Shown piece after piece: positions 1 through 43,065 of a DNA stretch of 43,065 nucleotides (positions are counted from its first letter, which is position 1; each line of letters starts with the position of its first letter). The translations under genes and the position numbers were made by a program. The stretch is taken from contig CANQHL010000003.1 of assembly GCA_947623775.1 (NCBI GenBank), forward strand, positions 1 through 43,065. Reading direction: 5' to 3'. Origin of the DNA: an uncultured Clostridia bacterium (GTDB lineage: Bacteria > Bacillota > Clostridia > Christensenellales > UBA1242). The notes below the pieces were generated by a model. That model saw only the letters and a program-made list of their open reading frames with translations. It had not been told where the DNA came from and searched no databases.

Positions 1-1356
1 TCTTGAAATACCCCAGTCAATATTATTTGCAAGGAAATTGCCCATTCGTCCTTTCTTTATATGGTCCGGACACCAATAAACACTCTCATTGTTTGCAATC
101 ATATTATCTTTTATTGCAGTGGTTTTTATAAACCATGTGTCTTTGGCATAATAAAGCAATGGACTTTTACATCTCCAACAATGTGGATAAGAGTGTTCAA
201 ATGGCAAAATTTTAAACATTTTATCTTCATTTTTCAGTTTTTCTATGATAAATTTGTCTGCATCTTTAACAAAAAGCCCACCAAAATCTGTTTTTTCTGA
301 CATTTTGCCTGCTTCATCAACAAGTTGAACGAAGTCAATATCATACTTCCTGCAAGCGTTGTAGTCGTCCTCACCAAATGCAGGAGCTATGTGTACAATA
401 CCCGTACCATCTTCGGTTGTGACATAATCATCAACAATCACAAAATAGCCTTTTTTCACTTGGTCTTTTACATAATCAAAAAGAGGTTCATATTTTTGAA
501 ATTCAAATTCTTTACCCGTTTTTCTATATAAAACCTTATAACTTCCCTCTTCAAACAGTGTTGGAACAAGTTTTTCAAGCATTATATAATTTTTTCCATC
601 ACATTCAATTTTTACATAAACTTCATTTGGATTCATACAAAGTGCAACATTAGATGGAAGTGTCCAAGGTGTGGTTGTCCAAACCAAAAAGTAGGTATTT
701 TCTTCTTCAAGGCTTTTAAACTTAGCAAAAATTGAATTTTCCTTTAAAATTTTGTAATTATCACCATTTTCCAATTCCATTTTGGATAATGTTGTTCCAC
801 AGCGAGGACAATATGGCATAATTTTATATCCTTTATACACAAGCCCCTTTTTATCCATCTCTTTCAATGCCCAGAAAATACTTTCAATATATTTATTATC
901 ATATGTGATGTACGCATTGTCCATGTCAACCCAGTAGCCAACACGTTTTGTAAATTTTTCCCACATTCCTTTGTATTCCCAAACGGAACTGCGACAAAGA
1001 TCAATAAACTTCTCTACGCCATATTTTTCGATGTCTTGCTTGCCATTTAATCCCAATTTTTTCTCAATTTCAACTTCAACGGGCAAACCATGTGTATCCC
1101 AACCTGCTTTACGATATATATAGTAGCCCTTCATCGATTTAAATCTTGGAATTATGTCTTTCATGGTTCTTGTTAGAAGGTGACCAATGTGAGGTTTGCC
1201 ATTTGCCGTTGGAGGACCATCGTATAGACAATAACTTTTGTCACTCCCCTCATGCAATTTCAACGCCTTGTTTATTATCTGATTTTTCTCCCAAAATTCC
1301 AATATTCGTTTCTCATTTCCTATAAAATCCAACTTTGTATCAACTTTTTTGTACAT
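1..1356 (-). CDS. ileS: isoleucine--tRNA ligase (5' part; runs off the window start)
   Basis: Not in the ORF track. Manual translation from ATG 1356 (GGAG SD) gives MYKKVDTKLDFIGNEKRILEFW...YDGPPTANGKPHIGH...GWDTHGLPVE...DWGISR, which are class I IleRS motifs. An Ile T-box lies upstream. Confidence 0.96.
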   Translation of the reverse strand, partial: MYKKVDTKLDFIGNEKRILEFWEKNQIINKALKLHEGSDKSYCLYDGPPTANGKPHIGHLLTRTMKDIIPRFKSMKGYYIYRKAGWDTHGLPVEVEIEKKLGLNGKQDIEKYGVEKFIDLCRSSVWEYKGMWEKFTKRVGYWVDMDNAYITYDNKYIESIFWALKEMDKKGLVYKGYKIMPYCPRCGTTLSKMELENGDNYKILKENSIFAKFKSLEEENTYFLVWTTTPWTLPSNVALCMNPNEVYVKIECDGKNYIMLEKLVPTLFEEGSYKVLYRKTGKEFEFQKYEPLFDYVKDQVKKGYFVIVDDYVTTEDGTGIVHIAPAFGEDDYNACRKYDIDFVQLVDEAGKMSEKTDFGGLFVKDADKFIIEKLKNEDKMFKILPFEHSYPHCWRCKSPLLYYAKDTWFIKTTAIKDNMIANNESVYWCPDHIKKGRMGNFLANNIDWGISR

Positions 1357-1394
1357 TTTTGCTCCTTTTTTCATTATTTTGATTAATTTTAATT

Positions 1395-1620
1395 AAAAAA
1401 GCCCAACAAGACACAAGAGCCTTGCGAGGCTTTATAAACCACTTGTAATCTCAGCGGGCCAACACCCACGTCTTCTATTACGGGAAGTCCCGGCAAAAGT
1501 TACTCAAATTTCCCCCTTGCAACTCCGAAAGTGATAATTTTCTCAACCGCTTTATTGCCTTTCACCACATGGCAACTCTCTGGAAAAGCTTTATAAGAAA
1601 ATCTTGTCTTTCATCACCGT
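1395..1620 (-). promoter_or_regulatory. T-box riboswitch leader, Ile specifier (AUC)
   Basis: Minus strand shows AGAGA and GGTGAA stem I motifs, specifier ATC at 1533-1535, a CCCGTAA element, a UGGU antiterminator bulge and a terminator ending in a U run just before ileS. Confidence 0.85.
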
Positions 1621-1627
1621 TTTTGTT

Positions 1628-1657
1628 ATTATAACACAATAAATTTTTCTTTGTCAA
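1628..1657 (-). promoter_or_regulatory. sigmaA promoter of the T-box/ileS leader
   Basis: TTGACA-N18-TATAAT on the minus strand. Confidence 0.7.
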
Positions 1658-2382
1658 TAATTTTCCAATATATTTTGTGCTTGTGCAACGTTTGCACCCG
1701 TCATTATGCCAATAGGCAATTCATTTTCGCTACCATTTTTTGTAAACAAAATTGCAAGAAGTTTGTGATTGTTGTTAAATTCATTCAACGCTTCTTCAAC
1801 TGTGCAGTTTGCTTTTTTTACAACGTAATATATACTGTTTGCAAGGCTTTGGAGCATATCTTCAATTTGTACGTTGTCTAAAAACGCTTCTTCTGTTCCG
1901 CCTGCAATTAAGTATTGCCCAAGTGAATGCAATATTTTTTGCCCATTTGCAACACCAAGAAGTTTGTTATCCTTGTACACAGGAATGTTGCTGTACCCAG
2001 AAGATGCGATAAGCATAATTACATCTCTCATACTTTTGCCAGCATATGTGACTAAAACATCTTTTCTCGCAACAGTTTCAAGTGCAAGAGGTGGCGTGGT
2101 GAGAAGTTTTTCTATGTGTTCAATGTCCTCAACAACTTGTTCATGCGGCTCAGCAATCACAATATCTTCATTGTTGCTGTGTATAATTGCATTCCTAAGT
2201 CGTCCGTAGTCAATAAGTTCATCTTCATATTTTCGCACAACATAATTTATTGAAACTGCTTTTCTGATTAAATCTGAAAATCCCATCGATCTATTTATTC
2301 CATATCTTGTCTTTAAAGCATAATCAATATTGTTGTAAGCGTCCAAAAATCTCTTAGAATTGCTCTTTTTTTCTTTCTCCAT
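1654..2382 (-). CDS. CBS-pair protein with N-terminal HEPN-like domain
   Basis: N-terminal helical region with RLRNAIIH (R-x4-H); C-terminal CBS motifs (GYSNIPVY..KLLGV; LPIGIMT). Confidence 0.75.
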   Translation of the reverse strand: MEKEKKSNSKRFLDAYNNIDYALKTRYGINRSMGFSDLIRKAVSINYVVRKYEDELIDYGRLRNAIIHSNNEDIVIAEPHEQVVEDIEHIEKLLTTPPLALETVARKDVLVTYAGKSMRDVIMLIASSGYSNIPVYKDNKLLGVANGQKILHSLGQYLIAGGTEEAFLDNVQIEDMLQSLANSIYYVVKKANCTVEEALNEFNNNHKLLAILFTKNGSENELPIGIMTGANVAQAQNILENY

Positions 2383-2446
2383 GCCATCTCCTTTCTTTAA
2401 TTATAACAAATATAACAAAATCTTACAACTTTATTATAATATTTTA

Positions 2447-2475
2447 TTGTATTTTTTATGAATTTGTGATATACT
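2447..2475 (+). promoter_or_regulatory. sigmaA promoter of SRP RNA
   Basis: TTGTAT-N17-TATACT with extended TG, 6 nt before the RNA 5' end. Confidence 0.7.
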
Positions 2476-2481
2476 ATATAT

Positions 2482-2751
2482 GTCGGGCTAGATGGGGAGT
2501 TAGCGGTGCCCTGTTATCCACAATCCGCTATAGTGGAGTTGAATGCTTGGCGCGGTTTGATTTTGTCAAATATGTGCATAAAATTCAAACGATGAAATCA
2601 AGGTCTTATGCAACCGAAATCCTTGAATCATGTCAGGTCCTGACGGAAGCATCATTAAGGGGACACTTCGGTGTGCCATGAGGAAACTTTGGTGGAGTTT
2701 AAATTTTGTGAGGCAGTTGGTGAAATCATATCAATCCAAGATGCTCGGCCT
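2482..2751 (+). ncRNA. ffs: large bacterial SRP RNA (scRNA, with Alu domain)
   Basis: 5' GGGGAGTTAGCGGTGCCCTGT..CAATCCGCT resembles the Bacillus scRNA Alu domain; helix-8 motif TCAGGTCC-TGAC-GGAAGCA; 5' GTCGGGC pairs with 3' GCTCGGC. Confidence 0.92.
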
Positions 2752-2761
2752 TGAATTTACT

Positions 2762-2783
2762 GCGGGGGTTCCCCCGCTTTTTT
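2762..2783 (+). terminator. intrinsic terminator of ffs
   Basis: GCGGGGG-TT-CCCCCGC hairpin followed by a T run. Confidence 0.85.
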
Positions 2784-2788
2784 ATAAC

Positions 2789-2808
2789 AAAAAAAACGGG
2801 AAGCCCCG
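2789..2808 (-). terminator. intrinsic terminator, minus strand
   Basis: Minus strand CGGGGCTTCCCG hairpin followed by T8. Confidence 0.7.
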
Positions 2809-3035
2809 ACCAAATATAGATGTATATAAAAAATGCTAAGGTATACAAATTAAATTAAGCTGATATAAACAAACTAAGGCGTTTGTGCGAATTTAGACAA
2901 GTATATGTAATGGTGCTAGGCATTTATGCAAACTAAAATAAAGTGCAAAATCAAATAGTTAAGATAATAAAGCCTGATTGTCGTGACCTTACATACGTAA
3001 AATGAAACACCCAAACTCTCATGTTCGAGTTTATA
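2789..3035 (-). ncRNA. candidate small RNA with repeated hairpins
   Basis: No ORF of 60 aa or more, own terminator, possible TTGCAT-N18-TATAAA promoter, several short hairpins. Confidence 0.35.
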
Positions 3036-3103
3036 ATTTTTATAATAATTATCAAATTTTTTATGCAAAACCGCTTAAATTTGTAAAAAACATCTATTTA
3101 AAC

Positions 3104-3132
3104 AAAAAAATGGCCTTTTTAGGTCATTTTTT
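3104..3132. terminator. bidirectional terminator closing the paralog array
   Basis: AAAAAATGGCCT-TTTT-AGGTCATTTTTT overlapping the stop codon of the last array gene. Confidence 0.65.
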
Positions 3133-3708
3133 ATGTACAATCTCCTCATCATAATCTTCAACTCTTTTTATTCGTCGTTTTGATATTTTTTCTGCTTCAT
3201 CTAAGTCCAAAACAATTGGTTCTGGTTCTTTTGTTTTTAGTTTAGATGTTCGCCAATCTATGGTTGCCTTTCCAAGCAACTCTCTGCTTTTGTTTGGATA
3301 AAAGAACCAACAAACACCATTTGAAGCAATCATTGATGTTAACAACACGAGAGAGGACACAACATATTTTTGTTTTGTGTCTTTTAAAGACTTTATTTCA
3401 TCATCGAGCGATGTATCCAATTCAATTATGGACTTTGTAAAATCATCTGATGAAAGATAATCCTTTTTATCTTTATATTCTTCTTCACTTATCAAGCCCA
3501 TATTGTATGATTCATCAAGGCTTTTCATTTCTCTGCTTTGTGCCAAGGCAAAATCCGCATCTGTTTCTCTGTAAAGCTTATATATCCTTGCCCGTTCGCC
3601 GGCATAAGTGCTTGAAACACCAGCAAGCCCGCCAACACTAGCCCCAAACAGCAAGGCAGGCGCCATAGCACTCACAATTTTAATAATTGCTTTAAACTTA
3701 TTATTCAT
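3124..3708 (-). CDS. array paralog 10: two-TM protein, SHOCT-like loop, tail DYDEEIVHKK
   Basis: Start moved to MNNKFK (GGGG SD). Gly-rich TM1, GLISEEEYKDKKDYL, TM2, charged tail. Confidence 0.85.
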   Translation of the reverse strand: MNNKFKAIIKIVSAMAPALLFGASVGGLAGVSSTYAGERARIYKLYRETDADFALAQSREMKSLDESYNMGLISEEEYKDKKDYLSSDDFTKSIIELDTSLDDEIKSLKDTKQKYVVSSLVLLTSMIASNGVCWFFYPNKSRELLGKATIDWRTSKLKTKEPEPIVLDLDEAEKISKRRIKRVEDYDEEIVHKK

Positions 3709-3744
3709 ATTTATCCCCATACACATTTTATTGTTTGAAATCGA

Positions 3745-4296
3745 CTAATCTTGTACAATTTCTTCAGAATATAACTTTTCCTCTTGTTTACGCATTTTTT
3801 CTTCTTTACGTTTTTGTTTTTGCTGTCTTTCCTGATAATTTTCTCTCATATTTTCCCTTACACAGAAAAATTCTCTAAAACCTGTAGCATATGAAAACAG
3901 TGACATAAGACCTACACTGAACGGGATAAGGCTGTATAATTCACCCTTTGAACTCGCATCTCTTTTGGCAATATGAGTTTTCACTTCTTCATCTCGGATA
4001 ACATTTGATTTTAATGCTGATTGTATAAATTCTTTTGAATTTAAATGATCAGTTAAGTTTTCAAATTCCTCTTCACTTATCTCGCCATTATCAAATGCCT
4101 GCTTCGCTAACTGTAATTTACCCTCTTTTTCTGCTATAAAATCCTCAGTTTGTGCATATAAATCAACCGCCATGTCATTTTCTGAACTTTCCTTGACAGA
4201 CATACCTATAATAGTTCCAAGCCCGCCAAGTGCTGTCGCTGCAGGCAACAGTGCCAAGCCGAGTTTTAAAATAGCCGTTATTTTTTTTGAAATCAT
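3745..4296 (-). CDS. array paralog 9: two-TM protein, SHOCT-like loop, tail LYSEEIVQD
   Basis: TM1, FDNGEISEEEFENL, TM2, K/E/Q-rich tail. Confidence 0.88.
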   Translation of the reverse strand: MISKKITAILKLGLALLPAATALGGLGTIIGMSVKESSENDMAVDLYAQTEDFIAEKEGKLQLAKQAFDNGEISEEEFENLTDHLNSKEFIQSALKSNVIRDEEVKTHIAKRDASSKGELYSLIPFSVGLMSLFSYATGFREFFCVRENMRENYQERQQKQKRKEEKMRKQEEKLYSEEIVQD

Positions 4297-4300
4297 ATTT

Positions 4301-4864
4301 TCACTCCACTATCTCTTCGCTGTATAATTTTTCTTTTTTTGCACTTCTTTTGCGTTGTTTTTCTTCTTCTTTTCTTTTTCTTTCATTTTCATCTTTGAAA
4401 CTTTCTTGCATATTCTCCTTGACTTTCAACAGTTCAACAAACCGATCACTATTATATAGAATAAATGAGGATAGCAGTCCGCAGCCAAGTGGGATAAGAG
4501 GATATAAAATAGATGAATTAAGGTTGTTTACATTTTCGGTTAAACGATTTACATCCTCATTGTCGGTAAACGATGTTTTCATTACAGACGATGCAAATTC
4601 CGTGGAATTTAAATAATCTTTTCTTCTTTCATATTCGTCCTCATCTATTTCACCATTTGTAAACTTTTCTTCAAGTTCATCAAGTTTTATTTCTTGATAC
4701 ATTTTGAAATCTTCAGTTGTCGAAAATATCTTTACAGCTTTGCTCTCCTGAGTCAATGAGGATATGCCCATTCCGGCAAATGCCCCAACGCCAGCAAGCC
4801 CAACAATTGCAGGGGCAAGCCCTAATCCAAGTTTTAATATTGCTGTAATTTTCCTTTTTATCAT
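4301..4864 (-). CDS. array paralog 8: two-TM protein, SHOCT-like loop, tail LYSEEIVE
   Basis: TM1, FTNGEIDEDEYERRKDYL, TM2; visibly closest to paralog 9. Confidence 0.88.
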   Translation of the reverse strand: MIKRKITAILKLGLGLAPAIVGLAGVGAFAGMGISSLTQESKAVKIFSTTEDFKMYQEIKLDELEEKFTNGEIDEDEYERRKDYLNSTEFASSVMKTSFTDNEDVNRLTENVNNLNSSILYPLIPLGCGLLSSFILYNSDRFVELLKVKENMQESFKDENERKRKEEEKQRKRSAKKEKLYSEEIVE

Positions 4865-4912
4865 ATTTTTTATCCTTTTTTCTTAAAAAATGGCTATTTT
4901 TAACGTTTTATT

Positions 4913-5425
4913 TTATAATTTTCGTTTCTCTTCTTTTGCCTCTTTTGCTGCAATGAAATCTGTTTCAGCCGACCAAATTGTATTTCTAACAAAGTTTGTG
5001 CAAGAATAGACCATTGAAATGGCTGTTGCGGCAACTATAGGAAAGGCAACTCCGCAAATAATACCCGCCAATTCTGTTTGAGAATTTTCATCTATTTTGT
5101 CTATGTATTGCTGATATTCTTCGTTGTTTGCCTTTAAAATTGTGTCTATAAATTCGGTTGAATTATAATAACTCTTTTTTTCCAGATATTCATTGTTTGA
5201 AATCAATTTATTATCAACATCAGATTTTAACATTTCTAAATCAGAATTTATATATTCTTGTACTTCGGGCAATTGTCGTATCTCTTCATAAGTGTTATTT
5301 AAATCATCCGCCCCCTTACATCCAAGCCATATGAAAGAAGCTTCGACGCCAGCTGAAATCGCAAATGGCAAGCCGAGACTTATAAGTTTTAACCCCCCTA
5401 CAAATTTTTTCAAACTTCCTTTCAT
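4913..5425 (-). CDS. array paralog 7: two-TM protein lacking the YxEEI tail
   Basis: FIWLGC, DNKLISNNEYLEKK, AGIICG; ends early at EEKRKL. Confidence 0.85.
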   Translation of the reverse strand: MKGSLKKFVGGLKLISLGLPFAISAGVEASFIWLGCKGADDLNNTYEEIRQLPEVQEYINSDLEMLKSDVDNKLISNNEYLEKKSYYNSTEFIDTILKANNEEYQQYIDKIDENSQTELAGIICGVAFPIVAATAISMVYSCTNFVRNTIWSAETDFIAAKEAKEEKRKL

Positions 5426-5458
5426 TATTCCCCCAAATTTTTGAAAAATTGATTTTTT

Positions 5459-6007
5459 CTATCTTAAAATTTCTTCCTCGTAATTTTGTTCTTCTTTTTT
5501 CTTCTTTTTCATCTGTTTCTCTTCGCGTGCATCATCAAAATCTTCTTTTGCCGACTCCACTAAATTTTCTGCAAAATAAGTGCAAAAGTAGAGAATTCCA
5601 GAAGCGCCCGCACCAATTAAAGGATAAATTATACTGCAAGCAATCCCCGCATTCATTTCAGCGTCACCTTTATCTATTGCTTTAATATACTCACTATATT
5701 TTTCTGGCTCACTTTTCATCAACGAATAAAGAAATTCGTGCTGATCATATTCTTTTGATTGGTCCAAGTATTCTTTCTTTGTTATTTCTTTATTATCAAG
5801 ACGATTTTGTAAAATATCCAAATCCTCTTCAATCTGTTGGCTTATCTCGGTGTTTTGTCGTGCGTCTTTATAAGTGTTTTTTAATAATGTGTCCCCATCG
5901 CAGGCAAGCCAAATAAACGCTGCAGATCCACCAATTGTTAGTGCAACCGGAAGTGCAGTTGCCGCCATTTTTAATCCACCTTGAATATATTTCAATAAAC
6001 CTTTCAT
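5459..6007 (-). CDS. array paralog 6 (182 aa), tail NYEEEILR
   Basis: MKGLLKYIQGG subfamily; GGGGG SD. Confidence 0.9.
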   Translation of the reverse strand: MKGLLKYIQGGLKMAATALPVALTIGGSAAFIWLACDGDTLLKNTYKDARQNTEISQQIEEDLDILQNRLDNKEITKKEYLDQSKEYDQHEFLYSLMKSEPEKYSEYIKAIDKGDAEMNAGIACSIIYPLIGAGASGILYFCTYFAENLVESAKEDFDDAREEKQMKKKKKEEQNYEEEILR

Positions 6008-6040
6008 ATTTCCCCCAAATTACTGAAAAATTGAATTTTT

Positions 6041-6589
6041 CTATCTTATAATCTCTTCAGCATAATCTTTTTCTTCTTTTTTATTCTTTGTCAACATTTT
6101 ATCTAGGTGTGCATCTCTAAAATCTTCTTTTGCCGACTCCACTAAATTTTCTGCATAGTAAGTGCATAAGTAAAGGGCACTGGAAATTAGCCCGCCTATT
6201 ATAGGAGTTATTATACCGCAAATAATCCCTGCATTCTTTTCAGCGTTGCCTTCATCTATTGCTTTAATATACTCACCATATTTTTCTGGTTCACTTTTCA
6301 TCAAAGTATAAAGAAAATCGCGCTGATTATATTCTTCTGTTTGTTCCAAATATTCTTTCTTTGTTATTTCTTTATTATCAAGGCGGTTTTGTAAAATATC
6401 CAAATCCTCTTCAATCTGTTGACTAATCTCAGGGTTTTGTTGGACGTCCCTATAAGTGTCTTTTAATAATTTGTCCCCATTACAGCCAAGCCAAATAAAC
6501 GCTGCTGTTCCGCCAAGTGTTATTGCAACCGGCAATGCAACCGTTGCCATTTTTAAGCCACCTTGAATATATTTCAATAAACCTTTCAT
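6041..6589 (-). CDS. array paralog 5 (182 aa), tail DYAEEIIR
   Basis: MKGLLKYIQGG subfamily; 582-bp spacing from its neighbours. Confidence 0.9.
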   Translation of the reverse strand: MKGLLKYIQGGLKMATVALPVAITLGGTAAFIWLGCNGDKLLKDTYRDVQQNPEISQQIEEDLDILQNRLDNKEITKKEYLEQTEEYNQRDFLYTLMKSEPEKYGEYIKAIDEGNAEKNAGIICGIITPIIGGLISSALYLCTYYAENLVESAKEDFRDAHLDKMLTKNKKEEKDYAEEIIR

Positions 6590-6622
6590 ATTTCCCCCAA
6601 ATTATTGAATAATTTGATTTTT

Positions 6623-7171
6623 CTATCTTATAATCTCTTCGGCATAATCTTTTTCTTCTTTCTTCTTCCTTTTTGCCTCTTTCATTTCTTGTGCCGCATC
6701 AAAATCATCGCGAGCCGAGTCCGCTAATGCTTCAGCAAAATCAGTGCACAAATAAAGATATGCGGAAGTAAGTCCCCCGATTAAAGGAAAGATTATACCA
6801 CAAGCAATCCCCGCCATTAGTTCACTTTCGCCTTTATTTATGCTTTTAACATACTCCCCATATTTCTCTGGTTTGCTATTCATGAATTCATAAAGAAAAT
6901 CATCTTCTCTATATTCTTCGGTTCTTTCCAAATATTCCTGTGTGGTTATTTCCTTATTATCAAGGCGGGTTTGCAAAAGATCCAAATCATCTGAAATCAT
7001 TTGACTGATTTCAGTATCTTGTCTTGCCTCACTAAAAGCATTGCTTTTCATGGCATCACCGTTACAGCCAAGCCAAATAAACGTTGCCTCACCACCAAGC
7101 GTTATTGCAACGGGCAATGCGATTGTTATCATTTTTAAGCCACCTTGTATATATTTCAATAAACCTTTCAT
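6623..7171 (-). CDS. array paralog 4 (182 aa), tail DYAEEIIR
   Basis: MKGLLKYIQGG subfamily; GGAGG SD. Confidence 0.9.
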   Translation of the reverse strand: MKGLLKYIQGGLKMITIALPVAITLGGEATFIWLGCNGDAMKSNAFSEARQDTEISQMISDDLDLLQTRLDNKEITTQEYLERTEEYREDDFLYEFMNSKPEKYGEYVKSINKGESELMAGIACGIIFPLIGGLTSAYLYLCTDFAEALADSARDDFDAAQEMKEAKRKKKEEKDYAEEIIR

Positions 7172-7201
7172 ATTTCCTCCATATTGAATATGTGATTTTT
7201 T

Positions 7202-7750
7202 CTATCTTATAATTTCCTCGGCATAATCTTTTTCTTCTTTTTTAATCTTTTTCAACTTTTTCGCTTCTCGCGCCTCTTCAAAATCATCTCGAGCCGAGTC
7301 CATTAAAGATTCAGCCATATCTGTGAAAAGGTAAATTGCTGCAGAAGTAAATCCTCCCGCTATCGGAAATATTATACCGCAGGCAACCCCCGCAATAAAC
7401 TCAGATTCGCCTTTATCTATTCTTTTAACATAGTCTCCATATTTTTCCGGATGGCTTTTCATGTACCCATAAAGAAAATCATCTTTTTTATATTCTTCGG
7501 TTCTTTCCATAAATTCTTGTGTTGTTATTTCTTTATTATCTAATCGGTTTTGCAAAAGATCCAAATCTTCTGAAATCATTTGACTGATTTCAGGATTTTG
7601 TCTTGCCTCATTAAAAGCGTTGTCATACATATTGCTTCCGTTACAGCCAAGCCAAATAAACGCTGCTGTTCCGCCAAGTGTTATTGCAACCGGCAATGCA
7701 ACCGTTGCCATTTTTAAGCCACCTTGAATATATTTCAATAAACCTTTCAT
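7202..7750 (-). CDS. array paralog 3 (182 aa), tail DYAEEIIR
   Basis: MKGLLKYIQGG subfamily. Confidence 0.9.
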   Translation of the reverse strand: MKGLLKYIQGGLKMATVALPVAITLGGTAAFIWLGCNGSNMYDNAFNEARQNPEISQMISEDLDLLQNRLDNKEITTQEFMERTEEYKKDDFLYGYMKSHPEKYGDYVKRIDKGESEFIAGVACGIIFPIAGGFTSAAIYLFTDMAESLMDSARDDFEEAREAKKLKKIKKEEKDYAEEIIR

Positions 7751-7788
7751 ATTTCCCCCAAACTTAACTCTGTTTTAAAATTTTTTGT

Positions 7789-8352
7789 TTAGATTACTAT
7801 TTCCTCGGAATATTCATCTTCCTTTTTTGACTTTTTTATTTTGCTTTGCTCTTCACTATGCAATTTGGCATCTTCAAAAGAATCCCTTGCTATGTCGCAT
7901 AATATTCCCGCAAAAGTATCACCGTTAGATGGAGCATACATAAAGAAACTTGCAATAACTGAAAGCGTAAATGGAAGAATAGCCCATTCAGAACCATTTT
8001 CCATTTTTCTCGCTTTGTCTAGGTCGCCCTGAAATTCATCTTTTAGAATTGCATTTTCTTCCAACATATTATCCAAGAATTCATGCGAGGAATAATAAGC
8101 AGTGTTTTCATCATATTCTCGTCTTGTAATTTCTCCATCTTCAAAAAGTTGTGCATTACGTAAAATTTGCTCTTCAACTTCATCTTGCACAATCTCGCTT
8201 TGTTCAATTGCGTTATACGTTTTTTCTTTTAAATCGGAACCTGCCAAGCCTACTCCAATTCCACCGCCAAGACTACCAAAAAAAACTAATCCCGGCAAAA
8301 CCGTGCTTGCAATCAAAAGTGCACCTTTTATTCTCTTCAATAATCCGCTCAT
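7789..8352 (-). CDS. array paralog 2: two-TM protein, tail EYSEEIVI
   Basis: Gly-rich TM1, FEDGEITRREY, TM2, ARDSFEDA; GGAGGAG SD. Confidence 0.88.
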   Translation of the reverse strand: MSGLLKRIKGALLIASTVLPGLVFFGSLGGGIGVGLAGSDLKEKTYNAIEQSEIVQDEVEEQILRNAQLFEDGEITRREYDENTAYYSSHEFLDNMLEENAILKDEFQGDLDKARKMENGSEWAILPFTLSVIASFFMYAPSNGDTFAGILCDIARDSFEDAKLHSEEQSKIKKSKKEDEYSEEIVI

Positions 8353-8397
8353 AACTCCTCCCGTAATCCAAGCAATATATGTTATATTTATACATAT

Positions 8398-8425
8398 ATT
8401 ATATACTATTTTTGTAAAAAGTCAA
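8398..8425 (-). promoter_or_regulatory. sigmaA-like promoter for paralogs 2-10
   Basis: TTGACT-N16-TATAAT. Confidence 0.55.
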
Positions 8426-8451
8426 TAGCAAGAGGAAAAATATATTTACAC

Positions 8452-8484
8452 AAAAACCCCTGAAAGCATTAAACTTTCAGGGGT
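8452..8484 (-). terminator. terminator after array paralog 1
   Basis: ACCCCTGAAAG-N7-CTTTCAGGGGT with a T run on the minus strand. Confidence 0.8.
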
Positions 8485-8507
8485 CGCATCATAGATTTTA
8501 AACCAAA

Positions 8508-9044
8508 TTATCTCACAATTTCTTCATTATAATCATCGTCGCGTTTATATTTATCAAAATATTCTTCCCTTTGCTTGCGTAAACGTTTGAGCGTTCTTGT
8601 AGTGTTGACTACATTCATAATTGTAATGCCGACATTTGCAGCATTTATACCAATAACGCCTACAAGACGCATTATAGAAAAATCCTCATTGCGTTGAAGC
8701 ATAACTTGGAATTTCTCATTTCCAACATTTTCTTTTTCAATCGACGATTTTATAAAAGACCATTCATCTAAATCGTCCATTTGCTCATTTGCTTCGCTTG
8801 GAGTGATTTCATTATTATCAAGTTTTTCTTGAATTTCTTGAATTTTTTCTTCTTTAAATTGCTGATAAACTTCAGTTTCTTGATATTGGTTTATAATATC
8901 GTCTTTTATATTTCCAGCCTGCACCATTCCACCAACCCAGAGACCAAAAGATGCCAAAGCCAATGTTCCAAGCCCTGAAATTGTAGCAACGAGTGCAAGA
9001 TTTCTTCGTAAACTATCTTTAACCACACCATTATTTTTTGCCAT
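8508..9044 (-). CDS. array paralog 1 (most divergent, own transcription unit), tail DYNEEIVR
   Basis: TM1, LDNNEITPSEA, TM2, charged tail. Confidence 0.85.
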   Translation of the reverse strand: MAKNNGVVKDSLRRNLALVATISGLGTLALASFGLWVGGMVQAGNIKDDIINQYQETEVYQQFKEEKIQEIQEKLDNNEITPSEANEQMDDLDEWSFIKSSIEKENVGNEKFQVMLQRNEDFSIMRLVGVIGINAANVGITIMNVVNTTRTLKRLRKQREEYFDKYKRDDDYNEEIVR

Positions 9045-9061
9045 TGTCTACCTCTGTAAAT

Positions 9062-9127
9062 ATTATATAGCATTTTCAAAAAAAGTCAATATTTACTTTG
9101 CAAAAAATTAACAATTAAGATTATAAT
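9062..9127. promoter_or_regulatory. back-to-back sigmaA-like promoters
   Basis: Minus: TTGACT(9084-9089)-N16-TATAAT(9062-9067). Plus: TTGCAA(9098-9103)-N18-TATAAT(9122-9127). Confidence 0.55.
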
Positions 9128-9132
9128 CCATG

Positions 9133-9345
9133 CAGACTGAATAAAGAAAGGCAAAACTATATCTCACCATTTGCGTTTTTCGCTTGGTGTCAAAGTTTGC
9201 CTTTCGCCCTTTTCCCTCTCATCATCGCAATCTTACTTTCTCACATAAAAGACAAGTAATCACCTTATATGTCTATTGTTCATTTTAAGTAACACAGAAA
9301 GTAAAATTTTTTAAATTTACGACCACTAAGTTTCCATTTAGTCTG
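9133..9345 (+). ncRNA. candidate structured ncRNA (~213 nt)
   Basis: 10-bp closing stem (9133-9142/9336-9345) enclosing two hairpins; begins 5 nt after a TATAAT box. Confidence 0.45.
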
Positions 9346-9362
9346 AAATAGGTGTTAAAAAT

Positions 9363-9542
9363 TTATTTTTGCTCATCTTTTTTATTAGATTTTTTTGCTT
9401 TTTTCTCAATTTTTTCAACTTCTTGCTTCACTGCCTTTTCGCCTTTATCAACTGCTTGTTTGGCACATTCTGAATATTTGTAAAGAAGTGCACCTGTCAC
9501 AAGCCCCATACTGAAGCCAAGCAACATTAATACATCTTTCAT
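9363..9542 (-). CDS. small membrane-anchored protein (YtxH-like architecture)
   Basis: Start moved to MKDVLMLLG (GGAGG SD); hydrophobic G-x3-G-x3-G N-terminus, K/E-rich helix. Confidence 0.7.
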   Translation of the reverse strand: MKDVLMLLGFSMGLVTGALLYKYSECAKQAVDKGEKAVKQEVEKIEKKAKKSNKKDEQK

Positions 9543-9725
9543 AACTTCCTCCTCGATTATAGTTTGTGCCATATTTAATAATTTATACAGTAATGAATAA
9601 AAACATAAATCATCTTAAATTTGTGTAAAAACTCTTAAAATTGCAAAAAAACAGGCTTTTTTATTAAATTTTAAGTGATTTTCATTAAATTATCACAAAT
9701 TTTGCTTGTTAGACGCTGAAAATCC

Positions 9726-9761
9726 AAAAAAAATATCCTAAACTTTTTAGGATATTTTTTT
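9726..9761. terminator. terminator after iscU
   Basis: AAAAAAATATCCTAAA-CTT-TTTAGGATATTTTTTT. Confidence 0.75.
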
Positions 9762-10148
9762 CTATTTTTTTGTTTCCTTTTCTTTTCTCTTGTAATAATC
9801 TTCTATTGCTGCTCTTATTGCCTCAACTGCAAGGTTTGCAGTGTAATCTCTGCTTTCTGGAACAGGTCCCATTTCTTCAAGAATTTGATAATGATTTGTT
9901 CTTAAAGCGGCTTCCAATGAACGCCCCTCAATCAATGAACAAGCAACATCAAGTGCAACAATTGTGCAAACTCCGCCATATGCTTTGAATTTTGCTTCAG
10001 TTATCACATTATCATCATTGACAGAAATATATAACCTTACTTGATCACCGCACTCTTCATTTTCACATCTTCCTGTGCCGTTTGCACCTCTAAGGCCACC
10101 TGCATATTTCGGACTAACAAATCTTTCTATAATTTTTTCACTATACAT
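9762..10148 (-). CDS. iscU: Fe-S cluster scaffold, IscU/NifU-N family
   Basis: MYSEKIIERF..P..AG, ECGD, FKAYGG; follows a cysteine desulfurase. Confidence 0.85.
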   Translation of the reverse strand: MYSEKIIERFVSPKYAGGLRGANGTGRCENEECGDQVRLYISVNDDNVITEAKFKAYGGVCTIVALDVACSLIEGRSLEAALRTNHYQILEEMGPVPESRDYTANLAVEAIRAAIEDYYKRKEKETKK

Positions 10149-10150
10149 AA

Positions 10151-11326
10151 TTACTTCCTCCCTGCTTTGGTAAGTGCTGAAATCGATCTCAATTTAGCAA
10201 CCGACTTTTCAAGTACATCAACGGTGTAATCTATATCCTCTTTGGTTAAATTTTTACCAAATGAAAATCTTATAGAACTGTTTGCAATTTCATCTTCAAG
10301 TCCCATAGCCTTTAATACATGTGACTGAGTGAGTGAATTTGATGTGCATGCACTGCCTGCCGAAACTGCAATCCCCTCAAGGTCAAGAAGCATAAGCAAA
10401 GATTCTTTATCAACCATTTCAAAGCAAAGATTTAAAATTGTGTTTACTTTTTGCATTGGATGGCCATTTACTTCAACAAATTCAATTCTATCATGAACGC
10501 ATTTTAAGAAATAATCTCTTACGCTTTTCATCTTTTGTGCATTTACTGCCATATCTCTTACTGCAACTTCAACGGCTTTGCCAAAACCTGCAACTGCTGG
10601 CACGTCAACTGTTCCGCCTCTTTTTCCACGTTCTGCACTTCCGCCATAGATGAGATTTTCTATTCTTATACCCTCTTTAAGATATAAGCAACCAACCCCT
10701 TTTGGTCCGTAAATTTTGTGACCTGTAATTGTCATAGCGTCAATTTCCATGTCTTTAACATCAATTTTGAGATTTCCTATTGCTTGGCTTGCGTCTGTGT
10801 GGAAGATTATGCCATAATCATGAGCAATCTTTGCAATTGTTTTGATGTTTTGAATTGTTCCAACTTCGTTGTTTACAGCCATAATGGAAATTAATGTTGT
10901 TTCATTTTTTATCTCATGCAAAAGTTGACCTAAATCAACAAGCCCATGTTTGTCAACAGGAAGATATGTAACCTCATATCCCTCTTCTTCCAATACGGCA
11001 CAAGCATCAAGAATTGACTTGTGTTCTATTTGGCTTACTATAATGTGTTTTCCTTTGCTTGAATAAGCGTGAGCAATTCCTCTTATTGCCCAGTTGTTTG
11101 CTTCCGTTCCACCGGAAGTGAAATAAATTTCATTTGCTTTTTCCGCATTGATTGCATTTTTGATGCGGTCTCTTGCTCTATCCACAACACCGGCAGCCAT
11201 TCTGCCAAAACTGTGTAAGGTGTTGGCATTGCCATAAATGGCGTTGAAGCAAGGCATCATTTCATTTAATACTTCATTTGATACATAGGTTGTTGAAGCA
11301 TAATCGAAATAAACTTTTTTAGACAT
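10151..11326 (-). CDS. iscS: cysteine desulfurase
   Basis: YFDYASTT, FTSGGTEANN, GHKIYGPKG (PLP Lys), SAGSAC. Confidence 0.93.
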   Translation of the reverse strand: MSKKVYFDYASTTYVSNEVLNEMMPCFNAIYGNANTLHSFGRMAAGVVDRARDRIKNAINAEKANEIYFTSGGTEANNWAIRGIAHAYSSKGKHIIVSQIEHKSILDACAVLEEEGYEVTYLPVDKHGLVDLGQLLHEIKNETTLISIMAVNNEVGTIQNIKTIAKIAHDYGIIFHTDASQAIGNLKIDVKDMEIDAMTITGHKIYGPKGVGCLYLKEGIRIENLIYGGSAERGKRGGTVDVPAVAGFGKAVEVAVRDMAVNAQKMKSVRDYFLKCVHDRIEFVEVNGHPMQKVNTILNLCFEMVDKESLLMLLDLEGIAVSAGSACTSNSLTQSHVLKAMGLEDEIANSSIRFSFGKNLTKEDIDYTVDVLEKSVAKLRSISALTKAGRK

Positions 11327-11414
11327 TTTACACCCCTTTACATAATTAATATTTTAACACGAACCACTTATAAAGTCAATAGCAATTAAAATTAAAAATA
11401 AAAAAAGTTAAAAT

Positions 11415-11732
11415 TTAGTCTTTTTGTGCTAAATTTTCAAGTATTTCAATAATTTCATCTTCCTGCCATACGCCAATGTGGCTTTCTTTTCGCTCTCCAT
11501 CTTTGTAAATCATAATGGTCGGGATTGATTTTATATTGAATTCTTCTGTAAGTTTTGTGCTTTGATCTACGTCAACTTTTATTATTTTTACTTTGTTGTC
11601 GGTCTGCTCCTCAATTTGTTCGAGAACTTGCTCCATTATGTGACAAGGTCCGCACCATGTTGCAAAAAAATCAACGACAACAAGTCCTTGCGCAACCTCA
11701 TCATTAAATTCATTTTCATTTATTACTTTCAT
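11415..11732 (-). CDS. trxA: thioredoxin
   Basis: DFFATWCGPC, SIPT. Confidence 0.93.
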   Translation of the reverse strand: MKVINENEFNDEVAQGLVVVDFFATWCGPCHIMEQVLEQIEEQTDNKVKIIKVDVDQSTKLTEEFNIKSIPTIMIYKDGERKESHIGVWQEDEIIEILENLAQKD

Positions 11733-12406
11733 ATTTCCCCCTCAATTATTTTGTTTACCACCACAGCCGATAAAAAGCAACCGCATGCTGCAGGATAATA
11801 ACTTATGCTTGCCACCACCTTTCCAACTTTTTGTGGCGGTAATTTGCTTGTGACCACTTCAAGGTCTTTAACGCCTTTTTCTCTTAATAATTGTCTCACC
11901 CTCTTGGCAAGTCTATCATTTGATGTTTGAAAAATGTCTTTTACAGTAAATTCAGGAAGTGAATATCTGTTTCCTGCACCCATAGAAGATATGATTGGAA
12001 TGTTGTGTTGTTTACAATAGACAATTAAACTTATTTTATCATTTATGCTATCAATTGCATCAACAACTAAATTAGTTTTTCCAATTAGAGTGTTTATATT
12101 CTCGCTTGTGAGGCGTTTGTCAATTGCTTCAATTTCTGCCCCCTCATCAATTTCATGAAGCATTTTTTCCAAAACATCAACCTTTTTCTTGCCCAGTGTG
12201 CTTTTGTATGCAACAATTTGGCGATTTATGTTTGAGGAAGATACAGTGTCAAAATCAATTATACGCACTCTTCCTACACCCGCCCTTACAAGCATGGTTG
12301 CAACATATCCCCCAACGCCGCCAACGCCGACAATGGTTATATGTTTTGAGCGTAATTTTTTTAAATTATCTTCGCCCAATAATAACAAAGTTCTTGATGT
12401 GTCCAT
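11729..12406 (-). CDS. tcdA: ThiF-family tRNA threonylcarbamoyladenosine dehydratase
   Basis: GVGGVG, DFDTVSSSNINRQ, VVDAID, SSMGAG. Confidence 0.85.
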   Translation of the reverse strand: MDTSRTLLLLGEDNLKKLRSKHITIVGVGGVGGYVATMLVRAGVGRVRIIDFDTVSSSNINRQIVAYKSTLGKKKVDVLEKMLHEIDEGAEIEAIDKRLTSENINTLIGKTNLVVDAIDSINDKISLIVYCKQHNIPIISSMGAGNRYSLPEFTVKDIFQTSNDRLAKRVRQLLREKGVKDLEVVTSKLPPQKVGKVVASISYYPAACGCFLSAVVVNKIIEGEI

Positions 12407-12413
12407 TTTTGCC

Positions 12414-13709
12414 CTATAATATATATTTTGTTAAATCATACTTTTTCTTTGAATCTTTAAAAACATTCTGCACGTAATTTCTATCTATTGTAACATCGAG
12501 CATAGGATGCGTGCCGGAGGCATTAAAGGAAATGTCCTCAAGCAAACTTTCCATTATGGTGTGCAATCTTCTTGCCCCGATATTTTCGCTTGTCTCATTT
12601 TCTTCCTCTGCCATTTCTGCTATTTCATCAAGTGCATCATCTGTAAAAATCAAATTTATGTTGTCTACGGCAAGCAATTGCGAGTACTGTGTTGTGACTG
12701 AATTTTTAGGTTCTAATAGAATTCTCTTAAAATCCGCCTTTGTCAAACTGTCAAGGTCAACTCTTATAGGAAATCTTCCCTGAAGTTCTGGAATCATATC
12801 TTCAATTTTTGAAACATGGAAAGCACCCGCTGCAATAAATAATATGAAATCTGTTTTTACATTGCCATATTTTGTTGCAACCGTGCTGCCTTCAACGATT
12901 GGCAAAATATCACGCTGAACACCCTCTCTTGAAACATCTGCAGTAGTAGTTGTGCTAGGTTTCCCTATAATTTTGTCTATTTCATCAATAAAGATTATGC
13001 CCTCTTCCTCAGTTCTTCTTATTGCCTCGGCATAAACATTGTCTTTATCAATGATTTTATCGCATTCTTCTTGCGTTAAAAGTTCTCTTGCTCGAGAAAT
13101 GGGCAATTTTCGTTTGTGTCTGCGTTGAGGTAGAAGCCCATCAAACATGTTTCCAATTGCAATTTCAGGTCCACCAATTGCCATAATTGGTTTTGCATTG
13201 TCAAGAACGCTTAACTCCACTTGCTCATTTTCAAGTTTGCCCGCTTGCAAATCTTGATAAACAAGAGTTTTGTCAACGGTTAAATTTTGAGCACGCCTTG
13301 AATCACAAATGGCATCTGTCAATTTTGCGTCAACATCAGGTTTTACCTTTGCCTCAACTTCATGAGCTTTTTCATCTTTAACTATTCTAACCGCAACTTC
13401 CACAAGGTCACGAACCATGCTTTCAACATCACGGCCGACATATCCAACCTCTGTGTACTTTGTGGCTTCAATTTTAATAAAAGGTGCCCCAACAAGTTTG
13501 GCAAGTCGCCTTGCAATTTCAGTTTTACCAACGCCCGTCGGCCCTCGCATAATTATATTTTTTGGAGTTATTTCATCCCTCAACTCTTTTGGCAAACTGC
13601 TTCTTCTATATCTGTTTCGCAGTGCAATTGCAACCGCTCTTTTTGCCCTGTCTTGCCCGATTATATATTTGTCAAGTTCATCAACTATTTCACGTGGTGT
13701 CATATTCAT
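12414..13709 (-). CDS. hslU: HslUV protease ATPase subunit
   Basis: Start moved to MNMTPREIV (GGAGG SD); GPTGVGKT, GYVG, FIDEIDK, GARRL. Confidence 0.96.
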   Translation of the reverse strand: MNMTPREIVDELDKYIIGQDRAKRAVAIALRNRYRRSSLPKELRDEITPKNIIMRGPTGVGKTEIARRLAKLVGAPFIKIEATKYTEVGYVGRDVESMVRDLVEVAVRIVKDEKAHEVEAKVKPDVDAKLTDAICDSRRAQNLTVDKTLVYQDLQAGKLENEQVELSVLDNAKPIMAIGGPEIAIGNMFDGLLPQRRHKRKLPISRARELLTQEECDKIIDKDNVYAEAIRRTEEEGIIFIDEIDKIIGKPSTTTTADVSREGVQRDILPIVEGSTVATKYGNVKTDFILFIAAGAFHVSKIEDMIPELQGRFPIRVDLDSLTKADFKRILLEPKNSVTTQYSQLLAVDNINLIFTDDALDEIAEMAEEENETSENIGARRLHTIMESLLEDISFNASGTHPMLDVTIDRNYVQNVFKDSKKKYDLTKYIL

Positions 13710-13710
13710 T

Positions 13711-14250
13711 TTACACCTCCTCAACTGTAATATGGTCGTTTGTAAAGACGCATATTTGTCCTGCAATTTCCAATGATTTTTTTGCTATTTCACTTGCGGA
13801 AAGATTGGTGTTTTGTTTAAGTGCCTTTGCTGCTGCAAGTGCATAATTGCCACCCGAACCTATCGCACAAACATCATCATCTGGTTCTATAACCTCACCG
13901 GTTCCACTTACAATCAAAAGTTTTTCTTTGTCTGCCACAATCATCATGGCATTTAATTGGCGTGCGGCCTTATCTTCTCTCCATGTGCCTGCAAGTTCAA
14001 CCGCACTACGCATAAGATTTCCAGAAAATTTATTTAACATATTTTCAAATCTTTCACATAGCGAGAATGCATCTGCGACACTTCCAGCAAATCCAATTAC
14101 AACTTTTCCATCATAAATTCTTCTCACCTTGTGTGCATTTGACTTAAAAATCACACTTTCGGATAGTGTAACTTGACCATCACCGGCAAGTGCAATTTTG
14201 CCATCTCTTTTAACACCGCAAATTGTCGTGCCTCTAAACATACTTTCCAT
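13711..14250 (-). CDS. hslV: HslUV protease peptidase subunit
   Basis: [25 protein letters not shown]. Confidence 0.96.
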
Positions 14251-14305
14251 TTTTTTACTCCTTGATATAAAGTTTAAATTCTTTTTATTAAACTGTCAAA
14301 TAAAT

Positions 14306-16366
14306 TTAATTATTTTGTTTCGTATAGTCACATTCATGATTGCTGCAAACAATATTTTTCCCTTTTTGAACAAGATAACCACCACATTTTGGACATTTTT
14401 GCCCAGTTGGAATATCCCAGCTCATAAATTTGCAATTTTGATTGTTCGAGCAAGCAAAATATGTTCTTCCCGTTTTACTTCTTTTTTGCACCATTTTTGA
14501 ACCGCATTCAGGACAAACACCGACAAGTTTTTCCTCTATTTGTCTTGTGTTTCGGCATTTAGGAAAATTTGAACATGCCAAAAATTCTCCATATCGCCCC
14601 TTTCTTATAAGCATTTTATGCCCACATTTTTCACAAATTATATCTGTTTCCTTAGGCGGCTCTTTCATTGACACAGAACTTGCATCGGCTCGTACCAACA
14701 AATTTTCAAATCCATGCCAAAAACTTGCTACAACACTGTGCCAATCTTCATCTTTAACCGCAATATCATCAAGTCGGCTTTCCATATGTGCAGTAAATTT
14801 GACATTTATTACACCCGAGAAAAATTTGCTGAGGTATGAAGTTATTTTCGTTCCAAGTTCAGTTGGCACAAGATATTTCCCATCTTTTGTTGTGTACTTT
14901 CTTGTCTGCAAAATGGTTATAGTTGCAGCATAAGTTGCAGGTCTACCAATCCCTTTTTCTTCCATAGCCTTAACAAGACTTGCTTCTGTGTATCTTACAG
15001 GAGGTTTTGTAAATTTTTGTTCAGGAATGATTTTTTCACATTTCAATGTTTCATTCTCTTCAAGTTTAGGAAGTTTCCCTGCCATGCCATCCTTATTGTC
15101 ATCTTCAACAAATTCCTTATACACCGAAGTATAGCCCGGAAACTCCATAGTTTTGCCGTTTACCTTAAAACCATATCCCTCGCAATCAAAATTTACAGCA
15201 ACACTTGCATATTCAGCCTCAGACATCTGGCTTGCCAAAAATCTTTCATAAATCAATTTGTATAATTTGTAATTATCGCTTGTCAACGTTTCCTTTGCAA
15301 GTTGCGGGGTTATATCCATTGTAATTGGCCTTATTGCTTCATGCGCATCTTGTGCGGAATCCTTTGTATGATAAATATTTGGTTTTTCTGGAACAAACTC
15401 ATTTCCATACTTATTTTTAATAAACTCACGACAAGCATTTTGTGCATCTTGCGACACTCTTACAGAGTCTGTTCTTATATAGGTGATTAATGCAATTTTG
15501 CCCTCGCCTTTTATATCAACCCCCTCATACAATTGTTGAGCAGCCGCCGTTGTCTTTGCCAAACTCATGCCTAATTTATTTAATGCGTCTTGCTGCATTG
15601 TGCTTGTGGTGAAAGGTGCGGGTGCATGTGATTTGGTTTTTGATTTTTTAATTTCTTGTACAACAAAATCCTTGTCTTTTATTTCTTCCAATAATTTGTC
15701 TACTTCTTCTTTATTTTTAGGAACAAACTTCTTTTTGTTGTGAGTTGCAAGTGAAGCCTTAATTTGATTTGTTCCCTTTTTCAATTGAGCGGTAACAGTC
15801 CAAAACTCTTCAGGAACAAATTTACTTATTTCCTCTTCCCTTTCAACAACAAGTTTCAATGCCACAGATTGTACTCTTCCCGCACTCAATTTTGGAGCAA
15901 TCTTTTTGCAAATTATCGGTGAAACCTTATATCCAACCATTCGGTCAAGCACTCTTCTTGCCTGCTGGGCATCAACAAGTTTCAAGTCAATTTTTCTAGG
16001 GTGGCTTAACGCACTTGTAACTGCTTTCTTTGAAATTTCATTAAATTCAATACGGCATACTTTATCTTTATCATATCCTAAAACATAGGCAACATGCCAT
16101 GATATTGCCTCGCCCTCACGGTCGGGGTCGGTTGCAATCAAAACTTCATCTGCTTTTGCCGCCTTTGCTTTTAACTCCTTGATTAATTCCACTTTATCTG
16201 GAACAATCTCATACTTAGGTTCAAAATTGTTTTTTATGTCAATACCAAAACTCTTTTGAGGTAAATCTCTTATATGTCCTTTTGTGGCAAAAACTTCATA
16301 TCCCGAACCAAGATATTTTTTTAACGCCTCTCTTTTAAATGGTGACTCAATTATAACTAATTTCAT
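14306..16366 (-). CDS. topA: DNA topoisomerase I
   Basis: LVIIESP, ATDPDREGE, SAGRVQS, ITYIRTD, C-terminal Zn ribbons. Confidence 0.97.
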   Translation of the reverse strand: MKLVIIESPFKREALKKYLGSGYEVFATKGHIRDLPQKSFGIDIKNNFEPKYEIVPDKVELIKELKAKAAKADEVLIATDPDREGEAISWHVAYVLGYDKDKVCRIEFNEISKKAVTSALSHPRKIDLKLVDAQQARRVLDRMVGYKVSPIICKKIAPKLSAGRVQSVALKLVVEREEEISKFVPEEFWTVTAQLKKGTNQIKASLATHNKKKFVPKNKEEVDKLLEEIKDKDFVVQEIKKSKTKSHAPAPFTTSTMQQDALNKLGMSLAKTTAAAQQLYEGVDIKGEGKIALITYIRTDSVRVSQDAQNACREFIKNKYGNEFVPEKPNIYHTKDSAQDAHEAIRPITMDITPQLAKETLTSDNYKLYKLIYERFLASQMSEAEYASVAVNFDCEGYGFKVNGKTMEFPGYTSVYKEFVEDDNKDGMAGKLPKLEENETLKCEKIIPEQKFTKPPVRYTEASLVKAMEEKGIGRPATYAATITILQTRKYTTKDGKYLVPTELGTKITSYLSKFFSGVINVKFTAHMESRLDDIAVKDEDWHSVVASFWHGFENLLVRADASSVSMKEPPKETDIICEKCGHKMLIRKGRYGEFLACSNFPKCRNTRQIEEKLVGVCPECGSKMVQKRSKTGRTYFACSNNQNCKFMSWDIPTGQKCPKCGGYLVQKGKNIVCSNHECDYTKQNN

Positions 16367-16375
16367 TTGCTTCTC

Positions 16376-17476
16376 CTATTTGCATAGTGCAATCATGCCT
16401 CCCGGCAATCTTCTTATTATCTCATTTATTTCCAAAGTTGTCAAACAAGTATTCAAAATATTTATATTTAAATTTGTTATTTTTGCAACATCATCAATAT
16501 TTTTCATGCCATTTTCAAGGCAAGCACACACTTTTTCTTCTTCAACACTTAGTTGATAACCGCTATTTTTGGCTAAATTGTTATTTTGATTGTTGATGTT
16601 TATATGATAATCCGCCAATATATCACAGCCGCTCATCACCAGACTTGCCTGCCCGTCTTTGATTATTGTATTTGGAAGATATGATTTTTTGCTGTCTATC
16701 TGCCCCGGCAATGCGTACACATTTTTTCCATATTCTAAAGCATAGTTTTTTGTGTAAATTGTTCCGCTTTTCATTCCCGCTTCAGAAATTAACACGCCAT
16801 CTCCCAATCCGGCAATTATTCTGTTTCTAATTGGAAAAGTATATTTCTGAGCAACCGCTTTTGGACGATATTCGCTAACAAGCAAGCCACCTTTTTCAAC
16901 AATTTCATCGGCAAGCCCTTTATGCTGTGATGGAAAAATATTGTCAAATCCACCCGCGAGAACAGCTATTGTAAATCCTCCAACGCTAAGACATTTTCTA
17001 TGTGCAACGCCATCAATCCCATATGCCAATCCACTTACAATCACAATTCCACATGCCGCAACATCTTTCACAACCATTTCCGTTGATAAAATTCCATATC
17101 TTGATGGCTCTCTTGTCCCAACCACGGCAAGAGCGGGTTTTTCCATTAAATCATAATTGCCTTTGCAATATAGAATATTTGGTGCATCGGGAAGATTTAG
17201 CAATTTTGACGGATATTCCTCATCATAAATTGTCACAACCTTTATACCTCTTTCCGCCATTTCTTCTATATACTTGTCAACATTTTCTTCGCTTGCGTAT
17301 TCTTTCATTGCGGTGTATTGCTTGCCGGTCAAAACCTTGTCTGTCACTATGCCTGGACAATCAATAAAGCTTTTAAATGGATTTTTAATATCAACATATT
17401 CAATAACTTTATTATATTTAGAATTTGAAATATCAAATTGAGATAAAAATACGATAAACTTGCTGATTGCTTCCAT
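16376..17476 (-). CDS. dprA: DNA-processing protein DprA
   Basis: AVVGTR, IVSGLAYGID, FPIRNRIIAGL, C-terminal winged helix. Confidence 0.95.
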   Translation of the reverse strand: MEAISKFIVFLSQFDISNSKYNKVIEYVDIKNPFKSFIDCPGIVTDKVLTGKQYTAMKEYASEENVDKYIEEMAERGIKVVTIYDEEYPSKLLNLPDAPNILYCKGNYDLMEKPALAVVGTREPSRYGILSTEMVVKDVAACGIVIVSGLAYGIDGVAHRKCLSVGGFTIAVLAGGFDNIFPSQHKGLADEIVEKGGLLVSEYRPKAVAQKYTFPIRNRIIAGLGDGVLISEAGMKSGTIYTKNYALEYGKNVYALPGQIDSKKSYLPNTIIKDGQASLVMSGCDILADYHININNQNNNLAKNSGYQLSVEEEKVCACLENGMKNIDDVAKITNLNINILNTCLTTLEINEIIRRLPGGMIALCK

Positions 17477-17488
17477 TTTTCCTCCATT

Positions 17489-19021
17489 TTACTGAAAATA
17501 TTTTCTATCAAGTGTCCTATATGAAATTGCCTCGGCAATGTGCTTTGCTTGAATATTCTCGCAGCCGTCGAGGTCGGCAATTGTTCTTGCAACTTTCAAA
17601 ATCCTATCATGAGCCCTTGCACTTAATTTCAATTTCTCAAATGCGTTTCTCAACAACTCCTCTCCCTGCTTGTCAAGTTTGCAAAATTTCTTGGTCTGAG
17701 CAACGTTCATTTTTGAATTGCAAAAGGTTTTTGAATTTTCAAATCTTTTATTTTGAATTTCCCTTGCCCTGTCAACTCTCTTTTTTATCTCCTGCGACAA
17801 CTCTTCTTTTGTGTCACTGTTCAACTGATCATATGTGACATTTTCAACTTCTATATGTATATCTATTCTATCCATAATCGGACCGGACAATTTTGAAATA
17901 TATTTGGCTATTTGACTTGCCGAGCACTTGCATTCCCTGTCACTTGAGCCATAATATCCGCATGGACATGGATTCATGCTTGCGATTAAAGTGAAATTTG
18001 CAGGATAAGTGATTGTTGAATTTGAACGGGCAACAGTTATAACCCCATCTTCAAGAGGTTGTCTTAATGTTTCAATTGTATGTCTTGTATATTCTGGAAA
18101 TTCATCTAAAAACAAAACTCCATTATCTGCAAGTGAAATCTCCCCCGGTTTGCTGTTTGACCCTCCGCCGGTCAAGGAAATTGTTGACGCTGTGTGATGT
18201 GGACTTCTAAATGGCCTTTTTGAAACTATTCCCTCATTTTGGTCAAGTTCTCCCGCTATTGAATGAATTTTGGTCACTTCAAGCGCCTCTTCAAAAGTCA
18301 TATCAGGCAAAATCGATGGGAAGCACTTCGCAAGCATACTTTTTCCGCTTCCAGGCGGACCTATCATTATAACATTATGCCCACCGGCTGCCGCAATTTC
18401 AAGTGCGCGTTTTGCCATCTTTTGCCCTTTTACATAGCAGAAATCAAGTCCTTGTGCCACAGCATTTTTGCTTTCTTCATATTTTCTTGTTTCAAGGGGA
18501 TTTATCTTTTCTTCCCCTTTCAAAAAGTTGACTGTTTGAATAAGGTTGCTTACGCAATAAACATTTATATTTTCAATAAAACTTGCCTCTTTTTCATTAT
18601 CCGCTGGAATAATAAAATTTTTGAACCCCATCTGGCGGGCTGATATTAAAAGTGGCAATATGCCTTTCACTCTTTTTACATTTCCATCAAAGGATAATTC
18701 ACCTACAAAAACATAGTCTTCAATATTGTTTAATGAAATCTCCTTGTCGCAGCTTAAAATTGCAATCGCTATGGCAAGGTCGTATAAGGCACCAACTTTT
18801 TTAATGTCGGCTGGGGCGAGGTTTATTGAAATTTTTTTAATAGGATATGGAAGTGCTGAATTTCTTATTGCATTTTTAACTCTTTCTTTTGCTTCTTTTA
18901 TTGCTGTGTCGGCAAGCCCAACTATTTCAAAACCGGGCAATCCGTTGCTAACGTCAACTTCCACATCAAGTGGATAGCCCTCAATTCCAACCAAACCAAA
19001 ACTTTTTACCTTTGAATACAT
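17489..19021 (-). CDS. comM: YifB/ComM Mg-chelatase-like AAA+ ATPase
   Basis: Start moved to MYSKVKS (GGGGG SD); GPPGSGKS, RPFRSPHH, LFLDE, MNPCPCG, ARTIADL. Confidence 0.92.
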   Translation of the reverse strand: MYSKVKSFGLVGIEGYPLDVEVDVSNGLPGFEIVGLADTAIKEAKERVKNAIRNSALPYPIKKISINLAPADIKKVGALYDLAIAIAILSCDKEISLNNIEDYVFVGELSFDGNVKRVKGILPLLISARQMGFKNFIIPADNEKEASFIENINVYCVSNLIQTVNFLKGEEKINPLETRKYEESKNAVAQGLDFCYVKGQKMAKRALEIAAAGGHNVIMIGPPGSGKSMLAKCFPSILPDMTFEEALEVTKIHSIAGELDQNEGIVSKRPFRSPHHTASTISLTGGGSNSKPGEISLADNGVLFLDEFPEYTRHTIETLRQPLEDGVITVARSNSTITYPANFTLIASMNPCPCGYYGSSDRECKCSASQIAKYISKLSGPIMDRIDIHIEVENVTYDQLNSDTKEELSQEIKKRVDRAREIQNKRFENSKTFCNSKMNVAQTKKFCKLDKQGEELLRNAFEKLKLSARAHDRILKVARTIADLDGCENIQAKHIAEAISYRTLDRKYFQ

Positions 19022-19123
19022 AATTCCCCCAAACCTTTTCAATATATGTTAGCATAAATTCTCGAAATTTCAAAACAATTACAAAATTTTTTCAAATAAA
19101 AACATTTATGATTTTTCGACAAC

Positions 19124-19154
19124 AAAAAAGATTGAAAGATTTTTCTTTCAATCT
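19124..19154 (-). terminator. terminator after the DegV gene
   Basis: AAGATTGAAAGA-TTTT-TCTTTCAATCTT with a T run on the minus strand. Confidence 0.7.
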
Positions 19155-19253
19155 TAAATATCTTTTTATATTTCTCTCAAATAATGGTTGCCATATTTTT
19201 CTAATATAAAATTAAAAAATTTACTCTCAATCTAATTTTATAATGTTCTCACC

Positions 19254-20114
19254 TTATTTCAAAAATCCGAACACTGCAATTGTTTTCGGTCCACAGTTGC
19301 AACCCATTGTATAATCAATATAGTCAACTGTTATTTCCTTGTTTTTCGTATTCTCTTTTAAAAATTTCGCCAATTGCTCGGCCTCTTCCTTTTGGCCTGT
19401 GTGACCTATATACATTTTGCCGGGACTTGTTAAGTCGGCATTTTCCAAAATGTAATTTTCTATTGTGCTTATTGCCTTTTTTCTTCCTATTGATTTTATA
19501 TGCAATTTCAATTCGCCTTTTTCATTTGCAGTGATCACCGGCACAATCTTCAACATTGTTCCCACGCTTGCGGCAAATTTATTTATCCTCCCCGATTTAC
19601 GTAAAAATTTCAAATCTCCAGGGGCAAAAATCGCAAAACTTTTAATACCATTTTTATCAAGTGCCTTATGAATTTCCTCTGCGGATTTTCCCTCGTCTGC
19701 CATTTGTTTTGCCGCTTCAACACTAAACGAAATTGCATAACTTCCCGTCAAACTGTCTGCAATCCAAACCCTTTTACCATATTTTTTATTTAATTCTTCT
19801 GCTACAATTTTTGCATTGTTGTTTGTGCAGCTCATTCCGCCTGATAGACCTATATAAAAAACATCAAACCCAAGTTTTAAATATTTTTCAAATGTTTCTT
19901 CAAAGGTGTAGTTGTTTATGCAACTTGTCGAACAGCTTTCGGACTCTTCGAGTATTTTATAAAATTCTTCGGGATCAGTTATGGGATAATTTAAACTGCT
20001 TCGAGTTTCACCATTTACTGTAATGTCCATCGACAAAAGTTCAATATCAAGTTCTTTAAGTCTTTCGGGAGTCAAACTGCAACAACCATCTGTGATAACC
20101 TTAACTTTATTCAT
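19254..20114 (-). CDS. DegV/FakB fatty-acid-binding family protein
   Basis: Start MNKVKVITD (AGGAG SD); STS, LSGGMS, IADS, LRKSGRI, GP. Confidence 0.9.
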   Translation of the reverse strand: MNKVKVITDGCCSLTPERLKELDIELLSMDITVNGETRSSLNYPITDPEEFYKILEESESCSTSCINNYTFEETFEKYLKLGFDVFYIGLSGGMSCTNNNAKIVAEELNKKYGKRVWIADSLTGSYAISFSVEAAKQMADEGKSAEEIHKALDKNGIKSFAIFAPGDLKFLRKSGRINKFAASVGTMLKIVPVITANEKGELKLHIKSIGRKKAISTIENYILENADLTSPGKMYIGHTGQKEEAEQLAKFLKENTKNKEITVDYIDYTMGCNCGPKTIAVFGFLK

Positions 20115-20296
20115 ATTTTCTCCTTTTTGAAGTTTGCCGCTTCGCAAATAATTTTATGTCGAAAAAAACCTACAAACAAGGGAATTGACAAAACACATTC
20201 TAAAAAAGTGATTTTAAATTCGCTTAAACGTAGAATTTGTTATGTTTTTGCCTCAATCACTTTGACTTTTTGTGTTTTTCGTGATAATATATACCT

Positions 20297-20989
20297 ATGG
20301 AAGAAAAAGAAATACTCGCAAGGAATTTAATTCGATACAGAAAAAATGCTGGGCTCAGTCAAATTGAACTTGCAAAAAAATTAAATTACAGCAATAAAAA
20401 TATAAGCAAATGGGAAAATGGGGAAACCATGCCCAATGCTTTTGTTTTGCAAAAAATAGCAAATATATATGGAATTACCATTGAAGATCTTCTTTCTGAA
20501 GCTCCTGCTCAACTAAGCGAGCCAAATCCCGAAAAAGAAATCAAAAACACAAGCAAAAGAAAATTTATTTTTCGCCTTACAATGCTCCTGCTTGCCAATG
20601 CGATTATGTACGCAATCGGAACTCTTCTTATTTACATATTAAAATTGGTGGGCATTTCAAATTTCAACTTTCTTTTGATTTATCTTTATCTCTCCCCTGC
20701 AACTTGTCTTAGCATAACAATTTATGTTCGTATTCTTTACAACATCGTTGATTTGATTTCCTTGACCTTTTTCGGCTTGCTTTTCTGTTTGTGTTTCTAC
20801 TTTTCTTTTATACATGCCCGACATATGGCATTCATATTTGTTCTGTATGGAGTCTATGAAATTGTGCAAGTCTGCATCGCACTTTTGATAAATATAAAAC
20901 TGAAAAATAATAAATTGCAAAATAATAAAAATCAAAATGAAAATGAGCAAAATAATATAGAAGAAAACACGCCAAATGAAAACATTTAA
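20297..20989 (+). CDS. XRE-family HTH regulator with C-terminal membrane domain
   Basis: LSQIELAKKL..ISKWENG..P followed by about four TM helices. Confidence 0.88.
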   Translation: MEEKEILARNLIRYRKNAGLSQIELAKKLNYSNKNISKWENGETMPNAFVLQKIANIYGITIEDLLSEAPAQLSEPNPEKEIKNTSKRKFIFRLTMLLLANAIMYAIGTLLIYILKLVGISNFNFLLIYLYLSPATCLSITIYVRILYNIVDLISLTFFGLLFCLCFYFSFIHARHMAFIFVLYGVYEIVQVCIALLINIKLKNNKLQNNKNQNENEQNNIEENTPNENI

Positions 20990-21010
20990 TTCGCCCATTT
21001 TAAGCCACCA

Positions 21011-21048
21011 AAAAAAGCATATCAAAATTTATTCGATATGCTTTTTTT
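21011..21048. terminator. bidirectional terminator
   Basis: AAAAAAGCATATC-N11-GATATGCTTTTTT between convergent genes. Confidence 0.75.
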
Positions 21049-21118
21049 ATTTTCATTTTAAACAATTATTTTCATTTAATTTTATTGCCTTTTTAAGCAA
21101 TTATATTTATTTTATTTC

Positions 21119-21200
21119 AAGCAATTTGCTTTTCTATATTTATTACATTCAAAGCAATTTGCTTTTCTATATTTATTACATTCAAAACAATTTGCTTTTT
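21119..21200. repeat. 33-bp tandem repeat, about 2.5 copies
   Basis: AAGCAATTTGCTTTTCTATATTTATTACATTCA at 21119 and 21152, partial third copy at 21185. Confidence 0.85.
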
Positions 21201-21208
21201 TATTTAAT

Positions 21209-21898
21209 TTAAATTTCCATTCCCAGCAATTTGCTTCTTATCTTTCTAATTTCAACTTTTTGCTCCGGAGTTATACGAGTTGATTCACATGCCTTTTGCA
21301 AGGTTCGATTTCTTACAATAAATCTTTCAAGTTTTTGAGTGAAATCAATCATATAATCATAGTCCAAAACAAGTGCATCGGCATAGCACCAAGCGAGTGC
21401 CGTCTCAACATAATAATTTGTGTTTTTCACATTATCATTTATCAAATTTACTGTTTCTCTAACATTTTTCTTCAGATAGAACTTCTTAAACCAAACAATG
21501 GCAAACCTTATATAAAAAGGTCTGTTGCTGCGAAGCAAATTAACAAAAAATTCCTTCTGGCTTTCCATCCTTTGAAGTCGATTAACTATTATGTCGCATG
21601 TTGCCCAATTGTCAATATATGGAAGCAACTTGCTTAATTCTTGTGCTTTCTCTTTTGGAGACATTCTGCTGTATGCAATAGTCATTCCGGCAAGCATTAT
21701 TTCCTCATGATAATCAAGTGGAAAATCATTTACCTTTGGTTTTTTCACTGCCAATTTTTTAGCAAACTTAACAAGGTCATCATTCATTAACCCCTTTATC
21801 TCATAACTCGTTGATACAAGCCCCTCATCATAAGTGGCCTTTTCCTTTGAACAATGAGTGTTTATAAATTCTTCTACTTCGTTTTTAAGTTTTATCAT
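21209..21898 (-). CDS. DNA alkylation repair protein (AlkD-like HEAT fold)
   Basis: IDNWATCD, YYVETALAW. Confidence 0.75.
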   Translation of the reverse strand: MIKLKNEVEEFINTHCSKEKATYDEGLVSTSYEIKGLMNDDLVKFAKKLAVKKPKVNDFPLDYHEEIMLAGMTIAYSRMSPKEKAQELSKLLPYIDNWATCDIIVNRLQRMESQKEFFVNLLRSNRPFYIRFAIVWFKKFYLKKNVRETVNLINDNVKNTNYYVETALAWCYADALVLDYDYMIDFTQKLERFIVRNRTLQKACESTRITPEQKVEIRKIRSKLLGMEI

Positions 21899-22004
21899 AG
21901 CATTCTCCTAGTTTCTATAATACAATAAAAATTTTCATTTGTCAACACTTGAGCGAAAATTGTCGAAATATAATCATATAAAACAAAAAAGCCCCCTAAC
22001 GGAC

Positions 22005-22355
22005 TTATTTGTTTTCTGCAGATTTGATTTTAGCGGCTTTTCCAGTAAGAGCACGAACATAATATAATTTTGCTCTTCTTGGTTTTCCTTTTCTTACAAC
22101 ATCTACACTTGCAACAAGTGGAGAGTGGCAAGGGAAAGTTCTCTCAACGCCAACACCATTTGATATTTTTCTAACAGTGAAAGTTTCTCTAACGCCTCCG
22201 TTTTTTCTGGCAATAACAACGCCCTCAAAACCTTGTATTCTTTCTTTGTCTCCTTCTTTAATTCGTACGCCTACTCTTACAGTGTCGCCAATATTAAATT
22301 CAGGGAAAGATTCTTTCATGTTTTCTTTTTCAATTTGGTCAACTAAATTTGCCAT
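22005..22355 (-). CDS. rplS: 50S ribosomal protein L19
   Basis: [38 protein letters not shown]. Confidence 0.98.
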
Positions 22356-22392
22356 TTCTTTACTCCTTTTAATAATTTTTATTTTTTAAAGA

Positions 22393-22575
22393 TTAACCTC
22401 TTTTTCTTGCTCTCTTTCTGGCTGCTTCTCTTTTCTTTTTCTTTGCGACACTTGGTTTATCGTAAGCCTCTTTTCTTCTTATGTCACCGATTATACCATC
22501 TTTTTGGCATTTTCTTTTAAATCTTTTTAAAGCACTTTCAAGAGTTTCGTTTTCACCAACTTTAACAGTAGTCAA
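22393..22575 (-). CDS. rpsU: 30S ribosomal protein S21
   Basis: Likely TTG start ([10 protein letters not shown]); [19 protein letters not shown]. Confidence 0.96.
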
Positions 22576-22670
22576 TCTTCTCACCACCTTCTAATTTATA
22601 ACTTTGTTTTGCAACATGAGTATATTATACACAATAATTTTATTTTGTCAAGGAATTTTACATTTTAGTT

Positions 22671-23939
22671 TTAAATTTTTATTGCTTTAACCCCCTCTTT
22701 ATAAGGGCTTTCAAGCTTTACATTGATTATCTTCCCGACCAAGTTTTCATTTGAGGAAATGTAACATCTTATGTAATTTCGTGTGTACCCGGCATACTCA
22801 CCTTGCACCAACTCTTCAACCAAAACTTCTCCCATATGATTCAATGCGATGAATTCTGATTTTAATTTTTGATTTAACTCTTCAAAAATTTCAAGTCTTT
22901 CTTGTTTTATCTCGGGATTTAAATCCTTGTAAAGTTTTGCTGCGGCTGTTCCATCTCTTTGTGAATATTTGAATATATGCAACTGGCTAAACTTCATTTC
23001 CTTTACAAACTCAAAACTCTCATTGAAATTTTCTTCACTTTCAGACGGAAACCCTACTATTACATCAGTGGTTATTCCTGCTAATGGGAAGTATTTTCTT
23101 ATAAGTTTCACTGATGAAGCAAATTCCTCTTTTGTGTAGTGTCTGTTCATTTTCTTTAAAACATCATTGCAACCGCTTTGCAAAGACAAGTGAAAGTGTG
23201 GACAAAAATTTTTAAGTTTGCTTAGTCCCTCAATAAAGTTTTCTTCAATAAGCCCCTCTTCCATCGAACTTAATCTTAACCTTTTTCCGAAACCGTCCAG
23301 TGCTTTTAAAAGCGTCAACAATCCCCTTTCGCCATCAATTTTATAATCTGTCACATCAATCCCCGTGATTACAATTTCCTTTATCGAATCATCTAAATTT
23401 TTTACTTCATCAACAATTGACTGCAAACTTCGCGACCTGCTTCTTCCTCTCAAATATGGAATGATGCAATAACTGCAAAAATTATTGCACCCATCTTGTA
23501 TTTTTATATATGCTCTTGTCCGCGATTGGCAAGCAAAAGGCTCTTCTTGATATTGCAAAGGAAGTTCCTGCAAATCCTCCACTTTTTGCGGTGAAGATTG
23601 AGTTTTCAGTGAATTTAATAAATAATCTATAATTTTTTCTTTGCCGCTTGTACCCATCACAACTTCAACATCTTTTTCAATAAATTGTTTTGCGTTGTTT
23701 TGGCTGGCACACCCGCATACAAAAATTTTTGAACTTCTGTTGAATTTTTTGCATCTTGCAATCATTTGCCTTGATTTTTTCTCCGCTTCCTGTGTCACCG
23801 CACATGTGTTTATAATATAAACATCAGCAGTTTCCAATTTGTCTGTTGTTTTAAAACCAAGCGAATTAAGTTTTGTTATGAGTGCATCACTTTCATATTT
23901 GTTCACCTTGCACCCGAGCGTCATAACCGATACTTTCAT
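22671..23939 (-). CDS. mtaB: tRNA t6A37 methylthiotransferase
   Basis: Start moved to MKVSVMTLGCKVNKYES; INTCAVT, radical-SAM CNNFCSYC, HLSLQSG; upstream of rpsU as usual. Confidence 0.92.
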   Translation of the reverse strand: MKVSVMTLGCKVNKYESDALITKLNSLGFKTTDKLETADVYIINTCAVTQEAEKKSRQMIARCKKFNRSSKIFVCGCASQNNAKQFIEKDVEVVMGTSGKEKIIDYLLNSLKTQSSPQKVEDLQELPLQYQEEPFACQSRTRAYIKIQDGCNNFCSYCIIPYLRGRSRSRSLQSIVDEVKNLDDSIKEIVITGIDVTDYKIDGERGLLTLLKALDGFGKRLRLSSMEEGLIEENFIEGLSKLKNFCPHFHLSLQSGCNDVLKKMNRHYTKEEFASSVKLIRKYFPLAGITTDVIVGFPSESEENFNESFEFVKEMKFSQLHIFKYSQRDGTAAAKLYKDLNPEIKQERLEIFEELNQKLKSEFIALNHMGEVLVEELVQGEYAGYTRNYIRCYISSNENLVGKIINVKLESPYKEGVKAIKI

Positions 23940-24085
23940 AGAGATAATTTTATCAGATTGTTTTTCAAAAATCAACCTATTTTTGTTTTTATCTTTCAAG
24001 CGAATACATTTTTACATATAAATAAATTTAAAATAAAAATGATAAATAAATATAAAATGAAATAAAAGGATAAAATATTTTTATA

Positions 24086-24114
24086 TTGACTTTATAAAAT
24101 TAATAAAGTATACT
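24086..24114 (+). promoter_or_regulatory. sigmaA promoter
   Basis: TTGACT-N17-TATACT, then AAGGAG SD. Confidence 0.8.
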
Positions 24115-24132
24115 TAAAGTAAGGAGATAACT

Positions 24133-24630
24133 ATGAAAGAAATTTATATCAATGGCAAAAAAATTAAGCCGGTTACTTTTAATATGAATATAGATAATAA
24201 AATTTTTACAATCACCGATTGCGGGCATGAAATCATTATAAACAACGAATCCTATTATAGAGGAAGCAGATCAAGTTCATATCATAATGGTGATAACATT
24301 GAAATAAAAGATTTTAAAGTTTTTATCAATCGCTATCCCGTACCGCTAGGAGATGGTATATTTAATCTTGTTGGCAACGGATATGAAAATCATATAAAAA
24401 TTGACGGCAAGGAGTTCACCGTCAAAGATTGCGGAAGAGAATATAAGGTTAATGATAAAATTATATTCAAAGACATTCCATGCAGCATTTGCGGATGGTT
24501 TGGATGTATAGAATGTGTTGACGGCATTCTGGTAATCAATGATGAACCTATATCATTTAATGGTCGAATTAGTGACTATTCTACTGATGACGACGATGAA
24601 TATTCTGAAGAAATTTGCCAAGACGAATAG
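24133..24630 (+). CDS. hypothetical beta-rich protein with internal duplication and EYSEEIC tail
   Basis: Strong promoter and SD; FTITDCGHEIIIN / FTVKDCGREYKVN repeat; no TM segment or signal peptide. Confidence 0.85.
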   Translation: MKEIYINGKKIKPVTFNMNIDNKIFTITDCGHEIIINNESYYRGSRSSSYHNGDNIEIKDFKVFINRYPVPLGDGIFNLVGNGYENHIKIDGKEFTVKDCGREYKVNDKIIFKDIPCSICGWFGCIECVDGILVINDEPISFNGRISDYSTDDDDEYSEEICQDE

Positions 24631-24645
24631 ATTGCAGGAGAAAAA

Positions 24646-26901
24646 ATGAAAAAATTTATAAACTATTTTATGGCTATCGCAATTTTCATGTGTTGTGGCA
24701 TTATTCTTTTTGCTTGCAATAAAAAAGAATACAGCATAACTGTGCAGGAATGCGAACATGGTGAAATTTTTGTTGACAATTCCGCTCGTGCGGGTGAAGA
24801 AGTATATTTTGATGCTCAACCTGAAACAGGTTACACATTGACAAAAATTACATACAATAATAGAGTTATTGAGGGTGACCACTTTACAATGCCAGAAAAA
24901 GATGTCGTTTTGCGTGCAACTTTTACAAAATCATTTGAAATTACAATCAACAACACTCAAAATGGAACTGTAACTGTTGGCAATCAAACTTATACAGGTG
25001 GTGACAAAATTTATCTGTCAATTTCACCTGCAAGTGGATATAAACTAAAACATTTAGATGCAAATGTTTCAATAAACATGGAATTTAACATTGGCGAAGA
25101 ACTGAAATACTATTTTATAATGCCTAATTTTGACGTGCAAATCACCCCCGTTTTTGAAAGAATTTATACAATATCGGTCGCACCCGATATTGCACACGGC
25201 TATATCAGTGTGCTTAATGAGGCATTTGCCGGTGATCAAGTGGAAATCATGGTTATTCCCGACGAAAACTACGCAATAAAAACCTTATCCATAAACGGAA
25301 CAAATTACTTCCCTGCAAACAACACTTTCTCTTTCACTATGCCAAACACAAACGTTTTGATTTCCGCCGAATTTGAAACGGCTCAAACAGATACTTTTTA
25401 TAATGTAAACGTTATACAAGCAAATAATGGCACAATTGCCGTCAATAAAACAACCGCAAAATTCGGAGATACAATTGTTGTCACCTTAACTCCAAGTAAT
25501 GGATTTAAAGTTAAGCATATCTTAATAAATAACACCCCGACCGTTATAGAAAACAATGTTTTCTCCTTCCTAATGCCTAACTTTGAAATCACAATTTCCG
25601 CAGTCTTTGAAAATGCAATCATTTCAGATAGTTTCAATGCCATTTCTATGGTCCATGTTGACGACAACTCATCATACGATGAAATTTACTATAAAAACAA
25701 CTTCATAAACATTGAAGAAAATAAATTTAAATGCGGATATTATGATGGAGAAAAATATTGTGTACATACGCTTAATTATCAAATTTTAAACAACCAAATT
25801 ATTTTACAAACAACAGCCCCTTTCCTAAGCGAACTTACAATAACCATTGAAAGCGGAAGATTGATTGTTGGCAATGATGATGTTTCATTAACCTATGAAC
25901 GTGTTGAAGATTTCGACATGCCTCACGGCGTTTATACATCACCTGAAACAATTTCCGATCAAACTATTCAATTTGAATATGTTTTCCAAAGCAATGGCAA
26001 TATAATCTCGATTGCAGATGTCCAAAACCATGTTTCCGGAGATGAAATTGGTAAAGCAAATATTTACGGCAACATAATGATTATTGAAAATGTAAATTAT
26101 GATATTTCAAACTACGAAGTCTATGTTGGAAAACTTTCCAAACTTCAACAATCTTATATCTGGGATTTTTACAACTTCTATTACACCGATGATTATTATC
26201 AATATTTCCATGATCCAAAAACATTCACCTACAAAAATGATTTTGATGAAACAACCTACACTTACAACAATGAAACACTCAGCGGTTATTTGCCAGAAAA
26301 AGACAAATTTATAAGAATCACAGGCAATCTTGTAACTTTTGGAGCATATATTTATGAAACACTTGAGGATTATGGCACATATGAGGGATTTCTATATCTT
26401 GAATATCTTCCAGCCACAATAGACGGAAACAATATTTCTGTACAAGTTCCAATTCCATTTAGCGAGCAAAGTTGCATAGTCACCATTAATGCCACACTCA
26501 GCCAGGACAAGCAAACGCTCACAGTGAATTTTATGGATGAAGAGATAATTTTCACACTTACTGAAAATATAGAATTTTCCAGTGGAACATATCAGCGAAC
26601 CGAAGTTTTGAGCGGCTCTGCAACCAATCTTATAACTGATGTTATTGACGAAGATGGAAATGTTACTGAAAGAGTTACTTATCAAGATGTTACAACAGAT
26701 AGCGAATATATTGGAAGATTTAAAGTGTTTGGCAACATTTGTGTTTTGCTCGGTGTTGATGAATCATTTGGCATATTCGTTGGCAAAGGACAAATTTCAA
26801 GTAATGTGGCAACATGGAGTGGAATTAATTTTTATGTTGAACGCTCAACTCAAGAATTTACAACAGACGAATTTCATTTTAATTACAATAAAATTGCATA
26901 A
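24646..26901 (+). CDS. surface lipoprotein with four InlB-B/Flg_new-like beta repeats
   Basis: Signal peptide with LFAC lipobox; four ~75-aa repeats (G.i.v...a..G..V....P..GY.l....F.MP..dV.i.a.F); acidic beta-rich C-terminal half. Confidence 0.82.
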   Translation: MKKFINYFMAIAIFMCCGIILFACNKKEYSITVQECEHGEIFVDNSARAGEEVYFDAQPETGYTLTKITYNNRVIEGDHFTMPEKDVVLRATFTKSFEITINNTQNGTVTVGNQTYTGGDKIYLSISPASGYKLKHLDANVSINMEFNIGEELKYYFIMPNFDVQITPVFERIYTISVAPDIAHGYISVLNEAFAGDQVEIMVIPDENYAIKTLSINGTNYFPANNTFSFTMPNTNVLISAEFETAQTDTFYNVNVIQANNGTIAVNKTTAKFGDTIVVTLTPSNGFKVKHILINNTPTVIENNVFSFLMPNFEITISAVFENAIISDSFNAISMVHVDDNSSYDEIYYKNNFINIEENKFKCGYYDGEKYCVHTLNYQILNNQIILQTTAPFLSELTITIESGRLIVGNDDVSLTYERVEDFDMPHGVYTSPETISDQTIQFEYVFQSNGNIISIADVQNHVSGDEIGKANIYGNIMIIENVNYDISNYEVYVGKLSKLQQSYIWDFYNFYYTDDYYQYFHDPKTFTYKNDFDETTYTYNNETLSGYLPEKDKFIRITGNLVTFGAYIYETLEDYGTYEGFLYLEYLPATIDGNNISVQVPIPFSEQSCIVTINATLSQDKQTLTVNFMDEEIIFTLTENIEFSSGTYQRTEVLSGSATNLITDVIDEDGNVTERVTYQDVTTDSEYIGRFKVFGNICVLLGVDESFGIFVGKGQISSNVATWSGINFYVERSTQEFTTDEFHFNYNKIA

Positions 26902-26967
26902 GCAAACTTTTAAAATGTTTTGCTCCCCGATTTCAACATAAAATCAAAAGTTTTATATCACGATAAA

Positions 26968-27025
26968 TAAAAAAAGAGAGGAATTTGAAACGGCTATCTT
27001 TAGCACACAAACTCCTCGCTTTTTT
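26968..27025. terminator. bidirectional terminator
   Basis: A run, GAGGAATTTG...CAAACTCCTC stem, T run; lies between convergent genes. Confidence 0.6.
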
Positions 27026-27267
27026 ATTTTCCTCGCTTTTTTCCTCGTTTTTTTAATTTACTCGTCTTGTATTTTTTGTCTTTTTTAAATTTACTCGTCT
27101 TGTATTTTTCTTCCCTCGCTTTTTAAATTTACTTTCCCAGTATTTCCCCTTTCTCGCTTTTTTATACCTACATATTGTATCATCTTTTACTCGTCTGTTA
27201 TTTTCCTCTTTAAATTCTATTTATCTACTAATTTTTATTTTCCGTCCTCGTTTTTAATTACTCCGCT
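27011..27267. repeat. pyrimidine-rich degenerate CTCG(C/T) repeat tract
   Basis: About nine CTCGY motifs in T-rich context, including a duplicated AATTTACTCGTCTTGTATTTTT. Confidence 0.7.
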
Positions 27268-29319
27268 TTATTCTTTTATCTTTTTTGTCGATTTGTCAAA
27301 GCGTTTGTACTTCAATGCACGCATACTGTTTAGAACGGCAAGTAATGTTACCCCAACATCTGCAAACACGGCTACAAGCATACCCGTAACACCTGCGGCA
27401 CCGAGAGACAACACAACAATTTTTACAAGGGCCGACAAAATAATGTTTTCCCAGACTATTTTCCTTGTATATTTGGATATTTTTATTGCCGACATTATCT
27501 TTTCAGGATTATCATCAACGATAACCACATCACTTGCCTCAATACTTGCCGGACTGCCATTTATTCCCATGGAAAATCCCACACTTGCAAGGGTTAATGA
27601 TGGTGCATCATTTATTCCGTCACCAACATAACCAATCTTTTCACCTTTTTCTTGGCACTGTTTTATATAATCATATTTATCCTGCGGTAAAAGATTGGAT
27701 TTTGCCTCGTCAACACCAATTTCTTTTGCAACTTTTTCAACGCTTTCACTGTTGTCCCCTGATAATAACAACGTTTTTATCCCCATTTCCTTCAACCCTC
27801 TGCAAGCACTCTTCGAGGACTCCTTAACCGTGTCACTTAATTCAATTTGCCCGATTTTAATATCGTTTTTATATAGTTCTATACATGTTGTCTTTAAATT
27901 TTTGTCTTTTCTACCCACAAAATAAGAATCATTGTTGTATGAATATTCAATACCCGCTCCGGCAATTTCATGAACGTTGTCCACCTGCTGCAACTTTCTT
28001 TTACATGAATTTGTTATTGCTTTGGCAAGAGGATGAAGAGAATTTTGCTCGCCTAATGCACTTAGATAAATTATTTCTTCCTCATTTAACCCACCAAAAC
28101 TTTGTACCTTTTTAATTTCAAATTGTCCAGTTGTCAATGTTCCCGTTTTATCAAATGCGATTTTATTTAGTCCGGCACACGCGTCAAGAAAGTTTGAACC
28201 TTTTATAAGCATACCATGTTTGCTTGCATTCCCGAGGCCGGAAAAATACGATAATGGCACGGATATTGCAAAGGCACACGGGCATGACACAACCAAGAAA
28301 ATTAGTCCACGATAAAGTGCAAGTTGGAAATCTTTTGTGACAATCCACACAATACCTAAAACGATTAATGCAACAACCACAACACCAAGGGTGTACCATC
28401 TTGTTATTTTTGATATGAAAGTTTCGGTTTTTGACTTGTTTTCAGAAGCATTTTCAACCAAATTCATTATTTTGCTTACTGTGCTATCCTTATACTCACT
28501 TGTGGTTTTTATTTCAAGTGTGCCGTCAAGAACAATTCCGCCCGAAAGTATTTCTTCGCCCTCCCCCCTCTGCACAGGCACGCTTTCTCCTGTAAGACTT
28601 TGATTGTCAACAAGCACATTTCCTCGCAAAATAATTCCATCAAGTGGCACTTTCTCTCCTGCATGAACAAATATGATGTTTCCTATTGCGACTTCTTCCG
28701 GTTTTACCTTTTTCTCTTGCCCGTCAACTAAGATATTGGCATATTCCGGTTGAAGGCGAACAAGGCTTTCTATACTTCTTCGGCTTCTGTTTACTGCAAG
28801 ATTTTCAAAAATCTTTCCCGTCGTGTATAGAGCAATCACCATAAGCCCCTCCATATGCTCACTTATAACCGATGCGCCAATAACCGAAATTGTAATTAAA
28901 AGATTTTCATTAATTATTCCCTTTAATAACAGTCGGAACGCTTTCAGATATGTTTTCCAACCTAAAAGCAATGCACTTATAGTATAAAGGGACCAATATA
29001 GCCAAACAGGCATATTGCATAAGAAAAGCACTATGCCAAGTGCAACCCCGACAAGCAGAAAGGCAACATCTATAAGCAAATTTAATTTATTTTTATTTTC
29101 TTTCTCTCCCTCCGTTATTTTGGCTCGGGGTTCTAACTTTTTTGTTAATAATTTTATATCTTTGAGGGCTTTTTCGGGATTTTCGCTGTCGAAAACAAGC
29201 GAATTTTTTATAAAATCAATTTGTGCATTTGCCACACCATCTATTTTATTTAACTCTTTTTGCAAACTTATTGCACAATTCGGACAATCAAGCCCGACAA
29301 TTTTCACTTTACTTTGCAT
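27268..29319 (-). CDS. heavy-metal translocating P1B-type ATPase (Zn/Cd, CadA/ZntA-like)
   Basis: GLDCPNC HMA motif, LTGES, SCPC, DKTGT, HP, GDGIND. Confidence 0.93.
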   Translation of the reverse strand: MQSKVKIVGLDCPNCAISLQKELNKIDGVANAQIDFIKNSLVFDSENPEKALKDIKLLTKKLEPRAKITEGEKENKNKLNLLIDVAFLLVGVALGIVLFLCNMPVWLYWSLYTISALLLGWKTYLKAFRLLLKGIINENLLITISVIGASVISEHMEGLMVIALYTTGKIFENLAVNRSRRSIESLVRLQPEYANILVDGQEKKVKPEEVAIGNIIFVHAGEKVPLDGIILRGNVLVDNQSLTGESVPVQRGEGEEILSGGIVLDGTLEIKTTSEYKDSTVSKIMNLVENASENKSKTETFISKITRWYTLGVVVVALIVLGIVWIVTKDFQLALYRGLIFLVVSCPCAFAISVPLSYFSGLGNASKHGMLIKGSNFLDACAGLNKIAFDKTGTLTTGQFEIKKVQSFGGLNEEEIIYLSALGEQNSLHPLAKAITNSCKRKLQQVDNVHEIAGAGIEYSYNNDSYFVGRKDKNLKTTCIELYKNDIKIGQIELSDTVKESSKSACRGLKEMGIKTLLLSGDNSESVEKVAKEIGVDEAKSNLLPQDKYDYIKQCQEKGEKIGYVGDGINDAPSLTLASVGFSMGINGSPASIEASDVVIVDDNPEKIMSAIKISKYTRKIVWENIILSALVKIVVLSLGAAGVTGMLVAVFADVGVTLLAVLNSMRALKYKRFDKSTKKIKE

Positions 29320-29683
29320 TCTTTTTCTCCATAACGTGTTCTATGCTTATTTCAAATACTTCGCGAACATGATTGTCTGCAAGAGAATAATAAACCTCTT
29401 TCCCCTGCCTGCGGCTTTTTACAAGAGCCATTTCTTTGAGATTTTGTAATTGATGCGAAACGGCCGACTTGGTCATATTTAAAAGTGCAGATATATCGCA
29501 TACACATAGTTCAGCATTGTCAAGTGCATTTATGATTTTTATTCTCGTACTATCCGACAATGCCTTATAAAAATCGGCTATATCAAGCAAAATCTCATCA
29601 TTCAACATCACTTCTCTCACATTATTTACATTTTCACCATGAATTATATTGCAATCACATGAAACACATTTGCATTTTGTCAT
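29309..29683 (-). CDS. ArsR/SmtB-family metal-sensing repressor
   Basis: Cys-rich N-terminus plus ELCVCD (alpha3N site) and D-N-H-x10-H-x2-E (alpha5 site). Confidence 0.93.
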   Translation of the reverse strand: MTKCKCVSCDCNIIHGENVNNVREVMLNDEILLDIADFYKALSDSTRIKIINALDNAELCVCDISALLNMTKSAVSHQLQNLKEMALVKSRRQGKEVYYSLADNHVREVFEISIEHVMEKKNAK

Positions 29684-29699
29684 TTTTACTCCTTTAAAC

Positions 29700-29755
29700 G
29701 GTTGAATAATTGTTCAACCATTATCATTATAGTTGAATTTATATTCAACTGTCAA
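29700..29755 (-). promoter_or_regulatory. promoter with two SmtB-type operators
   Basis: GGTTGAA-N6-TTCAACC (29700-29719) and AGTTGAA-N6-TTCAACT (29731-29750), the second overlapping TTGACA-N18-TATAAT. Confidence 0.85.
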
Positions 29756-29839
29756 CTGTTTTTAAAAAAAATTATAAACTTTTTTTGTTTATAATTCTTT
29801 TTTCTTATTATTTAATTCTTTTCCTTATTCATTTAAATG

Positions 29840-29902
29840 AAAATTGAAACTTCTTAATTATAGTCTTATAAATAAAAATTGAAACTTCTTAATCACAGTC
29901 TT
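29840..29902. repeat. 35-bp-period direct duplication
   Basis: AAAATTGAAACTTCTTAATyAyAGTCTT occurs twice. Confidence 0.75.
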
Positions 29903-29924
29903 GCACAATTTCTTGTACACTAAC

Positions 29925-31304
29925 TTAATCGTTATTGTAAGAATTAACAATTTCCTGTGCCACAAACACGCCACTTGCCGATGCCTGAGAAAGCGAATGC
30001 GTCACTCCACTTCCGTCGCCTATCACATACAATCCCGGATAACGAGTTTGGAGTTTGCCGTCAACTTCAACGTGCATATTATAAAATTTAACTTCAACCC
30101 CATAAAGCAAAGTATCATCATTTGCTGTTCCTGGTGCAACCTTATCCAAAGCATAAATCATTTCAATTATGCCATCAAGAATTCTCTTTGGCAAAACCAA
30201 ACTTAAATCCCCCGGTGTGGCTTGCAATGTTGGAGTTATAAACGCATCGTCCATTCGTTTTTGTGTGGAACGTCGTCCTCTTACAAGGTCGCCAAAGCGT
30301 TGAACAATTACGCCACCGCCAAGCATGTTGCTTAATCTTGCTATTGCTTCACCATAGCCATTTGAATCTTTAAAAGGTTCGGAAAAAGTTTTTGTCACAA
30401 GCAGTGCAAAATTTGTGTTGTTTGTTTGCTTAGATGCCTCTTCATAACTGTGTCCATTTACAGTGATTATGCCATTTGTGTTTTCATTTACAACAGCACC
30501 CTTAGGATTCATACAGAAAGTACGCACCTTGTCACCATATTTCTTAGTGCAATAAACAATTTTGCTTTCATACAACTCATCTGTTATATTTGAAAAGACT
30601 TCATAAGGCAATTCAACACGCACGCCTATATCAACACGATTGGATTTTACCGGAATGTCAAGTTCATTGCAAACTTGTTCCATCCACTTGCTTCCGCTTC
30701 TGCCAACTGAAACTATACATTTTGTACATTTAAAATTAGCATTTTTGCATTCGATTTCATATCCTTTTTCACAAACTTTTATTGATTTTACCGGTGTATC
30801 GAAGTAAAAATCCACTTTTTCTTTCAATTCTTTATACAAATTTTCCAAAACAATATAATTAACATCTGTGCCAAGGTGACGCACCGAGGCATCAAGCAAG
30901 TGCAAATCATGTTGTATGCAAATTTTCTTGAAATTGGTCCCAGCTGTTGAAAACAACTTTATTCCCTGCCCACCATGTGCCAAATTTATGTCGTCAACAT
31001 AACGCATAAGTTCAAGTGCTTTTTCCTTGCCAATGTATTCATATAAAGTTCCGCCAAAATCATTTGTAATGTTATACTTTCCATCAGAAAAAGCTCCGGC
31101 ACCACCAAAACCACTCATTATAGAGCAAGTTTTGCACTTTATACAACTTTTAATGTCTTTGCCATTTATCGGACATCTTCTTTTGCTAAGTTCATGGCCA
31201 GCCTCAAACACGGCAACCTTTAAATCCGGCCTTTTGCCAATGATTTCATAAGCGGAAAATATTCCTCCTGGTCCCGCTCCGATTATTGCAACATCATAAT
31301 TCAT
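29925..31304 (-). CDS. NAD(P)/FAD-dependent oxidoreductase
   Basis: Start MNYDVAIIGAGPGG (GGAGG SD); GFGGAGAFSDGK, VRTFCMNP, YVIGDGSG. Confidence 0.9.
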   Translation of the reverse strand: MNYDVAIIGAGPGGIFSAYEIIGKRPDLKVAVFEAGHELSKRRCPINGKDIKSCIKCKTCSIMSGFGGAGAFSDGKYNITNDFGGTLYEYIGKEKALELMRYVDDINLAHGGQGIKLFSTAGTNFKKICIQHDLHLLDASVRHLGTDVNYIVLENLYKELKEKVDFYFDTPVKSIKVCEKGYEIECKNANFKCTKCIVSVGRSGSKWMEQVCNELDIPVKSNRVDIGVRVELPYEVFSNITDELYESKIVYCTKKYGDKVRTFCMNPKGAVVNENTNGIITVNGHSYEEASKQTNNTNFALLVTKTFSEPFKDSNGYGEAIARLSNMLGGGVIVQRFGDLVRGRRSTQKRMDDAFITPTLQATPGDLSLVLPKRILDGIIEMIYALDKVAPGTANDDTLLYGVEVKFYNMHVEVDGKLQTRYPGLYVIGDGSGVTHSLSQASASGVFVAQEIVNSYNND

Positions 31305-31613
31305 AAATTCCTCCTTATTTTGCACCTTTCAAAATTAAAAATGCCTGATTAACTACAAAACCAAGCATTTTTTAATTTTAAATCAACATTTTTCTCATCA
31401 CAAGCAATATTATAACATAAATCATATAAATTTGTATTCATTTTTACGAAAAAATTTAATTTATTTTAATTTTTTTTGAATTTTTTCTTAAAACAATGTC
31501 CATATCATACAAAAATTCAATTTTTTCTCTATTTTACCCTTGCATCACCAAAGAAAATGGCTGACTTGCCGTAAATTTTACTTGCTGCTAGAAGCATCTA
31601 CACATGAAAACAT

Positions 31614-32813
31614 CTAAATATCAACTTCCGCTTGCTCATCTTGCTTTCTTTTTTCAAATTCCGCTCCGAACTCCACTTTGTTATTGACTGCATCTATTGT
31701 GCCTATTATATCGGATGGAGATACTTTATATTTTATTCCCATAGGACCGGTCATAGAATAATCAACCGCCGCATCTTCAGTTGCGGAAACCGGTTTAACT
31801 ACGGCGTCACCCTTTAAAAATACAATTCCATCACCGCGTGACTTATCAAAACCCGTCCTAAACAAAAGTAAATCGTCAAGCAAAGCGTCAACATCTTGGA
31901 AGTTGTGAAATTTGTTCATTGTGTATGAAGTCGAATCCATATTTCGTTGCACCATATACAAGCCGTTTTCACTTATTGAATCTAGTGCAGAATAATTTGT
32001 TCCATGATAACGGTCTCTTCCTGTTAACACCGAGATTAACTTTTTGCAATCTTTTATAAATTGTTTATCTTCATGATATAAAGATAATTTTGCATCTTTT
32101 TGTAGCTCACGTAATTCCTCTCTCACCTGAATTATTGCATTTTCTTTTTTCTCGATATTTTCAAGATTACTCAAAAACAAAAGCACTTCTCTCACTTGTT
32201 TATCATTCACACCATCTACAAAACCATGTCTGAATGGAACGGTGGCATCTATAACATACGAGCCGACCGCTCCATATCCACCACCTAAATCACCACTTGC
32301 ATACAGCATCTCTTCCAACATTTTATTGATTGGACTGTTTCTTAATTTTTGCATTTTGGCTTGAGGATTATCTAGAAATTCAAAATATTCTTCTGTATTT
32401 TTAAATTTGAAAAGATGATTTTCTTTATCTTCCTCCGCATCATCTTCATAACCATCAAACCATTGATTTGCCTGTTTTGTAAATTCTTTTTCAGCTTCCA
32501 CACGGTCAATTGGTGGAATTTTAAAAACTCTTGCCATTTCCAGCATTGATTTTCGTAAGAAATCACAACATTGTTTATATGATTTATCAAGTTCTTCTGA
32601 AGAATTCACATGAAAAACCTTATTTCTTATAACGTCAGACACATCTTCAAAGATGTCAGAAAGCAAAGATTCACTATGGCTATCCAAAACATATCCATGT
32701 TCTTCAAAATATGCTTTCAATCTATCAAATGGTGGAGCACAATCCTCCGAAGAGGTCGCATTTCTTATCACCGGCCAAATTATGTCAAAGAAACTATCTT
32801 GATCTATTTCCAT
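31614..32813 (-). CDS. hypothetical protein with C-terminal ADP-ribosyltransferase-like motifs
   Basis: Long ORF with SD; YHGT-x7-I-x3-GL, STS, VSPSDI. Confidence 0.6.
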   Translation of the reverse strand: MEIDQDSFFDIIWPVIRNATSSEDCAPPFDRLKAYFEEHGYVLDSHSESLLSDIFEDVSDVIRNKVFHVNSSEELDKSYKQCCDFLRKSMLEMARVFKIPPIDRVEAEKEFTKQANQWFDGYEDDAEEDKENHLFKFKNTEEYFEFLDNPQAKMQKLRNSPINKMLEEMLYASGDLGGGYGAVGSYVIDATVPFRHGFVDGVNDKQVREVLLFLSNLENIEKKENAIIQVREELRELQKDAKLSLYHEDKQFIKDCKKLISVLTGRDRYHGTNYSALDSISENGLYMVQRNMDSTSYTMNKFHNFQDVDALLDDLLLFRTGFDKSRGDGIVFLKGDAVVKPVSATEDAAVDYSMTGPMGIKYKVSPSDIIGTIDAVNNKVEFGAEFEKRKQDEQAEVDI

Positions 32814-33017
32814 TTTTTACCGCCTTTTCAATAATATTTTACATTATTTATATGCAAATTGCAAGTATGCCTTTAATTTTAACAAAAAATGTAGAAAATT
32901 CTATACAATTTATCAAATAATTCATAGTTTATCACCTGCGTAACCTTTATAATTCCTTTTACCGCATTTTTTCAATCGACATACCTTTCAATGGTTTGTA
33001 TATTTCACTTTTCATAA

Positions 33018-33488
33018 TCATTTTAAAAGAGTATCAATTTTGTTGCCATTATAATAATAGTCAACCGTTTCCAACACTTCATCAATCACCGAAACAAAAT
33101 CATCAGTTATTTGCTTAACCGCTTCATATGATTTATCCGATTGTTGAAACCTCTCATATAAAGCCAATATATAATCATTGTTTGGTACAGGCAATTCATC
33201 TCTTTGCAACGACATATCAATGATTTTATTAATAGCGTCAGACGTCAACTGGTCTATTTTGGCGGCAATACTAATTCTATCAGCAATCCCCATTTCAAAC
33301 GCTTTATCAAGAAGTTGCATCACAAAATTGTATTTGCCCTCTTCAAGAATAAAATCTTCGACTAATAGATAGTATTCCATGCAAACCATTGCACCAAAGT
33401 CTTCATCATCTTGCCCAGGTTCTTTTTGGGCAATCAATATGCCTTTCAAATATCTCTTTTTATTTTCTCCATTTTCTTGTTCTTCCAT
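33018..33488 (-). CDS. hypothetical protein, one copy of an unrecognised ~145-aa helical domain
   Basis: GGGGG SD; aligns by eye with both halves of the upstream gene. Confidence 0.8.
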   Translation of the reverse strand: MEEQENGENKKRYLKGILIAQKEPGQDDEDFGAMVCMEYYLLVEDFILEEGKYNFVMQLLDKAFEMGIADRISIAAKIDQLTSDAINKIIDMSLQRDELPVPNNDYILALYERFQQSDKSYEAVKQITDDFVSVIDEVLETVDYYYNGNKIDTLLK

Positions 33489-33642
33489 TTATCCCCCATT
33501 ATTAAAAACCGATTTTAGTCTATTCGCAATGCAGTACATTGCTTAATACTATCATGCTAAATCTACATCCTCTACATATTCATCACGCCGCTCTCATCTG
33601 CCTTGTAATTTTTGTTGTTTTAAATCATTTGTTTTTAAAGTC

Positions 33643-34512
33643 TTAATTATTGTTTTTCTTAAATTCATCATAAGCGGCATCTACTTCACGTAAAATTGCA
33701 TCAAGTGATGTTGTAAATTCATCTTTTATTTGTTTTATGGCTTTAGGTGATTTATTTGATGCTTGAAACTTTCTATATAATGCTCTGTAAAATCCATTGT
33801 TTGGGCATGGCACAACATCTCTAAGTTTTGCCATTTCAACAATTCTATTCATATTTGCAGAGCAGAAACTTTTAGTTTTTTCATCCAGCGTTTTGTCCAA
33901 TTTCTCCCCTTGTTGCGTCTCAAAATTACATATCGTCTGATACATGTCGCAGTAAGCACCACCCTTGATTAAGAATTCTTCCATAAACATTCTACACTCT
34001 CTGCAAACATTTTCTTTGAACGTCACTTGTGTCAAATCACTTGTTTTTCTTAACAGCTTTACACTTGAATTATGGTTTTCAGGAAAAAACTTATCATATT
34101 CTAATTCTATTTGACGAACGAGAGCATTTATTGCCAAATAAATTTCATCGGTTAACTGTTGTATTATTTCCGATGATTTATTTGATGCTTCATATTTTCT
34201 GTACAAGTCTCGATAATATCTGCTATCTACAACCGGTGCTTCTTTGTTTTTACATGCTATTTCAACAGCCTTGTTGATTTCACGCGCAACAGCTGATATA
34301 ACTCTGCTTTCAAGTCGTTCAGCACGAACTTTATCTTGAGGTGTCGCATAGTTATTACACAATGTATGATACATCTCATAATAAGCACCACCATCTATTA
34401 TAAAATCCTCCAAAAATTCATTATACTCAACGCAAACATCATCTTTGAATTCTTCTTGACTTTGTTTCGTTGCTCTTTTCAGCGTCTTTACGCCCTTTGC
34501 TAAAATTTCCAT
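33643..34512 (-). CDS. hypothetical protein, two tandem copies of the same domain
   Basis: Start MEILAKG (GGAGGGG SD); internal duplication. Confidence 0.8.
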   Translation of the reverse strand: MEILAKGVKTLKRATKQSQEEFKDDVCVEYNEFLEDFIIDGGAYYEMYHTLCNNYATPQDKVRAERLESRVISAVAREINKAVEIACKNKEAPVVDSRYYRDLYRKYEASNKSSEIIQQLTDEIYLAINALVRQIELEYDKFFPENHNSSVKLLRKTSDLTQVTFKENVCRECRMFMEEFLIKGGAYCDMYQTICNFETQQGEKLDKTLDEKTKSFCSANMNRIVEMAKLRDVVPCPNNGFYRALYRKFQASNKSPKAIKQIKDEFTTSLDAILREVDAAYDEFKKNNN

Positions 34513-34604
34513 TTCCCCTCCCTTTTTACGTAACATAAATAGTAGTAAAAATCAAAACACGTCTAAACACGCAAACTTTTTCGTCTGCAATAGCGTGGCA
34601 ACAA

Positions 34605-35129
34605 TTAAAGATAATTGTCAAACTCATCTGAAATATTTTTTGTATAGTTTTTAAAATCATTAAATATTGCATCGTTTTTTCTTTCTTCTGAATATATTTT
34701 GGCTTGCATAATTGCATCAAGTTTATCCATCTTCTTAACAAACATTGCTTCTGGGCTTTTGTTTTCTTCAAATTCCAGCCATAAATTCAATAATTCTGGC
34801 ATTTTACATTCTTTGGCAAGTCTTTTTACACAAGCAAGTTCCATATCAAATTTTTCTTGCAAGGTAATTTTATCATATGGCGTATGATCTCCGGCGTCAA
34901 TTTCGCATAACTCATGAACTAAAATCATCTTGTAAACTTTAAGTTGGTCAAGATTTTTGTACTTATCAGATTTTGCCATAATTTCCATTGCCAACATACA
35001 CATTGAAAAAGTATGTTCTGCATCGCTTTCAACGCGGCCGGTTTTAATATTGCCTACATTTCTCACAAGCCAGCCTTTTCTTAAAATATTTTTTAATTTA
35101 TAGATTTCGCCATATAATTTACTACTCAT
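34605..35129 (-). CDS. HD-domain hydrolase (YfbR/HDDC2-like)
   Basis: LK..LRKGW, ESDAEHT, LVHELCE..AGD, DKLD. Confidence 0.88.
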   Translation of the reverse strand: MSSKLYGEIYKLKNILRKGWLVRNVGNIKTGRVESDAEHTFSMCMLAMEIMAKSDKYKNLDQLKVYKMILVHELCEIDAGDHTPYDKITLQEKFDMELACVKRLAKECKMPELLNLWLEFEENKSPEAMFVKKMDKLDAIMQAKIYSEERKNDAIFNDFKNYTKNISDEFDNYL

Positions 35130-35306
35130 AATTCCCCCTTGTTAATCTTTTCACCTCAATGCAATCTTGCTTGCTGTGTGAAGTTGCAAACAATACGTTT
35201 TGTGCAGATTTTATATAAAAACAAGTAAAAATTCTATAAAAACGACATTTTATTTGATTTTTTCTTTATTTTTTGTAAAAATTAACGATTTTTTCTAAAA
35301 TTATTT

Positions 35307-35861
35307 TTATTTTTTTAATTTCAGGCCGTCTTTAAATGCGTTTCCCACTCTTTCAGTAACTTTATAATATCCATGCGTGTAAGGATCAAATGCAATCGCT
35401 TCAACTTTGCTTATATCAATTTTGTCTCCTTCAAAAACCTCTTCATCGGCCGAAACATTGACAACCTTTCCTATAACTCCACAGTCTTGATACTCAACAA
35501 ATTCACATTCTATACAAATTGGGAATTCGTTAACAATAGGTGCATCAACATAATTTGATTTTGTTTCTGTCAGTCCGCTGTTTTCAAATTTATTTGGTGT
35601 ATTATTTGCAGAAGCCACACCAAAATAATCCGCTTCCGTAACATGTTTTGCATCTGCAATTGAAACGGTAAATCCCTTTCTTTGTTTAATATTTTTCACG
35701 GTTTTATGGGTTTCGGTCAAGTTTAAAATCACATAATCTCTTTCAAGCATAGTCCCCCATGCAGCATTCATAACATCAACCGAACCATCTTCATTATACG
35801 TTGCAATCATAAGAACAGGCATCGGGAATATTGCTTCCGTTGTTTTAATATTCTTTTTCAT
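35307..35861 (-). CDS. flavin reductase / flavoredoxin family protein
   Basis: Start MKKNIK (GGAGG SD); PMPVLMIATY, MNAAWG, HKT..NI, APIV.E.P..IEC. Confidence 0.88.
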   Translation of the reverse strand: MKKNIKTTEAIFPMPVLMIATYNEDGSVDVMNAAWGTMLERDYVILNLTETHKTVKNIKQRKGFTVSIADAKHVTEADYFGVASANNTPNKFENSGLTETKSNYVDAPIVNEFPICIECEFVEYQDCGVIGKVVNVSADEEVFEGDKIDISKVEAIAFDPYTHGYYKVTERVGNAFKDGLKLKK

Positions 35862-36095
35862 ATAAAATTCCTCCAAATTCATTTTAACATACTTTCTCAT
35901 TATTTCAAAATATTTGAGATAGAAAGACGATATTATATTTTTCATTAAAATAATTTTGCTACTTTAAGATATTGACCAATATTAATTTAATAAATATTGA
36001 TTAAAAATCAACATATTCTGCGATGTATTAACTAAAACGCAAATTTGATTTTCGCTTTATGCATAAACAAATGTTTTACCTTATACTGCAAAAAA

Positions 36096-36413
36096 TCAAA
36101 ATTCAACAATAGGCAAATTTGGATTAAAATCAGTATTTATTTCAATCACGTTGGCTTGCATTTTCAGTTGGTCGTTTATATATCTCACAAAATCACTGCT
36201 TACAATTTGACATATATTTCTCTTTAGAGAATCATCATAATGATAACAACCATTTTTCTCGTTAGACGCCCAATCAAAAAATTCTTGCAAATAATAATCA
36301 ATATTGTTAATTATTTCATCAGGCAATTCAATTATGTCGACATTTCCATTAACAATAGTTTTTTCTGCCTCTTCATCATAATCATAATCGTACGCAACAT
36401 TAACTTGTTTCAT
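36096..36413 (-). CDS. hypothetical acidic protein
   Basis: 105-aa ORF with AGGG SD. Confidence 0.7.
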   Translation of the reverse strand: MKQVNVAYDYDYDEEAEKTIVNGNVDIIELPDEIINNIDYYLQEFFDWASNEKNGCYHYDDSLKRNICQIVSSDFVRYINDQLKMQANVIEINTDFNPNLPIVEF

Positions 36414-36454
36414 ATATTCCCCTTTTACACCAAAAAATCATTTAATGGATATTT

Positions 36455-36907
36455 TTATAAATCACACTTTTCATAATATAAATTATGTTTTTTGGCTGTT
36501 TTTTTCAAAAATTCCTCAATATTATACATAGAGTTTATGTGCAAATAGAAATCGTAACCCATATAAATTTCAAATTGTTCTGATTTAAACTTGCACCAAA
36601 ATTCTTCTCTGATATTTTTCTGCAATATAGTATATAACCATTTATCATCAACATCAAAAGAAGTTTTTGAAAAAATATTTTTTGGTTCTTGCTTCAAAAT
36701 TCTCACTTTTTTGATTTTGAAAGCATTAAAAAAATCATAAATAAAGTCCATGTAATCTTTTTCAACTTTTAAATACTCTTTTTGCGTAAGTTGACCATCC
36801 GCAAAATTTTTCCCGATGTCACTATACGAAGTCCATTCTTCACGAGTATAAGATTGATTATCATCTCTCAGCTCGGGATTATATTTTGATATTCTATATT
36901 GAAACAT
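36455..36907 (-). CDS. hypothetical protein (aromatic-rich)
   Basis: GGGGG SD; YRISKY, WTSYSDIG, REEFWC, GYDFY. Confidence 0.75.
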   Translation of the reverse strand: MFQYRISKYNPELRDDNQSYTREEWTSYSDIGKNFADGQLTQKEYLKVEKDYMDFIYDFFNAFKIKKVRILKQEPKNIFSKTSFDVDDKWLYTILQKNIREEFWCKFKSEQFEIYMGYDFYLHINSMYNIEEFLKKTAKKHNLYYEKCDL

Positions 36908-37141
36908 TTATCCCCCAATTTTGCAATTCTGCTTTAATTTCTTCTAATTTTCAAAATAAATAATAACACAAATTGCCGCAAAAACAAAATTTAATTTTGA
37001 TTTTTACAAAGTTTTTACCCCTTTTCAAAAAACGAAAATACTTTGATATGAAAAAAGATTAAAGATAGAAAAAGGGACACTTTAACATTATTTTAGTAAT
37101 AATAAAAATAAGGATATTAATCTCAAAAACTAATTTTCAAA

Positions 37142-37243
37142 CTGGAGCCGCTCAGCGAGCGGTGCTGCCCGATAGGCGTACGCCAAGCCTCTGGCTTCTA
37201 GGCTCCAGGCAAACTATGTTTGCAGTTTTGCTGAGAGCAAAAC
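37142..37243. repeat. GC-rich cluster of stacked inverted repeats
   Basis: Outer stem CTGGAGCC/GGCTCCAG with internal hairpins, followed by two more hairpins. Confidence 0.7.
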
Positions 37244-37274
37244 AAAAGGACTTGCGATTTTTGCAAGTCCTTTT
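37244..37274 (-). terminator. terminator of tRNA-Thr
   Basis: AAAAGGACTTGC-N7-GCAAGTCCTTTT. Confidence 0.85.
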
Positions 37275-37275
37275 C

Positions 37276-37350
37276 TGGAGCTGATGGCGGGAATCGGACC
37301 CGCGACCACCACCTTACCAAGGTGGTGCTCTACCCCTGAGCCACATCAGC
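37276..37350 (-). tRNA. tRNA-Thr (GGT)
   Basis: GCTGATG acceptor stem, anticodon arm CCACC-TTGGTAA-GGTGG, encoded CCA, 75 nt. Confidence 0.96.
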
Positions 37351-37503
37351 ATATTTTAGGTTTTTATGTGTTTTTTCACGAATTTTTCTAAATTTTATGT
37401 TAATTTTTTATTAATTTTCTTTTTGGCAGGGATTACTCCCCGCCGTAAATACCGCTGCTACCATTAAATAGCTGACTCTTCATCTTTATTAGGATTTTGT
37501 ACA

Positions 37504-37694
37504 TTATTGATCTTTTGCTTTTTTTAAATATGCTTTTAAATCTTTGTTATAATCTTCGCCGTACAACTCTTTCATATAATTTCTAAATCTTTCTTGATCA
37601 TACTCAGACGGAATCATATTGTATAACAACCTAACCTCAAAATCCGTGTAAGTGGAAGTCATTGTCTTTGAGTCATCTTTTCTATATAGTTCAT
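37504..37694 (-). pseudogene. split small ORF (11 aa plus 52 aa), possible remnant
   Basis: SD-led MNYIEKMTQRQ* (37694-37659) overlaps MTSTYTDFEV...AKDQ* (37662-37504) via ATGA. Confidence 0.4.
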
Positions 37695-37769
37695 TTTCAC
37701 TCCACTCATATATTCTAGCATAAAAAATATAAAAAGTAAACCTAGTTGCTTAAATTTTTTAAATTATTT

Positions 37770-39116
37770 TTATTTTAAACTATATGCAAGTTTTTCTATG
37801 TCACCCGCTCCTAGTATAACATACATATCAGCCTTTGCTTGATTTTTGATTATTTCAGCCCTACATATAGAAAATTTTTGAAAATATCGTGATTTTACAT
37901 TGTTTTTTGCTAAATTCTCCGTAAAATTTCGTGAATTTATGTTTTTTATAGGCTTCTCTCTTGCAGGATAAATTGGCAACATCCACACCTCATCGCAAAA
38001 ATCGAAACATTTCATAAACTCATCATAAAGGTCTCTTGTCCTTGAAAATGTATGCGGCTGAAATACTGCAATGATCTTGCCATCTCCGACAATTTCTCTG
38101 CATGCCTTTGTCGTCGATAAGATTTCGGTAGGATGATGAGCATAATCATGGATGATAATTGGATTTTTTTCTTGTATTATTTCAAATCTTCTTTTTATAC
38201 CTTTAAAATCCTCAATACCTTTCTTTATATCCTTCGCATCAACACCTAAAAAAATTGCCACGCACGACGCAGCCAAAGCATTATAAATATTATGTATACC
38301 AAAGCATGGTAGCTTTATATTTGTCAATTTTTTATCAAGGATATATAAATTAAATTCATATTTTCCCTTCTGATATTCAACAACATTTTTAGCTGTCACA
38401 ATTGCACCATCATTAAATCCAAAAGAAAGATAATTTCGGTTGCCAACATGCAACTTTTCATCTTTTTCATCAAAATTGTATATAATTACGCCATTTTTTG
38501 CAGTATTTTCAATAAATTTATTAAAAGATGCAAAAATATTGTCTAAATTTTTAAAATAATCAAGATGGTCTTCTTGCACATTTAAAATCACTGACACATA
38601 ATTTTTTAAGGTTAAAAAACTATCCTTATACTCACACGCTTCCGTTAAAAACAAATCACTTTCTCCGATATGCAAGTTGGAATTGATGTTGTTAAGCACG
38701 CCACCGATATGAACAGTCGGATCAAGTCCACCACTTAACAAAATAGATGCCACCATTCCTGTTGTCGTTGTTTTTCCATGGCACCCCGCTATCGAAACAC
38801 ACTTCTTATCTTTAGAAATCATCGCCAATGCTTCCGCTCGGTTCAATAGTTTTTTATTCATTTTTCTTGCCAAAATTAAATCCGCATTATCCTCTGGAAT
38901 TGCTCCAGAATATATTATGCATTCGCTATTGGCAACATATTTCGGGGAACTTCCAATTTTAATTTCTATTCCCTCTTCTGCCAGTACGTCTGTTATCTCC
39001 GATTCAACCGCATCAGAGCCGCACACCGACACACCTTGTGATTTTAATAATTTTGCTATAGCGGATAAACTTATTCCGCCTATCCCTATTATGTAAACAG
39101 ACTTATATTCAAACAT
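37770..39116 (-). CDS. murC: UDP-N-acetylmuramate--L-alanine ligase
   Basis: Start moved to MFEYKSVYIIGIGGISLSA; GCHGKTTTT, EACE, DYAHHPTEI, FQPH. Confidence 0.95.
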   Translation of the reverse strand: MFEYKSVYIIGIGGISLSAIAKLLKSQGVSVCGSDAVESEITDVLAEEGIEIKIGSSPKYVANSECIIYSGAIPEDNADLILARKMNKKLLNRAEALAMISKDKKCVSIAGCHGKTTTTGMVASILLSGGLDPTVHIGGVLNNINSNLHIGESDLFLTEACEYKDSFLTLKNYVSVILNVQEDHLDYFKNLDNIFASFNKFIENTAKNGVIIYNFDEKDEKLHVGNRNYLSFGFNDGAIVTAKNVVEYQKGKYEFNLYILDKKLTNIKLPCFGIHNIYNALAASCVAIFLGVDAKDIKKGIEDFKGIKRRFEIIQEKNPIIIHDYAHHPTEILSTTKACREIVGDGKIIAVFQPHTFSRTRDLYDEFMKCFDFCDEVWMLPIYPAREKPIKNINSRNFTENLAKNNVKSRYFQKFSICRAEIIKNQAKADMYVILGAGDIEKLAYSLK

Positions 39117-39186
39117 ATTATCATTATATGAAAAATAAGTTTGGAATGTAATCAAGTTTTTCAATCTCACAGCATAGATATATCTT

Positions 39187-40083
39187 ATGGATAAAGAATT
39201 AATATTAAAAACTAAATTCGTATTAGATGAAGAAATTAAAAATCTAACCACGTACAAAAATGCCGGAACGGTATCAGGGGCATTCTACCCAAAAAATCAA
39301 AAAGAATTAATAAATGTATATAAATTTTTGACAAAATATCATTTCCCCTTTATCATAATCGGTAACGGGAGCAATTTGCTGATTGACGATAAAAGCCCGC
39401 TTTTTGTTTTATCAACAAAGTGTCTTGAACACAAAATTTCAATTAAAAACAATATTTTAAGCGTTTCTTCATCTACTAATTTATATGAAGTGTATAATTT
39501 TTGTAGCAAAAAATCATTGACAGGTTTTGAAAAACTTGCAGGGATCCCGGCAACAGTAGGCGGTGCCATCAAAAATAACGCATCGGCTTTCGGTCAAAGC
39601 ATTTTTGATTGCCTAACATCGATTAAAATTGTAGATAGAGGTAAAATTAAAACCATCTCAAAAGATGAAATAAATTATTTTTACCATGGCACAAATTTAA
39701 AGAATATTTTGATATTATCTGCAAATTTTCAGTTAAAACATCTAAATAAATGCGAAATTCTTAATAATTATATAAATTGTATGAAAATAAGAAAACAAAA
39801 CCAACCATCATTCCTTTGTTGTGGAAGCGTATTTAAAAACCCACCAAATTGTAAAAGTGCAGGTGTTCTAATAGAAAGATGTCGCTTAAAAGGAATAGCG
39901 ATAAACGACGCACAAATTTCACAAAAACATGCCAACTTTATAGTTAACAACTGCAATGCATCTTTCGATGATATATACAATTTGATAACATTATGCAAAA
40001 GAAAAGTGTTCTTTAAATTTGGCGTAAAACTTGAAGAAGAAGTGGAAATTATTTCAAAAAATTTAAAAAAATCTCATTTTTAA
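39187..40083 (+). CDS. murB: UDP-N-acetylenolpyruvoylglucosamine reductase
   Basis: GNGSNLL, GIPATVGGA..NA, GSVFKNP, HANFIVN, LEEEV. Confidence 0.94.
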   Translation: MDKELILKTKFVLDEEIKNLTTYKNAGTVSGAFYPKNQKELINVYKFLTKYHFPFIIIGNGSNLLIDDKSPLFVLSTKCLEHKISIKNNILSVSSSTNLYEVYNFCSKKSLTGFEKLAGIPATVGGAIKNNASAFGQSIFDCLTSIKIVDRGKIKTISKDEINYFYHGTNLKNILILSANFQLKHLNKCEILNNYINCMKIRKQNQPSFLCCGSVFKNPPNCKSAGVLIERCRLKGIAINDAQISQKHANFIVNNCNASFDDIYNLITLCKRKVFFKFGVKLEEEVEIISKNLKKSHF

Positions 40084-40106
40084 GCGATTTTTCAAAAAAA
40101 TCTAGG

Positions 40107-40943
40107 TTAATATCCTAGATTTTTTAATTTTTGAGGTTTATTTCGCCAATCCTTTTCAACCTTGACAAATATTTTTAACATTACTTTTTTGCCAAGTAAA
40201 TTTTCCGCAAACTTTCGGGTGTTCATGCCGATTTTTTTTAAGCCCGTTCCACCTTTACCGATTATTATTCCTTTATGAGATTCTTGTTCGCAAACTATAT
40301 CACAATCAATATAAACAATTTCTTCTTCCTCCAAAAATCTTATCACTTCAACAGCAATCCCATGCGGAATCTCTTTATTCAAATTATTTAGACAATTCTC
40401 CCGTACCTCCTCCGCTATTAAATACTTTACACTTTTGTCAGTGTATTCGTCGGGCGAAAAGATGTAATAAGGCTTTTGATATTGGTTAAGTTTCTCTTTA
40501 ATCAGATTTAGAAGTTCTTCCAAATTCTCACCGGTTTTTGATGAAATGCTTATGTTGCTTTCGAAATCTTTTTGACCACTTAAATCACTCTTTGTACGTG
40601 CAATGATTTTCTCACATTCTATGTGGTCAATATATTCCCTTTCCTCATCATCAGGCAAAGTTGTCCCATCAATTAAATATACCACAAGGTCAACCCCCGC
40701 CAGTGCACTCCTAACGTTTTTCATCATAATTTTATCTAAATTATTTTTACTATGATGAACTCCCGGTGTATCAACAAAAATAATTTGACAATCTTTTTTG
40801 TTGACTATACCCAATATGTTTTCTCTTGTTGTTTGAGGTTTTTGAGAAATTATCGATACTTTTTCACCAACAAGTGCATTTATCAAGCTGCTCTTTCCGG
40901 CGTTTGGTTTTCCTATTAATGCAACATAACCACTGTAAAACAT
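40107..40943 (-). CDS. era: GTPase Era
   Basis: GKPNAGKS, QTTR, DTPG, KH domain IIIGKGG. Confidence 0.96.
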   Translation of the reverse strand: MFYSGYVALIGKPNAGKSSLINALVGEKVSIISQKPQTTRENILGIVNKKDCQIIFVDTPGVHHSKNNLDKIMMKNVRSALAGVDLVVYLIDGTTLPDDEEREYIDHIECEKIIARTKSDLSGQKDFESNISISSKTGENLEELLNLIKEKLNQYQKPYYIFSPDEYTDKSVKYLIAEEVRENCLNNLNKEIPHGIAVEVIRFLEEEEIVYIDCDIVCEQESHKGIIIGKGGTGLKKIGMNTRKFAENLLGKKVMLKIFVKVEKDWRNKPQKLKNLGY

Positions 40944-41419
40944 TATTCTTCCCTGCCCAGTCCAAGTTCTTCAAGAACCTTATTGCTTGTTTCCATCATT
41001 TTCTCTTCATCTTCCTTTTGAATATGATCATAACCTAAAATATGAAGCAGCCCATGAAGTGCCAAGAAACCTATCTCACGTTTTTTGGAATGATTATAGA
41101 GTTTTGCTTGCCATTTTGCTATTTTCTTGCAGATTACAACATCACCTATATACAATGTGCCATCAGGTGCATACTCATTTTTAAAATCATTTAATGTTTG
41201 CGGATAAACTATGTCAAGCATAGGAAAAGAGAGAACGTCCGTCTCTTTATCTATCTTTCTAAATTTTCTATTTAACTCTCTTATTCTTTGTCTATTGACA
41301 AATGATACAGTCACCCAGGTGTTTGAAACATCATTGCCTGTAACTTCGGCTGCCTTTGTATAAATTCTTTTAATTAGTTTTTTGTACTTATGTCCCACAT
41401 TTTCAAAGTTGAAAAACAT
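40943..41419 (-). CDS. ybeY: rRNA maturation endonuclease YbeY
   Basis: TDVLSFP, HGLLHILGYDH. Confidence 0.96.
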   Translation of the reverse strand: MFFNFENVGHKYKKLIKRIYTKAAEVTGNDVSNTWVTVSFVNRQRIRELNRKFRKIDKETDVLSFPMLDIVYPQTLNDFKNEYAPDGTLYIGDVVICKKIAKWQAKLYNHSKKREIGFLALHGLLHILGYDHIQKEDEEKMMETSNKVLEELGLGREE

Positions 41420-42538
41420 TTATCCTCCTATATCGCGACTGACTGTAATAACATACTCAATTTGTTGAATTCCGCCAGCTTCTCTTATTGTATATTTTTC
41501 CTCTTTTATTATCTCATTTTTTTGCAAAAAAATCAAGGCTTTTTCTCTTGCTTTTTCAATTATTATTTCCCGAACGTCCTCAAACTTTTCAACATATTCT
41601 TTTGTTATAACCTCATAATAACAATAATTAATCTTTTTTAATGGTAAAATGTTGTTTTTTGATATAAAAATCGATGTTTTTTCCATTTCGTAATCATTAA
41701 AAGGTATTTCACCATGTGTTGAGTAAATTACAAGATTGTTTAAACAAACCTCCCTTTTCTGAAAAATTTTTCCGGTACGTTCCTTTTTTATAAAATAATC
41801 ATAGTGCGTTTCGTTTGCCTTTATCCACACATCGGCATATATTTCTGCTTGTGGTTTTATTGTTCGTTTATTGCCTTGCGAATCTATTATATACGGATAG
41901 ACAAGTAAATCACCTTTTTTCACAACATCACCCACATCAACCGCAAGTGTTCCTTGAATTAAATTTATATCAGTAATTAATCCGTCGTACTCACTCACTA
42001 TTGCCTCTTGCAACACCTCCTCATCAGACAAAATTCCCTCGTTGACATTTACAACAAGGCTTTGCCCAACTATTGCAACACTCACCGAGCTTATATTTTC
42101 ATAATGATTTTTTATCATTCGTTCAAGGCTCTGCGTGTCGATTTTTGATTTCATTCGCGATGGCAAGTTTTTATCAACAAAAGAGATAATTTCACTTTTA
42201 TTTAGTGTTTTTAGCCCAAAAATGCTGATTTTTAACACAAAATTATATTGAAAAGCATAAATTATCGAGCAAAATAGCAATGCAACGATAAGTCCATAAC
42301 TTGTAATTATTCTCTTTATCTTTTTAAAAGCACCTTGATAAGTTATCGAAACAACTTCAAGTCCGACTGAGGAAATTAGTTTCTTAAGCTCTCTTTTATT
42401 TATATGGTCAACTTCAAATTCACTTTCATCATGATTTTCTCTTTTTAAATTGTATATTTTTATTTTTTTGACTAAATTGTTTAATGCCCTTTCTTGATTT
42501 AAGCCCTTTACTTTGATTTTAGTTTTTCTTTTGCTCAT
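41420..42538 (-). CDS. yqfD: sporulation protein YqfD
   Basis: Single TM, POTRA-like region, IVSEYDGLI..G..V..GDVVKKGDLL; synteny with yqfC and ybeY. Confidence 0.8.
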   Translation of the reverse strand: MSKRKTKIKVKGLNQERALNNLVKKIKIYNLKRENHDESEFEVDHINKRELKKLISSVGLEVVSITYQGAFKKIKRIITSYGLIVALLFCSIIYAFQYNFVLKISIFGLKTLNKSEIISFVDKNLPSRMKSKIDTQSLERMIKNHYENISSVSVAIVGQSLVVNVNEGILSDEEVLQEAIVSEYDGLITDINLIQGTLAVDVGDVVKKGDLLVYPYIIDSQGNKRTIKPQAEIYADVWIKANETHYDYFIKKERTGKIFQKREVCLNNLVIYSTHGEIPFNDYEMEKTSIFISKNNILPLKKINYCYYEVITKEYVEKFEDVREIIIEKAREKALIFLQKNEIIKEEKYTIREAGGIQQIEYVITVSRDIGG

Positions 42539-42798
42539 TGGAAGAACTCCATTTTTATGATTTTTCCTTGAATAAGCATCGTATTTTCTGTAAGTTCATT
42601 GAGTATCATATTTTGTCCCTCAATAACCACACGTCCTCGTCTAACCTTAAAAACTATTGTGTCCGGAGACAAAACTGTCAAGCCTAAATGTCCCTCAACA
42701 TATACAAGTTTGCCTGCCATATTTACGATATTAAAATCCGCAAAGAATTCTTCATTTATCTGGGCTCTTTTTTTTATTTCGTCAAAAAAATTAAACAC
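42535..42798 (-). CDS. yqfC: YabP/YqfC family sporulation protein
   Basis: VYVEGHLG, IEGQNM, IQGKI; GTG start with GGAGG SD. Confidence 0.8.
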   Translation of the reverse strand: MFNFFDEIKKRAQINEEFFADFNIVNMAGKLVYVEGHLGLTVLSPDTIVFKVRRGRVVIEGQNMILNELTENTMLIQGKIIKMEFFQ

Positions 42799-42815
42799 AC
42801 GTTCCTCCGCTATAT

Positions 42816-42844
42816 AGATATGCTAATTTAATCTGATTTATTAA
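42816..42844 (-). promoter_or_regulatory. sigmaE-like promoter of yqfC-yqfD
   Basis: Minus strand ATA-N16-CATATCT; yqfCD is sigmaE-dependent in B. subtilis. Confidence 0.55.
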
Positions 42845-42884
42845 ATCACATAATTGCATGCTGCATTTAATAAATCAAATTCCA

Positions 42885-43065
42885 TAAAACAAAAAGTACG
42901 CTTTATTTTGCGTACTTACCTATTTCGCTTGATTATTTTGTAAAACAAAAAGTACGCTTTATTTTGCGTACTTACCTATTCCGCTTGGTTATTTTGTAAA
43001 ACAAAAAGTACGCTTTATTTTGCGTACTTACCTATTCCGCTTGGTTATTTTGTAAAACAAAAAGT
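42885..43065. repeat. 56-bp tandem repeat, more than 3 copies, truncated by the window end
   Basis: Units start at 42885, 42941, 42997 and 43053; each full unit holds AAGTACGC-N8-GCGTACTT. Confidence 0.95.

Follow-up and report, generated by a model that had tools for sequence, protein, structure and literature searches.

An array of fast-evolving two-pass membrane proteins in tiny-genome gut Clostridia and its putative lineage-specific C-terminal address tag

The window analysed here is a 43,065-nucleotide stretch of DNA from an uncultured Clostridia bacterium. The ORF listing of the window places ten neighbouring paralogous ORFs, each of 170-200 aa, on the minus strand from 3124 to 9044. 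Intergenic spacing is 4-48 nt across genes 2-10 and 155 nt past gene 1, and gene 2 is likely to be the first of a nine-gene operon. In the order of transcription, the features are as follows.

9062..9089, minus strand: promoter-like site upstream of gene 1 (TTGACT-16-TATAAT, 11/12, a consensus match only)
8508..9044, minus strand: gene 1, two-pass membrane paralog; ORF of 178 aa; profile E 2.6e-55; hydrophobic segments at residues 16-34 and 122-140 (Kyte-Doolittle scan); tail DDYNEEIVR; orthogroup with G087_C86_2193 and G097_C29_5652 (support 99)
8455..8485, minus strand: intrinsic-terminator-like hairpin 3' of gene 1; 13 pairs, then a T run
8398..8425, minus strand: promoter-like site upstream of gene 2 (TTGACT-16-TATAAT, 11/12)
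7789..8352, minus strand: gene 2; 187 aa; GGAGG 6-9 nt upstream of the ATG; SHOCT_2 (PF20612) match, E 0.016; 41% identity to its ortholog G087_C86_1445; tail DEYSEEIVI
7202..7750, minus strand: gene 3; 182 aa; one of four recent copies; 76% identity to gene 4; initial 90 nt 100% identical to gene 5; tail KDYAEEIIR
6623..7171, minus strand: gene 4; 182 aa; within a four-copy clade specific to G000, the genome of the window (support 99); tail KDYAEEIIR
6041..6589, minus strand: gene 5; 182 aa; copy used for the structure model; tail KDYAEEIIR
6320..6403, minus strand: SHOCT-like helix-turn-helix core of gene 5, residues 63-90 (PF09851 on residues 63-82, E 0.49)
6050..6064, minus strand: C-terminal tag Y-A-E-E-I of gene 5, residues 176-180
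5459..6007, minus strand: gene 6; 182 aa; 74-77% identity to gene 5; tail QNYEEEILR
4913..5425, minus strand: gene 7; 170 aa; sole array copy without the tag; ends ...KEEKRKL
4301..4864, minus strand: gene 8; 187 aa; PF09851 E 1.6e-4, 21.7 bits, under cut-off; tail KLYSEEIVE
3745..4296, minus strand: gene 9; 183 aa; PF09851 E 4.5e-5, 23.5 bits, under cut-off; second hydrophobic segment weaker, under the scan threshold; tail KLYSEEIVQD
3124..3726, minus strand: gene 10; longest ORF 200 aa; 45% identity to its ortholog G097_C29_1154; tail EDYDEEIVHKK
3009..3030, minus strand: weak terminator-like hairpin 3' of gene 10; 8 pairs, 3 of them G-C

The true start of gene 10 is probably the seventh codon, at 3708, giving 194 aa, since the database form has 194 aa and no ribosome-binding site precedes 3726. 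A profile of the ten genes, run against all ORFs of the genome, recovered every array gene (E 1e-55 to 1e-77). The preliminary description of this DNA had seen ten co-oriented paralogs of one layout, ranging from close copies to barely alignable ones, and ORFs, alignment, profile and hydropathy all bear this out: the four central copies (genes 3-6) share 65-76% mutual identity, and the first gene aligns with the others over its full length at 18-23%.

Two hydrophobic segments were observed by Kyte-Doolittle scan in nine of the ten window proteins and in 23 of the 24 members encoded genome-wide, and exactly two in 128 of 143 family members. The N-termini contain 2-5 K/R and 0-1 D/E and share the pattern MK..LK...GGLK, while the loop between the segments spans 70-101 aa (about 88) with a net charge of -5 to -15. 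The basic N-terminus, two hydrophobic helices, acidic helical loop and charged tail described earlier were confirmed; the N-terminal pattern had gone unmentioned, as had the C-terminal motif described below. An AlphaFold2 model of gene 5 (mean pLDDT 86.9) is all-helical, with helices at residues 2-50, 53-71, 77-86, 90-99, 101-143 and 145-181. The N-terminal flank has a net charge of +3.0 and the remaining flanks are near 0, so that hydropathy and charge counts, the sole basis here, would put both termini in the cytoplasm and the loop outside. A holin or SLATT-type two-helix pore former was considered and rejected on the length of the loop, which is not short; SLATT_5 matched a single one of the 143 members (E 4e-4), and searches of PHROGs and PADLOC gave no match.

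The loop had also been described as SHOCT-like, and this resemblance is real across the family but weak in the window. PF09851 matched 22 of the 143 family members at E<=0.01 (best 2e-9), whereas four of the ten window proteins matched at E<=1 (best 23.5 bits) and none reached the 27-bit cut-off. Among 48 sequences of the clade formed by G000, G087 and G097, N..IS..EY.....YL.S..F is conserved in the SHOCT-like core. Going by these profile matches, the loop module is probably homologous to SHOCT, in diverged form. To our knowledge, SHOCT has no established function. Its standing as an established oligomerisation domain, assumed in the preliminary description, did not survive: the defining paper proposed oligomerisation and, in its accessible text, states that its own experiment did not support it (PMC3581485). 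The available part of PMC11237479 predicts SHOCT-like modules to be intracellular, which conflicts with a loop placed outside.

The family consists of uncharacterised small two-pass membrane proteins of tiny-genome gut Clostridia and occurs almost exclusively in one genus. The search with a profile of the ten copies, which had been suggested earlier, found 24 members in this 1.3-Mb genome, in four arrays, and detected the family in 68 of 120 other genomes of the genus. In other genera of the order, three of 289 genomes matched, all weakly and partially, in agreement with the earlier view of a lineage-specific family. Copy number ranges from 0 to 24 across species. No described system had been recognised at the outset and none emerged: against Pfam, NCBIfam, PADLOC and PHROGs the family gave nothing over cut-off, the PDB held neither a sequence nor a fold relative, and among ten clusters looked up the sole name was 'hypothetical protein [Clostridia bacterium]', on one member.

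The family evolves very fast, by gene birth and death. Positional orthologs are 32-45% identical, compared with 90-93% for flanking genes, a divergence about six times faster. The term 'diversifying', used in the preliminary description, was not borne out in the sense of positive selection: between pairs of the four close copies dN/dS was 0.28-0.45, and the regional comparison proposed at the time returned no region above 1. Gene conversion is present in the array, where genes 3 and 5 are identical over their first 90 nt. Per-region entropy over the 48 clade sequences was lowest, and conservation thus best, in the C-terminal tag (1.70 bits) and the N-terminal 13 residues (1.82 bits), and highest in the loop and helix 2 (2.7-2.8 bits).

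The tag in question, Y-x-E-E-I-(V/I/L)-x(1-3), ends nine of the ten window proteins, the exception being gene 7 (4913-5425). In the genome as a whole, Y.EE[IVL] stands near the end of 16 of the 24 family members and of 2 of 3327 other ORFs. Across the 16 tagged copies the codons of the tag vary synonymously (TAT/TAC, GAA/GAG, ATT/ATA), so it is the peptide that selection maintains. Against a role of the motif as an address tag, EY.EEI is missing from gene 7 and from the four copies on contig C55. Since low-copy members at 14 loci of other species have no common tail motif, the tag is not essential to the basic function of the family, and since one to three variable residues follow the motif in the window, it is not a carboxy-terminal signal at fixed distance like the YLDLE found on other proteins of this genome.

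Most paralogs within one genome share a tag; from lineage to lineage this tag is replaced, although the body of the protein, and often the locus too, is the same. It reads EY.EE(I/V) in G000, G087 and G097, (E/D)LP(S/D)I...YY.(D/N), for example LPSIDDEYY, in G127 and G061, E.(I/L)ESLDE(D/N)Y(L/Y) in G129 and EKLGSLDDFL.... in G045. Without their last 14 residues, the two-pass proteins of G127 and G061 still match the family of G000 (E down to 1e-15). In these same two genomes each array also contains about twelve soluble ORFs (126-199 aa) with the EDEEELPSIDDEYYRD-type tag of the adjacent two-pass proteins at their C-terminus. A DNA pattern for the EDEEELPSIDDEYYRD-type tag gave 18 and 10 matches in G127 and G061 respectively, and a reversed-pattern control gave none. 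The tagged soluble proteins of both genomes had no family match, and ten of them from G127 had no match in a Pfam scan. The tail motif therefore appears to behave like a lineage-specific address tag. The membrane family is the only tagged family traced across the tag clades.

As with substrates of type IV secretion, a short C-terminal signal is common to unrelated proteins here, by way of the lineage-specific tags, and the genome encodes a VirD4/TraG coupling protein. This 684-aa protein (L069:5595-7649) matches T4SS-DNA_transf (PF02534, 118.6 bits), TraG-D_C and TrwB_AAD_bind, and has two N-terminal membrane helices and a Walker A motif. Its gene sits among housekeeping and sporulation genes, at least 20 kb from every array. 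It was found in 119 of 120 other genomes of the genus and in all 82 high-quality genomes, G000 included; full-length orthologs occur in seven of seven genomes of the taxonomic family, and other families of the order gave only partial matches, at 30-36% identity, in 26 of 193 genomes. Since it is also found where the membrane family gave no match (52 of 120 genus genomes), its presence does not track that family. One further ATPase was seen, a VirB4/TraG-P-loop/DUF87-like protein in 60 of 60 genus genomes, which may be a housekeeping HerA-type enzyme.

We tentatively favour a reading, plausible though still short of probable, in which the two-pass proteins, embedded in the membrane, carry at the C-terminus a portable tag for a common cytoplasmic partner to read. 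From the cytoplasmic basic N-terminus, helix 1 would cross the membrane to the acidic SHOCT-like loop outside, and helix 2 would cross back to a charged tail of about 45 residues ending in the short linear motif. The tag would dock each paralog to the same cytoplasmic partner, to which, in some lineages, unrelated soluble proteins with the same tag would also dock, leaving the fast-changing loop and second helix as the variable working end. The most likely candidate for the reader is the type IV coupling ATPase, a membrane-anchored core protein of the genus, which may bind the tag and extract and export the tagged proteins as in Legionella; alternatively, it may hold them at the machine. A bolder form of this proposal, which we consider unlikely as it stands, is a genus-wide, undescribed addressing system in which the coupling ATPase, chromosomal and universally kept, reads lineage-rewritten tags and exports or deploys soluble and two-pass proteins alike, the latter acting as membrane-inserting effectors with an outer loop engaged in an arms race against other cells. 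If true, the membrane family would be the delivered effectors of an undescribed protein-addressing system in tiny-genome gut Clostridia.

Tandem arrays, fast evolution and birth and death would equally suit immunity proteins, each paralog neutralising a different membrane-acting toxin of the cell itself or of its kin. On contig C2, four members each lie behind a fast-evolving soluble ORF, a pairing like that of toxin and immunity genes, and the window array without partner genes would fit an 'orphan immunity' string. However, in the window array and at the C2 locus no family member lies directly downstream of a recognisable toxin gene: the window array has no partners, and no Pfam domain, toxin or other, was found in the 11 soluble ORFs of the C2 locus, nor in the ten tagged ORFs of G127; a search of this genome, which is 78% complete, found no WXG100. 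Conservation, moreover, lies in the two predicted cytoplasmic ends and not on a toxin-facing surface, and in G127 and G061 the supposed toxins and immunity proteins would carry an identical C-terminal tag, for which immunity proteins have no known need. We therefore regard this explanation as improbable.

We are similarly doubtful of ordinary envelope maintenance, by which SHOCT-type membrane helpers were duplicated by chance, the motif is nothing more than a structural helix's conserved end, and tags came to be shared with soluble proteins through 3'-end recombination within arrays. SHOCT-like modules are tied to membrane-associated complexes and the phage-shock network in the available part of PMC11237479, gene conversion does occur in the array, and dN/dS below 1 fits plain constraint. 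The synonymous differences in the tag codons, also evident among the strings matched by the DNA pattern for the EDEEELPSIDDEYYRD-type tag, on the other hand, argue against recent homogenisation of the DNA, whole tags are replaced from one lineage to the next on a body that is still homologous, and the rapid divergence relative to flanking genes is unusual for housekeeping proteins.

Lower still we rate a panel of membrane sensors or adaptors, in which the variable outside helical bundle senses cues and the common tail peptide tethers one cytoplasmic enzyme. The layout is that of a minimal chemoreceptor (N-in, helix, helical ectodomain, helix, cytoplasmic linker with a short common end peptide), in which the NWETF pentapeptide recruits CheR and CheB; a pentapeptide tether of chemoreceptors is documented (PMC7390727 and others). 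Yet no signalling domain was found in the ten window proteins or the 143 family members, the same tag on soluble proteins misfits a tether, and a 1.3-Mb genome that has lost much else would be giving over a large share of itself to 10 to 24 sensors. A methyl-accepting chemoreceptor proper was rejected, as Pfam found no cytoplasmic MCP signalling domain in these same sets. Variable surface antigens or phage-receptor decoys on the cell exterior are very improbable: the loop and second helix are indeed the most variable parts and copy number differs widely among species, but the helical loop would lie under the wall, which the organism must have since it has penicillin-binding proteins, nothing points to phase variation (neither invertible nor slippery elements were seen, and the nine genes resemble one operon), and the conserved cytoplasmic tag would be left unexplained.

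The tag-carrier reading can be set beside several known systems. SHOCT proteins (PF09851; Eberhardt et al. 2013) probably share with the array loop a two-helix module of about 28 residues and a G-(E/D)-I-(S/T)..EY signature. In 89% of known SHOCT members, however, the domain lies within 50 residues of the C-terminus (PMC3581485, as far as its text is accessible), whereas the array module is internal (residues ~63-90 of 182), between the membrane helices and some 95-120 residues from the end. Chemoreceptors with the NWETF tether are likewise two-pass, with a helical ectodomain and a short common peptide ending a flexible cytoplasmic tail; unlike them, the array family has no signalling, HAMP or methylation domain, and its tag also occurs on soluble proteins. 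On contig C2 of the same genome, soluble ORFs are interspersed among the four family members, and some of these soluble ORFs terminate in YLDLE; genome-wide, 22 ORFs terminate in [YF][LIV]D[LIV]E. These share the array style and a short acidic and aromatic C-terminal tag across unrelated proteins, whereas the membrane family here uses EY.EEI, which is not at the very end. In Firmicutes, tandem strings of immunity genes (esaG, tipC and tsaI types) adjoin type VII toxins and are also long co-oriented arrays of diverged, fast-evolving small paralogs that include membrane proteins; the searches here turned up neither a toxin gene nor LXG or WXG100, and such strings leave the cytoplasmic tag unexplained.

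Effectors of the Legionella Dot/Icm system carry a C-terminal Glu-rich (E-block) signal that is read by a type IV coupling complex. That system belongs to a Gram-negative pathogen with a full clustered apparatus, whereas a stand-alone coupling protein and one ATPase were seen here, and the tags of the array family are sharply defined and replaced from one closely related lineage to another; export here is a proposal. According to the available part of PMC11602083, transmembrane effectors of Legionella insert into the inner membrane and need a cytoplasm-facing C-terminal signal, and short periplasmic loops favour their export; the array loop of ~88 residues counts against export in this respect. 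In both cases, nevertheless, soluble and membrane proteins bear a common short acidic C-terminal signal that must, or here would, face the cytoplasm, and the genome encodes a membrane-anchored coupling ATPase.

Ten co-oriented open reading frames (ORFs) of 170-200 aa occupy the minus strand at 3124-9044, and their products can be aligned end to end. A profile built from the ten proteins and run against all ORFs of the same genome (G000) recovered each copy with an E value of 1e-55 to 1e-77. The N-terminus of each protein is short and basic (2-5 K/R, 0-1 D/E) and leads into a hydrophobic segment rich in Gly and Ala. Then come a loop of 70-101 residues with a net charge of -5 to -15 and a second hydrophobic segment followed by a K/E-rich tail; in gene 9 (3745-4296) the second segment fell under the threshold used. 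The full-length alignment and the genome-wide profile scores thus confirm ten co-oriented paralogs with a common two-transmembrane (TM) layout, as claimed in the preliminary description. An AlphaFold2 model of gene 5 (6041-6589), computed from an alignment of 24 paralogs, was all-helical with a mean pLDDT of 86.9. Its first helix spans the N-terminus and the first membrane segment, the loop forms three short helices, and one helix runs into the second membrane segment and is followed by a tail helix. The first hydrophobic segment ends in W-L-(G/A)-C in the four central copies and in gene 7 (e.g. 6482-6493 in gene 5). A lipoprotein reading of this ...WLGC ending, seen in five or six copies, was rejected, as the -3 residue is non-canonical for a lipobox and the Cys is absent in most members.

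The base composition of the array is that of its surroundings, and its flanks are housekeeping genes: IleRS, a CBS-domain protein and the SRP RNA on one side, and NifU, NifS and a thioredoxin on the other. The array and the two features next to it are as follows.

Array and adjoining features in the window
2483-2748 (+), bacterial large SRP RNA (164 bits), between the array and the CBS-domain protein gene
3124-9044 (-), array of ten paralogs
9363-9572 (-), 69-aa ORF lying between NifU and the array; one hydrophobic segment, K/E-rich tail; no match to the family profile or to any library

Two strong promoter-like sites and one strong terminator-like hairpin were found, and they suggest a single operon of genes 2-10, with gene 1 (8508-9044) transcribed on its own. 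A purine-rich ribosome-binding site precedes eight or nine of the ten genes, and gene 10 (3124-3726) probably starts at 3708.

An iterated profile search of G000 (assembly of 1.31 Mb in 126 contigs, 78% complete) found 24 family members in four arrays.

Arrays of the family in G000
Window: ten members
Contig C7: six members
Contig C2: four members
Contig C55, 1445-3506 (locus L024): four shorter members of 158-165 aa with a different tail

Twenty-four copies of one unknown membrane protein therefore take up about 1% of a genome of 1.3 Mb from which much else has been lost. Among 1.84 billion cluster representatives the profile matched 599 with E<=1e-3, of which 141 reached E<=1e-10, and almost all are 150-230 residues long; names looked up in ten clusters yielded one member, a 'hypothetical protein [Clostridia bacterium]'. 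Within the genus, 68 of the 120 other genomes searched (0.7-1.5 Mb) gave between 1 and 24 matches each at E<=1e-5, and counts of 13 or more were confined to genomes of 1.2-1.4 Mb. In other genera of the order, where at most 11 candidates were scored per genome, weak and partial matches were seen in only 3 of 289 genomes, so the family is lineage-specific, as had been proposed.

No match to the family above cut-off was obtained in Pfam, NCBIfam, PADLOC or PHROGs, and no meaningful sequence match among PDB chains. The best Foldseek hit had an E value of 0.25, an exhaustive structural scan gave nothing over Z 7.4, which is background for helical hairpins, and the ESM Atlas gave no usable match. 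A word-indexed search at near lengths returned six proteins, mostly the window's own, and no fused forms were found among longer proteins, which is weak evidence. Weak Pfam matches to PqqD (2 of 143 members, over the first membrane helix) and GvpG (13 of 143, on the charged helix that also carries the SHOCT resemblance) were taken as chance. Our literature search found no paper on this family, and matches to 'SHOCT' mostly concerned shOCT4 knock-downs. A strong full-length match to a characterised family, which would have contradicted the earlier view that this is not a described system, was thus sought by sequence and by fold, and none was found. The array represents a genuine family of membrane proteins, so far undescribed, restricted to one genus and evolving very fast.

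An array at the same site, between the CBS-protein gene and NifU-NifS, was also present in five other genomes of the genus (G127, G061, G087, G129 and G045). The flanking proteins are 90-93% identical to those of G097 and G087, whereas positional orthologs of the array genes reach 32-45% identity only; copies of the family diverge at about six times the rate of the adjacent genes. A quick maximum-likelihood tree recovered array-level orthogroups with support of 94-100 as well as species-specific duplications, the four central window copies forming one clade private to G000. Genes 3 and 5 are 100% identical over their first 90 nt (7661-7750 and 6500-6589, both minus strand) and 57-88% identical over the rest. 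The identical stretch, which encodes the N-terminus and the first membrane helix, resembles a tract of gene conversion. A strain comparison (two contig runs, two read runs) yielded short, low-depth pieces, and three joints whose sides of 21-25 letters are too short to trust.

Pairwise dN/dS among the four central copies was 0.28-0.45 overall and exceeded 1 in no region, the tail reaching 0.95 in one pair. These sequence comparisons point to fast evolution under relaxed constraint, and such crude pairwise values do not demonstrate positive selection. The term 'diversifying' used in the preliminary description therefore holds for the very fast divergence of the orthologs but is not shown in the sense of positive selection, and the interpretation offered there is supported in part.

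A feature absent from that description lies at the C-terminus. Nine of the ten array proteins end in Y-x-E-E-I-(V/I/L) plus one to three residues, and across G000 this motif lies near the C-terminus in 16 of 24 family members vs 2 of 3327 other ORFs. Within the clade of G000, G087 and G097 (48 sequences), the N-terminal 13 residues and this tag are the most conserved parts, and the loop and second helix the least. The array might also encode ordinary envelope helpers of the SHOCT type, with recombination keeping their tails alike. The tag codons differ synonymously between copies, so it is the peptide and not the DNA that selection keeps.

Related endings occur elsewhere in G000. We found 22 ORFs of 77-506 residues ending in [YF][LIV]D[LIV]E, and on C2 the four members of the family are interspersed with soluble ORFs, and YLDLE is the ending of some of these ORFs; a literature search for 'YLDLE' gave none relevant by title among the matches listed. 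The four C55 members are without EY.EEI, and three end in (I/E)(N/E)LV(N/D)(D/N)..E..I, which may be a further tag variant inside G000. Two neighbouring genes of the window are also of note.

Tailed soluble ORF of the window and the gene after it
24133-24630 (+), 165-aa soluble protein with no Pfam match, ending in DDDDEYSEEICQDE (DEYSEEICQDE)
24646-26901 (+), 751-aa protein with four InlB B-repeat (Flg_new_2) domains

The first of these is the only non-family ORF of G000 with a family-like Y.EEI tail, and by our own estimate about one chance match is expected among 3351 ORFs.

From one lineage to another the motif is replaced as a unit.

Tail motif of the family by genome
G000, G087, G097: EY.EE(I/V)
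G127, G061: (E/D)LP(S/D)I...YY.(D/N)
G129: E.(I/L)ESLDE(D/N)Y(L/Y)
G045: EKLGSLDDFL

A DNA pattern of the G045 tag occurred in only 2 of 121 genus genomes. The arrays on contigs C64 of G127 and C15 of G061 (loci L065 and L066) each hold about 12 soluble ORFs of 126-199 aa, which carry the EDEEELPSIDDEYYRD-type tag in common with the two-pass proteins of the same arrays and end in EDEEELP(S/E/A)(I/L)D(D/E).YY(R/K/N)(D/S). A DNA pattern for this tag gave 18 and 10 matches vs 0 for a reversed control, and the ten tagged soluble ORFs scanned had no Pfam match. Without their last 14 residues the two-pass proteins of G127 and G061 still match the G000 family, with E values down to 1e-15; the soluble ORFs, with the tag removed, have no G000 relative except for one marginal match. 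The family is thus the one protein body that can be traced across lineages while its tag swaps, and it offers the best insight to date into the tag phenomenon. Since low-copy species (23 ORFs from 14 loci) have no common tail motif, and G044, with about a dozen short copies, has a loose acidic tail only, sharp tags accompany some but not all expansions. The swappable C-terminal tag is the most informative feature of the family and ties it to the tag system of G000.

Exactly two hydrophobic segments were counted in 128 of 143 members, and the N-terminal flank has a net charge of +3.0, the others being near 0. This strongly positive flank would place the N-terminus inside; with two crossings, helix 1 would run outwards and helix 2 back, leaving the tail inside. 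Both conserved ends would then be cytoplasmic and the variable loop would face outward. The most plausible role of a short tail motif that is under selection, private to a lineage and also carried by soluble proteins is that of an address or docking tag with one common reader in the cytoplasm. The reader would co-evolve with the tag, and a tag swapped on one traceable protein body is what is expected in that case. Arrays of this kind might instead be strings of immunity genes, a panel of sensors with a tether peptide or a case of surface variation. The occurrence of one tag on both membrane and soluble proteins is explained better by a tag and its reader than by any of these or by homogenised envelope helpers.

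Type IV coupling proteins of the VirD4/TraG type read C-terminal signals in other systems. G000 encodes a 684-aa protein of this type (C1:39115-41169; L069:5595-7649), which has a Walker A motif and, at its N-terminus, two membrane helices. Its gene stands alone among housekeeping and sporulation genes (DegV, SipL, SpoIIR, SleB, YpeB, PriA) and not in a mobile element. It was present in 119 of the 120 other genus genomes and in all seven sampled genomes of the taxonomic family, and in the rest of the order only partial matches of 30-36% identity were seen (26 of 193 genomes). It is therefore a core gene of this reduced-genome lineage and not a mobile-element gene. That all genus genomes but one keep this stand-alone ATPase narrows the search, and we regard it as the most likely candidate reader, given what its type reads elsewhere and a precedent in Legionella. 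If this link holds, it would represent a new way for wall-bearing bacteria to address soluble and membrane proteins, and would supply a natural set of orthogonal peptide tags. The presence of the ATPase in genomes without the protein family counts against it as the reader, and so does the long loop of the family, given the Legionella findings below. A second ATPase of about 900 aa (C15:18903-20909; L070:6904-8910, cut by the contig end) has weak TraG-P-loop, AAA_10 and DUF87 matches, adjoins PRC-barrel and HflX genes and, at 56-83% identity, is found in 60 of 60 genus genomes; either a VirB4-like protein or a HerA-type housekeeping ATPase is conceivable.

Other candidates were rejected. One is a 657-aa AAA_5 protein that closes the C2 array; the examined stretch of the orthologous array in G087 does not show it at the corresponding end. 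A 956-aa protein (C31:3699-6569; L053), which carries one divergent FtsK/SpoIIIE domain and adjoins a BspA-type LRR protein and two zinc-ribbon TPR/Sel1 proteins, was found only in G000, G097 (83% identity) and G087 (29%) among 121 genus genomes, and G127, G061, G129 and G044 have no second FtsK domain above cut-off. Both were set aside, since neither is retained across the other genomes or arrays with tags. A 533-aa protein at the head of the G127 array had no Pfam match and no homolog in five other genomes. WXG100 proteins, as in type VII secretion, were not found in the 78%-complete G000.

Of the known systems, SHOCT (PF09851) was named in the preliminary description for the loop. The resemblance is real, with matches at E<=0.01 in 22 of 143 family members (best 2e-9), but weak, as the best of the ten window proteins scores 23.5 bits vs a cut-off of 27 and none passes. 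SHOCT modules are typically not internal, whereas that of the family is. G000 also encodes an ordinary SHOCT protein (C43:3166-3684; L033), with a multi-pass membrane N-terminal part and PF09851 at the extreme C-terminus, which scores 30.1 bits, over the cut-off. The earlier treatment of SHOCT as an established oligomerisation domain did not stand: the defining paper proposes oligomerisation, and the experiment described there gave no support (PMC3581485). In a comparative study that followed, modules of the SHOCT-like kind are predicted to be membrane anchors inside the cell (PMC11237479). A precedent for the proposed tag comes from Legionella, where soluble and membrane-embedded effectors alike need a C-terminal signal facing the cytoplasm (PMC11602083). 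The same source states that short outer loops favour export of these effectors (PMC11602083), whereas the loop of the present family is long.

Follow-up and report, generated by a model that had tools for sequence, protein, structure and literature searches.

The window is a stretch of 43,065 nucleotides from an uncultured Clostridia bacterium. Its ORF list includes 10 tandem minus-strand ORFs at 3124 through 9044 that encode paralogous proteins with two hydrophobic segments (2-TM), and a plus-strand gene at 24133 through 24630 encodes a soluble protein with a similar C-terminal tail. The features are as follows:

3124 to 3726, minus strand: 2-TM copy 1, 200 aa; tail YDEEIVHKK at 3127 to 3153 (ORF, family profile match, two hydrophobic windows)
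3745 to 4296, minus strand: 2-TM copy 2, 183 aa; tail YSEEIVQD at 3748 to 3771 (ORF, alignment, family profile match, codons)
4301 to 4864, minus strand: 2-TM copy 3, 187 aa; tail YSEEIVE at 4304 to 4324 (ORF, alignment, family profile match, codons)
4913 to 5425, minus strand: 2-TM copy 4, 170 aa; tail-less, ending ...KEEKRKL (ORF, BLASTP, alignment, read-through of the stop)
5459 to 6007, minus strand: 2-TM copy 5, 182 aa; tail YEEEILR at 5462 to 5482 (ORF, alignment, family profile match, codons)
6041 to 6589, minus strand: 2-TM copy 6, 182 aa; tail YAEEIIR at 6044 to 6064 (ORF, alignment, codons)
6623 to 7171, minus strand: 2-TM copy 7, 182 aa; tail YAEEIIR at 6626 to 6646 (ORF, alignment, codons)
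7202 to 7750, minus strand: 2-TM copy 8, 182 aa; tail YAEEIIR at 7205 to 7225 (ORF, alignment, codons)
7789 to 8352, minus strand: 2-TM copy 9, 187 aa; tail YSEEIVI at 7792 to 7812 (ORF, alignment, codons)
8508 to 9044, minus strand: 2-TM copy 10, 178 aa, the most divergent; tail YNEEIVR at 8511 to 8531 (ORF, BLASTP, alignment, codons)
24133 to 24630, plus strand: soluble β-rich protein, 165 aa; tail YSEEICQDE at 24601 to 24627; no family match

Nine of the 10 array paralogs end in [DE]-Y-x-E-E-I-[VIL]-x(1-4). Their ends (DYDEEIVHKK, LYSEEIVQD, LYSEEIVE, NYEEEILR, DYAEEIIR in three copies, EYSEEIVI, and DYNEEIVR) match exactly those given in the initial annotation, as does the lack of a tail in copy 4; this copy is 38 to 43% identical to copies 5 through 8, and reading through its stop into the 3′ sequence uncovers no relic of a tail. 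In an alignment of the 10 copies, identity to copy 1 falls to 14 to 28% for five copies, and Y176, E178, E179, and I180 belong to the small set of columns with ≥90% conservation; in an alignment of 35 family members from three species, into which tail-bearing members were taken by choice, Y, E, and E are the sole invariant columns. The synonymous codon variation reported earlier among the copies is borne out for Y (TAT/TAC), E (GAA/GAG), I (ATT/ATA), and V (GTA/GTG/GTT), and the 3′ flanks are unrelated. To judge from the conservation of the tail columns together with the synonymous codons, selection on the tail acts at the protein level.

The carriers form a fast-evolving family of membrane proteins that are helical throughout. 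An N-terminal basic stub is followed by TM1, an acidic helical loop of ∼85 to 95 residues, and TM2; the conserved motif S-A-x-x-D-[FW] comes next, in juxtamembrane position, and then a charged linker of low complexity that leads to the tag. Hydropathy and charge counts define this topology; by the positive-inside rule the tag is predicted to face the cytoplasm, and the acidic loop probably lies outside the cell. The AlphaFold2 (AF2) model of copy 6 is all-helical (residues 2 through 50, 53 through 71, 77 through 87, 90 through 99, 101 through 141, and 143 through 181; pLDDT 88.7), and a structure search with it returned no fold match in the PDB.

The protein encoded at 24133 through 24630 had been described as tailed, nonhomologous to the array, and free of TM segments, and each part of this description holds. 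The ORF ends in DDDDEYSEEICQDE, the last residues reading EYSEEICQDE; BLASTP against the array finds no similarity outside the 8-residue tail; and the sole hydrophobic window (Kyte-Doolittle 1.74) is a Cys-rich stretch, CSICGWFGCIECVDGILV, which we do not read as a TM helix because it contains E and D. The gene sits 16 nt upstream of one for a 751-aa lipoprotein with InlB B-repeats. No homolog was found in an index of 5.8 billion proteins; in the related genome G095 an ortholog with a body ∼48 to 52% identical keeps the tail as ...YYSEEICDD. A second soluble carrier is encoded elsewhere in the same genome (G000:C1:15314-15943) and ends ...LYDEEICTDEENYDDDVIEIE; its G095 ortholog keeps ...LYYEEICSDEENYDDD..EIE.

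Chance expectations were derived from the 1201 nonfamily ORFs of ≥70 aa in the genome examined (G000, 1.31 Mb). Y.EEI[VILC] occurs within the last 10 residues of one of these (expected 0.02 to 0.04; shuffle P ∼0.04) and within the last 22 residues of two (expected 0.06 to 0.14; P(≥2) = 0.008); internally it occurs once in ∼330,000 residues. The initial annotation had let its proposal hinge on further unrelated carriers above chance and on conservation of the tail in orthologs of the 24133 through 24630 protein, and the second carrier and the G095 ortholog supply both. The 2-TM family itself extends to other contigs and has 23 members in G000, of which 17 match Y.E[ES][IV].{0,5}$ and six have no recognizable tail. 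Between zero and four residues follow the hydrophobic position of YxEE tails (IV$, IS$, IVE$, IVQD$, and IVHKK$).

A sister tag, Y-[LI]-D-[LI]-E, stands at the extreme C terminus of 22 soluble, signal-less proteins of G000, which form ∼10 BLAST-unrelated groups; [YF][LIV]D[LIV]E$ is found on 22 of the 1201 nonfamily ORFs, where 0.03 are expected. Apart from two doubtful hydrophobic windows, these proteins show no signal peptide or TM window, and the tag is kept in all 14 database homologs of the largest group. One of the two soluble YxEE carriers of G000 is a weak homolog of YLDLE-tailed proteins. Multicopy YLDLE-stop occurs in three genomes (G000, G105, and G095). The positions of YLDLE$ and YY[KR][DN]$ relative to the C terminus are fixed, unlike that of YxEE.

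Other species of the genus, which are related gut bacteria, carry other tails. In G029 the array occupies the syntenic position, downstream of nifS-nifU, and its proteins end in LGSLDDFLxxx; soluble proteins near it end in SLDDFFKE, PLDEFFLD, and DIDEYWLY. G069 and G135 have a EEELPSIDDEYYRD tail on 2-TM proteins and on at least seven unrelated soluble proteins; [DE]xYYx[DN]-stop is found 14 times in G069, 20 times in G135, and not at all in controls, its carriers being 2-TM members and soluble TM-less proteins of eight BLAST groups. The tail in G137 is ESLDEDYL. Seven recurrent tail classes, defined after inspection of the sequences, cover 87 of the 150 best family representatives drawn from 1.84 billion proteins, and the S-A-x-x-D-F motif is present in every class. 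The initial annotation had missed that the 2-TM family bears at least seven tail classes, that the YLDLE sister tag occurs in the same genome, and that the family has 23 members there rather than 10. Most family members of G028, G021, G178, and G085 have no recognizable tail, and neither do 6 of the 23 G000 members; the tag is therefore dispensable for the 2-TM scaffold.

In our view Y-x-E-E-[IVL] probably represents one allele of a portable short linear motif, or address tag, that stands at the C terminus and is specific to the lineage; it has the look of an interchangeable label that would address its bearer to a sorting or docking partner. Neither a family nor a literature match was found. 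YxEE or a sister tag also ends unrelated soluble proteins without signal peptides, encoded in arrays that are often interleaved with 2-TM genes, as on G000:C2 and G105:C10. The tag would dock its carriers onto a common cytoplasmic partner that coevolves with it, gathering membrane carriers and soluble clients at a single machine that would export them, recruit them to the membrane, or remodel them at the expense of ATP. Co-occurrence suggests two candidates for this machine: a multicopy AAA_5/MoxR-like ATPase family with variable N-terminal domains and, in the YxEE/YLDLE subclade, a TM-less EssC/EccC-like ATPase of the FtsK family. The proposal made from the window is supported in its core, a transferable C-terminal signal that marks a client set for machinery encoded elsewhere, and portability is replicated independently with other tails in G029 and in G069/G135; secretion, TPR docking, Tyr phosphorylation, and proteolysis, which were proposed with it, would be candidate mechanisms.

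The tail would have no portable function if shared descent and coincidence explained its distribution, or if gene ends were shaped by gene conversion or a DNA-level element. The YxEE carriers are mostly paralogs, DYAEEIIR is identical in three copies (6041, 6623, and 7202), and a single unrelated protein in the window carries the motif within its last 10 residues (P ∼0.04), as such an origin would have it. However, codons vary synonymously before unrelated 3′ flanks, the tail persists at 14 to 28% body identity, orthologs of both soluble carriers retain it, and two other species pairs have different tails common to unrelated proteins, with zero control matches. Codons, orthologs, and the G069/G135 tails already contradict this explanation, to which we give almost no credence. 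Self-assembly, with a receptor site inside the 2-TM family such as the conserved S-A-x-x-D-F helix, appears quite improbable; tails would link one subunit to the next in head-to-tail fashion, and the membrane array would take up soluble proteins that end in the same way. 2-TM and soluble proteins do share a tail in G029, G069, and G135, their genes are interleaved on the two contigs named above, and the arrangement fits G069 because no additional gene is required. Against it, S-A-x-x-D-F is the same in all tail classes and so does not covary with the tail, and most soluble clients in G000 end in YLDLE, not in the 2-TM tail.

Two readings place the receptor in an ATPase. AAA_5/MoxR-like proteins could read the tail through their N-terminal domains, the AAA+ ring remodeling, extracting, assembling, or degrading the carriers. 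Of 154 genus genomes, 8 have strong matches (E < 1e-100), and these include all seven with conserved tails (four to nine matches in each); co-occurrence spans every tail class seen in the genus. The copies resemble each other in the ATPase half (residues ∼290 through 640) and differ in the N-terminal half. One copy adjoins the array on G000:C2, and others lie beside the EssC-like cluster, on the YIDLE-array contig G095:C29, and 6 kb from the array on G105:C10. All of this is correlation only, within a single clade. G085 has one match yet no clear shared tail, none of the G069 copies is next to an array, the Pfam match is weak (AAA_5, 4e-5), no PDB sequence match was found, and the nearest Atlas clusters are AAA_5/bpMoxR-like, partly viral, and without assigned function. 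We regard this reading as possible but rather unlikely. It is also doubtful that the tails are read by the 956-aa EssC/EccC-like ATPase on G000:C31, with YLDLE marking leaderless export substrates and YxEE docking the 2-TM proteins; the latter would provide the membrane portion missing from an ATPase in which hydropathy finds no TM window. Type VII secretion (T7SS) models outscore FtsK for this protein (TIGR03928, 1.1e-26; EccCa, 6.7e-24; FtsK, 7e-7), the PDB sequences that it matches best are EccC5 and T. curvata EccC (1.6e-17), and the genes after it encode five small helical proteins that match WXG100 weakly. Among 120 other genomes of the genus, 2 have full-length homologs, namely G105 and G095; together with G000 they are the three that have both tails. 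T7SS ATPases bind C-terminal tails of substrates (PMC10765036), and YLDLE matches the YxxxD/E spacing. Y-x-E-E-I falls outside that spacing, though, and the clients are neither WXG100- nor LXG-like. All scores of the ATPase lie far under curated cutoffs (92.9 vs. 778 bits), and its domain also matches SspH of a defense system (1.3e-21) and mad8. No second FtsK/EssC-type ATPase was found in the 97%-complete, tag-bearing G069; five other genomes with an EssC-like module have neither the 2-TM family nor multicopy YLDLE-stop; and the G095 ATPase is only 29% identical to the G000 copy although the tails are alike. Because the co-occurrences fall inside one clade (TopA identity to G000 of 85% for G105 and G095, 83% for G069, G135, and G029, and 88% over a partial match for G137), that of tag and machine may reflect one evolutionary event.

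Among known systems, the T7SS, in which EccC D3 binds the C-terminal tail of EsxB/CFP-10 and export arms carry YxxxD/E and FxxxD motifs, shares with the tag short C-terminal motifs on leaderless proteins and a specificity that varies by lineage (PMC10765036). An EssC/EccC-like ATPase and WXG100-like genes also occur in the three genomes that have both tails. All 17 tailed family members of G000 have I, V, or L at +4, whereas YLDLE shows YxxxE spacing. None of the carriers is a helix-turn-helix protein of the WXG100/LXG type: a Pfam scan of the array proteins, the soluble protein, and 20 YLDLE proteins gave no such match, and the 2-TM carriers are integral to the membrane, their model being a membrane helical bundle. 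Of the N-terminal FHA part, TM part, three ATPase domains, and above-cutoff score of EssC/EccC machinery, the ATPase here presents one clear P-loop domain (395 through 650), and in G069 the tag exists without it.

Several weaker resemblances were set aside. The motif GEI[ST]xxEYxxxKxxL lies in the loop rather than at the C terminus and is unrelated to the tail; it gave weak SHOCT (PF09851) matches in four of eight array proteins scanned, and membership was rejected as the best match (4.5e-5, 23.5 bits) is under the 27-bit gathering cutoff. A phage or defense identity of the tail proteins was likewise rejected: PHROGs returned one weak match among 10 proteins (phrog_2834, function unassigned, E 0.0025) and none for the other nine, PADLOC returned none for eight tail proteins, and only the EssC-like ATPase domain matched defense proteins (SspH, mad8). 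Src-type SH2 ligands (pYEEI) have a phosphorylated tyrosine and the spacing Y-E-E-I, in contrast to Y-x-E-E-I here.

Encapsulin cargo-loading peptides follow a flexible linker at the C terminus of diverse soluble proteins, and the G029 tail contains LGSL; the tag here is also on membrane proteins, and a cargo role was rejected since none of five tag-bearing genomes (G000, G029, G069, G105, and G135) has a Linocin_M18/HK97-fold shell gene (PF04454), which was matched in three control genomes. In PTS1-PEX5 and the EEVD-TPR pairs of Hsp70/Hsp90, unrelated clients carry a portable peptide at the extreme C terminus, and a repeat-protein receptor reads it. The tail here is portable too, and the gene of the EssC-like ATPase has genes for two Zn-ribbon-TPR/Sel1 proteins beside it; these proteins are found in G000 and G105 only, not in G095, and YxEE, being followed by zero to four variable residues, is not anchored to the carboxylate at the fixed distance of a TPR clamp. 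The NWETF pentapeptide of chemoreceptors, which tethers CheR/CheB, and the SSB C-terminal tail hub differ in that the 2-TM proteins are ∼180 aa with no signaling domain and that the tails here vary by lineage and also end soluble proteins; the likeness is that of an acidic-aromatic peptide that ends the flexible cytoplasmic linker of a helical two-TM protein and recruits soluble enzymes.

The tail is carried in the window by tandem genes for small helical membrane proteins with two predicted transmembrane segments (herein the 2-TM family), situated downstream of a conserved comM-dprA-topA-hslV-hslU-thiF-trx-nifS-nifU block, and by one soluble protein. These genes and their neighbors are as follows:

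3124-9044 (-), 2-TM array of 10 tandem ORFs
9363-9572 (-), 69-aa ORF between the array and nifU, with one hydrophobic segment, a Lys-rich C terminus, and no family match
24133-24630, soluble ORF with C terminus DDDDEYSEEICQDE
24646-26901 (+), predicted lipoprotein of 751 aa with four divergent InlB B-repeat (Flg_new_2) domains, with a 16-nt gap between it and the soluble tail carrier upstream; its homolog in the congeneric genome G095 lies instead upstream of the carrier's ortholog

Nine of the 10 array ORFs end in [DE/L]-Y-x-E-E-I-[VIL] followed by one to four residues (herein the YxEE tail); copy 4 (4913-5425) ends in ...KEEKRKL and lacks it. Loss of this tail by nonsense truncation was rejected, as no tail relic follows the stop codon. 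In an alignment of all 10 copies, identity to the first falls to 14 to 28% in five copies, yet Y, E, E, and I of the tail are kept in at least 90% of copies. The tail codons differ synonymously between copies and the 3′ flanks are unrelated, so that neither a DNA-level element nor recent gene conversion can by itself have caused the pattern, in agreement with the protein-level selection proposed in the initial annotation. BLASTP finds the tail to be the sole stretch that the soluble protein shares with the array. The ORF ends and this comparison thus confirm what had been read from the window alone: nine tailed array proteins, one tail-less copy, and a non-homologous protein with the same ending. 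For the soluble protein itself, an AlphaFold2 model had a pLDDT of 31, too low for use, and a word-indexed homolog search returned only the query.

The source genome (G000; 1.31 Mb in 126 contigs, 78% complete) encodes 23 2-TM members according to the family profile (10 on contig C3, which holds the window, six on C7, four on C2, and three on C55). The pattern Y.E[ES][IV].{0,5}$ is matched by 17 of these; the remaining six are copy 4, C7:21456, C2:40733, and the three C55 copies, two of which end in ...IELVDNNEVQI and ...INLVNDEDEEAKI and the third of which (C55:2506) ends in ...ISEAAEKE. Further loci in G000 are:

C55:1445-3506, three family copies and one unmatched neighbor; three of these four ORFs end in a third tail type
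C55:3030-3506, the neighbor, without a family-profile match, C terminus ...KIELVNDDTEI
C1:15314-15943, second soluble carrier of the YxEE tail, C terminus ...SLYDEEICTDEENYDDDVIEIE
C1:8425-19795 and C2:39363-51251 (loci L036, L082, and L083), and also C7, C18, C54, C91, C96, C116, and C118, genes with the sister tail YLDLE

The third tail type suggests that the 2-TM family has more than one tag class within a single genome. Among non-family G000 ORFs, only the window's soluble protein has Y.EEI[VILC] within its final 10 residues; widening the span to the final 22 residues adds the second carrier, for a total of two (0.02 to 0.14 expected; shuffle P(≥2) = 0.008). A single internal occurrence was found.

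The other members of the second carrier's array on C1 end in ...Y[LI]D[LI]E. This sister tail, in the form [YF][LIV]D[LIV]E at the C terminus, is found in 22 non-family G000 ORFs against 0.03 expected, and a wider version of the pattern takes in 24 ORFs; an M18 aminopeptidase ending in FLEME was set aside as a chance match. Its codons likewise vary between carriers. When compared without their final 12 residues, the carriers form BLAST clusters of 10, 5, 4, 2, and 2 and leave five singletons, and in the largest cluster the tag is kept in all 14 database homologs. Pfam recognizes BspA-type LRRs in one cluster and a beta-helix in one protein, with no match for the remaining carriers; an ESM Atlas search with one of the proteins gave no usable match. 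None of the YLDLE carriers has an N-terminal signal peptide, two having a doubtful hydrophobic window. On C2, YLDLE genes are interspersed with 2-TM genes. Together, the two conserved peptides terminate about 40 of the roughly 1,330 ORFs of this 1.3-Mb genome.

Both tails recur in two other genomes of the genus. At the DNA level, Y-[LIV]-D-[LIV]-E-stop is multicopy in three of 121 genomes (G000, 20; G095, 17; G105, 14) and occurs at most once in every other; control patterns gave 0 in these three. Most 2-TM members found in G095 and G105 keep [DE]-Y-x-E-E-[IVL]. In G095, the window's soluble protein has an ortholog, 48 to 52% identical and spanning two contig ends, that terminates in ...YYSEEICDD; the ortholog of the second carrier terminates in ...LYYEEICSDEENYDDDNKEIE. 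The second carrier and the G095 orthologs therefore uphold both expectations raised by the initial annotation, namely that unrelated proteins beyond the window would bear the motif above chance and that orthologs of the soluble protein would conserve it.

Other species carry other tails. The G029 array occupies the syntenic place after nifS-nifU, and its members end in ...LGSLDDFLxxx, with one ending in ...ELGDEYYRN; soluble proteins encoded in another G029 array have the C termini SLDDFFKE, DIDEYWLY, PLDEFFLD, and SIDDDYYIE. The pattern [DE]-x-Y-Y-x-[DN]-stop occurs 14 times in G069 (97% complete) and 20 times in G135, with controls at 0. There the tail EEELP[SD]I[DE][DE]xYY[KR][DN] is found on five (G069) and nine (G135) 2-TM members and on soluble proteins without TM segments; these soluble carriers sort by BLAST into eight groups, of which six are G069/G135 ortholog pairs, and show no similarity to G000 proteins. 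Members in G137 end in ESLDEDYL, ESIDENYL, or GDLDEKFL, and no shared tail was seen among those of G178, G085, G028, and G021. Searching 1.84 billion representatives with the 2-TM profile gave 544 matches (140 at E ≤ 1e-10). Among the best 150 of the 544, 87 fall into seven tail classes, defined after inspection of the sequences, and 63 into none: YxEE (41), LPDIxDxYY (15), LEI[DK][IY] (12), LGSLDDFL (9), PEVNLE (4), LDEDxL (4), and EMGM (2). PEVNLE-stop, from metagenome representatives, had no match in any of the 154 genus genomes. In every class a juxtamembrane S-A-x-x-D-[FW] is retained, and between it and the tail lies a linker that is charged or rich in proline and differs in length.

On hydropathy, nine of the 10 window copies show two TM windows and the remaining copy shows one. 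The N-terminal stub has one to four K/R and at most one D/E; the loop, of 85 to 96 residues, is net acidic (8 to 14 K/R vs. 18 to 23 D/E). Under the positive-inside rule, both termini, and hence the tail, would lie in the cytoplasm. An AlphaFold2 model based on 35 sequences (pLDDT 88.7) is all-helical, with a long C-terminal helix (143 through 181); Foldseek against the PDB returned nothing at E < 0.2, with TM-scores of at most 0.37. Pfam gives only sub-threshold SHOCT/GvpG matches, to a loop motif, so the family is not assigned to SHOCT. A word-indexed search with the array profile returned six matches, nearly all the window's own proteins.

Candidate readers of the tag are an EssC-like ATPase and AAA_5/MoxR-like ATPases, encoded in G000 at:

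C31:3699-10518 (locus L051), EssC-like cluster with a second FtsK/SpoIIIE ATPase of 956 aa and no TM window
C2:37251-39224, C45:6380-8470, C62:5609-7747, and C31:10961-12004, AAA_5 family

The EssC-like ATPase best matches T7SS EssC/EccC, far below cut-offs; a match to SspH was also obtained for its ATPase domain. Downstream come five small helical proteins that match WXG100 weakly, one of them conserved and 97 aa long; the cluster also encodes two Zn-ribbon-TPR/Sel1 proteins, found in G000 and G105 only. Within the genus, full-length homologs are confined to G105 (83% identical) and G095 (29% identical). The G095 module shares a contig with an integrase-like gene. Partial FtsK_SpoIIIE matches were also noted in 205-aa ORFs at G095:C11:13649-13918 (E 1.7e-8) and G105:C6:76848-77111 (E 4.9e-6), the latter about 6 kb from 2-TM genes; no such ORF was found in G000. 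The module occurs in other Bacillota metagenome-assembled genomes (loci L118-L121), in which no 2-TM family was found; across five distant genomes with the module, YLDLE-stop was found 0 times in four and twice in one, multicopy in none. G069 has tags and no EssC-like ATPase. A complex prediction pairing residues 50 through 956 of the ATPase with the cytoplasmic tail of copy 6 (137 through 182) scored 0.00, making no call either way.

An AAA_5/MoxR-like ATPase of 657 aa adjoins the C2 array. Strong AAA_5 matches are found in eight of 154 genus genomes (G000, 5; G105, 5; G095, 6; G135, 8; G069, 7; G029, 4; G137, 9; G085, 1), and seven of these eight are the seven in which conserved tails were seen. 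The paralogs have a common ATPase half and a variable N-terminal half. By TopA identity, the tag-bearing genomes are mutually nearest relatives; therefore, every co-occurrence of tag and machine may reflect one ancestral event.

The tail is real and non-random, and the reading of it as portable gains support from other species, where the pattern is independently replicated. Of the transferable tag for clients of machinery encoded elsewhere, as first put forward, the portable part has been reproduced and the machinery is putative. About 40 tagged ORFs, together with different peptides exchanged onto the same scaffold in sister species, point to a peptide-receptor code under co-evolution. The tag may serve export or membrane recruitment by docking to a cytoplasmic partner that co-evolves with it, perhaps an AAA+ or EssC-like ATPase. 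We regard as unlikely, on present data, the fuller proposal of an undescribed tag-directed sorting/export pathway in reduced-genome gut Clostridia, in which dozens of leaderless effector-like proteins and a diversifying 2-TM family would be marked by species-specific zip-code peptides, the 2-TM family serving as membrane conduit or anchor for the soluble, TM-less EssC-like and AAA_5 ATPases, with tag and receptor co-diversifying between species like secretion-system specificity modules. Natural controls (tail-less paralogs, tails swapped at a syntenic locus, and a shared tail on both soluble and membrane proteins) make the system directly testable. Knowing the receptor could show how leaderless proteins are exported or organized in uncultured gut Clostridia with small genomes and would also yield a set of orthogonal peptide tags.

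Several known systems were compared. An encapsulin cargo role was rejected, the shell gene PF04454 (Linocin_M18) being found in none of five tag-bearing genomes searched; mimicry of the FtsZ tail was rejected because the G000 FtsZ C terminus is unlike the tags, and that of the SSB tail because DD[LI]PF was not found in G000. PADLOC returned no matches for the tail proteins and PHROGs a weak one for one of 10 proteins scanned (phrog_2834, E 0.0025, no assigned function), which places them in no phage or defense family. Literature searches on the motif strings and T7SS tails gave no account of such tails among the matches listed. The tails are classed as C-terminal targeting or docking peptides, an already known kind, here with candidate receptors only. 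PTS1-PEX5, EEVD-TPR, encapsulin cargo peptides, the chemoreceptor NWETF tether, and the SSB tail follow a similar logic; to our knowledge, Gram-positive bacteria have few portable C-terminal codes for sorting or docking apart from sortase and T7SS signals. The logic of the tags is also similar to that of T7SS C-terminal signals (PMC10765036). The YxEE tail departs from the YxxxD/E spacing of T7SS, its carriers are not WXG100 or LXG proteins, and the candidate ATPase does not qualify as a full EssC.
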